From: Mytilus trossulus
Taxonomy: Eukaryota
Assembly: GCF_036588685.1 (NCBI RefSeq)
Contig: NC_086381.1
Location: 3,906,001 to 3,970,000, forward strand
Length of the DNA stretch: 64,000 nucleotides
Reading direction: 5' to 3'
Positions within the stretch are counted from its first letter, which is position 1; every line of letters begins with the position of its first letter. A program made the translations under genes and the position numbers. The notes below the pieces were generated by a model. It searched no databases, was not told where the DNA came from, and saw only the letters and a program-made list of their open reading frames with translations. Of the stretch, positions 1 to 64,000 are shown piece after piece.

Positions 1-70
1 TTATCAATTACAACGCCAGATAATAAGTAAACATGATTTATAATGAATTGTCTGCTGTTTATATAAATTA

Positions 71-1147
71 ACTCACCTAATCCACCATAATTAATACCAG
101 ACGAAGGATCCACATGATCTACAATTAACCCATCAGATGTGAATGTAGTGTGGACTTACCTAATACATTATAAACAATGCATGATGATAGATCCACATGA
201 TCGACAATGAATCTATCAGATGTGAATGTAGTGTGGACTTACCTAATCCATCATAAACAAAGCCAGATGATGGATCCACATGATCCACAATGAATCTATC
301 AGATGTGAATGTAGTGTGGACTTACCTAATCCATCATAAACAAAGCCAGATGATGGATCCACATGATCCACAATGAATCCATCAGATGTGAATGTAGTAT
401 GGACTCACCTAACCCATCATAAACAATAGCAGACGAAGGATCCACATGATCCACAATGAATCCATAAGATGTGAATGTAGTGTGGACTTACCTAATCCAT
501 CATAAACAATGCAAGATGATGGATCCACATGATCCGCAATGAATCCATAGGATGTGGATGAAGTGTGGACTTACCTAATCCATCATAAACAATGCCAGAT
601 GATGGATCCACATGATCCACAATGAATCCATCAGATGTGGATGTAGTGTGGGCTTACCTAATCCATCATAAACAATGCCAGATGATGGATCCACATGATC
701 CACAATGAATCCATCAGATGTGAATGTAGTGTGGACTTACCTAATCCATCATAAACAATGCCAGATGGTGGATCCACATGATCCACAATGAATCCATCAG
801 ATGTGAATGTAGTGTGGACTTACCTAATCCATCATAAACAATGCCAGATGATGGATCCACATGATCCACAATGAATCCATCATATGTGGATGTAGTGTGG
901 ACTTACCTAATCCATCATAAACAATGCTAGATGATAGATCCACATGATCCACAATGAATCCATCAGATGTGGATGTAGTGTGGACTTACCTTTCCATCAT
1001 AAACAATGCCAGATGATAGATCCACATGATCCACAATGAATCCATCATATGTGGATGTAGTGTGGACTTACCTAATCCATCATAAACAATGCCAGATGAT
1101 GGATCCACATGATCCACAATGAATCCATCAGATGTGGATGTAGTGTG
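71..1147 (-). repeat. 83-bp tandem array, 13 copies = 3' end of exon 27 + splice donor
   Basis: Donor motif recurs at 73,156,239...986,1068. Confidence 0.95.
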
Positions 1148-1275
1148 GGCTCCAGCATGGTTATAAGCTATGACATTAGAGTAATATCTAACACCAGGTA
1201 TCAGGCTGATTCTAGACATATTGTATCCTGTGGCTGTCCCTGGTATAGCCTCTGGTATGGTCAGGATATCATAAC
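1072..1275 (-). CDS. Exon 27 (YDILTIPE...VDHVDPSSGIVYDGL), phase 1-1
   Basis: TTTATAG acceptor, G|GTAAGT donor; edge copy of the 83-bp array. Confidence 0.85.
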
Positions 1276-4200
1276 CTATAAACACATAAAATCACTGATA
1301 ATAATGGCAGATCAAAGCATTATATATCAGATTAAATCTAGACATATTGTATCCTGTGGCTGTCCCTGATATTACCTCTGGTATTGCCAGGGTATCATAA
1401 CTTTAAACACATAAAATCACTGATATAATTAATGGCAGATCATAGCATTAGATATCAGGTTAAATCTAGACATATTGTATCCTGTGGCTGTCCCTGATAT
1501 TACCTCTGGTATTGTCAGGATATCATAATCTATAATCACATAAAACCATTGATATAATGGCAGATCATAGCATTAGATATCCGATTGAATCTAGACATAT
1601 AATGCAAATGTTTGCACCTGCCCTAAGTCAGGAATCTGATGTACAGTAGTTGTCGTTTGATTATGTTATTTATACGTGTTTCTCCTTTCTCGTTTTTTAA
1701 TATAAACTAGACCGTTGGTTTTCCCGTTTGAATGGTTTTACACTAGTAATTTGGGGGCCCTTTATAGCTTGTTGTTCGGGTTGAGCCAAGGCTCCGTGTT
1801 GAAGGCCGTACATTGACCTATAATGGTTTACTTTTTTAAATTGTTATTTGGATGGAGAGTTGTCTCATTGACACTCACACCACATCTTCCTATATCAATA
1901 TAATGACTTGTATAAGGCAAATCTTAGCATTACATTTCAGATGACGCTGCTTCTTGTATATCTAGCTACATTATTGTTTGGATGTCATAAGCTTTAAATA
2001 TGTTAAATTATATCATATCACCAACTCTATTTGGCTATACATTTTGTCCCCTCTTCAATGTTTGTTCTAATTTTTAGGACTTTCAATCTTATTAGCCTTG
2101 CGCATTACTGAAAGATGAAAATGGTAAACATACGCAGTTGTTGCAAAAAATATTTGTTCCAGTACTTGAGTACTGAAATGCAGATAATGAAAATATAAAG
2201 ATTGAACGAGTACAGATCCCGCTGTTTTGTTTAGACCCTTTTAATCATTTATCTCTTTATTTTATTTTAGAATCAAGTTTTGTTCTTAAGGTAAGCATGT
2301 TTTACTGTATTGATTGTCTACAAACAAATATAAATCCTCTCTTTTTCCTTTTTTTGTTTTTTAGGTCAAACTACAAAATAAGAAAACACTCAAGACATAT
2401 TGTACCCTGTTGGTGTACATACATGTTAGGTTTATCGACCTAGGCTTATATTAAGACATAACTTTTTATTTTCATTATCAGCATGGGCATTATGAACAGA
2501 GCTCCTAATTATGGAGGAACGTTCCTACACTCCAAAATTCGAGTCGGTTACACACTCTTCAGTTTCTAGTTCAATACCTTGAAACCTTTGTAAATGTAAA
2601 TTTTTGAACTAGAAAATAGTGTTGTCTATGATTTGATAATTCATAATGATGTTTTCCATTTGGGACGGTGTTGTATTATATTTTATGATTTTTATCTCAG
2701 AGAGTTTTCTATTCTTTGATTTATTTTTTGATACAAATGGCACCTTTAAGAACTTAAGACAGGAGGTTAATTTTGTTCAGTTCATATTTATTCTAATTCT
2801 AGCTTCTCTGTGTATGCAGCATAGTGTTGACCATACTCAAAATCTAACTACTAAATCTAAACAAAATGAATTGTCTGTGTATCAAACTATTGTGGTAATC
2901 AGGTTAAGATGAATTCCATATATATATATATATATATATAAAGGTGTGGAATAAGTGCAAATTAGACAACTATCCATCCAAATCACAATTTGTATAAGGT
3001 AAACCTTTATTGGTCAAAGTACTGACAGCCTTCGCCACGGTATCTTGGTTAACGGTCATATTGACCATTTACTGACCTCCTGGAAACGAACTAAGATACA
3101 GTCTGTATTTTTCTATCGTTGCCTCAGTATTCAGGAATTTATTTTTCCATTTGAAGGTTATAGGTCGTCCTATCCTCATGTAATCGTCATCTTTAGCTGT
3201 TGTGCCTTGCACATTCTCTGTTACCTATCAATATGTTTATCATTGTTTATGTTTGTTAAAAGAAATATAAATTTCATTAAAGATTTCAAAGACTTCCATT
3301 TTATTACTGAAAATGTGTACACAAAATTACGAAAAAACATGTTATAAGGGAAAAGGAGACAAGAATTACCAAACAATATGAAACACTACAATTGGCCATA
3401 CCAACCAAACAACACACAACTATTTTAAGAAAAGTTAAATTCATATAAGATGCGAAGGAACGACGCATATTGCCCTGCTCGTAAAGCTTGAAGCAATTTT
3501 TCGGAATAGAAATTTTAAAATTATGAACCCCGAAATATCGGCATAATCAGCAAACGGATTCAAACGAAATCTCATTCTGTTATTCTCATAGAGGACTCTG
3601 ATACTTAAAGTTAGCTCAATATATGAAGGCGTTTACAAACCAGTCTGACGTGTTCAACTGTTTTTCACAAATTTTCAAAATTTAAAGCAGTAATGTTGCA
3701 AAAACATCAGTGGAGAAAAGACAAACGTAATCTCAATCTGCACCCATCATAGTAGACTCACATACATGAAAGTCCGATTAACAGTTCTTTACATAATGAC
3801 AGAATGACGAAATGACGGAACGATAGATAAGGTTAACACTATATGGCCCGGACTACAGTATGCGGGTGATAATATCCAAACACCACGGCATATGGTATAG
3901 AAAACAAGACTTCATAATTCCAAACGATTTTTCCAATTAGAATTAAGCGTTTCATTAAAATTTACCGGAAAAATTACCGAAACAGTATAATGTCAATTAA
4001 ATTAACAATACCAAACTCAATATTTTCATATTTTAGAAATCTTTAAGGTTTATTAAATATATATAGTTAATATATCATACTTTCAGAAATAGAAACTGAA
4101 CGCTTATTCATATGAATTCTTTCAGAAAATATTCATTTAAAATGCTTATATATAAATGCTATTGGAAAATATTCATTTGTCAATTTCATTTCTTGCATTT

Positions 4201-7200
4201 GCAGCTGTGTTTTACTGAAGAAAATTGTAGTTCATTGAACAAAGTTTATCATATAACATTCCAATCAAGAATAGAAAAGTGAGGACATTCACAGTCCACA
4301 AAATGTTAATGGAAAGTATATATCTTACTTACAGCTGTGCCTCGAACTGTTGCTAAAACAGGTGCTTGTGTCATCACATATATGCCATTTGTTTTAAATA
4401 CAACATAGATATTCGAGGAATACCAAACTTTCACATACACTGAATATACAAATGTGTTTATCAGTAAGTCTTTACCTGTTAATATAAACACAACATCAAT
4501 GTTAGAGGAATCACAACATATTCACAAGGGCTATCTGTCACAGCACATTTATATGGAATATTAGTCAGAACATTCAAAATGGCTGTTCATCACAACATAT
4601 TCACACATAAAATGCTATTTACAAAATTTTCACATGGAATGACAGTGACAACATTTTCACAACCGCAACATATTTACTAGGCTTAGAGTCATAAAATAGT
4701 ACTATTGGTTTATTATTCACAGCATATTCACAAGCGCTGCTTGTCACAAGACCTATGATTGTAAGTCACAACATATTGACAAGCTCAGGGTTGTCTTGAG
4801 AAATAGAGAATGTTAGAATGCATAATAATATAAATTTATAAGTCCCAGCATACGGAGGGATTCTCAAATAAACAAAATATTCACTGGGTGTATACAAATT
4901 ATGAAAAAGAAGCTATACCTACAACATTTATGTTCTAAAGATTATCATGGTGAAAAACTCCTAGGATGAAAAGAAACTGTGTCCATCAAACTGACAATTA
5001 ACAAAGATGGAGACAACTTAAAAAAGTATATTTGTTTTCTCTCACTTTTATTCTAACAAGTATGTTCATTCCAAGCTTATAAACTTAATGCAATAGTTAC
5101 TTACATTGTGTATAGAGGATACACACATGGCATTATGATTATTTTACCTGGACCAATCGTGAACACAGCGTCCATCAACTGACCGGCGTCCTGCCAAACT
5201 TTATCATCTACTGGGTCAAAGATGCCCTCAGGTCCTAACCTGTCTGCATACCCAACACTCCATTCATACCTACATGCATTGCAGGAAAATTTTTAATGAT
5301 GATGATTTTTTTTGGCCAATTATGTTTTTACAATCATATAAACCCAAAAATCAGATAAAGAAAAAACAGTTTAATTCTAAAAATATTTGGCCCCTTTGAG
5401 GTGTACATCATTAAAAGAAAATGAGTAAGGATTACAAAGATATTGAACTCAAACTTATGACCAATTTTACCAGTGAGAACGAATTACCTTTACCTATATT
5501 CGTCCAAACCAATAGAAAACTAACTCTTACATTGTGTTCCTATGTAATGTGACGTCAGTTCTTGCGTTGAGGCCTTGCCTAACTCGGGTGTATATTTTTG
5601 TGTGTGATTATGTTGGTTTATGTAATGTATCGGGTGTTTTTTTTTGTTTTTTTTCTGTAATTAGTTAATACTTCAGTTTTATTATGTATATCTTTTATTT
5701 AGTCATTTCATAAAATCTACTGTTAACAAAAGTATAAACTATTCTTAATAATAAGGAAGTTCTTGCCCCAGGCAGAAAACCCTAGCCGTATTTGGCACAA
5801 CTTTTTTGAACTTTTCCTCAGTGCTGTTCAACTTTGTACTTGTTTTGGCTTTCGAACTTTTATATCTGGGCGTCACTAGTAAGTCTTGTGTGGACGAAAA
5901 GGGCTTCTGGCGTTTTAAAATTTTAAACCTGGTGCCTTTTGTTAGCTATTATTCGTGTGTTTCTTTGTCCAATATGTTCTCCTATTTATTTGTATTGTAG
6001 TCCTGCAATGTTGTGTTGTAATTTTAATTTTATATTAAACATTGCCATTAAAGTGGGAGGGGATGTTTGGCATGCCACAAAACCAGGTTCAACCAATCAT
6101 ATTTTTTCTTTTAAAAAAAAATGCACTGTACCAAGTCAGAAATATGGCCATTGTTTTATTATGTAGTTCGTTTCTGTGTGTGTTACATTTTAACGTTGGG
6201 TTTCTTTTGTGTTGTTTGTTTTACTCTTATATTTGAGTTAGAATTCACATTATTATAAGACGTGTCACGGTACTTTTCTATCCCATATTCATGTATTTAG
6301 TTTTGATGTTATATTTGTTATTCTCATCGGATGTTGTCTAATGCATGCTTAGTTCCTTTCTGTGTGTGTGTTTCATTTTAATGTTGAATCGCTGTTCTCC
6401 TCTTATATTTAATGTGTTTCCCTCAGTTTTAGTTTGTAACCCGGATTTTTTTTTTATCGATTTATGAGTCTTAAACAGCGGTATACTACTGTTGCCTTTA
6501 TTTACAGAGTTACATAACTGGACTTGAATCATGTGAGAAACGTTTTGTTTTTCATAAATATGATATAACACCATTTACGATGATGATGTGCATGTGTTGG
6601 TTGCCTGCTGTTACATTGAAATGAAAGTAAAAATGAATATTTAAAATTCCGCCTGTCTTGTTCTTTTTCCACACTATCCCTCGCCGTCAATATCATCATA
6701 ACGGAGAGTGAAATCTGCCACGAACCTCTCAATACTTTGTTGGATATTGTGACAACCTGTACAATAGTAATGACATACGTGTGACTTACCACTTAGGTTT
6801 AGACGGATTTTGTTGTGAAATCTGCCATGTAGCTCTGAGAATATTGTTAGATGCAGTCACAGCCTGATCAACAGTAGAAAAGGCCATTTATATACTATCA
6901 TAAGACTTACCATTTAGGTTTAGACGGATATATCAGTGAAATCTGCCATGTGGCTCTCAGAACATTGTTAGATGCTGTGACGGCCTGATCATTTTTAGAG
7001 TAACCATTTGTATCCTTTACTAGTAATAAGGTATACTGCGTACCAGAAAATACACCTACAAAAATGAATGTCGATATATCTAATGATATTCTGCATCTTT
7101 GGATTACACTTTGTTTTAATCATCTTGATCTGCTGTCTTAAACATCAGAATAAAGGATAAACAATCGATATTCTGGTGTAGTGGTGCACCAGAACAAGAC

Positions 7201-10200
7201 GAAAATAAATGTCCATCACAATATAAAACAATGAAAGAAAGAGTACAGACATGAAAAAACCCAATTCAAATAACAGTCATACAGTCATATATGAAAATCA
7301 GTCGGTCGTTCCCTAACTTCATAGAGTTGAAGAAGATATACATCTATAATGTTTGGTGGTGTAAACGTCTTGAAATGATTATGACATGCTATTTGTTTGA
7401 TACATCGGCAAATGTGCCCGGAGTTCAGAACTATAATTGTTTTTGTCTTGTCTGAAACATTTGTGATGATGTCAACAATTGCTTGGCATGTTTAGTGTAA
7501 CACATATTTTTTTACCTTTGAAATTTGCAGAATTTTTACCATCACTGATTATTTAAACACCAAGTACATACTTCTTGTTATACATTAAACTTACTTTTAT
7601 GCACCAATAACGGACTTTAACATATTCTGTCCAGCACTAAATCACTATTTAACATGTTAATAGAATATCAACTCTAGAACTGAGATTGGTATCTCTACTA
7701 TTTGACACAAAAGTACAGTTATCGAAAGATTGTACTACATTGTAAGTTGCACCAACACAATGCAATGTGCACTATAGTGATATACTTACTATCTGATTTA
7801 TCAATACAGCCACCCAACGTTTGGGAATATGGACATTTTTGGTCCTGTGGAGCACAAACACAGTGACCTTCACACGAAAGAGCATCACATCTTCTCATTA
7901 ACTCTAAAGAGCTTGGTGGAGTCTTTGTAAAGGCTGAATGGACCATATGACTTCGCAAACCAACCTTTAAGGAAAATTTCAAGAAATGTGCCTGTATGTA
8001 TTTTCGTAATTACATAAAAAATTTAAGCAATTGTATTATAGGTAACCTCCATGATTAGAAAATTATACTTATTCATTAATATTAAACAAAATAACAAAAA
8101 GATTATCCCTGTCTTCCAAGAAGGTTATTCAATTCAGTTCAATATAAACTACAAAATTATAATTAAGGTTTTTCTAAATAGAAAAGGCTAATTCAAATTT
8201 AAGTATTAAAAGGTTTGTCAGAAAGAAAAATACTTTTTCAAACCAGTTCTTTAAAACACTGAAATGGTGGGTTTGAATATTGGCCAGGAACAATTTAGTT
8301 TGGGTTCACATAGGGATTTCCTTTTTTGCTCAATGGATACTTTTATGTGTAGTGTTTTATGAACCAGTGTTTGCCTTTTCTACTTTTCTCTTTTAGCTAT
8401 GCATTATCATAGAGCGAGAAGTCCATTTCTTACTTTAGTATGGAAAAGATGTTTCTCCTTTATCCAAATATATTCAAAATTTTTTTGAAATCAGAAACAT
8501 AACTATGAACGTCCTACCGACTATACTACTATTTCATACAAACCTTATTTACAGCCCAGACAGTAATAAACAGTTCATCATAATTTGTCAGTTTTTCAGT
8601 CGCGACTTTATGCAGTTGAACTTTGCCCTCATCACCATGATCAGTGTTTGTTTCAACATGAATGTACTTAGCCGTGTGATCCTAATTAGGTATAAAAATT
8701 TATATTAAATTGATAATAACAAGATATTATACATTATTATATGAGCTACGTCACAATAATTATACCCAATATCCAAAATAACAAGTCACAAAATGCAGCA
8801 TTTCCAGATAAATCTTTGAGCAAATTAATTAAGAGGGTACTTCCTATAACTGTATCCTTCCACTCACCTTAGTCTAATCTTTAGCCATGTATGATGATCA
8901 TACAGTGACCATATAATGATCTATCTGTGAATGGATATCACTGAATCCTAGCCATGCCAGGTAACCCCTATAACCGTATCGTTCAACTCACCTTAGTCAA
9001 ATCTTTAGTCATGTATGATGAACCTACAGTGACCATATAATGGTCTATCTGTGAATGGATATCACTGAATCCTAGCCATGCCAGGTAACCCCTATAACCG
9101 TATCGTTCAACTCACCTTGGTCAAATCTTTAGCCATGTATGATGATCCTACAGTGACCATATAATGATCTATCTGTGAATGGATATCACTGAATCCTAGC
9201 CATGCCAGGTAACCCCTATAACCTTATCCTTCCACTCACCTTAGTCAAATCTTTAGTCATGTATGATGAACCTACAGTGACCATATAATGGTCTATCTGT
9301 GAATAGATATCACTGAATCCTAGCCATGACAGGTACCCCTATAACTGTATCCTTCCACTCACCTTGGTCAAATCTTTAGCCATATATGATGACCCTACAG
9401 TGACCATATAATGATCTATCTTTGAATGCATATCACTGAATTCTAGCCATGCCAGGTACCCCTATAACTGTATCCTTCCACTCACCTTGGTCAAATCTTT
9501 AGCCATGTATGATGACCCTACAGTGACCATATAATGATCTATCTTTGAATGGATATCACTGAATCCGAGCCAGGCCAGGTAAACAGCATAAGTCCCCCAG
9601 GTCATCCATCCTGTTTCGTTCCTGGCCAAGTCTAGATCAACTGCATGGTCTGTTGACATTGCAAAAGTTCCTAATGGAATAAAATTCAGCAAATTGATAA
9701 AGTTTAAAAACGATGTAGCACGTATTAAATGTGTGTACCATCATTGCTTATCCTTCTAGAGCACCTAACATTTACCCATTTTTTTTGGAGTAGGGGATAG
9801 TTTTGTTCAGGGCATACAATACAGTTTTGATCCCGTACTTAAATTTTCATGAAAATTTGCATGTAGGCTAATTTTTACCTGATTTTATCAAATATGTAAT
9901 AAAAAATATACCTTCATGTGCTACTTTTTGAGTAAATTGAGGTTCAAATTTCAGAAATTTCCTAAAAATACGGATTTGTGGACGTATTTTTCCTTTCGAT
10001 AGAAATACATAACTTTTTTGTTTTAAAAGATACACACGATCTGTTTTTGTTAAATTATTTGGAATCTATGTGTTATATATATATTGCATAAATTTTGTAC
10101 ATTTTATTTTAACAAAATTAATAACTCAAATTAATCAAATGATCATGAATGTAGTAAAAACGCGTCATTTGTTGCTGTATATAAATCAAATTAAAAAAAA

Positions 10201-13200
10201 TTGCACTATTTACGTTTCATGAAAATTGGTACACATAATCTTCTTACGTAATCAAACCAAATGTCATTTTAAAGAAGAGGGGTCCGTGAACTCGTTTTTA
10301 AGTTAAATCAGTTTGAATGATAAAAATCAGCCGAAAACTGCATTTTTTCCCGATAAGTCACCGTTTGACGTCGCGAAAATAACAATTTACGCTAGCAACG
10401 TCATTACCTCCCCTGTAACTGTATCATATGCCCTTAAGTCTGTAGTTTTCTATGTTATGTTTTGTGTTCTGTTGTTTGTCTCTGTCCTTTTTAGTCATAG
10501 TCTTCTCATTTTATCTAATAAATAGATTTTTTTATGCTGTCCCGTTGTTATCTTTCGCCTCTATTCTGTTGTCAAGTTCTAGACACTACTGATTAAGGTA
10601 TGAAGCAAACACTCCCTGTGATATAGATATTGTACAAATCTCTGCAGTTTTATATTTTATCCTCCTCTATAAATATTAAACACAACTTTCAAGATATCAG
10701 TGACATGTCTACATGGATTTCTTCAGATAAAAACATTATTCATTGATCAACAATGATATATATAATAGATCATTTCCTTCCCCTCTAGATCTGTACATAG
10801 AAACTTACATCCCTGATGATCACTAAACCGAGGTACACACTCATAATATGCTAAAACAATTCCTGGTCAATAATATGGGACATGTGATATTCTAAGAGTC
10901 GGCCGAGATTAATCAAGCGTGCTTTTAAAGAGCAGAAAGGCAAATCTTTTAAACTTTGGGATCACTTAATTTTCAGAGAATTTAGCCGTGTAAAATGTCA
11001 TTGTTTATTGTATCAAACGGTGAATTTCGGTTCTCCTAATTTTGTAAAAAATGTAATCCCGCTTCGAAACCCGAAAACCTAATCACATCTGTAAAACATG
11101 TCTCTTGTCTCGAAAAGAATAAAGATACATATTCAATTTTATGAACGAAAAAGGGTACAATTTCTCTTCTACCTTGTGGTGTGCTATTTACAAATATTCC
11201 CTGATATGTTGACAATATATCCATTACATACAACCATATTGTCTCCACTCTCTCCATGTTATATTTAAAATAAACAAACCTCTAGATGGTGGAGTACTGT
11301 CCACAAACATCCCCTTGGAGGTAGAAGTAATACAAACCTCTAGATGGTGGGGTACTGTCTACCAACATCCCCTTGGAGGTAGAAGTAATACAAACCTCTA
11401 GATGGTGGTGTACTGTCTACAAACATCCCCTTGGAGGTAGAAGTAATACAAACCTCTAGATGGTGGTGTACTGTCTACAAACATCCCCTTGGAGGTAGAA
11501 GTAATACAAACCTCTAGATGGTGGTGTACTGTCTACAAACATCCCCTTGGAGGTAGAAGTAATACAAACCTCTAGATGGTGGTGTACTGTCTACAAACAT
11601 CCCCTTGGAGGTAGAAGTAATACAAACCTCTAGATGGTGGTGTACTGTCTACAAACATCCCCTTGGAGGTAGAAGTAATACAAACCTCTAGATGGTGGTG
11701 TACTGTCTACAAACATCCCCTTGGAGGTAGAAGTAATACAAACCTCTAGATGGTGGTGTACTGTCTACAAACATCCCCTTGGAGGTAGAAGTAATACAAA
11801 CCTCTAGATGGTGGTGTACTGTCTACAAACATCCCCTTAGAGGTAGAAGTAATACAAACCTCTAGATGGTGGTGTACTGTCTACAAACATCCCCTTGGAG
11901 GTAGAAGTAATACAAACCTCTAGATGGTGGTGTACTGTCTACAAACATCCCCTTGGAGGTAGAAGTAATACAAACCTCTAGATGGTGGTGTACTGTCCAC
12001 AAACATCCCCTTGGAGGTAGAAGTACAAACCTCTAGATGGTGGGGTGCTGTCTACAAACATCCCCTTGGAGGTAGAAGTAATACAAACCTCTAGATGGTG
12101 GAGTACTGTCTACAAACATCCCTTTGGAGGTTGAAGTAATACAAACCTCTACATGGTGGTGTACTGTCTACAAACATCCCCTTGGAGGTAGAAGTAATAC
12201 AAACCTCTAGATGGTGGAGTACTATCTACAAACATCCCCTTAGAGGTAGAAGTAATACAAACCTCTAGATGGTGGTGTACTGTCTACCAACATCCCCTTG
12301 GAGGTAGAAGTAATACAAACCTCTAGATGGTGGTGTACTGTCTACCAACATCCCCTTGGAGGTAGAAGTAATACAAACCTCTAGATGGTGGTGTACTGTC
12401 TACCAACATCCCCTTGGAGGTAGAAGTAATACAAACCTCTAGATGGTGGTGTACTGTCTACAAACATCCCCTTGGAGGTAGAAGTAATACAAACCTCTAG
12501 ATGGTGGTGTACTGTCTACAAACATCCCCTTGGAGGTAGAAGTAATACAAACCTCTAGATGGTGGTGTACTGTCTACAAACATCCCCTTGGAGGTAGAAG
12601 TAATACAAACCTCTAGATGGTGGTGTACTGTCTACAAACATCCCCTTGGAGGTAGAAGTAATACAAACCTCTAGATGGTGGTGTACTGTCTACAAACATC
12701 CCCTTGGAGGTAGAAGTAATACAAACCTCTAGATGGTGGTGTACTGTCTACAAACATCCCCTTGGAGGTAGAAGTAATACAAACCTCTAGATGGTGGTGT
12801 ACTGTCTACCAACATCCCCTTGGAGGTAGAAGTAATACAAACCTCTAGATGGTGGTGTACTGTCTACCAACATCCCCTTGGAGGTAGAAGTAATACAAAC
12901 CTCTAGATGGTGGTGTACTGTCTACCAACATCCCCTTGGAGGTAGAAGTAATACAAACCTCTAGATGGTGGTGTACTGTCTACAAACATCCCCTTGGAGG
13001 TAGAAGTAATACAAACCTCTAGATGGTGGTGTACTGTCTACAAACATCCCCTTGGAGGTAGAAGTAATACAAACCTCTAGATGGTGGTGTACTGTCTACA
13101 AACATCCCCTTGGAGGTAGAAGTAATACAAACCTCTAGATGGTGGTGTACTGTCTACAAACATCCCCTTGGAGGTAGAAGTAATACAAACCTCTAGATGG

Positions 13201-16200
13201 TGGTGTACTGTCTACAAACATCCCCTTGGAGGTAGAAGTAATACAAACCTCTAGATGGTGGTGTACTGTCTACAAACAACCCCTTGGAGGTAGACGTAAT
13301 ACAAACCTCTAGATGGTGGTGTACTGTCTACAAACATCCCCTTGGAGGTAGAAGTAATACAAACCTCTAGATGGTGGGGTACTGTCTACAAACATCCCCT
13401 TGGAGGTAGAAGTAATACAAACCTCTAGATGGTGGTGTACTGTCTACAAACATCCCCTTGGAGGTAGAAGTAATACAAACCTCTAGATGGTGGTGTACTG
13501 TCTACAAACATCCCCTTGGAGGTAGAAGTAATACAAACCTCTAGATGGTGGTGTACTGTCTACAAACATCCCCTTGGAGGTAGAAGTAATACAAACCTCT
13601 AGATGGTGGTGTACTGTCTACAAACATCCCCTTGGAGGTAGAAGTAATACAAACCTCTAGATGGTGGTGTACTGTCTACAAACATCCCCTTGGAGGTAGA
13701 AGTAATACAAACCTCTAGATGGTGGTGTACTGTCTACAAACAACCCCTTGGAGGTAGACGTAATACAAACCTCTAGATGGTGGTGTACTGTCTACAAACA
13801 TCCCCTTGGAGGTAGAAGTAATACAAACCTCTAGATGGTGGGGTACTGTCTACAAACATCCCCTTGGAGGTAGAAGTAATACAAACCTCTAGATGGTGGT
13901 GTACTGTCTACAAACATCCCCTTGGAGGTAGAAGTAATACAAACCTCTAGATGGTGGTGTACTGTCTACAAAAATCCCCTTGGAGGTAGAAGTAATACAA
14001 ACCTCTAGATGGTGGTGTACTGTCTACAAACATCCCCTTGGAGGTAGAAGTAATACAAACCTCTAGATGGTGGTGTACTGTCTACAAACATCCCCTTGGA
14101 GGTAGAAGTAATACAAACCTCTAGATGGTGGTGTACTGTCTACAAACATCCCCTTGGAGGTAGAAGTAATACAAACCTCTAGATGGTGGTGTACTGTCTA
14201 CAAACATCCCCTTGGAGGTAGAAGTAATACAAACCTCTAGATGGTGGTGTACTGTCTACAAACATCCCCTTGGAGGTAGAAGTAATACAAACCTCTAGAT
14301 GGTGGTGTACTGTCTACAAACATCCCCTTGGAGGTAGAAGTAATACAAACCTCTAGATGGTGGTGTACTGTCTACAAACATCCCCTTGGAGGTAGAAGTA
14401 ATACAAACCTCTAGATGGTGGTGTACTGTCTACAAACATCCCCTTGGAGGTAGAAGTAATACAAACCTCTAGATGGTGGTGTACTGTCTACCAACATCCC
14501 CTTGGAGGTAGAAGTAATACAAACCTCTAGATGGTGGTGTACTGTCTACCAACATCCCCTTGGAGGTAGAAGTAATACAAACCTCTAGATGGTGGTGTAC
14601 TGTCTACCAACATCCCCTTGGAGGTAGAAGTAATACAAACCTCTAGATGGTGGTTTACTGTCTACAAACATCCCCTTGGAGGTAGAAGTAATACAAACCT
14701 CTAGATGGTGGTGTACTGTCTACAAACATCCCCTTGGAGGTAGAAGTAATACAAACCTCTAGATGGTGGGGTACTGTCTACAAACATCCCCTTGGAGGTA
14801 GAAGTAATACAAACCTCTATATGGTGGTGTACTGTCTACAAACATCCCCTTGGAGGTAGAAGTAATACAAACCTCTAGATGGTGGAGTACTGTCTACAAA
14901 CATCCCCTTGGAGGTAGAAGTAATACAAACCTCTAGATGGTGGTGTACTGTCTACAAACATCCCCTTGGAGGTAGAAGTAATACAAACCTCTAGATGGTG
15001 GAGTACTGTCTACAAACATCCCCTTGGAGGTAGAAGTAATACAAACCTCTAGATGGTGGTGTACTGTCTACAAACATCCCCTTGGAGGTAGAAGTAATAC
15101 AAACCGCTAGATGGTGGTGTACTGTCTACAAACATCCCCTTGGAGGTAGAAGTAATACAAACCTCTAGATGGTGGGGTACTGTCTACCAACATCCCCTTG
15201 GAGGTAGAAGTAATACATATCTCAGCACTGTTACAGGAAATTAAGGTCACATAATAGGTCACTCCATCATGTAAATCTAGTCCAGTAAATACATAGGACC
15301 TGGCTATACCATTCACCTGGAAATTATGAAACAATATTAGGTACATCAGTAATTACATATATCATCTAGCAATATCATTCAATATAGCTGCCCATAAGGG
15401 AGCTATTAAACCAAGAGTTCCAAATAGTGAAGTTGAAATCATCCCTTCGTAAATTTTACGGACGCCATCACGAATTGGTTGACCGTTACTGAATAACCAT
15501 TTTACAGTTGATATCGAATATGTTTCTTACATCGTAACTACAATCCCCTTCCCTTTTTAGCTCACCTAGCCCGAAGGTCCAAGTGAGCTTTTCTCATCAC
15601 TTTGCGTCCGTCGTCCGTCGTCGTCCGTCGTCGTCCATCGTCCGTCGTCGTCCGTCGTCGTCCATCGTCCGTCGTCGTTAACTTTTACAAAAATCTTCTC
15701 CTCTGAAACTACTGGGCCAAATTAAACCAAACTTGGCCACAATCATCATTGGGGTATCTAGTTTAAAAAATGTGTGGCGTGACCCGGCCAACCAACCAAG
15801 ATGGCTGCCATGGCTAAAAATAGAACATAGGGGTAAAATGTAGATTTTGGCTTAGAACTCTGAAACCAAAGCATTTAGAGCAAATCTGACATGGCGGTAA
15901 AATTGTTAATCAAGTGAAAATCTATCTGCCCTGAAATTTTCAAATGAATCGGACAACCGGTTGTTGGGTTGCTGCCCCTGAATTGGTAATTTTTAAGGAA
16001 ATTTTGCTGTTTTTGGTTATTACCTTGAATATTATTATAGATAGAGATAAACTGTAAACAGCAATAATGTTCAGCAAAGTAAGATCTACAAATAACTCAA
16101 CATGACAAAAATGGTCAGTTGACCCCTGAAGGAGTTATTGCCCTTTATAGTCATTTTTTACCAATTTTTCGTAAATTTTTGTTATCTTTTACAAAAATCT

Positions 16201-19200
16201 TCTCCTCTGAAACTACTGGGCCAAACTTTACTAAACTTAGCCACAATCATTATAAGGGTATCTAGTTTAAAAAATATGTCCGGTGACCCGGCCATCATGG
16301 CTATAAATAGAACATCGGGGTAAAATGTAGATTTTGTCTTATAACTTTGAAACCAAAGCATTTAGAGCAAATCTGACAAGGTGTTAAATTATTTATCAAG
16401 TCAATGTCTATCTGCCCTGAAATTTTCAGATGAATTTGATAATAGTTGTTGTGTTGCTGCCCCCAAATTGGTAATTTTTATGGTAATTTTGCCGTTTTTT
16501 GTTATCACCTTGAATACACTATAGATAGAGATAAACTGTAAACAGCAATAATGTTCAGCAAAGTAAGATCTACAAATAAGTCAACATGACAAAAATGGTC
16601 AGTTGACCCCTGAAGGCGTTATTGCCCTTTATAGTCATATTTTACCAATTTTTCGTAAATTTTTGTTATCTTTTACAAAAATCTTCTCCTCTGAAACTAC
16701 TGGGCCAAACTTAACCAAACTTAGCCACAATCATTGTTAGGGTATCTAGTTTAAAAAATGTGTCCGGTGACCCGGCTACCATTGCTATAAATAGAACATC
16801 GGGGTAAAATGTAGATTTTGGCTTATAACTTGGAAACCAAAGCATTTAGAGCAAATCTGACAAGGTGTTAAATTGTTTTTCAAGCGAAAATATATCTGCC
16901 CTGAAATTTTCAGATGAATTTAATAATTGTTGTTGTGTTGCTGCCCCCCAATTGGTAATTTTTAAGAAAATTTTGCCGTTTTTGGTTATTATTTAATACT
17001 ATTATAGATATAGATAAACTGTAAACTGCAATAATGTTCAGCAAAGTAAGATCTACAAATAAGTGAACATGACCAAAATGGTCAGTTGACCTCTTAAGGA
17101 GTTATTGCCCTTTATAGTCAATTATTAACAATTTTCATTAGTTTTTACAAAATATTTTCCTCTGGAACTAAAGAGCCAAGTTCATTATAGATAAACAAAA
17201 TTGTAAGTAGCAAGTATGTTCAGTAAAGCAAGATCTCGAAATACGTCATCATCACCAAAACACAATTTTTTCATGAATCCATCTGACGATCTGTTTTCTT
17301 TGTTTGATATGCATATATACCAAGTTGAGCGACACAGGCTCTTAAGAGCCTCTAGTTATGAGTGTGACCTATCGAGTAGGAATATTTACCGGGTTTCTAA
17401 TAACATGTGGAGCAGGATCGGCTTCCCCTACCGGATCACTTGAGATCATCCCACAATTTGTTGGGGTTCGTGTTGCTCAGTCTTTAGTTTTCTATGTTGT
17501 TCCTTGTGAACTTTTGTATGTCTGTTTGTCTTTTCCATTTTTAACCATAGCGTTGTTAGTTTATTTTCGATGAATGAGTTTGACTATTCCTCTGGTGTGT
17601 TTCGCCCCTTTTTTCTGACGGCCATAGCAAAATCAAACCACCCATAACATGTTCAGACATTCATAGACTAGATTCAGCTTTTTGAGATATTATTAGAGAA
17701 CAATAAACAGTTCGACAGTACATCCATACGACATACCTCTACTGTTCATGTTTAAGTGATTAAACGATTAATTCTACACATGTATTATGTTATCTGTATT
17801 TGGAGGCCCATAATCAAAGTACTGTGTACAGGCAACTGTGCTTGGTTAACCTAACAGATCACTAAATATTGGTATTAACCAAGTGGTGCATTTGACTATA
17901 ATGGTTCTTAACAAATCACGAATTTCCATCACTATTGTCCATTCGTGATGGTGGGAGCTCAATATATATTTTGTGTGTTGTGTTTTATGTGTTTTATATG
18001 CATGTACTGTACTGATTGTGTGTCATGAATGGATTCGCAATATCCTTTGAAAGTCTAGATATATTATACGACTGACGCAAAAAACAAATTATAAAATTAG
18101 TCGCTTCACAAATTGCCTTGGGATTTTAAAACATATTTCTTGGTAACATCTGGACGGAAATTATATATGATATACAATTAGATTACTGTTTACCCCTATA
18201 CTTCTTTTTCTGTGAGGAAAACACTCTTCATCTCCCCTTATAAAAAACAGAGACAATGTATTCTTAATGTAATATGCACTATCTCCTTTATAGAGAAATT
18301 TAAGAGCAAACTTACTGACTGTGAAGACAACATGAATTCTCCTCCAATATGAGAATTGATAGACAGATACTGTCTTTTTATATATGACTCATCATCATCA
18401 ACAGCCCATTCAACTTTCATAGATGTTCTATAAATCTGTGTCAACCCCTTAATTCCAAAGTCAACAGAGAATGTTGGTTGTTTTGTCATAACTGGTGGCG
18501 TGTTGTCCACAATAAAACCATTCGATGATGATTCAGACCACAAACCTAAAAAGATAGCATTACAGTTAATTATACCACTGGTGTATCTTTGAAAACAACA
18601 AAATATTATGTTTTCTAATTTTCATAATTACTTTTCTGAGTAAAGCGGAATATTATATTGTACCTTAATGACTTGTAAAATTTCAAATCAATTTAAGCTC
18701 GTAATCAATTTTTACAACTGACTACAAAAACAAGTATTCGCATATGAAATATAAATCTTCTTGATTCCACAAAATCTGGTAAGGTTTAAGTTCTTATCGA
18801 TTAACCCATAACATGTGTTCACTTAAAGATAAAACTTCGTGTAGGAATCACGATTTCTTGCTTGCCGTAACAACATAGTTCAATTGTTTCAGTCTCCGAC
18901 TAAAGTCATCAAAAACTTGCAACTAACAATAATTATTTACAAATTGAGAATTTTGAAATTTCACAGTTACAATTTACAAATTGACAATTAATGAATTAAA
19001 AGTTTTGACCCCGTTGTCCTGCCATACAATGTAGTTCTGAAATATTAATTTCACAATTGATAGCTGCTATGTTTCTTATGTCGTAACTACACCCCGTTTC
19101 ATTTTACAAGAATGTAACCTACATGTACTAAATTAAACTTATTACCAGATTTGTACTTACATGGACAACACGACGGCTGCAACATGTGGAGCAGGATCTG

Positions 19201-22200
19201 CTTACCCTTCCAAGAGAACCTGATATCACGCCCAGTTTTTGATGGGGTTCGTGTTTAGTCTTTAGTTTTTTGTGTTGTGTTTGTGTACTATTGTTTGTCT
19301 GTTTGTCTTTTCTTTTTATAATAATGAAAAAGACAAACAGACAAACAATAATCATGGCGTTGTCAGTTTATATTTAATTAATTAGTTTGAATTTCCCTCT
19401 GATAACTTTCGCCCCTCTGCTATAATACAAGAATAATCAATATTTTCAACGTAAGGAAATGCCTGTATAAATTCAGGAATATTGCTGTTGTATTCCATTC
19501 GTTTGGTTAATTTGAGGTTTTGCCATTTGATACAGGAGTTTTTCTTTTAAATTTTCCTTGGAGTTTTTTTTATCTTACTTTTTACTACATTGCATCACAT
19601 GTTTTGCTATGTGGCAATAAAAATGATGTCTGAGTACATACCAGCTTTATTATACGCCCTTATTGTTACATATACTCTCTTGTTCAAAGGAAGGTCAAGG
19701 TTGAAATTAGTAGAATTCAGTAATGCTGCAGTCTCTGTCAGATGGAGTTCTATAGAGGGCACTATGTCATCATAACCTGGCTTTGTTCCTGCCCTCCAAG
19801 CATACTTCTGGAGGCCAGATTGAGGGTCATCAAACCCATACCACTTGGCTGATATGTAGATACTGTGAAGTAGAAATAAAAACTGTCAGATGGGGCTCTA
19901 TAAGGGTACTATGTCATCATAACGTGTAGAGACCAGACTGAGGGTCATCAAACCCATACCACTTGGCTGATAGGTAGATCCTGTGTAGTAAAATTACGAC
20001 TGTATGATTGCTATCTAAAAGAATACTGTTGCCTTCCATAGATATACATATCTGAGGTTCCTCAAGCTCACAGGCTACTTGGCTGATAAGGAATATTATA
20101 ATTAAAGTATATGTTTGTAGCTGTAATATCTCATCAAATGGAAACCACTTTACTGGTTGGCTTATTAAGAAATATGATTTCATATCTATACGGGTCTATC
20201 TCTCTTTACATATGATCATTTATCAGAGAAACGTAAGGTTGTCATTTGGTCCGCAGTATTTGAAATAACATATTAATATTAAGTAAATGACTTATGCATT
20301 GATAGACGAACTATAATATAAGAAAAACTGCAATTTTAAGAATAGACATACGTCATTGATTGATATTCTGTGTCATAAAATCCTGTTCCATCTTGTACTG
20401 TACCAGATGTCGGTGGACTGTTGTCTATAATCACACCATCTGATGTCACAGTGGTACACATGTCTGCTGTGTTACATGCCGTTACTGTGGTATAATATCT
20501 CAGTCCTGTACCAAGATGGATGTTCCTTAATGTAAATTCTGAAATATTACAAAGTATACATTTGTAAGTGTATGTGGTGAGGGTGTGTCATCTTACACAT
20601 GTGGTCCGTTTGTTGTAATATCCCAGTCCTGTTAATACAAGGTGAATGTTCTCATATGCAAATTCTCAGGTTGAAAACCTAAATTAGAAAGATACATGTT
20701 TTTATGTTACTCATGCTCACTTTGAATTGACATATGTTTGATACACATTTGCCATGAAACACATGGTCAGTTGGTGTTATATCTCAGTCCCGTGTCAAGA
20801 TGATTAGATACAAGAAGATGGGGTATGATTGCCAATGAGACAGCTCTCCATCCAAGTCTCAATTTATGAAAGTAAACCATTATAAGTCAAAGTACGGTTT
20901 TCAACACGGAGCCTTGGCTCACATCGAACAGCAAGATATAAAGGGGCCCCAAAAAGTTACAATTGTAAAACCATTTAAACGGAAAAACCAACGGTCGTAT
21001 CTTTATTAAAAAAAGAAACGAGAACACTAATAAACTACAGCCACAGACGACAACTACTGAACATTAAATCCCTGATGTAGGAAAGGTGAAAACAAATGCA
21101 GCGGGTTTACACATTTTAATGGTACCAAACTTTCATCCTCATCTGAAACAATAATGTCACATAACAACATAGAAAACACACTATAAAATATCAATTAAAA
21201 CGACCTAACTCAATCAAACGACAAAGTAATACACGTGAACAAACACTGAACGAATAAATTTGATCTATGGTACAATGTTAATACAAAATAAATAAAATAA
21301 GGTATGAATAATTAGAGAAACAGTATTTTACCGCTGTTAAATGTTCATTAATGTATGTTCTAAAATAAAACTTTCTATTGAAGCTATTTATAATAACTGA
21401 TTGTTAAAGCTAGCAATTTAAGAGTTATTCCAAATTCACACATACACAGAACTCGAAAATTATTTGTTATTTCTTATAAAACGTTTGAATGCCAGAACAG
21501 TTACACAATATAAGTCCTAATTTTCTAGGCGTAAAATTAGGTTTGACTGTCGTCGTAACATACTCCTGTTATATCTTGACATTGGGGACAGGATTGCCTG
21601 GAATATGGTACCACGATTTTGGTTAATGTTGGGGGATACACTCTGATATTATTAGTTCCATTAGTTGCAAGGCGTGTTAGTGACCTAATAATGACAACAA
21701 TAACAACGTATTACGTTTTAATGTTTTTTATGAATTTATTTTAGTCGTTCATTTTTTATTTCTTCACCTTCACCTTTCGTGTTGTTTTTATAAATGCATG
21801 ATAACACCATTACTTACCGTGTTTTGAAATAAGCCACGACTATATCATATGTAACTACTAGACTGGTCTATAGAAGCATACATAAATTCCATGATAAAGT
21901 AAGATTCAATGAAAACTATACATACCATATGTAATCCCCACAGCCTGTTCCTGTAATATATCTTCACATTGAGGACAGGTCCCAACAGAAACATAATAAT
22001 CTTTAATAGTGGAGTGAGATTCATGGAAACCTTCCAAACAGGCATTTAGCACTTTAGTCTCTGTCTGGTAGTCAATGTCCTTGACAATTCCTGTCAGCTG
22101 ACTTTTATCTCCATCATACACATGGCCAGGTGTAGGTGGCGTTGTATCCACTTGGAAAGCCCAGGATGTAGCCAATGATGATAATCCTGCCTTGTTGAAT

Positions 22201-25200
22201 GCCTAAATGAATTACCGATAGAGATGGAATTTAATTCATTTAGCTATATATTTGTTTGTGAGATGATTAATTGAGGAAGGAAAAAAGATTTTGAAAATTT
22301 AATAATGTGTTCTGTAGGCTCTTTCTTCTTTTAGATTTCAAAATTCTGTACTCGATTTTAAAAGTCTGCAATTACAAAACGTTTATTATTTTAAAGAGAT
22401 AGGTGAACCTTGAACTCCTTTTAAAACATTTGCATATGTATTGATCAATAAGGATACAATACTAATAGGAATTACATAGTTAAGAGAATGTTTGTGTAGG
22501 TCTATTCGAACCACTCTGGCATTGATGTAAAAAATATCATTGGTATCCCAGAGTGCTCTATTCGTATCTCTCTCAGTAATTACTAACCCTGACATTTATA
22601 TAATAAAAATGACCGTCTTTGAGATCCAAAGGATTATTTTCGTCTATAATTCCACATTCTTGACCAAAAACCTTCAAATAAGACATCATGTCTGTATATC
22701 CTGGCTCTGATCCAACTGACCAGAGGAAATAATCTATACCAGACTCTAGGTCAAGGAATACTCCTTTCCAACTGGAAAATATAAACTAACATGTTATCCA
22801 GGCTCTTATCAGACTTACCACACAGAAATGCATTATTTCATACGCTTCAACGAATATTTTGTGGACTATACAAACATGGATGTGAATAACCAGTTAAAAA
22901 AATCGTGGCTTCTAGTATGTATTTAAAGAGCTAAACAGCTTTGACTGTGAATTTGAACAGTTAAACATATTTTGATATGTATTTGACATATTTGGCTGCG
23001 TATTTGAACAACTAAACATATTTGGCTGTTTATTTGAACAACTAAATATATTTGGCTGTGTATTGGAACTGATAAAAAATTTGATTATACTTGTCTGAGG
23101 GTTCACACAGGAAAACAGCAATAGATATGTATATAAACCGCCCAATAGGACCCGGATTTGCATTACAACAGCAAAACAGATATTGCTGTGTGTTTGAAGA
23201 GCTAACAACTTGATACTTGACATCTTAACAGAATCTTTCGTTTTTTTTTAAAAGCCTATCCACTTCAATTTGACATTTGGTTGTTAGTTGTCTCAATGAT
23301 AATCATACCAGGTCACCAAAAATGTATATGGGTTTTGTTCATGGTCTATTTTTGCTATTGTCTACGTCATGTAGTCTAGTATGGAGAGTTGTATTATTGC
23401 CAATCGTACATTGTTCCGATTGGTATGTATAGTATTAGTTAGTAATTACTCACCACGGACTTATTTCTGTTGTAGAAGTGATATGGCGATTTGGTAATGT
23501 GATTGGTTTATCGGATTTCTCTGGTGGTGTGTTGTCGATTGTTATAGGGTCTGATAATTTTTGTGTTTCTCTGTTAGCAAAATCAACAGCTAAAAATAAA
23601 CCATTGTAAACAGTAGCGTCATATCAAACTCTGATAAGGATATGTTGCGCAATTCTCAAAATGTTAGCAATTTATAAATTGCTATCTTCAAAACTTCTGC
23701 ACAAAAAAAAAATACAAAAAATGTCAAGCTTGAACTTGACTTACCGTTTAACATACGTAAAAACATATTCAAATCTGAAAAAAACCCTGGTTAAATGGTT
23801 TTCTTACCTTAGCCGTATTTGGCACAACTTTTTGGAATTTTGGATCCTCAATGCTCTTCAACTTTGTACTTGTTTGGCTTTATAAATATTTTATATGAGC
23901 GTCACTGATGAGTCTTATGTTGACGAAACGCGGGTCTGGAGTACTAAATTATAATCCTGGTACATTTGATAACTATTTCAACAATTATCACGGAAAAATG
24001 GTTTTTCCAATCAGTCTAGGATCAAAACTTCTCAACGTAAGACTTTACACTCCGATATATCTCATGGGCTTTTACTGATCATTATTAAATTAATGTTGAA
24101 ATTCTTTATGATTTTTAATACAGATATCAAATAAATTTAACAATATCGAAATCCATGTAAATACGTTCTAGATTATTCAATCAATTTCTTTGTAGTTTGG
24201 TCTCTTGTGGAGAGTTGTCTTATTGTCAAGCATACCACATCACGTGTGCCATATGTAGAACAGGATGCGCGTTCTTTCTTCGAGCACTTGTTATGAAATT
24301 TATATTATAGGTTTATATAATCAATGTCTGTGACAGATCGGTGCCGATCAAATTTAATGCAGACACATTATGTAACAATAGGAAGATGTGGTATGAGTGT
24401 CAATAATGAGTCAACTCTCCATCCAAGTAACAATTTAAAATAGTAAACTACTATAGGTCAAGGTACGGCATAAAACACGGAGCCTTGGCTCACACCGAAC
24501 AGCAAGCTATAAAGAGACCCAAAATCAAATAGTGTAAAACCATTCAAACGGGAAAACCAACGGTCTAATCTATATAAAAACATATAACAAGTGAACCATG
24601 AATATTAGGATTAGTTTCAGATAGTGACATAACTGAGAATTGGATACGCTCTTTCTTTCGATGATTCTACACAATTGAAATAAGACACGTTACTTTTAGA
24701 AACATAGACAATAACTGTTTAGTGTCTTTAGATATCAGCTGTATTTGTACGAGGCTAGGAAACAAGGTGTATGCGAGCTTTCAGCGAGCTACAACACCTG
24801 TTTCGAGCCGAGTACAAATACAGCTGATATTTAAAGACACTAAACAGTTATTGTCTTTATCCTGCAATTAATTCTGTATAATATTTGTGTTTTGAAAGAC
24901 ACGAAAACGCATTTTTTGCATTTATTTTCGATTTGAAATCCCTTGTTGCCCGTGTAGTAATACGATACAGTAATCACACATTCAGCTGAAGACGGGTTCG
25001 CAAACAAAAAGAATATCGAATGGTCAACAATAGTACATCAATCAAGGTGAATAATTATCTATTTTTACATAACAATTAATTTCAACAGTAAAAACAATTA
25101 ACAAAAGATTGTCCAATTTGAAACAGGAGCGTACGAATTGTCCTACGCTTTAAACTCGACATTCACTAAACATGCATGCTGAAATTGACATGGTTGTTTT

Positions 25201-28200
25201 TGTTACACAATTATACACATTCAAGTTTTGAAATCGATAGCTGTCATCGTAGAAAGACTGATGTTCATGTGTGTATGTTATCAGACAATTTGTGTGATTC
25301 TTATTGCTCTAAAGAGATGTTTGAAAACAAACAGAGCGTATAAAAGAAACCGTTTATTCGATATTAATACGTCATTGGAATGCGACTGCAATACACATTC
25401 TGAGGTCACGCAGGTTCAAACAATAATCAGTCCGGCAGTGAGCGGAGCTTTAAAGCGATATCTGTATAGTATACAGATACAGCATAGCGATATCTGTAGG
25501 GCTTTATCTGTATAGTAGAACACCCAGTTGCAGGATAAAGGCCTAATAAACCATTATTGCCAGGGTCAAGTGATGACAGTAGAACCAGGTAAGCTAAACA
25601 CACATTTTTAGCCAATTCTTAAATAATATTAGTACCTGCCTATATATTGAATTGGAGACATGCAAGAACTAGCAACACATTTTATTCATTTTATTAAAAT
25701 GGAAATTTGTTCGTGGTGTTTGCGTAAGGTCAATATTTCGCACTACCAATTATTGAATTTCGATGAGAACACGCGTATGCTACACCTAGCAAATTTTTTT
25801 TTAAAGATGGACTTATTCGATCGCAAAAAGCTGTATACTTGAAGAGTACGGTAACATTACTTGGTTTGGTATATGACTATTTATGATTATGACAATATTA
25901 ATTTTAAATCATCTCAAAACAGAATTGCTGACTTCTTGGCTTACGTAGACTATTATTTTACATTTTATATGTATTGTAAACATTCTTTTATTCGAGTGTC
26001 ACTGATGAGTCTTTTGAAGTCGAAACGCGCGTCTGGCGTAAATATAGAATGTCAATTCTGGTACATTTTTTGTATCTATAATGAATTTGTTGTATGTTGC
26101 AAGCATTATATTAACAGTCCAAAGTATATATCGACATATAACAATGTAATACTTTACTTCTTTCGAGATACCTTTCAATGTTGCATAATACTTGTACCCG
26201 TTCTGAAGGTTTAGTTTTGGTAAAGCTTTGTGTTGTACTACTCCAATATTCTCAAAGGCATGGACATCATTTCCTCCGGAAATTGTGCCTGAAATATTAC
26301 AATATACATTATGTACTTCTGCTGTTTTCGATTTTATGATACACGGGTGCCACATGTGATACAGGGTCTGCTTACCCTTCCGGAGCACCTGGGATCACCC
26401 CAGAGTTTGGTGGGGTTCGTGTTGCTTAGTCTTTAGTTTTCTATGTTGTGTCTTCTGTACTATTATTTGTCTATTAGTCTTTTTATTTTTAGCCATGGCG
26501 TTGTCAATTTATTTTTGATCTATGAATTTGACTATCCCTCTGGTATCTTTCGTCCCTCTTTTAATTTTCAGGAAATGCAATTTTTCACCTAAATAAAGTT
26601 GGAATATGTCCATTTACAAAGTAATGCTAATTCATATTTAGTTCTTACAGCAAATATAAGGGAGATATGAAAATTAAATAGCAAAATGTAACTGCTGAAG
26701 CATACAGAAATGTTTCTTAATTATACGCTGTGCAGTTGTTTAATAGTACTTTTAAGTTCTAAAAATATATATGAAGACATTTTGAAAATGTAAAATGACA
26801 ATGAAGTTCGTCTAAAATGAATAAAAAGGTTTCATTTAGCATTGTCAATTTTACACATGCAAAACGACAATTACACGGTTATGTCAATGAAAATGTGAAA
26901 ATTCCACAATTGACATTATGGACCAATGAAATCTACTACTTACCAATACCCAGTAAGTATTGTTTGATACCAGTAGAATGTGGTCCTACTCCATATTCCT
27001 CTACGTCGTGGAATCCGTCCCAGTTGATATATAAGTCTGTAACGGTAGTCTGTAATACATGTGTACTTACATTAATGTGAATGTATAATATGTGTGCGGT
27101 AGATGAGGATTAAAAGACCGCTTTTTCGACTGTACTAATCCTCAACAAGAAACTACTTAATAACTGTTTTGCAGTTAGTGCTAGGGTAGATAGTATCTAA
27201 ATATAAGATCATATATCAAAGAACGTCTTTCAGGATCACATACCAATTTGCATCATAAAGAATTAAATAAACATGAGGCAAACAATAAATGCATTGGAGA
27301 AGCTGTTCAATTTTAACGATGATATGCACTTACTAGAGATGCTGATAGAGGTCTCAAAATGCATATGTTAAGCTGATAAGATATAGCATTAAAAAACGAG
27401 AATGCTCACCCATATTTTGCCCGATACACTTATCTTTAATATAAAATCCTTAAAAACAGTCTAGAATTATTTCCTACCTGATAAATTTGTTCTGGATTAG
27501 AACCAATCCACAATCTGCCTTCTACAGGTGGAGTCAGGTCCACAATTATACCATCGCTACAGGAGCTTATCTCAGGAAGAACTTCTATCCACGTCTCATG
27601 TTTAACTTTTGTAGCATCAGCATGGACACACACAGTGTAACGAGTACCATGAACTAACTCGTTATTTGTAAATTTTACATTTATAAACTCCTTTTCTAAA
27701 ACGATATTTCAAGACATACTTTACTTAATATGTTTTGTTTATAATTTGCATGTTGTTTATTTAGTTACACTCCAAACAGAATTAATGAAAACATTACCAG
27801 TGACTTCCTCAAAATGACTCCCAATTTAATATTTTTATGATTCCCGAACTTATCTGAGTTGTAAAAAGAGCGAAAATAATCGTCTTTACTTAAAGAGGAT
27901 ATGATACGAAATGAAAGTGCTATCCCTGCTATAACTTATACGTGTGTATTTCATAAATAAAGGCAACAGTAGTATACCGCTGTTCGAAATTCATAAATCG
28001 ATTGAAATCCGGGTTTCAAACTAAAACTGAGGGAAACACATCAAAAAGAAGAGAACTACGACAAAACAGAAACACAACATTAAAATGTAACACACGCAGA
28101 AACGAACTAAAATATAACAATGGCCATTTTCCCGACTTGTTACAGGACATAATAATAAAAAAAAATGTTATTATATGGTATTATACATATACCTGTATGA

Positions 28201-31200
28201 CCACATTTGATACTGTCTGGATGGTCACATGGTATTTTCAAATTCAGCTGATTAACTTGACGATAATATGTTGTAACATCTATGGCCTTGGCTTCTATAA
28301 CGGCATAGTCATAATTTTTATGTCGTAACTTTGGCCACACGGCTGAAATCACATTCTTGTATGGAGTATAATCTTCATCTGTTTCTGTCCACAATGCGTT
28401 TTGTTTAAGAACAACAGGTTTGCCGATATCAACTGAAATATATCGTTTAGATTTTTAACAATATTATGATGTATTAGAATTGGGTTAATGCCTGACAATC
28501 TTTGCTTACCATTAGAATTTGGAGCCCCTACGGCATCTATAACAATGTTCGGATGTATTAGAATTGGGTTAAATGCCATACAATCTTTACTTACCATTAG
28601 AATCTGGTGCGGGCCGTGCACCTACAGCATCAATAACAATGTTAGGGTATATTAGAATTGGATTGAATGCCTCACAATCTTTACTTACCATTAGAATCAG
28701 CCGCCCCTACAGCATCTATAACAATGTTAGGATGTATTAGAATTGGGTTAAATGCCTTACAATCTTTACTTACAAATAGAATCAGGAGCCCTACACCATC
28801 TATAACAATATTAGGATGTATTAGAATTGGGTTAAATGCCTGACAATCTTTGCCTACCATTAGAATCAGGAGCCCCTACACCATCTATAACAATATTAGG
28901 ATGTATTAGAATTGGGTTAAATGCCTGACAATCTTTGCCTACCATTAGAATCAGGAGCCCCTACACCATCTATAACAATATTAGGATGTATTAGAATTGG
29001 GTTAAATGCCTCACAATCTTTACTTACCATTAGAATCAGGTCCCCCTACAGCATCTATAACAATGTTAGGATGTATTAGAATTGGGTTAAATGCCGTACA
29101 ATCTTTACTTACCGTTAGAATCAGGAGCCCCTACAGCATCTATAACAATGTTAGGATGTATTAGAATTGGGTTAAATGCCTGACAATATTTGCTTACCAT
29201 TAGAATCTGGAGCCCCTACATCATCTATAACAATGTTAGGATGTATTAGAATTAGGTTAAATGCCTGACAATCTTTACTTACAAATAGAATCAGCCGCCC
29301 CTACAGCATCTATAACAATATTAGGATGTATTAGAATTGGGTTAAATGCCTGAAAATCTTTACTTACAAATAGAATCAGGAGCCCCTACACCATCTATAA
29401 CAATATTAGGATGTATTAGAATTGGGTTAAATGCCTAACAATATTTGCTTACCATTAGAATCTGGAGCCCCTACAGCATCTATAACAATGTTAGGATGTA
29501 TTAGAATTGGGTTAAATGCCTGACAATCTTTACTTACCATTAGAATCAGGTGCCCCTACAGCATCTATAACAATGTTAGGATGTATTAGAATTGGGTTAT
29601 ATGCCTGACAATCTTTACTTACCATTAGAATCAGGTCCCCCTACAGCATCTATAACAATATTAGGATATATTTGAATTGGATTAAATGCCTTACAATCTT
29701 TACTTACAAATAGAATCAGGAGCCCCTACACCATCTATAACAATATTAGGATGTATTAGAATTTGGTTAAATGCCTGACAATCTTTGCCTACCATTAGAA
29801 TCAGGAGCCCCTGCGGCATCTATAACAATGTTAGGATGTATTAGAATTGGATTAAATGCCTCACAATCTTTACTTACCATTAGCATCAGGAGCCCCTACA
29901 GCATCTATAACAATGTTAGGATGTATTAGAATTGGATTAAATGCTTCACAATCTTTACTTACCGTTAGCATCAGGAGCCCTTACAGCATCTATAACAATG
30001 TAAGGATGTATAAGAATTGGATTAAATGCCTCACAATCTTTACTTACCATTAGAATCAGGTCCCCCTACAGCATTTATAACAATGTTAGGATGTATTAGA
30101 ATTGGGTTAAATGCCTCACAATCTTTACTTTCCATTACAATCATTACCCCCTACACCATCTATAACAATGTTAGGATGTATTAGAATCGGATGTAATGCC
30201 TGACAATCTTTTACATTAGAATTCGGAGGCCCTACGGCATCTATAACAATGTTAGGATGTATTAGAATTTGATTAAATGCCTGACAATCTTTACTTACCG
30301 TTAGAATCAGGAGCCCCTACAGCGTCTATAACAATGTTAGGATGTATTAGAATTGGATTAAATGCCTGACAATCTTTACTTACCGTTAGAATCAGGAGCC
30401 CCTACAGCATCTATAACAATGTTAGGATGTATTAGAATTAGATTAAATGCCTGACAATCTTTACTTACCGTTAGAATCAGGAGCCCCTACAGCTTCTATA
30501 ACAATGTTAGGATGTATTAGAATTGGATTAAATGCCTGACAATCTTTACTTACCGTTAGAATCAGGAGCCCCTACAGCATCTATAACAATGTTAGGATGT
30601 ATTAGAATTAGATTAAATGCCTGACAATCTTTACTTACCGTTAGAATCAGGAGCCCCTACAGCTTCTATAACAATGTTAGGATGTATTAGAATTGGATTA
30701 AATGCCTGACAATCTTTACTTACCGTTAGAATCAGGAGCCCCTACAGCATCTATAACAATGTTAGGATGTATTAGAATTAGATTAAATGCCTGACAATCT
30801 TTACTTACCGTTAGAATCAGGAGCCCCTACAGCTTCTATAACAATGTTAGGATGTATTAGAATTGGATTAAATGCCTGACAATCTTTACTTACCATTAGC
30901 ACAAGGAGCCCCCATGGCATCTATAACAATGTTAGGATGTATCAGAATTTGATTAAATGCCTGACAATCTTTACTTACCGTTAGAATCAGGAGCCCCTAC
31001 ACCATCTATAACAATGTTAGGATGTATTAGAATCGGATGTAATGCCTGACAATCTTTTACATTAGAATTCGGAGGCCCTACGGCATCTATAACAATGTTA
31101 GGATGTATTAGAATTTGATTAAATGCCTGACAATCTTTACTTACCGTTAGAATCAGGAGCCCCTACAGCTTCTATAACAATGTTAGGATGTATTAGAATT

Positions 31201-34200
31201 GGATTAAATGCCTGACAATCTTTACTTACCGTTAGAATCAGGAGCCCCTACAGCATCTATAACAATGTTAGGATGTATTAGAATTAGATTAAATGCCTGA
31301 CAATCTTTACTTACCGTTAGAATCAGGAGCCCCTACAGCTTCTATAACAATGTTAGGATGTATTAGAATTGGATTAAATGCCTGACAATCTTTACTTACC
31401 GTAAGAATCAGGAGCCCCTACAGCATCTATAACAATGTTAGGATGTATTAGAATTAGATTAAATGCCTGACAATCTTTACTTACCGTTAGAATCAGGAGC
31501 CCCTACAGCTTCTATAACAATGTTAGGATGTATTAGAATTGGATTAAATGCCTAACAATCTTTACTTACCATTAGCACAAGGAGCCCCCATGGCATCTAT
31601 AACAATGTTAGGATGTATCAGAATTTGATTAAATGCCTGACAATCTTTACTTACCGTTAGAATCAGGAGCCCCTACAGCTTCTATAACAATGTTAGGATG
31701 TATTAGAATTGGATTAAATGCCTGACAATCTTTACTTACCGTTAGAATCAGGAGCCCCTACAGCATCTATAACAATGTTAGGATGTATTAGAATTAGATT
31801 AAATGCCTGACAATCTTTACTTACCGTTAGAATCAGGAGCCCCTACAGCATCTATAACAATGTTAGGATGTATTAAAATTGGGTTAAATGCCTGACAATC
31901 TTTACTTACCATTAGAAACAGGTGCCCCTACAGCATCTATAACAATGTAAAGATGTATTTGAATTGGAATAAATGCCTCACAATCTTTACTTATCATTAG
32001 AAACAGGTGCCCCTACAGCATCTATAACAATGTTAGGATGTATTAGAATTGGGTTAAATGCCATACAATCTTTACTTGCCATTAAGACAAGGAGCCCCTA
32101 CAGCATCTATAACAATGTTAGGATGTATTAGAATTGGGTTAAATGCCTGACAATCTTTACTTACCATTAGCACAAGGAGCCCCTACAGCATCTATAACAA
32201 TGTTAGGATGTATTAGAATTGGATTAAATGCCTGACAATCTTTACTTACCGTTAGAATCAGGAGCCCCTACAGCATCTATAACAATGTTAGGATGTATTA
32301 GAATTGGGTTAAATGCCTGACAATCTTTACTTACCATTAGCACAAGGAGCCCCTACAGCATCTATAACAATGTTAGGATGTATTTGAATTGGAATAAATG
32401 CCTCACAATCTTTACTTACCGTTAGAAACAGGTGCCCCTACAGCATCTATAACAATGTTAGGATGTATTTGAATTGGATGTAAAGCCTCTCAATCTTTAC
32501 TTGCCATTAGAATCAGGTGCCCCTACAGCATCTATAACAATGTTAGGATGTATTAGAATTGGGTTAAATGCCTGACAATCTTTACTTACCATTAGCACAA
32601 GGAGCCCCTACAGCATCTATAACAATGTTAGGATGTATTTGAATTGGAATAAATGCCTCACAATCTTTACTTACCGTTAGAAACAGGTGCCCCTACAGCT
32701 TCTATAACAATGTTAGGATGTATTAGAATTGGATTAAATGCCTGACAATCTTTACTTACCGTAAGAATCAGGAGCCCCTACAGCATCTATAACAATGTTA
32801 GGATGTATTAGAATTAGATTAAATGCCTGACAATCTTTACTTACCGTTAGAATCAGGAGCCCCTACAGCATCTATAACAATGTTAGGATGTATTAAAATT
32901 GGGTTAAATGCCTGACAATCTTTACTTACCATTAGAAACAGGTGCCCCTACAGCATCTATAACAATGTTAGGATGTATTTGAATTGGAATAAATGCCTCA
33001 CAATCTTTACTTACCATTAGAAACAGGTGCCCCTACAGCATCTATAACAATGTTAGGATGTATTAGAATTGGGTTAAATGCCATACAATCTTTACTTGCC
33101 ATTAAGACAAGGAGTCCCTACAGCATCTATAACAATGTTAGGATGTATTAGAATTGGGTTAAATGCCTGACAATCTTTACTTACCATTAGCACAAGGAGC
33201 CCCTACAGCATCTATAACAATGTTAGGATGTATTAGAATTGGATTAAATGCCTGACAATCTTTACTTACCGTTAGAATCAGGAGCCCCTACAGCATCTAT
33301 AACAATGTTAGGATGTATTAGAATTGGGTTAAATGCCTGACAATCTTTACTTATCATTAGCACAAGGAGCCCCTACAGCATCTATAACAATGTTAGGATG
33401 TATTTGAATTGGAATAAATGCCTCACAATCTTTAGCTACCGTTAGAAACAGGTGCCCCTACAGCATCTATAACAATGTTAGGATGTATTTGAATTGGATG
33501 TAAAGCCTCACAATCTTTACTTGCCATTAGAATCAGGTGCCCCTACAGCATCTATAACAATGTTAGGATGTATTAGAGTTGGGTTAAATGCCTGACAATC
33601 TTTACTTACCATTAGCACAAGGAGCCCCTACAGCATCTATAACAATGTTAGGATGTATTTGAATTGGAATAAATGCCTCACAATCTTTACTTACCGTTAG
33701 AAACAGGTGCCCCTACAGCATCTATAACAATGTTAGGATGTATTTGAATTGGATGTAAAGCCTCACAATCTTTACTTGCCATTAGAATCAGGTGCCCCTA
33801 CAGCATCTATAACAATGTAAGGATGTATTAGAATTGGGTTAAATGCCTGACAATCTTTACTTACCATTAGAATCAGGAGCCCCTACAGCATCTATAACAA
33901 TGTTCGGATGTATTAAAATTGGGTTAAATGCCTGACAATCTTTACTTATCATTAGAATCAGGTCCCCCTACAGCATCTATAACAATGTTAGAATTATTAG
34001 AATTGGATTTAATGCCTCACATCTTTACTTATCATTAGAATCAAGTGCCCCTACAGCATCTATAACAATGTTAGGATGTATTAAAATTGGGTTAAATGCC
34101 TGACAATCTTTACTTACCATTAGAATCAGGAGCCCCTACAGCATCTATAACAATGTTAGGATGTATTAGAATTGGATGTAATGCCTGACAATCTTTACCT

Positions 34201-37200
34201 ACCATTATAATCTGGAGCCCCTACAGCATCTATATCAATGTTAGGATGTATCAGAATTGGATTAAATGCCTGACAATCTTTACTTACCATAAGAATCAGG
34301 TGGCCCGACGGCATCTATAACAATGTTAGGATGTATTCGAATTGGATTGAATGCCTCACAATCTTTACTTATCATTAGAATCAGGTGCCCCTACAGCATC
34401 TATAACAATATTAGGATGTATTAAAGTTGGGTTAAATGCCTGACAATCTTTACTTACCATTAGAATCAGATACCCCTACAGCATCTATAACAATGTTAGG
34501 ATGTTTTAAAATTGGATTAAATGCCTGACAATCTTTACTTATCATTAGAATCAGGTCCCCCTACAGCATCTATAACAATGTTAGAATTATTAGAATTGGA
34601 TTTAATGCCTCACATCTTTACTTATCATTAGAATCAAGTGCCCCTACAGCATCTATAACAATGTTAGGATGTATTAAAATTGGGTTAAATGCCTGACAAT
34701 CTTTACTTACCATTAGAATCAGGAGCCCCTACAGCATCTATAACAATGTTAGGATGTATTAGAATTGGATGTAATGCCTGACAATCTTTACCTACCATTA
34801 TAATCTGGAGCCCCTACAGCATCTATATCAATGTTAGGATGTATCAGAATTGGATTAAATGCCTGACAATCTTTACTTACCATAAGAATCAGGTGGCCCG
34901 ACGGCATCTATAACAATGTTAGGATGTATTCGAATTGGATTGAATGCCTCACAATCTTTACTTATCATTAGAATCAGGTGCCCCTACAGCATCTATAACA
35001 ATATTAGGATGTATTAAAGTTGGGTTAAATGCCTGACAATCTTTACTTACCATTAGAATCAGATACCCCTACAGCATCTATAACAATGTTAGGATGTTTT
35101 AAAATTGGATTAAATGCCTGACAATCTTTACTTACCATTAGAATCAGGTGCCACTACAGCATCTATAACAATGTTAGGATGTATTAAAATTGGGTTTAAT
35201 GCCTGACAATCTTTGCTTACCATTAGAATCAGGAGCCCCTACGGCATCTATAACAATATTAGGATGTATTAGAATTGGATTAAATGCCTCACAATCTTTA
35301 CTTACCATTAGAATCAGGAGCCCCTACAGCATCTATAACAATATTAGGATATATTTGAATTGGATTAAATGCTTGACAATCTTTAATTTCCGTTGAAACT
35401 GTCGAGTACTGTTTGGCTTTGTTGTAGCCTCTTATAGAAAATCTTTTACATCGGGAGAAATCCATCGTACCATTCAAAACATACTCAAATAAAATCTGAA
35501 ATTATGAAAAAGCAAATAGGATTCCTTTAAGAAAAGATGTTCGTTTAAATATTTCAAAATCTTTTAGTTAACCATGTTTTTCCAGTGGACAGATGAATAT
35601 ATCACTTTTATTAGAAAACTGTATGTGTGGTTGTCTCTCCTAGGGATTGAAAGGTAACATCGGCTGTACATTAGCATTAGAAGTTTATTTTTATGTCCAT
35701 TAATTACTTACAGTTACCTGTAGGTGTCTATTTTTACATGTATTGAGAATCGTTTTTTGACATTTACCCAATTCTTTTTTATCAACAGAGGGCAACCAAT
35801 TATTCAATTGAAAATACAATACCTATGTATAAATCTGACATAATTCACTAAAAACTAAAATTCAATACAAAATGTACCTGATGTCCAATCGCTGTATAAT
35901 TTAATCTGGTCCACACCATGTACGTCTTTCCCTTTACAGAGTTATCTGTGATAACAAACTCATACTTATCAACTGCAGCATATTTTTCTACCAAATCCTC
36001 AATATCTGGGTCATAGAACTGCGCAAAAGACACCATTAGCTGGAAATATTATTGTAAAAAAATGCAGTTAGAATACAAAACGCTTTTGTTGACTTGCTAC
36101 TTTGTGCAATGTGTAAAGTTTGAATGTCTCACTTTTCACAAAACTAAATTCCTGTTTATTAATTACAAAATGAACACTTAACAAGCTCATGTCTATCTAC
36201 AACAGAGAAGAATCGTGATAATATATATCTTTTGAAGTATCCACAGATTGTTGAAGACTCATTTTGAGTACTTTTGTTTATCAATGAGTAACTCTCATCT
36301 GCGTTAATAACGTAATTGAACGCTTGACTCTTTTGACACATTTGGCAAATCCTACTTTTAAATATAACCAGTTTTATTTGCTAACTGAAAATTAAGCGGA
36401 ATAAAATAATTTAAGACAGCAGAGAAGATAATTCTGTTTAATTGGTTATTACTAACCGACTTAAATAAAAGAGTGAGTTATTATTACTGTAAATGTATAA
36501 TGTCTCTAGTCTGGTCAAAGGGTCAGAGTGTCCTACTTAATTAAACGATAAATTGTTGAGATTAGATAACTTGTTTTCACGTGCATAGAAATTTCTTTTA
36601 TGACCAATGCATGACCGGATATCATCTTTCTTATTGGTCAATGGCATTGCGGGTCAGCACGAGTTTACGTGTAAGTGCATTGTGGTCACTTCCTTTTATC
36701 ATCAGCATTGGATGTGTTAACTTGTGATTCTTATCAAACAATTTGTTCAAAATTATATGTGATTTTGCTTTTTATTCTATGGATAATTTTGGACTGGAGT
36801 GATTTCATTTTAGCTATTTCAGGTAAAATCGAACTGTACTTTTATTTTTAAGCTATTCTATGCTTACATTTTGTACAAACGTACAGTTAATTTTTTTTTT
36901 AACCATCCTTTCATTCGGATAAAACTCACTATTTAGATTTTTGCCAAACATGAGCAGTTGGTCAAATTCATTTCTTTGTCAAAGAGATATTGGGTCAATT
37001 TGAGTTTCATGTGGGTGGCGACACTATGCGTTTACGATCAAAATGTAATTATTTATCATTTATCTGATGATTAACCTAATTGTAATTTTACAAGTTACTG
37101 CATCCTGTACAGCATCATAATGTTTGCAGAACGTATATCCGCCTTATTTATTTGTAAGATACATGATTAGTTTAAATTTTACTACAATTAAAAATTGGAT

Positions 37201-40200
37201 TATTGCATAACGATAATAATACCATACATGATAGAATGCAAATTTATACACTTATAATTCATATGATGTTATTAACGGTTTCATACATTTTAAGTACTCT
37301 TATATGATGGAGCAAGACAGTTTAAGTATTAATGCTAAGCTGTTGTGTTACAAACCAATTTGACTTACTTGTTTGGGTAAGGTTTGAGTTATTTCAATTG
37401 GTGCAGCGAGCTTGAATGCTTGTACTTATGACCTCTGTGTATGTGCTTTTTCATTACGTTTTATGCAGAGTTCATTGTTTTATGCTATGTCACGAAACGC
37501 ATGCTACTTTCGTAAATCTCGTCACAGCAGTTTGGTTTGAGCTTATCATAATTTTGCAAGTTAGCCTAATCGCTATAATTGTTAGTATTTTAATTTATGC
37601 AAGTGTACCTTGTTTGCTTTATGCGATCGGTATAAAAAGGATATGTCTCTTACCTTATGTTTATCGCAACCCAATGCTTATTTATTACGAACCAATTTAC
37701 CTGTCTTTGCCTGTTTTGGGTAATGTGAACGATATTTAAATTTTCGCAAAGGGCGTGGTTGCTTGTACTTATGTCCTCTGTGTATTATTTTTCTCAGAGG
37801 TTGTGGTAGCTTGGTCTATGACCTCTGTGTATTTACGTTTGCAAATATTGTAGTATGTAGTGGGTATTGTTTTATGCTTCGTCATGAAACTCATGCTGCT
37901 TCGGTTTTACAGAGGTCGTAGTAGCTTGGTCTATGATCTCTGTATTGTTTTATGCTTCGTCATGAAACTCATGCAACTATTTCAGAGGTCGTAGTAGCTT
38001 GGTCTATGACCTCTGTGTATTTGCTTTTGTAAAGTTAATATGTAGTGGGTTTTGTTTTATGCTTCGTCATGAAACGCATGTTATATTTTTGCAGAGGTCG
38101 TAGTAGCTTGGTCTATGATCTCTGTATTGTTTTAAGCTTCGCCATGAAACTCATGCTAAACTACATTTAATTATTTTTTCGTCATGGTGATTGGTTTGGA
38201 ATAAATTAATTTTGTAATCAATTCTTTAACTTCATACAAAATTACCAGTATTTTGATACATGTAGTCAGATTTACATGTTTGTCAGTTTGTAATACATGT
38301 TTTTATTGTATTATTTTATTTATCTTTACTAGTATAATTCATGTAAATGATATAGTTTGGGTTGCGACGAACGTAATTGATAATTTTTATGCCGATACTT
38401 ATGCACTGTAAGGTCGTTTGCTTTTTTCTATATACTAGATTTGTTAATAAAAATAACATTGGACAAGACATATATAGATATAAACTGTTGATATTTTAAA
38501 GTTCATACTCTTCATTTAATACATGATAAAAACATCTTTTCTGTTTAATTGTTGATTATTATAGAAGAGAAACTTTGATAATTTAATTATCGCATTGTAT
38601 TCCTTAAGATGCGTTATGTTTGTGGTCCTTGGGTAACCCCAGTTTGTTTTTAATGAGAATTTAATTTTTATTCATTATTTTATATTCTTTTTTTGTTTGT
38701 TTATTTCATGCCTTGACTATGGGCGAAGAGCGCTAAGAATGGCATTCATTTCACATAATTTCAATGTATCTTGTTTTGGGTCAGTATAGACTGCTAAAAC
38801 GTTTGTGATCTTTATTTCATACAATGTATGTCTTTATTGCCGCCCTCCTCATGCTTTCTTAACACATTGTTCGAATGTCAATGGGATCATTCGGTAGGCT
38901 CGGTTTAACTTCCTGTATGTATACATGAATAATTCGTAATTCATGTTTTGGTTTTGAATATTGCCGTGCTTATTCATACTAATTATTCAAATTATATAAT
39001 ATAAAACGACTTAATGGTTTATTCCAATGTTGTCTAAATGCTATGATCTTTAGAGATAAATCCATCACAAACCAAAAATTGTATATTTAACTAAACTGGT
39101 TATTAATTAAATTGTTTTCTTTTCTTTTGGTTAAATGTTTATAGTATGTGTCAAAAGTTATAAATATTTACTCGGTTAAAACTTACATCTTTTAACTTTT
39201 ATCGCAATTAAGGTACAAAACATTAAATGAAACATCACTTAAAGCAGGAATATTATATTATTCATTTTACAACTTTATTTACTACTATACAATATAAACC
39301 TTTTAAATGTATTGCATTGGAATAACAGTTTGTCAAAATAAGTTCTGTCGCATGCCAGGAAGGAATGAATTTATTTTATGTTGGGTTAAAGTAAGTTTGG
39401 TGTATTCCTCCTTTTTTATAGTGGTGTTATCGATATAAATTATTACTATTAATATTGAATGGTGATGTTCACCAGTCACTAAATTTCTAAAAAGCTGTAT
39501 ATTAAAAATTGTGACTAAAACTTTTCTATTTACCGTATCATGAGTTACGAAAATTATTTCTATAGTCTCATATCAATTCGGATCACAACAAAAATAACTG
39601 AGAGTTAAAAAAGGTTTACAGTAAATACTTATTTACTATAATTTCAATTTGAAAATGTTACCCCTATGGAATTCACCCCGCCATATTATGTATGTATGTG
39701 CCTTTCCCAAGTTAGGAGCCTGTAGTTCAGTGGTTGTCGTTTGCTTATGTGTTACATTGAAGTTTTTTGTTCATTTATTTTTTGAATCTTTTTATGTAAA
39801 TACGGCCATTAGTTTTTCTTGTTTGAATTGTTTTACATGGTCATTTTGGGGTCTTTAACAGCTGACTATGCAATACAGGCTTTGCTCATTGTTAAAGGCC
39901 GTGCGATGACCTATAGTCGTTAATTTCCGTGTCATTTTGGTCTCTTGTGGTGAACTGTCTCATACCACATCTTCTTTTTTATATTTATACATTTTCGATT
40001 GAAAAATGTCAAGTGTAGTTTGGGAATCCTTTGCTCATGATCCCTTACAGAAATAGTCAGATATAAAACTTCGTATTTAGGAAGGATCCAGGGCTTTGTA
40101 AAAATACACTTTAGTTTTGTTTGAATTTTTAAAATTAAAAATATAGTTTCGGTTAATCAAAGTACTAATTGTCTGTACTTAAATATAAAAAGGATTCTAT

Positions 40201-43200
40201 ATTTAAATATCTGGATGTAAGAAGAAATATGAATTCTGAATCATACTTACATTGTGACTGCGATTCTATTGTAATTTAATTGCTGTGATCCTGGTCGGAA
40301 TAAGATTTACACCTTTAATCATTTTTACCAGTAAGAGATAATTTTAAAGTAATATCTTGGTATATGAAAATAGGAACTTTTAATATTTCTGCTAAATGTG
40401 GAAACGTTTTACATAATTACGTGATATGTGTTTGGTGTACATGTATGTGAATGTATTTTTTTTTTCAAGTCATATATAATTGTATTCACGTCGCCAGAGT
40501 CCTCGGGTGGGGGGTCCACTCTTTTAGCCTTAGAGTGGATTTCACATCCACTCTTTCAGCCAAAGAGTGGATTTGTGGCAGGTTTTTCTCCCCACCTTTG
40601 CTATTCTTAGTCATTTATTCAATTGACATGATATTAGTTGATGTAATTTCGTAGTAATTATGTATTATTATTTCATATTAAATATGAACTTTTATGTCAA
40701 ATGTTTTATTTGCAAAATGTATTTTTTGCATTTTATGATTTTGAATAAATGACCTTTTTTCGTCAGTTTAGTTTTTATATCATATAGCAAATCAAGCTCA
40801 GACTCTGTCTCGTGTATACATAGTATGTTTATGGTATCTAGCTGTCTGTCTTAAAACCAGTTTTATTTGCTAATTGAAAATTAAGCGGAATAAAATAATT
40901 TAAGACAGCAGAGAAGATAATTCTGTTTAATTGGTTATTACTAACCGACTTAAATAAAACAGTGAGCTATTATTACTGTAAATGTATAATATCTCTAGTC
41001 TGGTCAAAGGGTCAGAGTGTCCTACTTAATTAAACGATAAATTGTTGAGATTAGATAACTTGTTTTCACGTGCATAAAAATTTCTTTTATGACCAATGCA
41101 TGACCGGATATCATCTTTCTTATTGGTCAATGGCATTGCGGGTCAGCACGAGTTCACGTGTAAGTGCATTGTGGTCACTTCCTTTTATCATCAGCATTTG
41201 ATGTGTTAACTTGTGATTCTTATCAAACAATTTGTTCAAAATTCCCACCCACATACCGCCCTTTATATTATCACTTGAAGTAGATATGTATATATGTTTA
41301 TTTATGGGGCAGGTTTTTCTCCCCACCTTTGCTATTCTTAGTCATTTATTCAATTGACATGATATTAGTTGATGTAATTTCGTAGTAATTATGTATTATT
41401 ATTTCATATTAAATATGAACTTTTATGTCAAATGTTTTATTTGCAAAATGTATTTTTTGCATTTTATGATTTTGAATAAATGACCTTTTTTCGTCAGTTT
41501 AGTTTTTATATCATATAGCAAATCAAGCTCAGACTCTGTCTTGTGTATACGTTGTATGGTTATGGTATCTAGCTGTCTGTCTTAAATAGTATCACTGTTC
41601 AACATGCTATTCAAGTCATTAATAAAGTCAACTGTAGTATTCCGCTATTCAAAAGTCAGAAACCGATTGAAGGAAAACAAATCCGGGTAACCGAGGGAAA
41701 CAAATCAACTATAAGAGAAACAACATAATAAAAATGAGAATAGAAATTGGGAATATGTCAATGAGACAACAACCCGACCAAACAGCAGACAACAGCCAAT
41801 GCCACCAATGGGTCTTCAACGCAGCGAGACAATCCCGCAACCAGAGGTGGTCCTCAGCTGACCCCTAAATAATGTAATTGTTCAGTTAAATGAACGTCAC
41901 ACTAAGCCCCAAAAAATAAAACTAAACTAAAATTAAAAACATACAAGACTAACAAAGGCACTTGCTTCTGAAACACATAGCAATACACACAGTAAAACTC
42001 AGTTTTAAAGAAATCCGAGTCCGATGTCAGAATAGGTAACAAAAGAAACTAAGCAAAACGACAATGATACATGAATAAATAAAGGACTACTAGCAGTTAC
42101 TGACACGCCAGCTCCAGATCTCAATGAAGCTGATTAAAAGATTATATCTTCATCATATAAAAATCAAGTACAATACCTCTGGTTAGGGGTTTAGTATCAT
42201 ACCGTCAAAAAATGAATGAGTAGAACATGATAACTCGTACCATGCCAATAACTGGTTTTAGAATAAATGTGTTTATTTCCGATGCAAAGACACTATTAGT
42301 AAATTAATATTCATACCAAAATATGCAGTCCTTAATGACTTGACAACAGAAACCCCGAAGTGCAACACAAACAAACGTCAACATACATAGAAACGAACTA
42401 TTTGATAAAAACTGCCATATTCCATACTTAAGCTTGTTACAGAACATTTGAAACAAAAATGGGTGTGTTAAACCTTGTTTTATGGCTAGCCAAACCTCCC
42501 GCTTATATGACAATACTACGTGACAGAAATACAAACAAACGCAAGAATACTTATCACAGAAAAACGCAAAACTAAATAAAATAAAAGTCAATACCAAATG
42601 TTAACCGCAGAATAAAAAAACCCATCTTCCATTGACAACGGCCGACAGCACAGGACAGCACAAACAGTGAATACTATATACTTACTTTCTCCGCCCCACC
42701 AGTGACTGTGGTGTTTTGATGCATCACAGTTATGTCCCCTGTAACTGGGACATTAGCCATCGCCATGACACCATCGGTACTGATGGGTAAAAAACAGATG
42801 TTTTTGGTACAAAGTTTCAATACAATCCGATACTTGATACCTGGGTTCAAGGTCAGATCATCTATACTAATGTCAAAGGCTGTTGACACATGAAGGAAAT
42901 CACGGAAAATACTCCATTGGTCTGAAAGAAATTTAATTTGAATTTAAAAAAAAGGTATTTATTAGGTAGAACTTAAAATAAATGTGTGTAACTATTTCAT
43001 GCCATTCTATAAGACTTTGCTCTGGATTATAAGATTTAAGTATCCCTAACAAGCAAAACAGCAACAGTAACATAATTCTTTAATCATGAAATCTTACTTG
43101 GCTGCTCACAGCATTAAAATTATAACTTATCACTCTGTTCTGATGTTTTACATTTCAACACATATAACAAATACAGTCATCCGTCAAGAACTTATTCCCT

Positions 43201-46200
43201 GAAGGTAGATGGGGTGTCTAAATTATAATCCATAGAATTTAATGTTTAGCTAAAATGTAGTTTATATCATGCTTGCATTAAATAATAAAAAGAATGGGTC
43301 ACGGGGCTTATTTACACCCTACAGATTGTGCAAAATTGACAGATTTTGTGTAGAGTATGCATGAAAACTGCAATTTTTTTTCCAAAAAACGAAAACTACA
43401 TCATAGAATTTTGAGATAAAATATGAGAAATAGCTTTATTGTTATGCTTTCAGACATTGTCAGATAAGGGAAAAAAATGGGATCATGTAACTCTTTTTTC
43501 TTGCTACGTTATGAAATAGGTAAATTCCTCACACATTCTATTTTAAAGGTAACTATATCGGAAATCTCTGCCTTTACATTTGACTTGCCTCCCCTTACGT
43601 GGCAAAGTTAAATCAAACAAATGATTCTGTTTTTTGAAAAATACAACCATAAATATGATAGAACATGTCATTTTCTATATTGATATGATAATTCTTGCAC
43701 ATGACTTTCCCTTTCATGAATGTGACCTACCGGATTAGACCATTTACCGGATTTGATATATCATAAGCAACACAACGGGTGCCACATGTGGAGCAGGATC
43801 TGCTTACCCTTCCGGAGCACCTGAGATCACCCCTAGCTTTTGGTGGGGTTCGTGTTGTTTATTCTTTAGTTTTCTATGTTGTGTCATATGTACTATTGTT
43901 TGTCTGTTTTTCCTTTTCATTTTTAGCCATGGCGTTGTCAGTTTATTTTCGATTAATTAGTTTGACTGTCCCTCTGGTATCTTTCGTCCCTCTTTTACCT
44001 ATAACTCTCAAAATTTGCACATTTGATTAAAGACCGATTTTTTGTTTTCTGGTATTTCAAAATCCAAAAAGGAGGAAGACCTGTCTACCGTAAGAAACTA
44101 AAGCTTACTTCCAACACCTGATCTCTTCTCAATAGCAATATATGCATCAGGGGTGTATTTCTTTACATTAGATGGAACTGTCCAGTATGCTTTCAATGAA
44201 TTAGTGGACATTTGAATGTCAACATCATCTGAACAGGACAATCTGTGGTCCTAAAGGAAATAAATCAGACATTTTTGCATCATTTGGTTGTTATCAATAA
44301 ATTAATGCACATACATTTGGATGCATATTGAGCAGTACAATTTGTAGTCCTAACGATTGGAAGGTTAAACACCTTTTATACATGGAGTTGTTTTGATAAT
44401 TTGACTTAGTTTGTTATGTTTCTTTTGAAATTTATCAAGGAGAGGGTACCTAATACAGAAAGCTTACATTTTACCAAACTCCTACATAGTGATAGTTGTT
44501 TAATACCGTTTGTCGAATTCAGAAGTTGTTGGAACTACTATATAGTGATACTAGTAGTTGTTTTATACCGCTTGTTGAATTCACTCGTTATTGGAACTCC
44601 TATATAGTGATAGTTGTTTTATACCACTTGTGGAATTCACTTGTTGTTGGAACTTTGTTGGAACTCCTATATAGTGATAGTTGTTTTATACCGCTTGTCG
44701 AATTCACTCGTAGTTGGAACTCCTATATAGTGATAGTTGTTTTATACCGTTTGTCGAATTCATTCGTATTTGGAACTATGTTGGAACTCCTACATAGTGA
44801 TAGTTGTTTTATACCGTTGTCGAACTCACTCGTTGTTAGAACTTTGTTGGGTCTCCTACATAGTGATAGTTGTTTTATACCGCTTGTCGAATTTTCGTAG
44901 TTGGAACTCATATATGGTGATAGTTGTTTTATACCGCTTGTTCAATTCACTCATTTTTGGAACTCCTATATAGTGATAGTTGTTTTATGCCGCTTGTTCA
45001 ATTCACTCGTTGTTGAAACTCCTGCATAGTGATAGTTGTTTTATACCGCTTGTCGAATTCACTCGTTGTTAGAACTTCTATATTGTGATAGTTGTTTCAT
45101 ACCGCTTTTTGAATTCACTCGTTGTTGATAATTTATCACGTAGAACAGCAGTAATCACACTTAACAAGTTGTCCAGGCCAAGCAGCAAATCATATATAAA
45201 ACCATTCTGTAAAGTGGAGTAATCGAACCATGAGGGACCAATATATTACTGTCTGTGCGCTCAACATATTGAAATATTCAAGAATTTGCAAACAGCTAAG
45301 AGAATAGTGTTTTAACATATTTGGATATATAGATATAGGAAGATGTGGTATGCGTGCCAATGAGACCACTCTCCATCCACGTAACAATTTATAAAATTAA
45401 ACTGTTATAGGTCAAGATACGGCCTTCAACACGGAGCCTTGGCTTACACCGAACAGCACGCTATAAAGTGCCCCACCCATTACTAGTGTAATTCCATTCA
45501 AACGGGAAAATCAACATAGTTTTGAAGAAGAATCATTCTATAATATTGTGAAGATTATAGAACATTGACTTCTGCAGAAAGAAAAAAAAAAGAAAGATAA
45601 CGTGATACTAACCTCCATATGATGTTCTAATGATTTATCTGAAAAAGATAGCATCAATCTGAATTTCAGTTCGATAGTAATATCTCATATATCACACATC
45701 GGTGTTGACATGCCTTTGAATCGAAATGAAAAAGGTTGGGAACTCCTTTAAAAACTGTGACCACTTTACAATATCACAAAGTATCAACAACAATACCCAA
45801 CTTCAGAGTTAATTCTTAATAAGGATAAAGCGGTAAACTTGAAAAAAATGTTAAGGTGTATCAACCAACGAAATGAAGGAAAATAATGTTCCTTATTCAT
45901 GACGGTTATTTTCCTGATGAAATGGTGGGTTCTGTATACAGCTTATTCTTAGACTTGTTTAACTAGTATTTGTTTGGTTAAATTGACAAAGTTAGGGGAT
46001 AAAACCAAACATAAATAATGTGTTAACGTAACAAAAAAGTTTATTGCAATTGAATGTAAATCTGACAAGGAGGAATACAACAACGCTTTTGTAGTTGATA
46101 GTTCATACCCTTCATCTGAAATACACAAACATAAATATTTTTCTTTAGGTTTCTAACTTAATTTGTCTTGTTAGAATTAACTTACCAATCATATAACAAG

Positions 46201-49200
46201 GTTCGCCATCATAAATCAACACTCCTGACAAAACATCATTTTCTGTAACTACGGTAACACCATCAGAAGATATTGATGTATTCCCTACTGTATTCAAAGC
46301 TGTTACAGTGAAATAGTATTTCTAAAAATTTAAAATTGTATCAATATAAAAAACTATGCAAAGGATCCAATGATATTGTCCTTGATTGTACCATTTATCA
46401 CAGGATAATCAACATGATGGATGTCACACGAAATGTTTTCTTCACACAAATCCAAGTTAACCCCCAGTATTTTTGTATTTTTTTGTAGGGGTGGTGTCGG
46501 TAAATATTTTGTTTTCTGAGTAGCGCATTTTGGACTTGTGTTTGTCCGTTTGAAATTTGTCCGTGGAATGTCTTTTTCCTTTCCAATTCCTGTAGTCAGG
46601 GTGTTGTCTCTCTGTTTTTTTTGTTGTTTATACCCTTGGTATCTTCAATCAATTGTATTTCTTTGTGCTAGAATCAGTAATAGTAAACATGGTAAAGTAA
46701 AATAGACTGACTAAATGGAATATTACCTGATAAGGTGTCAGAAATAGTCCTGTTTCCTGGTGAGCTAGACTGGTACCGACATCCTTCAGAGACACAACAT
46801 CCCTTCCTCCAATTGTAGTTCCAATACTTATACTGTAGGTTACATCTAAGTGTGGGTGTGCAAATCCTAACCAGCGGGCAGCCATACTAGTGGTAGATGT
46901 CTGAAAGTCCAAGTCTTGTATATCCTAAAAGCAAAAAAATGAAAAACATTATAGTTTCTTTGTTCTCATTTTGATTTATCGAAAAAGGACCTAGAAAATG
47001 TTGTTTTGAATTTCTCACGAATCTGTGTCAATCAATTGCCAAGCTTGTCGCATGTTTGCATAAGAAATATAATGTATAAAAACAACTCCATGTAACAAAG
47101 GGCAATGCCATAATAGTTTACATTGAAGAGATGAAATTGATTGTCAAACCTGTGGTAATATAATATTCATCGGAGAAGTGAAACGCTGAGATAACATTCA
47201 TTTTGACTGACACTCAAATGTCAGTCTAATGTATATTTACACAAACATTGTACTGAAATATTTATTGAAATTGATATATTGTCTTTGTGCATGCAAGTGC
47301 ATAACATACACGCACTTAAACTTTAATCAGAATTCGGTAGCAAATTAAATATTATTCGGAAGACCTTTTGTACATACTATTTGTATTTTATTGTAAAAAT
47401 ATTACAAAATAATGATCTTATGATGCTAGCAGTACTAGACTTGCAATACTCACACCAATCCAAACTTTGTAGAAAAGTGACAACTAACATCCACGCATTC
47501 CAATATCAACCTGAATTCCGATAGCAAAATAAATCTTATTCGAAAGACTCCTTTTATATACTATAACAATACAATAATAATAAAATTGAGAATGGAAATG
47601 GGGAATGTGTCAAAGAGACAACAACCCGACCAAATAAAAAAACAACAGCAGAAGGTCACCAACAGGTCTTCAATGTAGCGAGAAATTCCCGAACCCGGAG
47701 GCGTCCTTCAGCTGGCCCCTAAACAAATATATACTAGTTCAATGATAATGAACGCCATACTAATTTCCAAATTGTACACAAGAAACTAAAATTAAAATAA
47801 TACAAGACTAACAAAGGCCAGAGGCTCCTGACTTGGGACAGGCGCAAAAATGCGGCGGGGTTAAACATGTTTGTGAGATCTCAACCCTCCCCCTATACCT
47901 CTAACCAATGTAGAAAAGTAAACGCATAACAATACGCACATTAAAATTCAGTTCAAGAGAAGTCCGAGTCTGATGTCAGAAGATGTAACCAAAGAAAATA
48001 AACAAAATGACAATAATACATAAATAACAACAGACTACTAGCAGTTAACTGACATGCCAGCTCCAGACTTCAATTAAACTGACTGAAAGATTATGATTTC
48101 GTCATATGAACATCAGGCACAATCCTTCCCGTTAGGGGTTTAGTATCATACCATCATAACATATATGAGAAGAACATAACCCGTGTCATGCCAACAACTG
48201 TTTTTAGAATAAATGTGTTTAGTTCCGACGCAAAGACCTTATCAGTGACTCAATATTAACGCCAAAATATGCAATCTTTAATGCCTTGACAACAGTATCG
48301 TAATTATATCCCTTCTTAATAAGTCTATTCAAAGGTTTTGTAAGTTTCTGAGGTGAATACTGACACCTTTGTGCTTTATAAAGAATATTTCCATAAAAAA
48401 GTGGATGTGAAATATTTGAACTAATAAGAAGTCTGCATGTTGAGCTATATTTACGAATGATGTCTTTATACCGATGATAAAATTTAGTAAATGTTTTGAC
48501 TAGTTTGTGATATCGAAAACCCTGGTGTAATAATTTTTCAGTAATACATAAATTTCTTTCGTTAAAATCTAAAACATTGTTACATACACGGGCGAATCGT
48601 AAAAGTTGAGATATATAAACACCGTAAGATGGTGACAAGGGAACGTCACCATCTAAAAACGGATAATTAACGATAGGAAATGAAAAATCATCCCTTTTAT
48701 CATAAATTTTAGTATTCAGCTTTCCGTTAGTGATATAGATATCAAGATTGAGGAAAGGGCAGTGCACGTGGTCATTGTTAGTATTAGCTTTATTTAAAGT
48801 AAGTTCAGCAGGATAAATTTCATTAATATACATACTGAAGTCGTCATTATTGAGAGCCAAAATATCATCCAAATATCTAAAAGTATTATTAAATTTGTTT
48901 ATCAGATGTTGTTTTGATGGGTCTTTGCTTATTTTTGTCATAAATGGTAACTCATAACAATACAAAAAGAGGTCCGCAATAAGTGGTGCACAGTTAGTCC
49001 CCATTGGAATTCCGATAATCTGACGATATACGGAATCCCCAAAGCGAACAAAAATGTTATCTAGTAAAAATTCAAGGGCATATATAGTATCAAAGCATGT
49101 CCAATTAACATAGTTTTTTTGTTTATTGCTACTAAAAAATGACCTAAAAGAGTTTGAACATATATATTCACATTCTGATTTTTTGAATGCCCATTTAATT

Positions 49201-52200
49201 AGGTGTGTGAATTTTTTCTTAATGAGAATGTGAGGCAATGTGGTATACAGGGTAGAAAAATCAAAACTTTGAACAGATTCAAAATCACCAATATAAGCAT
49301 GCAATTTATCAAGTACTTCCAACGAGTTCTTGACACTCCAAAAGTAATTTATTCCACTATTTTCGAAGGCCTTATTTGAACAATTTATTATAAGGTTTTT
49401 AATTGCATCAAGTGTGCTGGTAAGAAGAACAGACAATTTAGTAGTTGAACAATGGCTTGAAGACGAAATAAATCTATATTTGTAAGGGTTTTGTGTAGCT
49501 TGTTAAAAGCTGTGTACAAACCTCAACGGGAATATCTGTTGAAAAATCCTGAAAAATAGTAATGAATAAACTAATTACAATCATCTTATAAAAAAATAAA
49601 ATTATAAAATCACTGAACTCAGAGGAAAATCTAATCGGAAAGTCCATAATCACATGGCAAAATCAAATGACAAAACACATCAAAAACGAATGGAAAAGAA
49701 CTGTCATATTCCTGACTTGGTACAGGCATTTTCAAATGTAGAAAATGGTGAATTAAACCTGGTTTTATAGCGCTAAACCTCTCACTTTGATGACAGTCTC
49801 ATCAAATTCCGTTATATTTACAATGATGCGTGAACTAAACAGACATAATAAATAAAATCGTCAAAATATGGGTACAGCGGTCATCATCGTGTAACAATTT
49901 TAAAAGGAACAATGTAACAGATCACAAAATCATCCATCTACAAACACATTCATTGATTCGCGTGTCTGACGTCATAAAATTTTATACGTCACATACATTT
50001 GTCGTTCAATGTATATAAAAAAAAATATATTTCACATGGGAAATGTTAGCATACAGGGTTAAAAAATCAAAAGTATGGAAGAATTAATTTCAGAAATAGA
50101 CAGAGACTTAAAATAGTCCAAAAGTTATATAGAATTTATAAGAATCCACAAATAGTTCATTCCACTACGCGATTGAATAATTTTGACTTATAAAGTAGTA
50201 CAATGAAGTAAAAACATGACATAAAAGGACCTTGTTAGCATACCATAAACATCAAATTCTCTAAACACTGAAACAACAAAAATGAATCCATAGTTTGGTT
50301 AGGCACATCACATTATTCGGGGTTAAACAAGTTTTATGTTTGAGAGACCATACCTGATTTTACTACAAAAACAATAAAATAGAAGAGATAAATGGATTGA
50401 TTTAGCAATACCAATATACGTGTACCTGAGTATCAATATCTAAAACAACTCCATCGGCTGGTAACTGTACATCATGTATATAGGGACCAGATGACTGGAT
50501 CACTGTTTGTCCTGCTGTGTTTGTAACCTTGAGTGATACAAAGTATGTATGATGTCCATGTAGATACCAGTCCAGATTTGTGACCTTGACAGTTGTACAA
50601 GATGGAGGCTGAGTCAGTGTACAGTTACCCCCTGACATTAATGGTTGAAAGCCTTGTACATCTGTTCCGTAGGCACTGTGACCTGTATGAATATACAATT
50701 AATACAGTTTGATTTCCACGAATGTGACTATCGGAATAGGCTATTTACCGGGTTTGTAAAAACATAAGAAACACGAAGGGTGCTACATGTGTAACAGGAT
50801 TTGCTTACCCTTCCAGACCACCTGAGATCATCCACAGTTTTTGGTTGAATTTGTGTTGCTTATTGGTTAGTTTTCTATGTTGTGTCTTGTGTACTATCTA
50901 TTTTCTGTTTGTCATTTTCTGTTTAAGCCATGGCAGCTCATTTTTTAAACTATGAATTTGAATGTCCCTCTGGTATCTTCCCCCCTCTTTTGTTACATGA
51001 TATGTTTAACATCTTGCCGAATAGTTTGCGAATTTATGTATGAACTATATGTGTACAATGATTTGTATGGTCGTGTTTAGAACTTGATCACTTGCTTTTT
51101 TTGGCAAAAGTACAAAATGCATGTTTACAGTTATCATGCTGACATGTGTTTCAGTGAAAGATAGTTGTCTCTTTGTTTGGTGTAAACGTATCAGGTAAAT
51201 TCAAAATTCCCAAATTTCTGTTTTAAAGCACGATATTTTCTTAAAGTGTATATCATAGAAATAGTTAAAAAAGATGAACACAATCATATAATTCATATCC
51301 TGTCTTGACAACATTAAACAACTTAGACTGAGAAAAAAAAACGTGTATCCGATGAAATGTTTTGTCTGATTTTCTGAATTAATTTGATGATGAATCTTTA
51401 TAATGTCAAAGTCATTCTTTAGTTATAACGAAAAGCGTCACATTTTTGTCTGGTAGACATGTGAACCTTATATGACTTTTAAACAAAACATATGACTCAG
51501 TACGTTATGCTCTTTACAAGAAGATACAAAATATCTCACTTCCGGTTGATTTACAGTTTAAATTATTTGATGCATTGGTGGTTCCTATTTTGACCTATTC
51601 CTCGGAAATATAGGGGTTTGAAAATAAAAATAATACTGAAATATTACATCTACAGTTTTGTGAGAGCAGTTTGGGAGTGCAATCATCTACGCCAAAATGT
51701 ATGGTGTATGGGGAACTTAAAAATGGTATTTTTTTGGCATAAGCTGGCAAAAAAATGATAAAAAAAACTATCGGGTAAACTGTACAAGTTACTTTGATAC
51801 ATGCATGAGCATGAAGGTTATAATTTCAAGTGGTTTAACTGTGTAAAATCTGTGTTTAATGACTTTTGTGAACTATATAATTTTCCGGAGCAAGTTGATT
51901 TTAACTATATTAAAATTAATGTAAGGCAGCGTCTCCAGGACCAGTTTATTCAAAAATGGTTCTCTGATATAAATTACTCATCAAGGCGGGGGGGGGGGGG
52001 CGGGGGGGGGGGGGGTATTTACACTTTAAAGAAGAGTTTTGCTAAGAACCATATCTGTTAAAATTAAGCGGGGTCATAGAGTAAATATTTGTAAGTTAAG
52101 GGTATCCCATCGAAACAGGAAGATGGAGAAAGGTACCACGAAATGAGAGAATTTGTCCTCTTTGTAAAGCTGGTCCACTACATGTATATATGTAAAAGAG

Positions 52201-54264
52201 GGACGGAAGAACGGAAGATACCAAAGGGATAGTCAAACTCATAAATCTAAAACAAACTGACAACGCCATGGCTAAAAATGAAAAAGACAAACAGAAAAAC
52301 AATAGTACACATGACACAACATAGAAAACTAAAGAATAAACAACACGAACCCCTCCAAAAACTAGGGGTGATCTCAGGTGCTCCGGAAGGGTAAGCAGAT
52401 CCTGCTCCACATGTGGCACCCGTCGTGTTGCTTATGTGATTACAAATCCGGTAAATAGTCTAATTCGGTAGGTCACATTCATGAAAGGGAAGGGGATTGT
52501 AGTTACGACGTAAGGAACATATCCGATATCATTTGTGAAATGGTTATTCCATAACGGTCAACCAACTCGTGATGGCGTCCGTAAAATTTACGAAGGGATG
52601 ATTTCAACTTCACCATTTGGAACTCTTGGTTTTAATAGCTTCCATGTAAGCAGCAACCCTCTATCAAGAAAATCATGATAGGAAATGCAAGCACGGGAAT
52701 ATCGTATCAATTGGGAGATATATACCCCGTATGCAGGTGCTGCTGGAATGTTGCTACTTAGAAATGGAAAGTTCACAATTGGAAAGCTGAAATCATCTCT
52801 TTTGTCGTAAAGTTTTGTTTTCAACCTACCCTCATTGTCAATTTCTAGATGTAAGTCAAGATATGAAGCCGACTTAACTGTATCTGTAGTATCCTTTATC
52901 TCTAGTTCGATGGGATAGATTCGTTCCACATAGTCACCAAATTTTGAATTGTTTAGTGAAAGAACATCATCTATATAGCGGAAAGTAGAGTTAAAGGATA
53001 CCAATTGTGAAGTTAGGGATCTAAGGGGAAGTTCATACCTCCATATTATTTAAAATATTCAAATGAAAACAAAGTACTTGGCATGCTTAAATATTGTAAT
53101 AGTAATGTGCTGTCTAAGCTGTCAATTTTTATTCAAAAGGTAGAAAAGATGCTCGTCTAACTTAAAACTGTAATAAACACAGAATTATTTCTAAAGATGT
53201 ATAATTTAAAAATGTATACTGTTTGTATTGTGAACTATGTTGTAATTATTATTGTGTATAATATGCTCCTGTTACGCAGTCTTCTGCGGCTGAGTTTTCT
53301 TTAATAAACTATAAACTATAAGTAAAGAAAATGTACATCAATTTTTGACATAATCACTTATAAAGTATGTTTGATTTGCACATACACAGTTGTCAATATA
53401 TAACAATATTGTATAATACAATAATGTAAGCGACTGCTTAACAAGTAAAATAATTCGCTTGTTATAAAACCATAATACATCCCCCTTTTTCTACATTCGG
53501 AAATGATTGTTATAAGTAAGGACTCGGGACTTGGATTTTGGTATGTTTGTCATTTGTTAACCATTGTTTTGTTAAACCAAAGTAGAATAAAAACTTTGTT
53601 TAACCTTTATAGAACAGAAAAAATGTCCTCGCTAACATAACACACATACTTATGCCTTCTTGGCGCAAAATTCAATGTCTTTTTTTTTTAAACAAAGTCA
53701 ATTATTTCACAATGGTTATTAAACGTCAATTGTCTTGTCCATGTTAATTTTTAATCTAGAACAAATTGTGGTTATCAACTAAGAGGCAGCTGTTGTAGCA
53801 GAAAAGCAGAAAGACAATTATGATCCTTATTTCCAAGTTATAATATGTGCCGTTTCCTTGTTAAGTTGCAGATTCACAGTTGATTTTATTGTTAAATATA
53901 AACAACAACATGAGATGTTTACGTAAACAGAACACATGTTAAATCCAATGTCATTTTTGACAGTAACAAGTCCGGCTTTTTGTACCATGCATGTGTTGAT
54001 CTTTGTTGTTTTTGTATGCATTACAATTTGCATTCGTGTTAGAATTGATAAACTTAGATAGACATTATTTGCTTTGTCGAAACCAATGATAAAGAACATA
54101 CCGACGGCAAACTGATAGTCCAGTGTAAACAATTCCTCACTGTCAGACACAGCTGCACCAGGCCATGTGGTGACCAGATAATCCCCTGACAACTCTACTG
54201 TAAATATACCACTACCTCCAACAATCTCTGGTGGTGTCGTGTCCATGAAACAGGGACCTAAGGT
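1072..54264 (-). CDS. Large multi-exon gene (27 exons in window, ~1567 aa, 5' and 3' incomplete) encoding an uncharacterised protein of tandem fibronectin type-III-like modules
   Basis: 27 exons read manually, all with AG/GT boundaries and mutually compatible phases, summing to 4702 nt with no stop. Recurrent module pattern WxGFxDxxSGI..Y.W.VG..PG..DI ... YY..V.A.N.AG ... SDG..VDxTPP. Domain call is pattern recognition, not a database hit. Confidence 0.9.
1212..1600 (-). repeat. ~128-bp tandem triplication of the exon 27 acceptor and 5' part
   Basis: ctagacatattgtatcctgtggctgtccctg...ggcagatc three times plus a fragment. Confidence 0.85.
2918..2940. repeat. (TA)n microsatellite
   Basis: atatatatat run. 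Confidence 0.9.
3077..3224 (-). CDS. Exon 26 (VTENVQGTTAKDDDY...SSFPG), phase 0-1
   Basis: TGATAG acceptor, G|GTCAGT donor; not in ORF track, translated manually. Confidence 0.85.
4333..4475 (-). CDS. Exon 25 (KDLLINTF...VRGTA), phase 1-0
   Basis: AACAG acceptor, GCT|GTAAGT donor. Confidence 0.85.
5148..5269 (-). CDS. Exon 24 (YEWSVGYADR...FTIGP), phase 2-1
   Basis: TGTAG acceptor, G|GTAAAA donor. Confidence 0.85.
5540..5960 (+). repeat. Interspersed repeat of the hammerhead-bearing family, core degenerate
   Basis: Shares tagccgtatttggcacaacttttt...caactttgtacttg with 23808-23975; core reads CTAGTAA rather than CTGATGA. Confidence 0.65.
6100..6503 (+). repeat. Interspersed repeat ending GTATACTACTGTTGCCTTTATTT
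   Basis: Reverse-strand relatives at ~27955-28150 and ~41620-41720. Confidence 0.65.
6911..7055 (-). CDS. Exon 23 (VFSGTQY...LRATWQ...KPK), phase 1-2
   Basis: TTTTGTAG acceptor, TG|GTAAGT donor. Confidence 0.85.
7790..7964 (-). CDS. Exon 22, Cys-rich (VGLRSHMVHS...CEGHCVCAP...DKSD), phase 0-1
   Basis: TTAAAG acceptor, A|GTAAGT donor; an additional phase-0 exon before it cannot be excluded. Confidence 0.8.
8836..9581 (-). repeat. 123-124-bp tandem array, 6 copies = 3' part of exon 21 + donor GTGAGT
   Basis: tcacc donor motif at 8864, 8988, 9112, 9236, 9359, 9482. Confidence 0.95.
9486..9670 (-). CDS. Exon 21 (TFAMSTDH...AKDLTK), phase 1-0
   Basis: CCATTAG acceptor, AAG|GTGAGT donor; edge copy of the 124-bp array. 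Confidence 0.85.
9810..10433. mobile_element. MITE with 17-bp TIRs and TTAA-like target site (Kolobok/piggyBac-type)
   Basis: GGGCATACAATACAGTT ... AACTGTATCATATGCCC (2 mismatches), flanked by TTCA and TTAA. Confidence 0.75.
11274..15217 (-). repeat. 58-bp tandem array, ~68 copies = 3' end of exon 20 + donor GTTTGT
   Basis: Unit aaacctctagatggtggtgtactgtctacaaacatccccttggaggtagaagtaatac. Confidence 0.97.
15163..15316 (-). CDS. Exon 20 (VNGIARSY...VDSTPPSR), phase 0-1
   Basis: TTCCAG acceptor, G|GTTTGT donor; edge copy of the 58-bp array. Confidence 0.85.
15557..17357 (+). mobile_element. Non-autonomous Helentron-associated element (HINE/DINE-1-like) with internal ~480-500-bp tandem repeats
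   Basis: 5' TTAGCTCACCT...GTGAGCT, (GTCC/GTC)n microsatellite, ~3 internal repeats, 3' palindrome AGGCTCTTAAGAGCCT-CTAGTT; inserted at a T-run. Confidence 0.8.
18316..18545 (-). CDS. Exon 19 (LWSESSSNGFIVDNTPP...SSQS), phase 1-0
   Basis: TTTTAG acceptor, TCA|GTAAGT donor. Confidence 0.9.
19642..19862 (-). CDS. Exon 18 (IYISAKWYGFDDPQSG...AYNKA), phase 2-1
   Basis: TTCACAG acceptor, G|GTATGT donor. Confidence 0.9.
20352..20538 (-). CDS. Exon 17 (FTLRNIHLGTG...IDNSPP...YQSM), phase 1-2
   Basis: TTTCAG acceptor, AC|GTATGT donor. Confidence 0.9.
21926..22202 (-). CDS. Exon 16 (AFNKAGLSS...VDTTPP...VGITY), phase 0-1
   Basis: TTTAG acceptor, G|GTATGT donor. Confidence 0.9.
22588..22771 (-). CDS. 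Exon 15 (WKGVFLDLESGI...YYINVR), phase 2-0
   Basis: TTCCAG acceptor, AGG|GTTAGT donor. Confidence 0.85.
22915..23070. repeat. Degenerate ~30-bp tandem repeat
   Basis: tatttgaacaactaaacatatttggctg-like units. Confidence 0.6.
23454..23589 (-). CDS. Exon 14 (VDFANRET...IDNTPP...EISP), phase 1-2
   Basis: TTTTAG acceptor, TG|GTGAGT donor. Confidence 0.85.
23900..23941 (+). ncRNA. Minimal type-I hammerhead ribozyme motif (Penelope-type)
   Basis: CGTCA-CTGATGA-GTC..GAC-GAAA-CGCGGGTC-TGGA. Confidence 0.65.
24706..25540. mobile_element. Putative non-autonomous element with 150-nt terminal hairpin and 13-bp inverted repeats
   Basis: Palindrome 24706-24856; CTTTATCCTGCAA (24855) / TTGCAGGATAAAG (25528-25540). 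Confidence 0.55.
25997..26038 (+). ncRNA. Minimal type-I hammerhead ribozyme motif, stem II mismatched
   Basis: TGTCA-CTGATGA-GTC..GTC-GAAA-CGCGCGTC-TGGCG. Confidence 0.6.
26172..26288 (-). CDS. Exon 13 (TISGGNDV...YYATLK), phase 1-1
   Basis: TTTCAG acceptor, G|GTATCT donor. Confidence 0.8.
26944..27049 (-). CDS. Exon 12 (TTVTDLYINWDGFHD...LLGI), phase 0-1
   Basis: TTACAG acceptor, G|GTAAGT donor. Confidence 0.85.
27478..27695 (-). CDS. Exon 11 (KEFINVKF...VDLTPP...QIYQ), phase 1-0
   Basis: TTTAG acceptor, CAG|GTAGGA donor. Confidence 0.85.
28193..28432 (-). CDS. Exon 10 (DIGKPVVLKQNALW...KCGHT), phase 1-1
   Basis: TTTCAG acceptor, G|GTATAT donor. Confidence 0.85.
28456..35385 (-). repeat. 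85-bp tandem array, ~81 copies = 3' end of exon 9 + donor GTAAGT
   Basis: 85-bp periodicity; unit translates DCQAFNPILIHPNIVIDAVGAPDSN then GTAAGT. Confidence 0.97.
35306..35495 (-). CDS. Exon 9 (ILFEYVLNG...DAVGAPDSN), phase 0-1
   Basis: TTTCAG acceptor, G|GTAAGT donor; edge copy of the 85-bp array. Confidence 0.85.
35878..36039 (-). CDS. Exon 8 (LMVSFAQFYDPD...AIGHQ), phase 0-0
   Basis: TTCCAG acceptor, CAG|GTACAT donor. Confidence 0.85.
36366..41586. mobile_element. Non-coding element with split direct repeats A1...B1-A2-B2 (Ngaro/VIPER-like layout)
   Basis: A1 36366-36754 matches A2 40855-41243; B1 40577-40855 matches B2 41308-41586. Confidence 0.6.
37760..38160. repeat. Degenerate tandem repeat (~70-120-bp units)
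   Basis: cagaggtcgtagtagcttggtctatga and tatgcttcgtcatgaaactcatg each recur about 4 times. Confidence 0.75.
42686..42921 (-). CDS. Exon 7 (QWSIFRDF...GGAEK), phase 1-0
   Basis: TTTCAG acceptor, AAA|GTAAGT donor. Confidence 0.85.
44109..44250 (-). CDS. Exon 6 (DHRLSCSDDVDIQ...RSGVG), phase 0-1
   Basis: TTTAG acceptor, A|GTAAGC donor. Confidence 0.85.
44477..45127. repeat. ~56-67-bp minisatellite, ~11 copies, not exon-derived
   Basis: ggaactcctatatagtgatagttgttttataccgcttgtcgaattcactcgttgtt repeated. Confidence 0.9.
45613..45638 (-). CDS. Exon 5, 26-nt micro-exon (DKSLEHHME), phase 1-0
   Basis: TCTTTTTCAG acceptor, GAG|GTTAGT donor; bridges phase-1 exon 4 to phase-0 exon 6. Confidence 0.65.
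46186..46321 (-). CDS. Exon 4 (KYYFTVTALNTVG...GEPCYMI), phase 0-1
   Basis: TTTTAG acceptor, G|GTAAGT donor; manual translation. Confidence 0.85.
46727..46924 (-). CDS. Exon 3 (DIQDLDFQTSTT...LTPYQ), phase 0-0
   Basis: TTTTAG acceptor, CAG|GTAATA donor. Confidence 0.85.
47575..49500 (-). mobile_element. 5'-truncated Penelope-like retroelement: RT ORF (48219-49436) plus ~640-bp 3' region
   Basis: RT motifs SFDFSTLYT, QIIGIPMGTNCAPLIADLFL, RYLDD and thumb DKRDDFSFPIVNYPF...YGVYISQL; upstream KLHK/PYKYRFI remnant; decayed copy of the 3' region at ~41730-42350. Confidence 0.85.
50426..50682 (-). CDS. Exon 2 (HSAYGTDVQGF...VVLDIDTQ), phase 1-0
   Basis: TACAG acceptor, CAG|GTACAC donor; within ORF 50402..50698. 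Confidence 0.85.
51480..53180 (+). pseudogene. Decayed non-LTR (LINE) ORF2 C-terminal fragment, split by the 52195-53004 element
   Basis: Frame-broken remnants LKLFDALVVPILTYSSEIWG, MVYGEL, QDQFIQKW, PIETGRWRKVPRNERICPLC; resumes near 53005. Confidence 0.65.
52195..53004 (-). mobile_element. Second Penelope-like RT family, 3' fragment (YIDD) with 3' region
   Basis: RYIDDVL...LYDKRDDFSFPIVNFPFLSSNIP. Its 3' region recurs on + at ~15391-15556/17358-17610, 19070-19415, 26345-26560, 43700-43995 and 50715-50990. Confidence 0.85.
54102..54264 (-). CDS. Exon 1 in window (TLGPCFMDTTPPEIVGG...DYQFAV), phase 0-1
   Basis: TTTCTATTTCAG acceptor, G|GTATGT donor; edge copy of the 151-bp array. Confidence 0.85.
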
Positions 54265-57200
54265 CTGAAATAGAAAGAAACAACTCTTCACTGTCAGACA
54301 CAGCTGCACCAGGCCATGTGGTGACCAGATACTCTCCTGACAACTATAATGTAAATATACCACTACCGCCAACAATCTCTGGTGGTGTCGTGTCCATGAA
54401 ACAGGGACATAAGGTCTGAAATAGAAAGAAACAACTCTTCACTGTCAGACACAGCTGCACCAGGCCATGTGGTGACCAGATAATCCCCTGACAACTCTAC
54501 TGTAAATATACCACTACCTCCAACAATCTCTGGTGGTGTCGTGTCCATGAAACAGGGACCTAAGGTCTGAAATAGAAAGAAACAATTCTTCACTGTCATA
54601 CACAGCTGTACCAGGCCATGTGGTGACCAGATACTCCCCTGACAACTCTACTGTAAATATACCACTACCTCCAACAATCTCTGGTGGTGTCGTGTCCATG
54701 AAACAGGGACCTAAGGTCTGAAATAGAAAGAAACAATTCTTCACTGTCAGACACAGCTGCACCAGGCCATGTGGTGACCAGATAATCTCCTGACAACTTT
54801 ACTGTAAATATACCACTACCTCCAACAATCTCTGGTGGTGTCGTGTCCATGAAACAGGGACCTAAGGTCTGAAATAGAAAGAAACAATTCCTCACTGTCA
54901 GACACAGCTGCACCAGGCCATGTGGTGACCAGATACTCTCCTGACAACTCTACTGTAAATATACCACTACCTCCAACAATCTCTGGTGGTGTCGTGTCCA
55001 TGAAACAGGGACCTAAGGTCTGAAATAGAAAGAAACAATTCCTCACTGTCAGACACAGCTCCACCAGGCCATGTGGTGACCAGATAATCCCCTGACATTT
55101 GTACTGTAAATATACCACTACCTCCAACAATCTCTGGTGGTGTCGTGTCCATGAAACACGGACCTAAGGTCTAAAATAGAAAGAAACAATTCTTCACTGT
55201 CAGACACAGCTCCACCAGGCCATGTGGTGACCAGATACTCTCCTGACAACTCTACTGTAAATATACCACTACCTCCAACAATCTCTGGTGGTGTCGTGTC
55301 CATGAAACAGGGACCTAAGGTCTGAAATAGAAAGAAACAATTCTTCACTGTCAGACACAGCTGTACCAGGCCATGTGGTGATCAGATAATCCCCTGACAA
55401 CTCTACTGTAAATATACCACTACCTCCAACAATCTCTGGTGGTGTCGTGTCCATGAAACAGGGACCTAAGGTCTGAAATAGAAAGAAACAATTCCTCACT
55501 GTCAGACACAGCTCCACCAGGCCATGTGGTGACCAGATAATCCCCTGACATTTGTACTGTAAATATACCACTACCTCCAACAATCTCTGGTGGTGTCGTG
55601 TCCATGAAACAGGGACCTAAGGTCTGAAATAGAAAGAAACAACTCTTCACTGTCAGACACAGCTATAAACTTCAAGATTATAAAAAACCGGTTTTTTTCT
55701 AAAGTGAACATTGATTGGTTAAATATTTCTCAGTGTGTTTGAATTTGTTTGATAGCCTTTTGGTCATTACTGTTTGTCTCTAATATTTAATTAACTGTGC
55801 ATTTGTATTCAGATATCGCAGATCAAATTTATTCGTTCTTTGTGTAATCATACGTTTTTTGATTGAGTTAAGTCTGCTAATTGATATTTTATCGTATGTT
55901 TTTATATGTTGTGATATTATGCTATTGTTTCAGAAAAAGGGAGAAGGTTTGGGCCCATTAAAACGTTTAATCCCGCTGCAAATGTTTGCACCTGTCCTAA
56001 GTCAGGAATCTGATGTACAGTAGTTGTCGTTTGTTTATGTAATATATACGTGTTTCTCGTTTCTCGTTTTGTTTATATAGATTAGACCGTTGGTTTTCCC
56101 GTTTGAATGGTTTTACACTAGTAATTTTGGGGCCCTTTATAGCTTGTTGTTCGGTGTGAGCCAAGGCTCCGTGTTGAAGGCCGTACTTTAACCTATAATG
56201 GTTTAATTTTTAAATTGTTATTTGGATGGAGAGTTGTCTCATTGGCACTCACACCACATCTTCCTATATCTACAGCTGCACCAGGCCATGTGGTGACCAG
56301 ATAATCCCCTGACAACTCTACTGTAAATATACCACTACCTTCAACAATCTCTGGGGGTGTGGTGTCCATGAAACAGGGACCTAAGGTCTGAAATAGAAAG
56401 AAACAATTCTTCACTGTCAGACACAGCTGCACCAGGCCATGTGGTGACCAGATAATCCCCTGACAACTCTACTGTAAATATACCACTACCTCCAACAATC
56501 TCTGGGGGTGTCGTGCCCATGAAACAGGGACCTAAGGTCTGAAATAGAAAGAAACAATTCTTCACTGTCAGACACAGCTGCACCAGGCCATGTGGTGACC
56601 AGATAATCCCCTGACAACTCTACTGTAAATATACCACTACCTCCAACAATCTCTGGTGGTGTCGTGTCCATGAAACAGGGACCTAAGGTCTGAAATAGAA
56701 AGAAACAACTCTTCACTGTCAGACACAGCTCCACCAGGCCATGTGGTGACCAGATACTCCCCTGACAACTCTACTGTAAATATACCACTACCTCCAACTA
56801 TCTCTGGTGGTGTCGTGTCCATGAAACAGGGACCTAAGGTCTGAAATAGAAAGAAACAATTCTTCACTGTCAGACACAGCTGTACCAGGCCATGTGGTGA
56901 TCAGATAATCCCCTGACAACTCTACTGTAAATATACCACTACCTCCAACAATCTCTGGTGGTGTCGTGTCCATGAAACAGGGACCTAAGGTCTGAAATAG
57001 AAAGAAACAATTCTTCACTGTCAGACACAGCTGTACCAGGCCATGTGGTGACCAGATACTCTCCTGACAACTCTACTATAAATATACCACTGCCTCCAAC
57101 TATCTCTGGTGGTGTCGTGTCCATGAAACACGGACCTAAGGTCTGAAATAGTAAGAAACAATTCTTCACTGTCAGACACAGCTGTACCAGGCCATGTGGT

Positions 57201-60200
57201 GACCAGATACTCTCCTGACAACTCTACTATAAATATACCACTGCCTCCAACTATCTCTGGTGGTGTGGTGTCCATGAAACAGGGACCTAAGGTCTAAAAT
57301 AGAAAGAAACAATTCTTCACTGTCAGACACAGCTGTACCAGGCCATGTGGTGACCAGATACTCCCCTGACAACTGTACTGTAAATATACCACTACCTCCA
57401 ACAATCTCTGGTGGTGTCGTGTCCATGAAACAGGGACCTAAGGTCTAAAATAGAAAGAAACAATTCTTCACTGTCAGACACAGCTGTACCAGGCCATGTG
57501 GTGACTAGATACTCCCCTGACAACTCTACTGTAAATATACCACTACCTCCAACAATCTCTGGTGGTGTCGTGTCCATGAAACAGGGACCTAAGGTCTAAA
57601 ATAGAAAGAAACAACTCTTCACTGTCAGACACAGCTATACCAGGCCATGTGGTGACCAGATACTCCCCTGACAACTCTACTATAAATATACCACTACCTC
57701 CAACAATCTCTGGGGGTGTAGTGTCCATGAAACAGGGACCTAAGGTCTAAAATAGAAAGAAACAACTCTTCACTGTCAGACACAGCTCCACCAGGCCATG
57801 TGGTGACCAGATACTCTCCTGACAACTCTACTGCAAATATACCACTACCTCCAACAATCTCTGGGGGTGTAGTGTCCATGAAACAGGGACCTAAGGTCTG
57901 AAATAGAAAGAAACAATTCTTCACTGTCAGACACAGCTGTACCAGGCCATGTGGTGACCAGATACTCCCCTGACAACTTTACTGTAAATATACCACTACC
58001 TCCAACTATCTCTGATGGTGTAGTGTCCATGAAACAGGGACCTAAGGTCTGAAATAGAAAGAAACAATTCCTCACTGTCAGACACAGCTCCACCAGGCCA
58101 TGTGGTGACTAGATACTCCCCTGACAACTCTACTATAAATATACCACTACCTCCAACAATCTCTGGTGGTGTCGTGTCCATGAAACAGGGACCTAAGGTC
58201 TGAAATAGAAAGAAACAATTCTTCACTGTCAGACACAGCTGTACCAGGCCATGTGGTGACCAGATACTCCCCTGACAACTCTACTGTAAATATACCACTA
58301 CCTCCAACAATCTCTGGTGGTGTCGTGTCCATGAAACAGGGACCTAAGGTCTGAAATAGAAAGAAACAATTCTTCACTGTCAGACACAGCTCCACCAGGC
58401 CATGTGGTGACCAGATACTCTCCTGACAACTCTACTATAAATATACCACTGCCTCCAACTATCTCTGGTGGTGTCGTGTCCATGAAACACGGACCTAAGG
58501 TCTGAAATAGTAAGAAACAATTCTTCACTGTCAGACACAGCTGTACCAGGCCATGTGGTGACCAGATACTCTCCTGACAACTCTACTATAAATATACCAC
58601 TGCCTCCAACTATCTCTGGTGGTGTGGTGTCCATGAAACAGGGACCTAAGGTCTAAAATAGAAAGAAACAATTCTTCACTGTCAGACACAGCTGTACCAG
58701 GCCATGTGGTGACCAGATACTCCCCTGACAACTGTACTGTAAATATACCACTACCTCCAACAATCTCTGGTGGTGTCGTGTCCATGAAACAGGGACCTAA
58801 GGTCTAAAATAGAAAGAAACAATTCTTCACTGTCAGACACAGCTGTACCAGGCCATGTGGTGACTAGATACTCCCCTGACAACTCTACTGTAAATATACC
58901 ACTACCTCCAACAATCTCTGGTGGTGTCGTGTCCATGAAACAGGGACCTAAGGTCTAAAATAGAAAGAAACAACTCTTCACTGTCAGACACAGCTATACC
59001 AGGCCATGTGGTGACCAGATACTCCCCTGACAACTCTACTATAAATATACCACTACCTCCAACAATCTCTGGGGGTGTAGTGTCCATGAAACAGGGACCT
59101 AAGGTCTAAAATAGAAAGAAACAACTCTTCACTGTCAGACACAGCTCCACCAGGCCATGTGGTGACCAGATACTCTCCTGACAACTCTACTGCAAATATA
59201 CCACTACCTCCAACAATCTCTGGGGGTGTAGTGTCCATGAAACAGGGACCTAAGGTCTGAAATAGAAAGAAACAATTCTTCACTGTCAGACACAGCTGTA
59301 CCAGGCCATGTGGTGACCAGATACTCCCCTGACAACTTTACTGTAAATATACCACTACCTCCAACTATCTCTGATGGTGTAGTGTCCATGAAACAGGGAC
59401 CTAAGGTCTGAAATAGAAAGAAACAATTCCTCACTGTCAGACACAGCTCCACCAGGCCATGTGGTGACTAGATACTCCCCTGACAACTCTACTATAAATA
59501 TACCACTACCTCCAACAATCTCTGGTGGTGTCGTGTCCATGAAACAGGGACCTAAGGTCTGAAATAGAAAGAAACAATTCTTCACTGTCAGACACAGCTG
59601 TACCAGGCCATGTGGTGACCAGATACTCCCCTGACAACTCTACTGTAAATATACCACTACCTCCAACAATCTCTGGTGGTGTCGTGTCCATGAAACAGGG
59701 ACCTAAGGTCTGAAATAGAAAGAAACAATTCTTCACTGTCAGACACAGCTCCACCAGGCCATGTGGTGACCAGATACTCTCCTGACAACTCTACTGTAAA
59801 TATACCACTACCTCCAACAATCTCTGGTGGTGTCGTGTCCATGAAACACGGACCTAAGGTCTAAAATAGAAAGAAACAATTCTTCACTGTCAGACACAGC
59901 TGTACCAGGCCATGTGGTGACCAGATAATCTCCTGACAACTGTACTGTAAATATACCACTACCTCCAACAATCTCTGGTGGTGTCGTGTCCATGAAACAG
60001 GGACCTAAGGTCTAAAATAGAAAGAAACAACTCTTCACTGTCAGACACAGCTGTACCAGGCCATGTGGTGACTAGATAATCTCCTGACAACTCTACTGTA
60101 AATATACCACTACCGCCAACAATCTCTGGTGGTGTCGTGTCCATGAAACAGGGACCTAAGGTCTGAAATAGAAAGAAACAATTCTTCACTGTCAGACACA

Positions 60201-63200
60201 GCTGTACCAGGCCATGTGGTGACTAGATACTCTCCTGACAACTCTACTGTAAATATACCACTTCCTCCAACAATCTCTGGTGGTGTCTTGTCCATGAAAC
60301 AGGGACCTAAGGTCTGAAATAGAAAGAAACAATTCCTCACTGTCAGACACAGCTGTACCAGGCCATGTGGTGACCAGATAATCCCCTGACAACTCTACTG
60401 TAAATATACCACTACCTCCAACAATCTCTGGTGGTGTCGTGTCCATGAAACAGGGACCTAAGGTCTGAAATAGAAAGAAACAATTCCTCACTGTCAGACA
60501 CAGCTGTACCAGGCCATGTGGTGACCAGATACTCCCCTGACAACTCTACAGTAAATATACCACTACCTCCAACAATCTCTGGGGGTGTAGTGTCCATGAA
60601 ACAGGGACCTAAGGTCTGAAATAGAAAGAAACAATTCTTCACTGTCAGACACAGCTGTACCAGGCCATGTGGTGACCAGATAATCCCCTGACAACTCTAC
60701 TGTAAATATACCACTTCCTCCAACAATCTCTGGTGGTGTCGTGTCCATGAAACACGGACCTAAGGTCTGAAATAGAAAGAAACAATTCTTCACTGTCAGA
60801 CACAGCTGTACCAGGCCATGTGGTGACCAGATACTCCCCTGACAACTGTACTGTAAATATACCACTACCTCCAACAATCTCTGGTGGTGTCGTGTCCATG
60901 AAACAGGGACCTAAGGTCTGAAATAGAAAGAAACAATTGTTCACTGTCAGACACAGCTGTACCAGGCCATGTGGTGACCAGATACTCCCCTGACAACTCT
61001 ACTGTAAATATACCACTACCTCCAACAATATCTGGTGGTGTCGTGTCCATGAAACAGGGACCTAAGGTCTGAAATAGAAAGAAACAATTCTTCACTGTCA
61101 GACACAGCTGTACCAGGCCATGTGGTGACTAGATACTCCCCTGACAACTCTACTGTAAATATACCACTACCTCCAACAATCTCTGGTGGTGTCGTGTCCA
61201 TGAAACAGGGACCTAAGGTCTGAAATAGAAAGAAACAATTCTTCACTGTCAGACACAGCTCCACCAGGCCATGTGGTGACCAGATACTCCCCTGACAACT
61301 CTACTGTAAATATACTACTACCTCCAACAATCTCTGGGGGTGTGGTGTCCATGAAACAGGGACCTAAGGTCTGAAATAGAAAGAAACAATTCTTCACTGT
61401 CAGACACAGCTGTACCAGGCCATGTGGTGACCAGATACTCCCCTGACAACTCTACTGTAAATATACTACTACCTCCAACAATCTCTGGGGGTGTGGTGTC
61501 CATGAAACAGGGACCTAAGGTCTGAAATAGAAAGAAACAATTCTTCACTGTCAGACACAGCTGTACCAGGCCATGTGGTGACTAGATACTCCCCTGACAA
61601 CTCTACTGTAAATATACCACTACCTCCAACAATCTCTGGTGGTGTAGTGTCCATGAAACAGGGACCTAAGGTCTAAAATAGAAAGAAACAATTCTTCACT
61701 GTCAGACACAGCTCCACCAGGCCATGTGGTGACCAGATACTCTCCTGACAACTCTACTGTAAATATACCACTACCTCCAACTATCTCTGGTGGTGTAGTG
61801 TCCATGAAACACGGACCTAAGGTCTAAAATAGAAAGAAACAATTCTTCACTGTCAGACACAGCTCCACCAGGCCATGTGGTGACCAGATAATCTCCTGAC
61901 AACTCTACTGTAAATATACCACTACCTCCAACAATCTCTGGTGGTGTCGTGTCCATGAAATAGGGACCTAAGGTCTGAAATAGAAAGAAACAACTCTTCA
62001 CTGTCAGACACAGCTGTACCAGGCCATGAAGTGACCAGATACTCCCCTGACAACTTTACTGTAAATATACCACTTCCTCCAACAATCTCTGGTGGTGTGG
62101 TGTCCATGAAACAGGGACCTAAGGTCTGAAATAGAAAGAAACAATTCTTCACTGTCAGACACAGCTGTACCAGGCCATGTGGTGACCAGATAATCCCCTG
62201 ACAACTCTACTGTAAATATACCACTTCCTCCAACAATCTCTGGTGGTGTGGTGTCCAAGAAACAGGGACCTAAGGTCTGAAATAGAAAGAAACAATTCTT
62301 CACTGTCAGACACAGCTGTACCAGGCCATGTGGTGACCAGATACTCCCCTGACAACTCTACTATAAATATACCACTTCCTCCAACAATCTCTGGTGGTGT
62401 CGTGTCCATGAAACAGGGACCTAAGGTCTGAAATAGTAAGAAACAATTCTTCACTGTCATACACAGCTGCACCAGGCCATGTGGTGACTAGATAATCCCC
62501 TGACAACTCTACTGTAAATATACCACTACCTCCAACAATCTCTGGTGGTGTCGTGTCCATGAAACAGGGACCTAAGGTCTGAAATAGAAAGAAACAATTC
62601 TTCACTGTCAGACACAGCTCCACCAGGCCATGTGGTGACCAGATACTCTCCTGACAACTCTACTGTAAATATACCACTACCTCCAACAATCTCTGGTGGT
62701 GTAGTGTCCATGAAACAGGGACCTAAGGTCTGAAATAGAAAGAAACAATTCTTCACTGTCAGACACAGCTGTACCAGGCCATGTGGTGACCAGATAATCT
62801 CCTGACAACTGTACTGTAAATATACCACTACCTCCAACAATCTCTGGTGGTGTCGTGTCCATGAAACAGGGACCTAAGGTCTAAAATAGAAAGAAACAAT
62901 TCTTCACTGTCAGACACAGCTCCACCAGGCCATGTGGTGACCAGATACTCTCCTGACAACTCTACTGTAAATATACCACTACCTCCAACTATCTCTGGTG
63001 GTGTCGTGTCCATGAAACAGGGACCTAAGGTCTGAAATAGAAAGAAACAACTCTTCACTGTCAGACACAGCTGTACCAGGCCATGAAGTGACCAGATACT
63101 CCCCTGACAACTTTACTGTAAATATACCACTTCCTCCAACAATCTCTGGTGGTGTGGTGTCCAAGAAACAGGGACCTAAGGTCTGAAATAGTAAGAAACA

Positions 63201-64000
63201 ATTCTTCACTGTCATACACAGCTGCACCAGGCCATGTGGTGACTAGATAATCCCCTGACAACTCTACTGTAAATATACCACTACCTCCAACAATCTCTGG
63301 TGGTGTGGTGTCCATGAAACAGGGACCTAAGGTCTGAAATAGAAAGAAACAATTCTTCACTGTCAGACACAGCTGTACCAGGCCATGTGGTGACCAGATA
63401 ATCTCCTGACAACTGTACTGTAAATATACCACTACCTCCAACAATCTCTGGTGGTGTCGTGTCCATGAAACAGGGACCTAAGGTCTAAAATAGAAAGAAA
63501 CAACTCTTCACTGTCAGACACAGCTGTACCAGGCCATGTGGTGACTAGATAATCTCCTGACAACTCTACTGTAAATATACCACTACCGCCAACAATCTCT
63601 GGTGGTGTCGTGTCCATGAAACAGGGACCTAAGGTCTGAAATAGAAAGAAACAATTCTTCACTGTCAGACACAGCTGTACCAGGCCATGTGGTGACTAGA
63701 TACTCTCCTGACAACTCTACTGTAAATATACCACTTCCTCCAACAATCTCTGGTGGTGTCTTGTCCATGAAACAGGGACCTAAGGTCTGAAATAGAAAGA
63801 AACAATTCCTCACTGTCAGACACAGCTGTACCAGGCCATGTGGTGACCAGATAATCCCCTGACAACTCTACTGTAAATATACCACTACCTCCAACAATCT
63901 CTGGTGGTGTCGTGTCCATGAAACAGGGACCTAAGGTCTGAAATAGAAAGAAACAATTCCTCACTGTCAGACACAGCTGTACCAGGCCATGTGGTGACCA
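54129..64000 (-). repeat. 151-bp tandem array, ~61 copies in window (runs off the end) = acceptor + 5' 140 nt of exon 1
   Basis: 151-bp periodicity in sequence and ORF track; interrupted at 55665-56271. Confidence 0.97.
55665..56271 (+). mobile_element. 607-bp non-autonomous insertion with 6-bp TSD ACAGCT inside the 151-bp array
   Basis: ACAGCT at 55659-55664 and 56272-56277; same family at 1601-1897 (+) and ~20810-21300, 24378-24585, 45330-45515 (-). Confidence 0.85.

What the first reader, a model, noticed from the sequence alone, without database searches (positions are those of the whole stretch)
71..64000. One gene repeatedly amplifies its own exon/splice-site junctions into tandem arrays, with the working exon as the edge copy
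Seen: five unrelated arrays (83, 124, 58, 85, 151 bp; about a third of the window) each consist of part of an exon plus its splice site. Four carry donors and extend downstream; one carries an acceptor and extends upstream. Smaller or decayed versions flank exons 27, 23, 18 and 17, and possibly 15. The large satellites are thus anchored on splice junctions even though exons are only ~7% of the DNA. Inference: junction duplications are tolerated because use of the nearest site regenerates the normal mRNA. Their density suggests a recurrent junction-focused process or a function as a cassette reservoir. I do not know of this being described as a system, but cannot search.
Basis: partly seen in the sequence, partly recalled or inferred. 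Interest (0 to 1): 0.9.

Follow-up and report, generated by a model that had tools for sequence, protein, structure and literature searches.

The report
Splice-junction ("mirage") minisatellites in a mussel gene
One giant bivalve gene carries at least eleven tandem arrays, each made of an exon edge plus its splice site; this repeat type is already known ("mirages" in amphioxus, a few human genes such as F7), but here it is unusually large, dense and clearly concentrated on exon borders.

Summary
The window holds five large arrays (83, 124, 58, 85 and 151 bp) and a 128-bp one, together 36 % of it. Each unit is an exon end plus its splice site, and the true exon is the edge copy. The gene lies on the minus strand and spans at least 119 kb. 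Across it I count 11 such arrays (7 donor, 4 acceptor) and 8 small or decayed junction duplications on about 80 junction sides.

Within the gene, 11 of 21 arrays are junction-anchored against 2.3 expected (P = 5e-7). Junction segments have a nearby copy eight times more often than intron-interior segments (P = 9e-9). Units are mostly exon sequence. Three donor units carry only the 6-nt splice consensus from the intron.

Boundary-spanning minisatellites are published as "mirages" in amphioxus and for the human genes F7, IFI6, CBS, LMNB2 and PDGFA. For F7, use of the most upstream donor was shown experimentally.

It is probably not specific to this gene. This scan has already flagged the same pattern in many other genes of this genome; I did not re-check those notes.

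The cassette-reservoir idea is mostly contradicted, because 9 of 11 unit lengths are not multiples of 3.

The parts
71..1148 (-). 83-bp x13 donor array. Unit = last 77 nt of exon 34 plus GTAAGT. 13 of 13 copies keep GGTRAG.
1072..1275 (-). Exon 34 (204 nt, module end). Both of its junctions are amplified.
   Evidence: The donor at 1072 is favoured by homology and by the phase of the next exon.
1211..1600 (-). 128-bp x3.1 acceptor array. Unit = about 63 nt of intron end with AG plus the first ~65 nt of exon 34. It extends upstream.
8843..9582 (-). 124-bp x6 donor array. Unit = last 97 nt of exon 30 plus 27 nt of intron. 6 of 6 copies keep AAG|GTGAGT.
9486..9670 (-). Exon 30 (185 nt). Its first donor keeps the frame with exon 31.
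11274..15217 (-). 58-bp x68 donor array. Unit = last 52 nt of exon 29 plus GTTTGT, with a TGT microhomology at the join. 67-68 copies keep the donor; identity is 98.9 %.
15163..15316 (-). Exon 29 (154 nt, phase-out 1). It joins exon 30 (phase-in 2) in frame only from the first donor.
28456..35385 (-). 85-bp x81.6 donor array. Unit = last 79-80 nt of exon 18 plus GTAAGT. It fills the whole intron down to about 20 nt before the next acceptor. 55 copies keep GGTAAG.
35306..35495 (-). Exon 18 (190 nt). Its donor is the first copy of the 85-bp array.
28193..28432 (-). Exon 19. Its acceptor lies about 20 nt after the end of the 85-bp array.
54127..64000 (-). 151-bp acceptor array (about 84 copies, 12.7 kb, continuing to window +66815). 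Unit = 13-19 nt of polypyrimidine tract with AG plus the first 132-138 nt of exon 11. TTGTTT microhomology at the join; 302/453-bp higher-order periodicity.
54102..54264 (-). Exon 11 (163 nt), the last (edge) copy of the 151-bp array. An independent Logan-derived protein (P0166, 93 % identity) reads through the true exon end.
55665..56272 (.). 608-bp mobile element inserted inside a 151-bp unit, with a 6-bp target-site duplication (AGCTGT). A 98.4 % identical full copy lies at window -83425.
19929..20003 (-). Decayed extra copy (91 % identity) of the acceptor junction of exon 27 (19642-19862).
20606..20666 (-). Decayed copy of the acceptor junction of exon 26 (20352-20538).
   Evidence: score 43, z 11.6
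44294..44353 (-). Decayed copy of the acceptor junction of exon 15.
   Evidence: score 40, z 7.7
21564..21592 (-). Weak 29-nt match to the donor junction of exon 25. It may be a chance match.
   Evidence: score 41, z 12

Best explanation
These are 'mirage'-type minisatellites. A short tandem duplication spanning an exon/intron border was expanded by replication slippage or unequal exchange into an array that lies wholly in the intron. The arrays persist because the splicing machinery uses the copy contiguous with the rest of the exon: the most upstream donor, or the acceptor nearest the exon's own donor. The mRNA is therefore unchanged, and the other copies (about 200 decoy donors and 190 decoy acceptors in this pre-mRNA) stay silent or give frame-shifted transcripts that are degraded.

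The excess at junctions is best explained by two factors. First, a duplication process that starts preferentially in exon sequence. Second, a selective filter that lets through only duplications reaching just past a complete splice signal. Duplications wholly inside an exon break the frame and are lost.

Shown here: the anatomy, the retention of splice motifs, frame consistency of the edge copies, the enrichment, the exon-biased unit composition and the age markers. Inferred: the actual splicing choice, the expansion mechanism and the cause of the exon bias.
For: Anatomy: 11 arrays, each unit an exon part plus a splice site, with the true exon as edge copy.

Splice motif kept in most copies: 58d 67-68 of 68, 46a 91 of 95, 59d 53-56 of about 59, 151a 58-64 of 83, 85d 55 of 81, 83d 13 of 13, 124d 6 of 6.

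Frame: the edge sites give phase-consistent joins. 9 of 11 unit lengths are not multiples of 3.

Enrichment: 11 of 21 arrays anchored versus 2.3 expected, P = 5e-7. 19 of 80 junction sides versus 25 of 660 intron tile-sides have a nearby same-strand copy, odds ratio 7.9, P = 9e-9.

Exon bias: 8 of 11 units are more than 75 % exon (P = 0.0012). The intron part is only 5-6 nt in three of the seven donor arrays and 13-19 nt in two of the four acceptor arrays, near the minimum for a working signal.

Symmetry: donor and acceptor sides are affected about equally (7 and 4 arrays; 4 and 4 small duplications). This points to a DNA-level process rather than one tied to the 5' splice site.

Slippage signature: short microhomologies at several unit joins (TGT, TTGTTT, TTTA) and near-integer copy numbers.

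Real and old: a TE with a target-site duplication sits inside an array. Inter-copy divergence is 1-7 % with higher-order periodicity. Homologous 58-bp arrays at 75-82 % identity lie in two paralogous loci.

Literature: F7 and the other human cases, and the scanning choice of the first donor (PMC1557585). Amphioxus mirages at both boundaries, spliced normally, mechanism unclear (PMC3087553; PMC3902484).
Against: Use of the edge copy is therefore inferred from frames and from other species.

Pure neutrality does not explain the 8-fold junction excess, and the exon-centred mutational bias is inferred, not observed.

Slower decay of the selected exon copy could inflate detection by up to about 2-fold.

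The enrichment tests are post hoc and rest on an approximate exon map. One exon was missed by homology and some boundaries outside the window are wrong.

Persistence of the 58-bp array in three paralogues, and the high retention of intact splice motifs, could also be read as maintenance by selection.
Confidence: 0.75

Rival explanations
1. The arrays have a function. They could act as splice-regulatory elements, for example U1-binding decoy donors that protect long introns or strengthen exon definition. Or they could be a reservoir of in-frame cassettes that lengthen the protein.
For: Intact splice motifs are kept in most copies. The 58-bp array is present in three paralogues. The 108-bp unit equals 36 codons and stays open through all 36 copies. 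52 of 81 units of the 85-bp array carry a branch-point-like site, an acceptor-like site, 27 in-frame nt without stops and a donor.
Against: 9 of 11 unit lengths shift the frame. Each unit has only one kind of splice site. The nearest paralogues on C14 lack the 83-, 124-, 151- and 58-bp arrays, so these arrays are dispensable. High motif retention is expected anyway from recent homogenisation (93-99 % identity). The 27-nt configuration lies inside ordinary coding sequence and may be fortuitous. In F7 the pseudo-sites are silent (PMC1557585).
Confidence: 0.1
2. There is no real junction bias. The genome is simply rich in minisatellites, and the apparent anchoring comes from choosing this window after the fact, from the higher GC content of exons and from easier detection of exon-containing repeats.
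For: The window was chosen for the pattern. 15 arrays without splice-like motifs lie in the flanks and about 10 unanchored arrays lie in the gene. The selected exon copy decays more slowly, which favours detection.
Against: The excess is large (P = 5e-7 and 9e-9). It survives a conservative control (odds ratio 4.1, P = 2.5e-5). The anchored arrays are also the largest ones (38.7 kb versus about 9.5 kb). Units are exon-biased with minimal intron parts. Other windows of this genome were flagged independently for the same pattern (unchecked).
Confidence: 0.07
3. The arrays are assembly artefacts, that is, spurious tandem expansion or misplaced haplotype sequence.
For: No raw reads could be examined. 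The 108-bp array has a 97-100 % identical inverted twin 530 kb away that shares neither flank, which could be a misplacement. Ebner et al. noted a mis-assembled mirage in the amphioxus draft genome.
Against: Copies differ by 1-7 % in structured, higher-order patterns. A TE with a target-site duplication is inserted in one array. Diverged homologous arrays exist in paralogues. Eleven different arrays all register exactly on splice junctions, which an assembler cannot know about.
Confidence: 0.04
4. The junction bias comes from a transcription- or splicing-coupled or circle-mediated process. Examples are R-loop-associated breaks at unspliced junctions, or excision of small exon-derived circular DNA followed by rolling-circle copying and reinsertion.
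For: Units are short (46-151 bp), exon-rich and bounded by microhomology. An enrichment of small circular DNAs in exons is reported for mammals; this is from my own recollection and was not checked here.
Against: Arrays sit exactly in register at the parental junction, not at new sites. Donor and acceptor sides are equally affected, so nothing is specific to the 5' splice site. There is no direct evidence of any kind.
Confidence: 0.04

Closest known systems
Amphioxus 'mirages' (Adh3: Canestro et al. 2002, cited in PMC3087553; globins BflGb6/9: Ebner et al. 2010, PMC3087553; PGBD5 and TnC: PMC3902484)
   Same: They are minisatellite-like tandem duplications of an exon/intron boundary, at either the 5' or the 3' boundary. 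Most units keep AG/GT signals and normal splicing is retained. They show concerted evolution within the array and the mechanism is unknown.
   Different: The published cases have 2-6 (globin) or a few tens of units, one or two per gene, in a cephalochordate. Here there are up to 84-95 units and 12.7 kb per array, 11 arrays in one gene (32 % of its span) and two exons amplified on both sides, in a mollusc. Here the enrichment is quantified against an intron control and the units are shown to be exon-biased.
Human boundary-spanning minisatellites: F7 IVS7 (37 bp x5-9), IFI6/6-16 (26 donors), CBS IVS13 (31 bp x15-20), LMNB2 (100 bp x10-15), PDGF intron 4 (81 bp x16-18) (PMC1557585)
   Same: The first monomer spans the exon/intron boundary, so identical donors are reiterated. 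The most upstream donor is used, as shown by 50 constructs for F7. In IFI6 and CBS the next one or two donors are also used.
   Different: These are single loci and donors only. The F7 unit is mostly intron (4 nt exon plus 33 nt intron), whereas the units here are mostly exon. No acceptor arrays or clustering within one gene are described.
Intron gain or extension by tandem genomic duplication (Rogers model; Hellsten et al. 2011, PMC3265369; potato RdRp, PMC4974935)
   Same: The same principle applies: a tandem duplication that contains splice signals is removed by splicing, so the mRNA is restored.
   Different: Those cases create a new intron from a duplicated exonic AGGT. Here existing introns are lengthened by arrays. 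The intron after exon 18 now consists almost entirely of the array.

Membership tests
Mirage / boundary-spanning minisatellite | Head-to-tail tandem repeat with a unit of about 10 bp to a few hundred bp | tested here: met
   TRF finds periods of 46-151 bp, 3-95 copies and 89-98 % matches.
Mirage / boundary-spanning minisatellite | The terminal unit spans an exon/intron boundary, so the splice site is reiterated in the intron | tested here: met
   Direct reading of all 11 arrays and motif counts.
Mirage / boundary-spanning minisatellite | The authentic (edge) site is used and the normal mRNA is made | not testable with these tools
P0166 supports the true exon end only.
Mirage / boundary-spanning minisatellite | Concerted evolution within the array | tested here: met
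   Identity is 93-99 % within arrays but 75-82 % between the homologous 58-bp arrays of paralogues.
Mirage / boundary-spanning minisatellite | Copy-number polymorphism or instability between haplotypes or individuals | not tested
   No second haplotype or reads were available.
Dispersed satellite or transposon-borne tandem repeat | The unit occurs at many unrelated loci | tested here: not met
   Whole-genome searches find each unit only at its own exon, plus single copies or homologous arrays in paralogous genes. The exception is the isolated twin of the 108-bp array.
Coding tandem repeat / cassette-exon array | Units bounded by both an acceptor and a donor, with length a multiple of 3 | tested here: not met
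   Units hold one kind of site only. 9 of 11 lengths are not divisible by 3. A partial exception is the 27-nt configuration in the 85-bp unit.

The most novel reading that the evidence does not exclude
An exon-centred tandem-duplication process operates across this mussel genome, and perhaps in amphioxus too. It would make exon borders the main birthplace of minisatellites and a major driver of intron growth. Pre-mRNAs would then routinely carry hundreds of perfect decoy splice sites that the spliceosome ignores. A minority of arrays (the in-frame 108-bp unit, and the 27-nt micro-exon configuration of the 85-bp unit) might occasionally feed repeated peptides into the protein.
Probability: 0.25. 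Interest if true: 0.7.

Novelty: new member of a known kind. Interest (0 to 1): 0.45.

Why it matters
This locus is a natural experiment in splice-site choice. Up to 95 near-identical decoy sites sit beside a single working one, on both the donor and the acceptor side, and twice on both sides of the same exon. If the junction excess holds genome-wide, it points to an unexplained exon-focused duplication process. It also points to a concrete route by which introns grow: one intron here is now almost entirely array. On the practical side, such arrays will mislead gene predictors, repeat annotation and assemblers in bivalve genomes.

Tried and rejected
The fallback through Pfam-matched exons returned a table but no DNA. 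A genome-wide enrichment test was therefore not possible.
- Pfam on window exons gave nothing above threshold. The EGF-like exon hits EGF_Teneurin only below the cut-off.
- Array ORF as a protein query: it found only P0166, which is the true exon, not an array copy.
- My automated breakpoint script was too tolerant and mis-registered several arrays. Its numbers are discarded in favour of direct reading.
- My first exon chain had errors. A merged 'exon 35' contains stops, several boundaries outside array exons were wrong, and the exon 4 acceptor is at 86038, not 86016. The chain was redone with a stop-free rule for the window.
- The splice-motif regex recovers only 5 of 10 known anchored arrays, so '0 of 15 outside the gene' is only a rough control.
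- The dispersed-satellite or TE-cargo reading is rejected by the whole-genome searches.
Exons were searched one by one by reference and frames were checked by phase arithmetic only.
Full report
**What is there.**
- 83 bp x13 (71-1148)
- 124 bp x6 (8843-9582)
- 58 bp x68 (11274-15217)
- 85 bp x81.6 (28456-35385)
- 151 bp (54127 to the window end)

With a 128-bp x3 array (1211-1600) they make up 35.9 % of the window. All coding signal is on the minus strand. The gene encodes a giant protein built of Ig/FN3-like modules of roughly 180 residues. Its relatives are 2,000-6,800 residues long with up to 22 modules. Some carry Pfam fn3, Ig_J_second or Big_3_3 domains, and at least one relative comes from a bacterial MAG. 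The window's own exons match nothing in Pfam above threshold.

The window is G000:C9:3906001-3970000 in a 1.30-Gb assembly. I fetched 100 kb on each side. tblastn then shows the gene spanning at least 119 kb, from window -17.7 kb to +101.7 kb.

**Anatomy of the arrays.** I read each array edge on the minus strand.

Donor arrays (exon nt + intron nt per unit):
- 83 bp: 77 + 6 (GTAAGT)
- 124 bp: 97 + 27
- 58 bp: 52 + 6 (GTTTGT), with TGT microhomology at the join
- 85 bp: 79-80 + 5-6
- 75 bp: 57 + 18 (window 76286-76849)
- 59 bp x52: 17 + 42 (82185-85703)
- 88 bp x6.8: about 79 + 9 (-17168 to -16573), anchored on an exon that homology had missed

Acceptor arrays (intron nt + exon nt per unit):
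- 128 bp: about 63 + 65
- 151 bp: 13-19 + 132-138, about 84 copies, 12.7 kb, TTGTTT microhomology
- 46 bp x95: 23 + 23 (86010-90391)
- 108 bp x36: 15-19 + 89-93, on an EGF-like exon (94459-98344)

Two exons have both borders amplified: 1072-1275 and 85687-86038. The 85-bp array fills its intron to within about 20 nt of the next acceptor. Most copies keep an intact splice motif. The pre-mRNA should therefore carry roughly 200 decoy donors and 190 decoy acceptors.

**Is the edge copy the working one?** I had no RNA data. Phase arithmetic gives a consistent chain in which the array-flanked exons use the edge sites:
- 35306 to 28432
- 15163 to 9670
- 9486 to 7964
- 54264 after an exon that ends in phase 0
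- 1072 before an exon that starts in phase 2

Nine of the eleven unit lengths are not multiples of 3, so any inner site would shift the frame. An independent Logan-derived protein, P0166 (93 % identity), reads through the true end of exon 11 and not through an array join.

**Is the anchoring more than chance?** I ran three tests.
- Array placement. I collapsed each array to one unit and placed each founding unit at random in the gene. This predicts 2.3 junction-spanning arrays of 21; I observe 11 (P = 5e-7).
- Local duplication rate. I aligned an 85-nt segment across each junction against the adjacent intron. 19 of 80 junction sides have a same-strand copy nearby. For 85-nt tiles from intron interiors the figure is 25 of 660. 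The odds ratio is 7.9 (P = 9e-9), or 4.1 if every unanchored array is added to the control.
- Unit composition. 8 of 11 units are more than 75 % exon (P = 0.0012). In three donor arrays the intron part is exactly the 5-6 nt splice consensus.

Donor and acceptor sides are hit about equally. I read these results as an exon-centred duplication input followed by a filter. Only duplications that reach just past a complete splice signal leave the mRNA intact.

Caveats:
- The tests are post hoc.
- The exon map is approximate outside the array exons.
- Slower decay of the selected exon copy could account for up to about 2-fold of the excess.

**Real or artefact?**
- Copies differ by 1-7 %, and the 151-bp array has 302/453-bp higher-order periodicity.
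- A 608-bp mobile element sits inside a 151-bp unit with a 6-bp target-site duplication. It has a 98.4 % identical copy 139 kb away.
- The 58-bp array has homologous 58-bp-periodic arrays, 2-3 kb long and 75-82 % identical, at C9:28.54 Mb and C9:43.94 Mb. At 43.94 Mb a match to the neighbouring exon lies just beside the array, as at this locus.
- The closest paralogues on C14 (83-88 % identity) hold only single copies of the 83-, 124-, 151- and 58-bp units.

So the arrays are genuine and can be old, but they are dispensable and turn over.

**Comparison with what is known.** The class is published.
- Borensztajn et al. 2006 (PMC1557585) describe the F7 intron 7 minisatellite, whose first monomer spans the exon border. 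They list IFI6, CBS, LMNB2 and PDGF as similar cases. They show that the most upstream donor is chosen by a 5'-to-3' scanning process while the identical pseudo-sites stay silent.
- Ebner et al. 2010 (PMC3087553) and PMC3902484 describe amphioxus 'mirages'. These are tandem duplications of either boundary that do not disturb splicing and are length-unstable, with 'unclear' mechanism. They are proposed as a route to new introns.
- The lead to the word 'mirage' came from earlier notes of this scan. I confirmed it in the papers.
- I found no mollusc or genome-scale description.

What differs here is scale. There are 11 arrays in one gene, 38.7 kb or 32 % of its span, with up to 95 copies and 12.7 kb each. 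Two exons are amplified on both sides. The excess at junctions is quantified and the units are exon-biased.

**Is it one gene?** Probably not. The scan's notes report the same pattern in many unrelated genes of this genome, including a GTPase, symplekin, MPRIP, a rhomboid, TRAPPC1, a myosin and housekeeping genes. I could not re-test these because no further genome DNA could be fetched. In the 144 kb of flanks that I hold, 15 arrays show no splice-like motif (that regex is only about 50 % sensitive). Ordinary minisatellites therefore abound as well.

**Function.** Most units cannot act as cassettes. Two curiosities remain. The 108-bp unit is 36 codons and stays open through all copies. In the 85-bp array, 52 of 81 units carry a branch-point-like site, an acceptor-like site, 27 in-frame nt without stops and a donor. 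Only RNA data can tell whether these are ever used.

**Verdict.** This is a new, extreme member of a known kind.

Noticed in passing
L005:459-4344 (window +94459 to +98344) and G000:C9:3468283-3472157: The 108-bp acceptor array has a 97-100 % identical twin of almost the same length, inverted, about 530 kb away. Neither the upstream flank, nor the 458 bp directly downstream, nor the next 3.6 kb is duplicated there. It is either an isolated array copy or an assembly misplacement.
   Followed up: partly
window 55665-56272; also 1603-1896, 24378-24578; region -84033 to -83425: A 608-bp non-coding mobile element with several copies in the region and a 6-bp target-site duplication. Its 3' part recurs widely.
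   Followed up: partly
G000:C9:28.5 Mb, 43.8-44.0 Mb, 15.77 Mb, 42.0 Mb; G000:C14:20.12-20.31 Mb: Paralogues of this giant modular gene. Two on C9 carry a homologous 58-bp junction array, and one (43.81 Mb) carries 2-3 weak copies of the 85-bp unit. The two C14 copies carry none of the arrays tested.
   Followed up: partly
L005:438-557 (window 94438-94557): The working copy of the EGF-like exon carries an extra 6-nt tandem duplication (GCCAGT, two residues, in frame) that the array copies lack.
   Followed up: no
window 40548-41560: A roughly 730-bp direct segmental duplication inside an intron (about 100 % identity over 170-nt stretches), unrelated to exons.
   Followed up: no
window 15605-15678: A short CGTCGTCCGT-type microsatellite, followed by a 484-bp x2.7 repeat (15808-17135) that looks element-derived.
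   Followed up: no
table, e.g. G000:C7:78.71-78.78 Mb and C10:32.76-32.80 Mb: Tandem clusters of myosin-head exons, that is, several myosin genes side by side. Some matches lie in open frames of about 2,000 residues.
   Followed up: no
L004:6445-6640 and L005:4410-5080: Highly dispersed repeat families, with dozens to hundreds of copies genome-wide at 75-93 % identity, flank the 46-bp and 108-bp arrays.
   Followed up: no

What the first reader, a model, noticed from the sequence alone, without database searches (positions are those of the whole stretch)
28433..35305. A 6.9-kb intron made almost entirely of exon-derived repeat carrying ~80 strong donors
Seen: the intron between exons 9 and 10 is the 85-bp array from its first base to ~23 nt before the acceptor. 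Most units carry G|GTAAGT. Use of any distal donor would include GGT AAG TAA, an immediate stop. Unlike the other donor arrays, no unique intron body remains. Inference: either the old intron body was lost or the intron was built by the duplication; intron gain by tandem duplication is a recognised mechanism.
Basis: partly seen in the sequence, partly recalled or inferred. Interest (0 to 1): 0.7.

Follow-up and report, generated by a model that had tools for sequence, protein, structure and literature searches.

The report
Old intron overrun by splice-donor repeat
In a likely mussel gene, the last 79 bases of an exon plus its splice signal are copied about 80 times and fill all but 23 bases of an intron that is older than the repeat; the one assembled transcript seen splices at the first copy, so this is likely a tolerated, extreme case of a repeat type known from lancelets and humans, not a newly made intron.

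Summary
The array is real. Intron 9 (35305-28433, minus strand, 6,873 nt) is 98% copies of the exon-9 end, with a 23-nt unique tail. '~80 strong donors' is too high: 51 of 81 donor positions read G|GTAAGT and 65 keep GT. Intron gain is refuted: 21 of 21 paralogues have a phase-1 intron here. 18 hold no exon copies; 3 grew their own donor arrays and kept 595-1,586 nt of unique body. A closer relative (86-90%, probably a paralogue) has a plain 521-nt intron. One spliced contig joins exon 9 to exon 10 at the first donor. Best reading: a 'mirage'/F7-IVS7-type donor minisatellite in an old intron whose body was likely deleted afterwards. No array-free strict orthologue was seen. One twist: each unit also reads as a 58-nt mini-intron plus an in-frame 27-nt pseudo-exon (58 of 80 units), and the best branch-point motif lies in repeat-derived sequence; no use was seen. 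This scan noted the class before, on other DNA of this genome and in other genomes.

The parts
35878..36039 (-). exon 8 (162 nt)
   Evidence: Spliced contig of run X4, record 1078-1239; joint skips 382 nt with CT..AC ends
35306..35495 (-). exon 9 (190 nt, ends in phase 1)
   Evidence: X4 contig record 1240-1429; open frame
35306..35384 (-). 79-nt exon end that is the template of the repeat; differs from the array consensus at 4 of 79 sites, and no intronic unit is identical to it
35300..35308 (-). authentic, most upstream donor ATG|GTAAGT, the one used in the transcript seen
   Evidence: X4 loose end at 35306 continues with exon-10 letters
28433..35305 (-). intron 9, 6,873 nt, phase 1, position older than the array
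28456..35384 (-). 85-bp minisatellite: 1 exonic, 80 full intronic and 1 partial unit; 57 distinct intronic unit types; includes an exact 593-bp seven-unit block duplication (35129-34537 and 34536-33944)
35221..35247 (-). first of 58 latent 27-nt in-frame pseudo-exons (9 codons), each behind a 58-nt GT..AG stretch; no use seen
   Evidence: sequence reading only
28473..28479 (-). nearest yUnAy branch-point-like motif (A at -42), inside the last repeat-derived unit; use untested
28433..28455 (-). 23-nt unique tail with the acceptor; likely the remnant of the old intron's 3' end
   Evidence: contigs of the closer relative align 8 and 12 nt into it
28193..28432 (-). exon 10 (240 nt)
   Evidence: X4 contig record 1429-1669

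Best explanation
Intron 9 is an old phase-1 intron shared by the whole gene family; the exon-9 end plus donor expanded head-to-tail into it to about 80 copies, the old intron body was likely deleted afterwards down to 23 nt, and splicing likely stays at the first donor because exon 9 is defined from its own upstream acceptor. Shown: the intron's age, the array's origin from its own exon, and first-donor splicing in one contig. Inferred: seeding by local tandem duplication, growth by unequal exchange or slippage (block duplications are visible), a deletion joining the last unit to the old 3' end, and removal of rare exon-extension products by nonsense-mediated decay (stop 3 codons past the donor, 76 nt before the next possible junction). 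The array is most likely a tolerated passenger.
For: 21 of 21 paralogues have the phase-1 intron; 18 have no exon copies and are 139-2,060 nt long. Three paralogues have their own donor arrays (periods 115, 83, 190; 69, 4 and 5 exon copies) and keep 595, 603 and 1,586 nt of unique 3' body. Each array's unit matches its own exon at 57-59 of 60 nt and the other three exons at 38-44 of 60, so there were four independent origins. In the sister pair L065/L066 the array sits at the donor and the 3' part of the body still aligns with the array-free sister. An 859-nt DNA contig of X13 spans exon 10 (1-204) and exon 9 (713-859), giving a 521-nt intron with no unit. A 2,132-nt spliced contig of X4 joins exon 9 (1240-1429) straight to exon 10 (1429-1669) and carries the exon's letters, not the array's, at 35343, 35351 and 35356. 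Variants in the units show no codon pattern (21/27/20 distinct variants at positions 1/2/3), and the donor GT columns vary about as the rest do (0.08 vs a mean near 0.055). Same build and outcome as F7 IVS7 (PMC1557585) and lancelet mirages (PMC3087553).
Against: No array-free strict orthologue or haplotype was seen, so the deletion is inferred, not observed; the ancestral intron of this copy could have been short. The X13 contig shares variants at 35397 and 35399 with second copies in X9 and X4, so it is probably a close paralogue. RNA evidence is one contig from one run under another organism label; contigs drop rare forms and cannot give proportions. X18 did not cover the junction. On a small matrix (27 sites) the decoy acceptors in the units (6.1-7.3 bits) score above the real one (5.3 bits), so strict silence is not obvious. 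No special fold masks the decoys or exposes the first donor (z = +1.09).
Confidence: 0.88

Rival explanations
1. The intron was created by the tandem duplication itself (Rogers-type intron gain).
For: 98% of the intron is exon-derived; the duplicated segment holds both an AG and a GT; the mechanism is in print (PMC4974935, passages).
Against: 21 of 21 paralogues, at 42-72% amino-acid identity in exon 10, have the intron in the same phase. The acceptor used lies in unique sequence. A closer relative has a plain 521-nt intron. It would need loss and regain at the same nucleotide.
Confidence: 0.02
2. The array is used at a low but real level: splicing into a unit's TATAG acceptor and out of the next donor adds in-frame 9-residue cassettes, so the repeat is making new microexons and introns.
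For: 78 of 80 units have the AG; 58 of 80 give an in-frame 27-nt cassette with a GT donor. The AG scores at or above the real acceptor and has branch-like motifs upstream. The gene has a predicted 26-nt exon 5. PMC3087553 (Fig. 7 legend) proposes this route as a model.
Against: The X4 contig has no cassette. The two array-bearing X4 contigs (depth 3.2 and 3.4) run through the donor unspliced. There is no codon constraint on the units. One in three AGs is in frame by chance, and the same AG sits in exon 9 itself.
Confidence: 0.07
3. No deletion occurred: the ancestral intron of this gene copy was already very short and the array merely lengthened it.
For: Paralogue introns go down to 139 and 153 nt; no array-free orthologue was seen.
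Against: 6 + 23 = 29 nt of non-exon sequence is far below the shortest of the 21 paralogue introns (139 nt). The array ends in mid-unit, fused to the tail, and not at a donor followed by body as in L064 and L065. The closest relatives have 521, 559 and 2,000 nt.
Confidence: 0.04

Closest known systems
Amphioxus 'mirage' minisatellites (Adh3, globins BflGb6/BflGb9, troponin C, PGBD5); PMC3087553 and PMC3902484, passages seen
   Same: Tandem copies spanning an exon-intron boundary, with splice signals in many but not all units, reported not to disturb normal splicing; unit length 85 falls in the quoted 10-160 bp range.
   Different: About 80 copies and 6.9 kb here, against 2-7 copies in the globin and PGBD5 cases quoted; almost no unique intron left; seen at the same donor four times independently in one family.
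Human F7 intron 7 37-bp VNTR (PMC1557585; abstract and Discussion read)
   Same: First unit spans the exon-intron junction; downstream pseudo-donors; the most upstream donor is the one used.
   Different: F7 has 5-9 sites and mutational proof that the pseudo-sites work; here 64 distal GT sites over 6.9 kb, untested, plus an acceptor-like AG in each unit.
Chicken 'exon stuttering' (PMC12954441; 12 of 24 passages seen)
   Same: The exon edge with its donor or acceptor is copied through the adjacent intron; local origin; introns heavily repeat-covered.
   Different: There it is tied to GC-rich dot chromosomes, with 1-44 copies; here about 36% GC and 81 copies in an invertebrate.
[quoted passage not shown]
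   Same: Exonic sequence has become intronic by duplication.
   Different: No new intron position: the intron predates the duplication, and its acceptor is not supplied by the repeat.

Membership tests
mirage / splice-donor minisatellite | Tandem units span an exon-intron boundary of the host gene, the first unit being the real one | tested here: met
   unit = 79 nt of exon 9 + GTAAGT
mirage / splice-donor minisatellite | Local origin from the adjacent exon | tested here: met
   57 of 60 nt identical to its own exon vs 39-44 of 60 to three paralogue exons
mirage / splice-donor minisatellite | Many but not all units keep the splice signal | tested here: met
   65 of 81 GT; 51 of 81 G|GTAAGT
mirage / splice-donor minisatellite | Normal splicing at the exon-adjacent site | tested here: met
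   one spliced contig in one run, X4; minor forms not measurable
mirage / splice-donor minisatellite | Copy number varies between alleles or individuals | tested here: inconclusive
   array present in X2 and X9, but contig depth is no copy number
F7-IVS7-type pseudo-donors | Distal donors become active when the first is mutated | not testable with these tools
   needs a minigene
intron gain by tandem duplication | Intron absent at this position in relatives (phylogeny supports gain) | tested here: not met
   21 of 21 paralogues have it; 521-nt intron in the X13 contig
intron gain by tandem duplication | Both splice sites supplied by the duplicated segment | tested here: not met
   the acceptor used lies in the 23-nt unique tail

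The most novel reading that the evidence does not exclude
This intron has replaced nearly all its own sequence with exon copies, takes its branch point from exon-derived repeat, and carries 58 latent 58-nt-intron plus 27-nt-exon modules. If some are spliced in, a mirage array is caught turning into a bank of variable in-frame microexons, the route to new introns and exons that was proposed for lancelets as a hypothetical model.
Probability: 0.07. Interest if true: 0.65.

Novelty: new member of a known kind. Interest (0 to 1): 0.24.

Why it matters
As it stands it is an extreme but ordinary member of a known class, and it is not a case of intron gain. Its value is as a natural test. One intron holds 64 decoy GT donors and 78 decoy acceptors against 23 bases of its own, so correct splicing likely rests on the flanking exons. 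The same donor grew arrays four times in 22 family members, 18 of which are array-free controls. If the latent cassettes were used, it would show a repeat-driven route to microexons.

Tried and rejected
Intron gain: rejected. Assembly artefact: rejected. Selection against distal donors or for coding in the units: no sign. RNA fold masking the decoys: none in the first three units, z = +1.09. The closer 86-90% relative was not found in G000 (best non-self DNA match 78%; 72% protein); only the best candidates are scored, so this does not show absence. The first read-lay was swamped by a common interspersed repeat at about 27940-28165, so loose-end letters at the acceptor were not shown. X18 did not reach the junction; X13 showed no contig running into an array, which proves nothing about its organism. 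Protein naming failed: 7 single-exon peptides gave no Pfam hit above a curated cut-off, and the atlas gave no result. Exon 5 (26 nt) is a prediction picked from 6 candidates by its acceptor and its likeness to paralogues. The automatic junction for L069 ends 5 codons earlier than in the window and is the least sure of the 21. Seven paper searches listed no paper on such arrays in mussels; only listings were seen for those, and the library lacks most subscription journals. No supplements were read. A genome-wide count of such arrays was not made.

Full report
Setting. The window is G000:C9:3906001-3970000 in a 1.30-Gb, 541-contig genome. 'Mussel' is inferred from mollusc labels among the runs and from earlier notes of this scan; it was not tested. 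A minus-strand gene of at least 28 exons crosses the window; my model reads 1,613 codons without a stop. The protein could not be named.

Observation. Exon 9 is 35495-35306 and exon 10 is 28432-28193; the intron between them is 6,873 nt. TRF finds an 85-bp array of 81.6 copies at 28456-35385. The unit is the last 79 nt of exon 9 plus GTAAGT. There are 80 full intronic units and a partial one fused to a 23-nt unique tail. Exon-derived sequence covers 98.1% of the intron. The donor count needs correcting: 51 of 81 positions read G|GTAAGT, 65 keep GT, 5 are GC, 9 are GA and 2 are deleted. Extending exon 9 to any distal donor meets a stop three codons in. The array also stands in two DNA runs other than the likely source, X2 and X9, at roughly a hundredfold depth, and X9 matches the tail and junction without a difference over 28345-28465.

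Age of the intron. A protein search with exon 10 gave 22 matches in G000, the window's and 21 others. I fetched the upstream DNA of all 21. All 21 have a phase-1 GT-AG intron at this place, and 8 are colinear codon for codon. Eighteen have no exon copies and are 139-2,060 nt long. In run X13 one 859-nt contig carries exon 10 at letters 1-204 and exon 9 at 713-859, which leaves a 521-nt intron without units. It is 86-90% identical to the window. It shares variants with second copies in X9 and X4, so I take it as the closest paralogue lineage, not as the orthologue. Intron gain by this duplication is therefore refuted, although no array-free strict orthologue was seen.

Recurrence. Three paralogues have their own arrays at this donor, with periods 115, 83 and 190 and with 69, 4 and 5 exon copies. 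Each unit matches its own exon at 57-59 of 60 nt and the others at 38-44, so the four arrays arose independently. Those three kept 595-1,586 nt of unique body, and in L065 the 3' part still aligns with the array-free sister L066. The window's array instead stops in mid-unit and joins the tail. The simplest reading is a later deletion of the old body (inferred). Contigs of the closer relative align 8 and 12 nt into the tail, which is weak support for the tail being the old 3' end. The last unit breaks just before its own AG, leaving no AG in the last 59 nt before the acceptor's own; most breakpoints would do that, so it is not evidence of selection.

Splicing. A 2,132-nt contig of X4 skips intron 8 with canonical ends and carries exon 9 at 1240-1429 and exon 10 at 1429-1669. 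Its loose end at 35306 reads as exon 10, and it has exon-specific letters where the units differ. The first donor is thus used, with no extra unit. Two low-depth X4 contigs hold unspliced array. This is one run, and contigs drop rare forms.

Each unit also holds TATAG|A (78 of 80 units), so it reads as a 58-nt GT..AG stretch plus a 27-nt, frame-keeping pseudo-exon; 58 of 80 have both sites. On a matrix from 27 sites of this gene these acceptors score 6.1-7.3 bits against 5.3 for the real one. The tail has no yUnAy motif; the nearest lies at -42 in the last unit. No use of these sites was seen, and unit variants show no codon pattern (21/27/20). Exon definition (established knowledge, not tested here) would favour the 190-nt and 240-nt real exons over 27-nt modules.

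Mechanism. Shown: old intron, local exon-derived unit, block duplications inside the array, first-donor splicing in one contig. Inferred: seeding by tandem duplication, growth by unequal exchange or slippage, deletion of the body, upstream-donor preference, and decay of rare extended transcripts. Exon 9 differs from the array consensus at 4 of 79 sites, and no unit is closer than 4 differences; with the array's presence under more than one organism label, this suggests it is not brand new.

Known kind. Lancelet 'mirages' are tandem copies of exon-intron boundaries that do not disturb splicing (PMC3087553, PMC3902484; passages). In human F7 intron 7 only the most upstream of 5-9 identical donors is used (PMC1557585; abstract and Discussion). 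Chicken 'exon stuttering' has the same build (PMC12954441; passages). The Rogers model needs both sites from the duplicate and a phylogeny of gain (PMC4974935; passages); neither holds. The mirage and stuttering papers were leads from earlier notes of this scan, which also lists many such arrays elsewhere in this genome (unchecked). Seven searches listed no paper on mussels.

Verdict. A real, extreme member of a known class; not intron gain. Interest 0.24. The microexon reading has probability about 0.07 and would deserve 0.65.

Noticed in passing
window 71-1148, 1211-1600, ~6790-6910, 8843-9582, 11274-15217, ~19900-20000, intron 16, 54127-64000 (runs to 66815 beyond the window): Further exon-edge copies in the same gene: donor side 83, 124 and 58 bp arrays and two copies at exon 24; acceptor side 128 bp, two copies at exon 18, one at exon 17, and a 151-bp x 84 array.
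   Followed up: partly
L081-L084 and L080 (beyond the window, C9:3.886-4.010 Mb): More arrays in what appears to be the same gene: 108 x 36, 33 x 4, 46 x 95, 59 x 52, 75 x 7.5, 88 x 7; several hold donor- or acceptor-like motifs. Borders not checked.
   Followed up: no
paralogues at C14:20.12-20.16 Mb, C14:20.27-20.31 Mb, C9:38.89-39.00 Mb, L066: Splice-motif arrays at other introns: 59 bp x 40 and x 92, 91 bp x 4 and x 16, 50 x 23, 77 x 4, 49 x 17, 105 x 10, 38 x 23, 127 x 5. The paralogue at C9:15.7 Mb has none in 50 kb.
   Followed up: partly
window 35306-35384: The exon end has Gln and Tyr where the array consensus has Leu and His; 10 and 1 of 74 regular units share the exon's letters, and the unit at 29701 has both. 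Exon and array may exchange sequence; direction unknown.
   Followed up: partly
runs X2, X4, X9, X13 laid on 28193-28432 and 35306-36039: A second gene copy at 86-90% identity appears in these runs but was not found in G000; possibly present in some animals only, or missed by the search.
   Followed up: partly
window 45613-45638 (-): Predicted 26-nt microexon (exon 5), with like-sized counterparts in two paralogues.
   Followed up: partly
window 52590-53050 (-): Fragment that looks like the end of a reverse-transcriptase gene in intron 1 (recognised from recall, not searched).
   Followed up: no
window 15808-17135 and 44477-45127: Intronic arrays not derived from exons (484 bp x 2.7; 56-123 bp, about 11 copies); about 500-bp look-alikes occur in paralogue loci.
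   Followed up: no
L011 ~4135-4345: The 115-bp donor array of the C9:38.9 Mb paralogue is interrupted by about 210 nt of unrelated sequence.
   Followed up: no

What the first reader, a model, noticed from the sequence alone, without database searches (positions are those of the whole stretch)
54129..64000. Intronic 151-bp exon copies vary mainly at third codon positions: codon-level constraint in a satellite
Seen: recurrent variants in the exon frame include ACG/ACC/ACT (Thr), CCA/CCC, ATT/ATA, GGT/GGC/GGA, GGG/GGA, CTG/CTA, GAA/GAG at two codons, CCC/CCG and GAT/GAG. Amino-acid changes concentrate on a few sites (A/G/T/I, E/K/Q, T/I/A). I saw no indels, and the AG acceptor is kept (TTTCAG or TTTTAG). 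Neutral satellite drift should not respect codon position. Three inferences are possible. (a) Copies are repeatedly seeded from the selected exon, so they archive past alleles. (b) Copies get swapped into the expressed edge position by unequal crossover or gene conversion, analogous to pseudogene-cassette diversification such as avian Ig or Borrelia vls. (c) Some copies are translated.
Basis: partly seen in the sequence, partly recalled or inferred. Interest (0 to 1): 0.9.

Follow-up and report, generated by a model that had tools for sequence, protein, structure and literature searches.

The report
Intronic exon-copy array with codon-biased variation
About 79 silent copies of the first 138 bases of an exon sit in the intron in front of it, and the differences that have become common among them are mostly synonymous, most likely because the copies keep exchanging sequence with the one expressed copy, which is under selection.

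Summary
On the minus strand, 79 silent 151-bp units (13 bp of intron tail with the AG, plus 138 bp of exon) lie head to tail upstream of the one complete exon (window 54102-54264). There are no indels. The array runs 2.8 kb past the window end.

After collapsing shared variants there are 43 distinct exon-frame variants: codon positions 1/2/3 = 14/7/22. Synonymous changes number 18 against 10.2 expected under a 12-type mutation-spectrum null (P about 0.005; dN/dS about 0.43). The bias sits in variants present in 5 or more copies (10 of 16 synonymous, P = 0.0004). Rare variants, including the single stop, look neutral.

The bias replicates in six other splice-junction arrays of the same gene (P = 0.00035) and, weakly and on few variants, in arrays of symplekin and TRAPPC1. 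Other first-reader notes report it elsewhere in this genome.

Units are strongly mosaic, and the expressed exon has no private state.

Best reading: unequal crossover and gene conversion link the array to the expressed copy, so purifying selection on that copy filters which variants become common. An adaptive cassette system is not needed, and translation of the units is structurally unlikely. No RNA run covered the gene, so expression could not be tested.

The parts
54102..54264 (-). The one complete, presumably expressed exon (163 nt, peptide TLGPCFMDTTPPEIVGGSGIFTVELSGDYLVTTWPGAAVSDSEELFTLDYQFAVG). Its acceptor AG is at 54265-54266 and its donor GTATGT starts at 54101.
   Evidence: Sequence and translation. 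Ten paralogous exons elsewhere in the genome have the same boundaries.
54265..64000 (-). Window part of the array: 60 of the 79 silent 151-bp units. Each unit is about 13 bp of intron tail with the AG plus the first 138 bp of the exon. The other 19 units continue to G000:C9:3972820 (locus L011:1-2820).
   Evidence: TRF, exact 151-bp spacing, and the upstream end read.
55665..56271 (.). Repeat-element insertion of about 613 bp that splits one array unit. It is flanked by a duplicated ACAGCT.
   Evidence: Sequence and a 764-bp spacing in place of 151.
11274..15217 (-). Replicate array of the same gene: 58-bp units (52 nt of exon end plus GTTTGT), 67 silent copies. Variants fall at codon positions 2/4/12.
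   Evidence: synonymous 9 against 4.4 expected (P = 0.015); third position P = 0.003.
28456..35385 (-). Older replicate array: 85-bp units (79 nt of exon end plus GTAAGT), about 80 copies, 90% alike, with indels. It shows no codon bias (21/27/21).
71..1148 (-). 83-bp donor array (77 nt of exon end plus GTAAGT), 13 copies. The trend is in the same direction but is not significant.
8843..9582 (-). 124-bp donor array (97 nt of exon end plus 27 nt of intron), 6 copies. The trend is in the same direction but is not significant.

Best explanation
The array is an intronic minisatellite that arose by tandem duplication of the 3' splice site plus the first 138 nt of an exon. The gene encodes a large mollusc protein built of Ig-like / HYR-like repeats. 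Only the last copy is a complete exon, because only it keeps the final 25 nt and the donor.

The silent units are not evolutionarily independent of that copy. Unequal crossover and short-tract gene conversion shuffle segments among all units, the expressed one included. Exon alleles are therefore copied into the array, and array segments are from time to time moved into the expressed position.

Purifying selection acts only on the expressed copy, but it filters what can become common. New mutations in a unit are neutral at first, which explains why rare variants are random and include stops. A variant that rises in copy number is either imported from an already selected exon allele or exposed more and more often in the expressed position. 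Common variants therefore end up synonymous or at tolerant residues.

Shown here: the codon bias, its dependence on copy number, the mosaicism, and the replication in other arrays. Inferred: the exchange with the expressed copy, its direction, and that selection acts through it.
For: 1. Codon bias. There are 18 synonymous variants against 10.2 expected (P = 0.005), and variants in 5 or more copies are 10 of 16 synonymous against 3.5 expected (P = 0.0004). Variants in fewer than 5 copies are neutral-like, 8 against 6.6.

2. Nonsense variants occur at the neutral rate (5 against 6.2 expected over seven arrays) but only in 1-2 copies.

3. Tolerated residues. Common nonsynonymous variants lie on codons poorly conserved among 10 paralogous exons (mean conservation 0.23 against 0.60 for all codons). 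Also, 8 of 25 nonsynonymous variants recreate a paralog residue against 4.1 expected (P = 0.037).

4. Exchange between units. 96 of 105 pairs of common sites show all four gametes, and at least 12 exchange events are needed within 151 bp. There are 56 unit types among 79 units, with block duplications.

5. The expressed exon lies inside the array's variation. It has no private state, and units one base away from it sit at ranks 12, 37, 60 and 72 from the edge.

6. Replication. The six other junction arrays of this gene give 51 synonymous against 33.7 expected (P = 0.00035). In the symplekin 93-bp array the only two common exon-derived variants are synonymous. Its 18 intron-derived bases carry five common variants. 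In the TRAPPC1 array the exon-derived part has singletons only.

7. Pooled over ten arrays in three genes, common variants per site are 0.109 for intron-derived bases and 0.066 / 0.066 / 0.157 for codon positions 1 / 2 / 3.

8. The oldest array (85 bp, 90% alike) has lost the bias, as expected once local mutations dominate.

9. One exon copy from another sample (P0001) carries Q at the E/K/Q codon, which is an array variant.
Against: - There are no population data. Exchange with the expressed copy is inferred from a single assembly.
- Similarity to the expressed exon shows no significant gradient along the array (rho 0.15, P = 0.18).
- The unit next to the exon is the most decayed, with 8 differences and the only stop. 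Edge exchange is therefore not frequent on a short time scale.
- The contrast between positions 1+2 and the intron-derived bases for common variants is only P = 0.10 when pooled.
- The copy-number cut-off (5 or more) was chosen after seeing the data.
- Indirect selection of this kind needs a large effective population size or a high exchange rate. Neither was measured.
Confidence: 0.6

Rival explanations
1. Adaptive cassette system. The array is kept as a germline reservoir of pre-tested exon variants that diversifies the expressed exon of an extracellular Ig-like protein, in the manner of avian Ig pseudogenes or Borrelia vls.
For: The layout fits: many silent partial copies lie upstream of one expression site. 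The units encode 30 distinct peptides. Amino-acid variation is concentrated on three or four codons that also vary among paralogs. The units are mosaics.
Against: Common variation is mostly synonymous (dN/dS about 0.43), which is the opposite of a diversifying cassette set. Arrays of the conserved housekeeping genes symplekin and TRAPPC1, where diversification makes no sense, are compatible with the same filter, though on few variants. The same architecture is noted in many genes of this genome. There is no evidence of any kind on expressed alleles.
Confidence: 0.1
2. Some units are themselves spliced into mRNA and translated, either as alternative exons or through alternative acceptor use, so selection acts on them directly.
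For: Every unit keeps a good acceptor (TTTCAG or TTTTAG), and a CTGAC branch-point-like motif lies about 30 nt upstream of it. Only 1 of 79 units has an in-frame stop. A weak internal GTGAAG would give a 124-nt exon in the same phase as the 163-nt exon; this is my own reading of the sequence.
Against: The units lack the last 25 nt of the exon and its donor. The period of 151 is not a multiple of three, and the other two frames contain stops, so read-through ends within one unit. Nonsense variants are not depleted, and rare variants look neutral. A 613-bp element sits inside the array. Three RNA runs showed no reads on the units, although they showed none on the real exon either.
Confidence: 0.05
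3. Chance or a mutational artefact: the third-position excess reflects base composition, sequence context or post-hoc selection of the pattern.
For: The sample is small (43 variants). The test for the 151-bp array alone gives P of about 0.005.
Against: The null that conditions on each of the 12 change types still rejects. No CpG pattern explains the third-position changes. The 85-bp array from the same gene, with the same codon usage, shows no bias, which argues against a context effect. Independent arrays replicate the bias.
Confidence: 0.07
4. One-way archive only. Units bud off the expressed exon over time and simply fossilise its past, selected states, with no return flow.
For: It predicts the same synonymous bias. 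The ten units nearest the exon differ from it by 3.9 sites against about 5.5 further away.
Against: There is no significant age gradient. Units nearly identical to the exon lie deep in the array. Heavy mosaicism shows that exchange is not confined to the edge. An unequal crossover at the edge produces both reciprocal products, so a strictly one-way flow is hard to obtain; this last point is inference.
Confidence: 0.15

Closest known systems
[quoted passage not shown]
   Same: It is a tandem array whose edge unit is part of the real exon. The authentic splice site is therefore accompanied by identical silent pseudo-sites, and only the copy joined to the exon body is used.
   Different: F7 has a few donor copies. 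Here there are 79 acceptor-bearing copies of 151 bp, and at least eight such arrays lie in one gene. No codon-level constraint on the F7 repeats is described in the abstract I read (I read only the abstract and section list). Which site is used here is inferred, not shown.
Pseudogene-cassette gene conversion systems such as chicken Ig pseudo-V arrays, Borrelia vls and Neisseria pilS (from my own knowledge; chicken system also in PMC6008532, listed)
   Same: Silent partial copies without their own expression signals lie beside one expression site. Copies stay open and vary at tolerated positions, and segmental exchange creates mosaics.
   Different: Those systems act somatically or clonally, use dedicated machinery, and carry mainly amino-acid-changing diversity. 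Here the common variation is mainly synonymous, any exchange would be germline, and housekeeping genes carry arrays of the same architecture.
Concerted evolution of tandem repeats and gene/pseudogene pairs by unequal crossover and gene conversion (general population-genetic theory, from my own knowledge)
   Same: Non-functional copies that exchange sequence with a selected copy show apparent purifying selection. Array edges diverge more than array centres.
   Different: Here the copies are fragments of one exon inside that exon's own intron. The signal is seen as a dependence on copy number within a single array.
Mutually exclusive tandem exon clusters such as Dscam (from my own knowledge)
   Same: They are tandem duplicates of one exon, each with its own acceptor and an open frame.
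   Different: These units have no donor, are separated by only 13 bp rather than an intron, and are truncated. Read-through shifts the frame.

Membership tests
Exon-intron junction minisatellite (F7 IVS7 type) | Tandem units, with the edge unit continuous with the real exon so that it spans the splice junction | tested here: met
   The last unit continues into the 25 unique exon bases and the GTATGT donor. The first unit joins unrelated intron sequence.
Exon-intron junction minisatellite (F7 IVS7 type) | Pseudo splice sites identical or nearly identical to the authentic one | tested here: met
   All 79 units carry TTTCAG (63) or TTTTAG (16).
Exon-intron junction minisatellite (F7 IVS7 type) | Only the authentic site is used in mRNA | tested here: inconclusive
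   Three RNA runs gave zero depth on the exon and on the units.
Cassette-type gene-conversion diversification (Ig pseudo-V, vls) | Silent donor copies beside a single expression site | tested here: met
   There are 79 truncated copies upstream of one complete exon.
Cassette-type gene-conversion diversification (Ig pseudo-V, vls) | Donor diversity is mainly amino-acid-changing and concentrated in variable regions | tested here: not met
   dN/dS is about 0.43, and 10 of 16 common variants are synonymous. The few amino-acid changes are, however, clustered on 3-4 codons.
Cassette-type gene-conversion diversification (Ig pseudo-V, vls) | Expressed alleles are mosaics of donor segments | not testable with these tools
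   No population or RNA data could be reached.
Mutually exclusive alternative exon cluster | Each copy is a complete exon with both splice sites, separated by introns | tested here: not met
   The units lack the last 25 nt and the donor, and only 13 bp separate the exon parts.
Mutually exclusive alternative exon cluster | Copies are seen spliced in mRNA one at a time | tested here: inconclusive
   There was no RNA coverage of the gene.
Neutrally drifting satellite | Variants fall without regard to codon position (dN/dS about 1) | tested here: not met
   The null is rejected for all variants (P = 0.005) and for common ones (P = 0.0004). It is met only by variants in fewer than 5 copies.

The most novel reading that the evidence does not exclude
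Splice-junction arrays are a genome-wide class in this bivalve. Their units pass through the expressed position often enough for protein-level selection to shape intronic DNA. In this Ig-like surface-type gene, the 79-unit array would serve as a germline store from which new alleles of the expressed exon are repeatedly drawn.
Probability: 0.12. Interest if true: 0.85.

Novelty: new variant of a known kind. Interest (0 to 1): 0.6.

Why it matters
If it holds, a protein-coding constraint can be read in DNA that is never translated. The only requirement is that this DNA recombines with an expressed copy.

That matters in three ways:
- It gives a way to measure exchange rates between minisatellite units and an adjacent exon.
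- It warns against reading a low dN/dS as proof of translation.
- It points to an unusual property of this genome: minisatellites seeded at exon-intron junctions in many genes. I found only a single-gene precedent in the literature searched (human F7).

Tried and rejected
RNA test. The PacBio run and the two Illumina RNA runs covered only repeat elements (about 50876-53323). They gave nothing on the exon at 54102-54264, on the ORF-bearing stretch 50402-50698, or on the units. Expression, acceptor choice and expressed alleles therefore stay untested.

Other individuals:
- A protein search with an array reading frame gave a single Logan fragment, P0001.
- Its cluster carries no name or accession.
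- Two exact-pattern scans of metagenome contigs found nothing.

Gene identity. Pfam found nothing on seven exon peptides. The ESM Atlas and a full HMMER search place them among mollusc hypothetical proteins and Ig-like / HYR-type repeats.

Rejected ideas:
- Conversion from paralogs. Single sites match the chromosome-14 paralogs, but neighbouring differences are not carried along.
- CpG decay. The changes at the one ACG codon are G>C and G>T.
- A 'conveyor' of units ordered by age. There is no significant gradient.
- An assembly artefact. An independent DNA run shows summed contig depth of 335-625 on the unit against about 7-20 on single-copy flanks. Summed contig depth is not a copy number.


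Full report
WHAT IS THERE

Tandem Repeats Finder reports a 151-bp period from 54127 to the window end, 95-96% alike and without indels. Read on the minus strand, each unit is CTTTCTATTTCAG followed by 138 nt. Those 138 nt are open in one frame only (TLGPCFMDTTPPEIVGGSGIFTVELSGEYLVTTWPGTAVSDSEELF); the other two frames contain stops.

The unit nearest the low-coordinate end continues for 25 more bases (ACACTGGACTATCAGTTTGCCGTCG) into a GTATGT donor. That makes 54102-54264 the only complete exon.

The window is G000:C9:3906001-3970000 in a 1.3-Gb assembly. The array continues for 19 more units to C9:3972820, where it joins ordinary intron sequence. In all there are 79 silent units plus the expressed copy, all at exact 151-bp spacing. 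One unit is split by a 613-bp repeat element.

About twenty paralogous exons elsewhere in the genome have the same acceptor and donor positions. They share the motif GPCF.DTTPP...LSG.YL...W....F.DSEE.F..DY.FA.G, so the frame and the exon boundaries are secure.

Pfam does not recognise the exon peptides. The ESM Atlas and a full HMMER search place them among mollusc hypothetical proteins and Ig-like / HYR-type repeats.

CHECK OF THE OBSERVATION

After collapsing shared variants, the 78 uninterrupted silent units carry 43 distinct variants in the exon frame. Codon positions 1/2/3 take 14/7/22.

The null keeps each observed change type (all 12) and places it at random on matching bases of the exon. 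Against it:
- Synonymous changes are 18 against 10.2 expected (P = 0.005).
- Third-position changes are 22 against 13.8 expected (P = 0.007).
- dN/dS is about 0.43.

The signal depends on copy number:
- Variants in 5 or more units: 16 in total, of which 11 are at third positions and 10 are synonymous against 3.5 expected (P = 0.0004).
- Variants in fewer than 5 units: 8 synonymous against 6.6 expected.

The single stop is a singleton, in the unit next to the exon.

The six common amino-acid variants fall on four codons (T/I, E/K/Q, E/D, A/T/G). These codons are poorly conserved among ten paralogous exons (mean 0.23 against 0.60 for all codons). Rare amino-acid variants hit conserved residues at random (mean 0.58). 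Eight of 25 nonsynonymous variants recreate a residue seen in a paralog, against 4.1 expected (P = 0.037).

REPLICATION

The same gene carries at least seven more arrays that straddle a splice junction:
- In the window: 83, 128, 124, 58 and 85 bp.
- 20-30 kb upstream: 59 and 46 bp.

Results for the individual arrays:
- The 58-bp donor array gives positions 2/4/12 (P = 0.003) and 9 synonymous against 4.4 expected (P = 0.015).
- The 46-bp acceptor array gives 2/3/6.
- The 83- and 124-bp arrays lean the same way.
- The 85-bp array, which is the most diverged (90% alike) and has indels, shows nothing (21/27/21).

The six arrays analysed other than the 151-bp one (the 128-bp array was not analysed) together give 51 synonymous against 33.7 expected (P = 0.00035). 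All seven analysed together give 69 against 43.9 (P < 5e-5; dN/dS about 0.52). Nonsense variants are not depleted (5 against 6.2 expected), but all occur in only 1-2 copies.

Earlier notes of this scan say such arrays are common in this genome, so I fetched two of the named genes.
- Symplekin, 93-bp donor array (50 units). The 75 exon-derived bases carry five singletons, all nonsynonymous and one of them a stop. They carry only two common variants, both synonymous third-position changes. The 18 intron-derived bases of the same unit carry five common variants.
- TRAPPC1, 57-bp array (about 118 units). The exon-derived part has three singletons only. The intron-derived part has six variants, one of them in 48 copies.

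These two genes are compatible with the pattern, but the numbers are small.

Pooled over ten arrays in three genes, common variants per site are 0.109 for intron-derived bases and 0.066, 0.066 and 0.157 for codon positions 1, 2 and 3. Rare variants are nearly flat at 0.273, 0.227, 0.217 and 0.288. The contrast between positions 1+2 and intron-derived bases is only P = 0.10 on its own.

HOW IT MOST LIKELY WORKS

Exchange between units is pervasive:
- There are 56 unit types among 79 units, with blocks of 8-10 units duplicated inside the array.
- 96 of 105 pairs of common sites show all four allele combinations.
- At least 12 exchange events are needed within 151 bp.

The expressed exon sits inside this cloud. 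None of its states in the shared 138 nt is private, and units one base away from it lie at ranks 12, 37, 60 and 72 from the edge.

An unequal crossover between the expressed copy and an internal unit gives two reciprocal products. One deposits exon sequence in the array. The other places array sequence in the expressed position. Purifying selection on the expressed copy then acts as a filter on what can become common. Imported variants are already selected, and a local variant is exposed more often the more copies carry it. Both routes predict what is seen: neutral singletons, synonymous or tolerated common variants, intron-derived bases behaving like third positions, and loss of the signal in the oldest array.

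I cannot separate the two directions of exchange with one assembly. The direction, and the link to selection, are inference.

One exon copy from another sample (P0001) has Q at the E/K/Q codon, which is an array variant, along with other differences. This is one data point of unknown origin.

WHAT SPEAKS AGAINST THE OTHER READINGS

Translation of the units is unlikely. They lack the exon's last 25 nt and its donor. The period is not a multiple of three, so read-through runs into a stop in the next unit. Nonsense variants arise freely.

An adaptive cassette system is not needed. Common variation is conservative, and conserved housekeeping genes carry arrays of the same architecture whose few variants are compatible with the same filter.

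A mutational artefact is unlikely, given the 12-type null and the unbiased 85-bp array of the same gene.

LIMITS

Three RNA runs held only repeat elements of the stretch and gave zero depth on the gene. Acceptor choice and expressed alleles are therefore untested. An independent DNA run shows summed contig depth of 335-625 on the unit against about 7-20 on flanks. That argues against an assembly artefact, but it is not a copy number.

COMPARISON WITH WHAT IS KNOWN

The architecture has a published precedent in the human F7 intron 7 VNTR, whose first 37-bp element spans the exon-intron boundary and creates silent pseudo-donors (PMC1557585). Apparent constraint on silent copies through gene conversion is standard theory, and cassette systems are a looser analogy.

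In four literature searches I found no report of a codon-position imprint on intronic exon-fragment arrays. I also found no report of a genome in which such arrays are frequent. I therefore rate it a new variant of a known kind.

Noticed in passing
window 71-1148, 1211-1600, 8843-9582, 11274-15217, 28456-35385, 54127-64000; L012:1-1703 and 2010-6391: At least eight tandem arrays of this one gene each straddle a splice junction (exon end plus donor, or acceptor plus exon start). In the window, 6 of about 10 high-scoring arrays do so. By my rough estimate that is far more than random placement would give. Earlier notes say the same of many genes in this genome.
   Followed up: partly
window 71-1148 (83 bp), 11274-15217 (58 bp), 28456-35385 (85 bp): In three donor arrays the intron-derived part of the unit is exactly the six bases GTAAGT or GTTTGT. 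I saw no clear microhomology at the junctions. In the other donor arrays that part is 18-37 nt. I have no explanation.
   Followed up: partly
all arrays of this gene; L025/L024 (TRAPPC1); L029 (symplekin): None of the eight periods in this gene (151, 58, 85, 83, 124, 128, 46, 59) is a multiple of three. The symplekin 93-bp and TRAPPC1 57-bp units are in frame and open, so use of a later donor there would insert whole repeats into the protein.
   Followed up: no
window 54277-54427: The silent unit directly next to the expressed exon is the most decayed one. It has 8 differences from the exon, several of them unique to this unit, and the only in-frame stop (TAG).
   Followed up: yes
window 55665-56271: A repeat element of about 613 bp is inserted in one array unit, flanked by a duplicated ACAGCT. 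Related sequence occurs at 43779-44030 and 52096-52419.
   Followed up: no
window 52172-53035: This repeat element (with a reverse-transcriptase-like reading frame at 52588-53004) is present at high summed depth in all three RNA runs and the DNA run. It is the reason those RNA runs were listed as holders of the stretch.
   Followed up: no
each unit, about 30 nt upstream of the AG (for example window 54290-54296): The exon-derived sequence TCTGACA supplies a consensus-like branch point in front of every acceptor except the most upstream one. All copies, including the authentic one, therefore look equally competent for splicing.
   Followed up: no
L011:6895-8166: There is a 20-bp array (TTTAACGCGTTAAAGTTGCA, about 64 copies) in the intron upstream of the 151-bp array. 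It appears unrelated to any exon.
   Followed up: no
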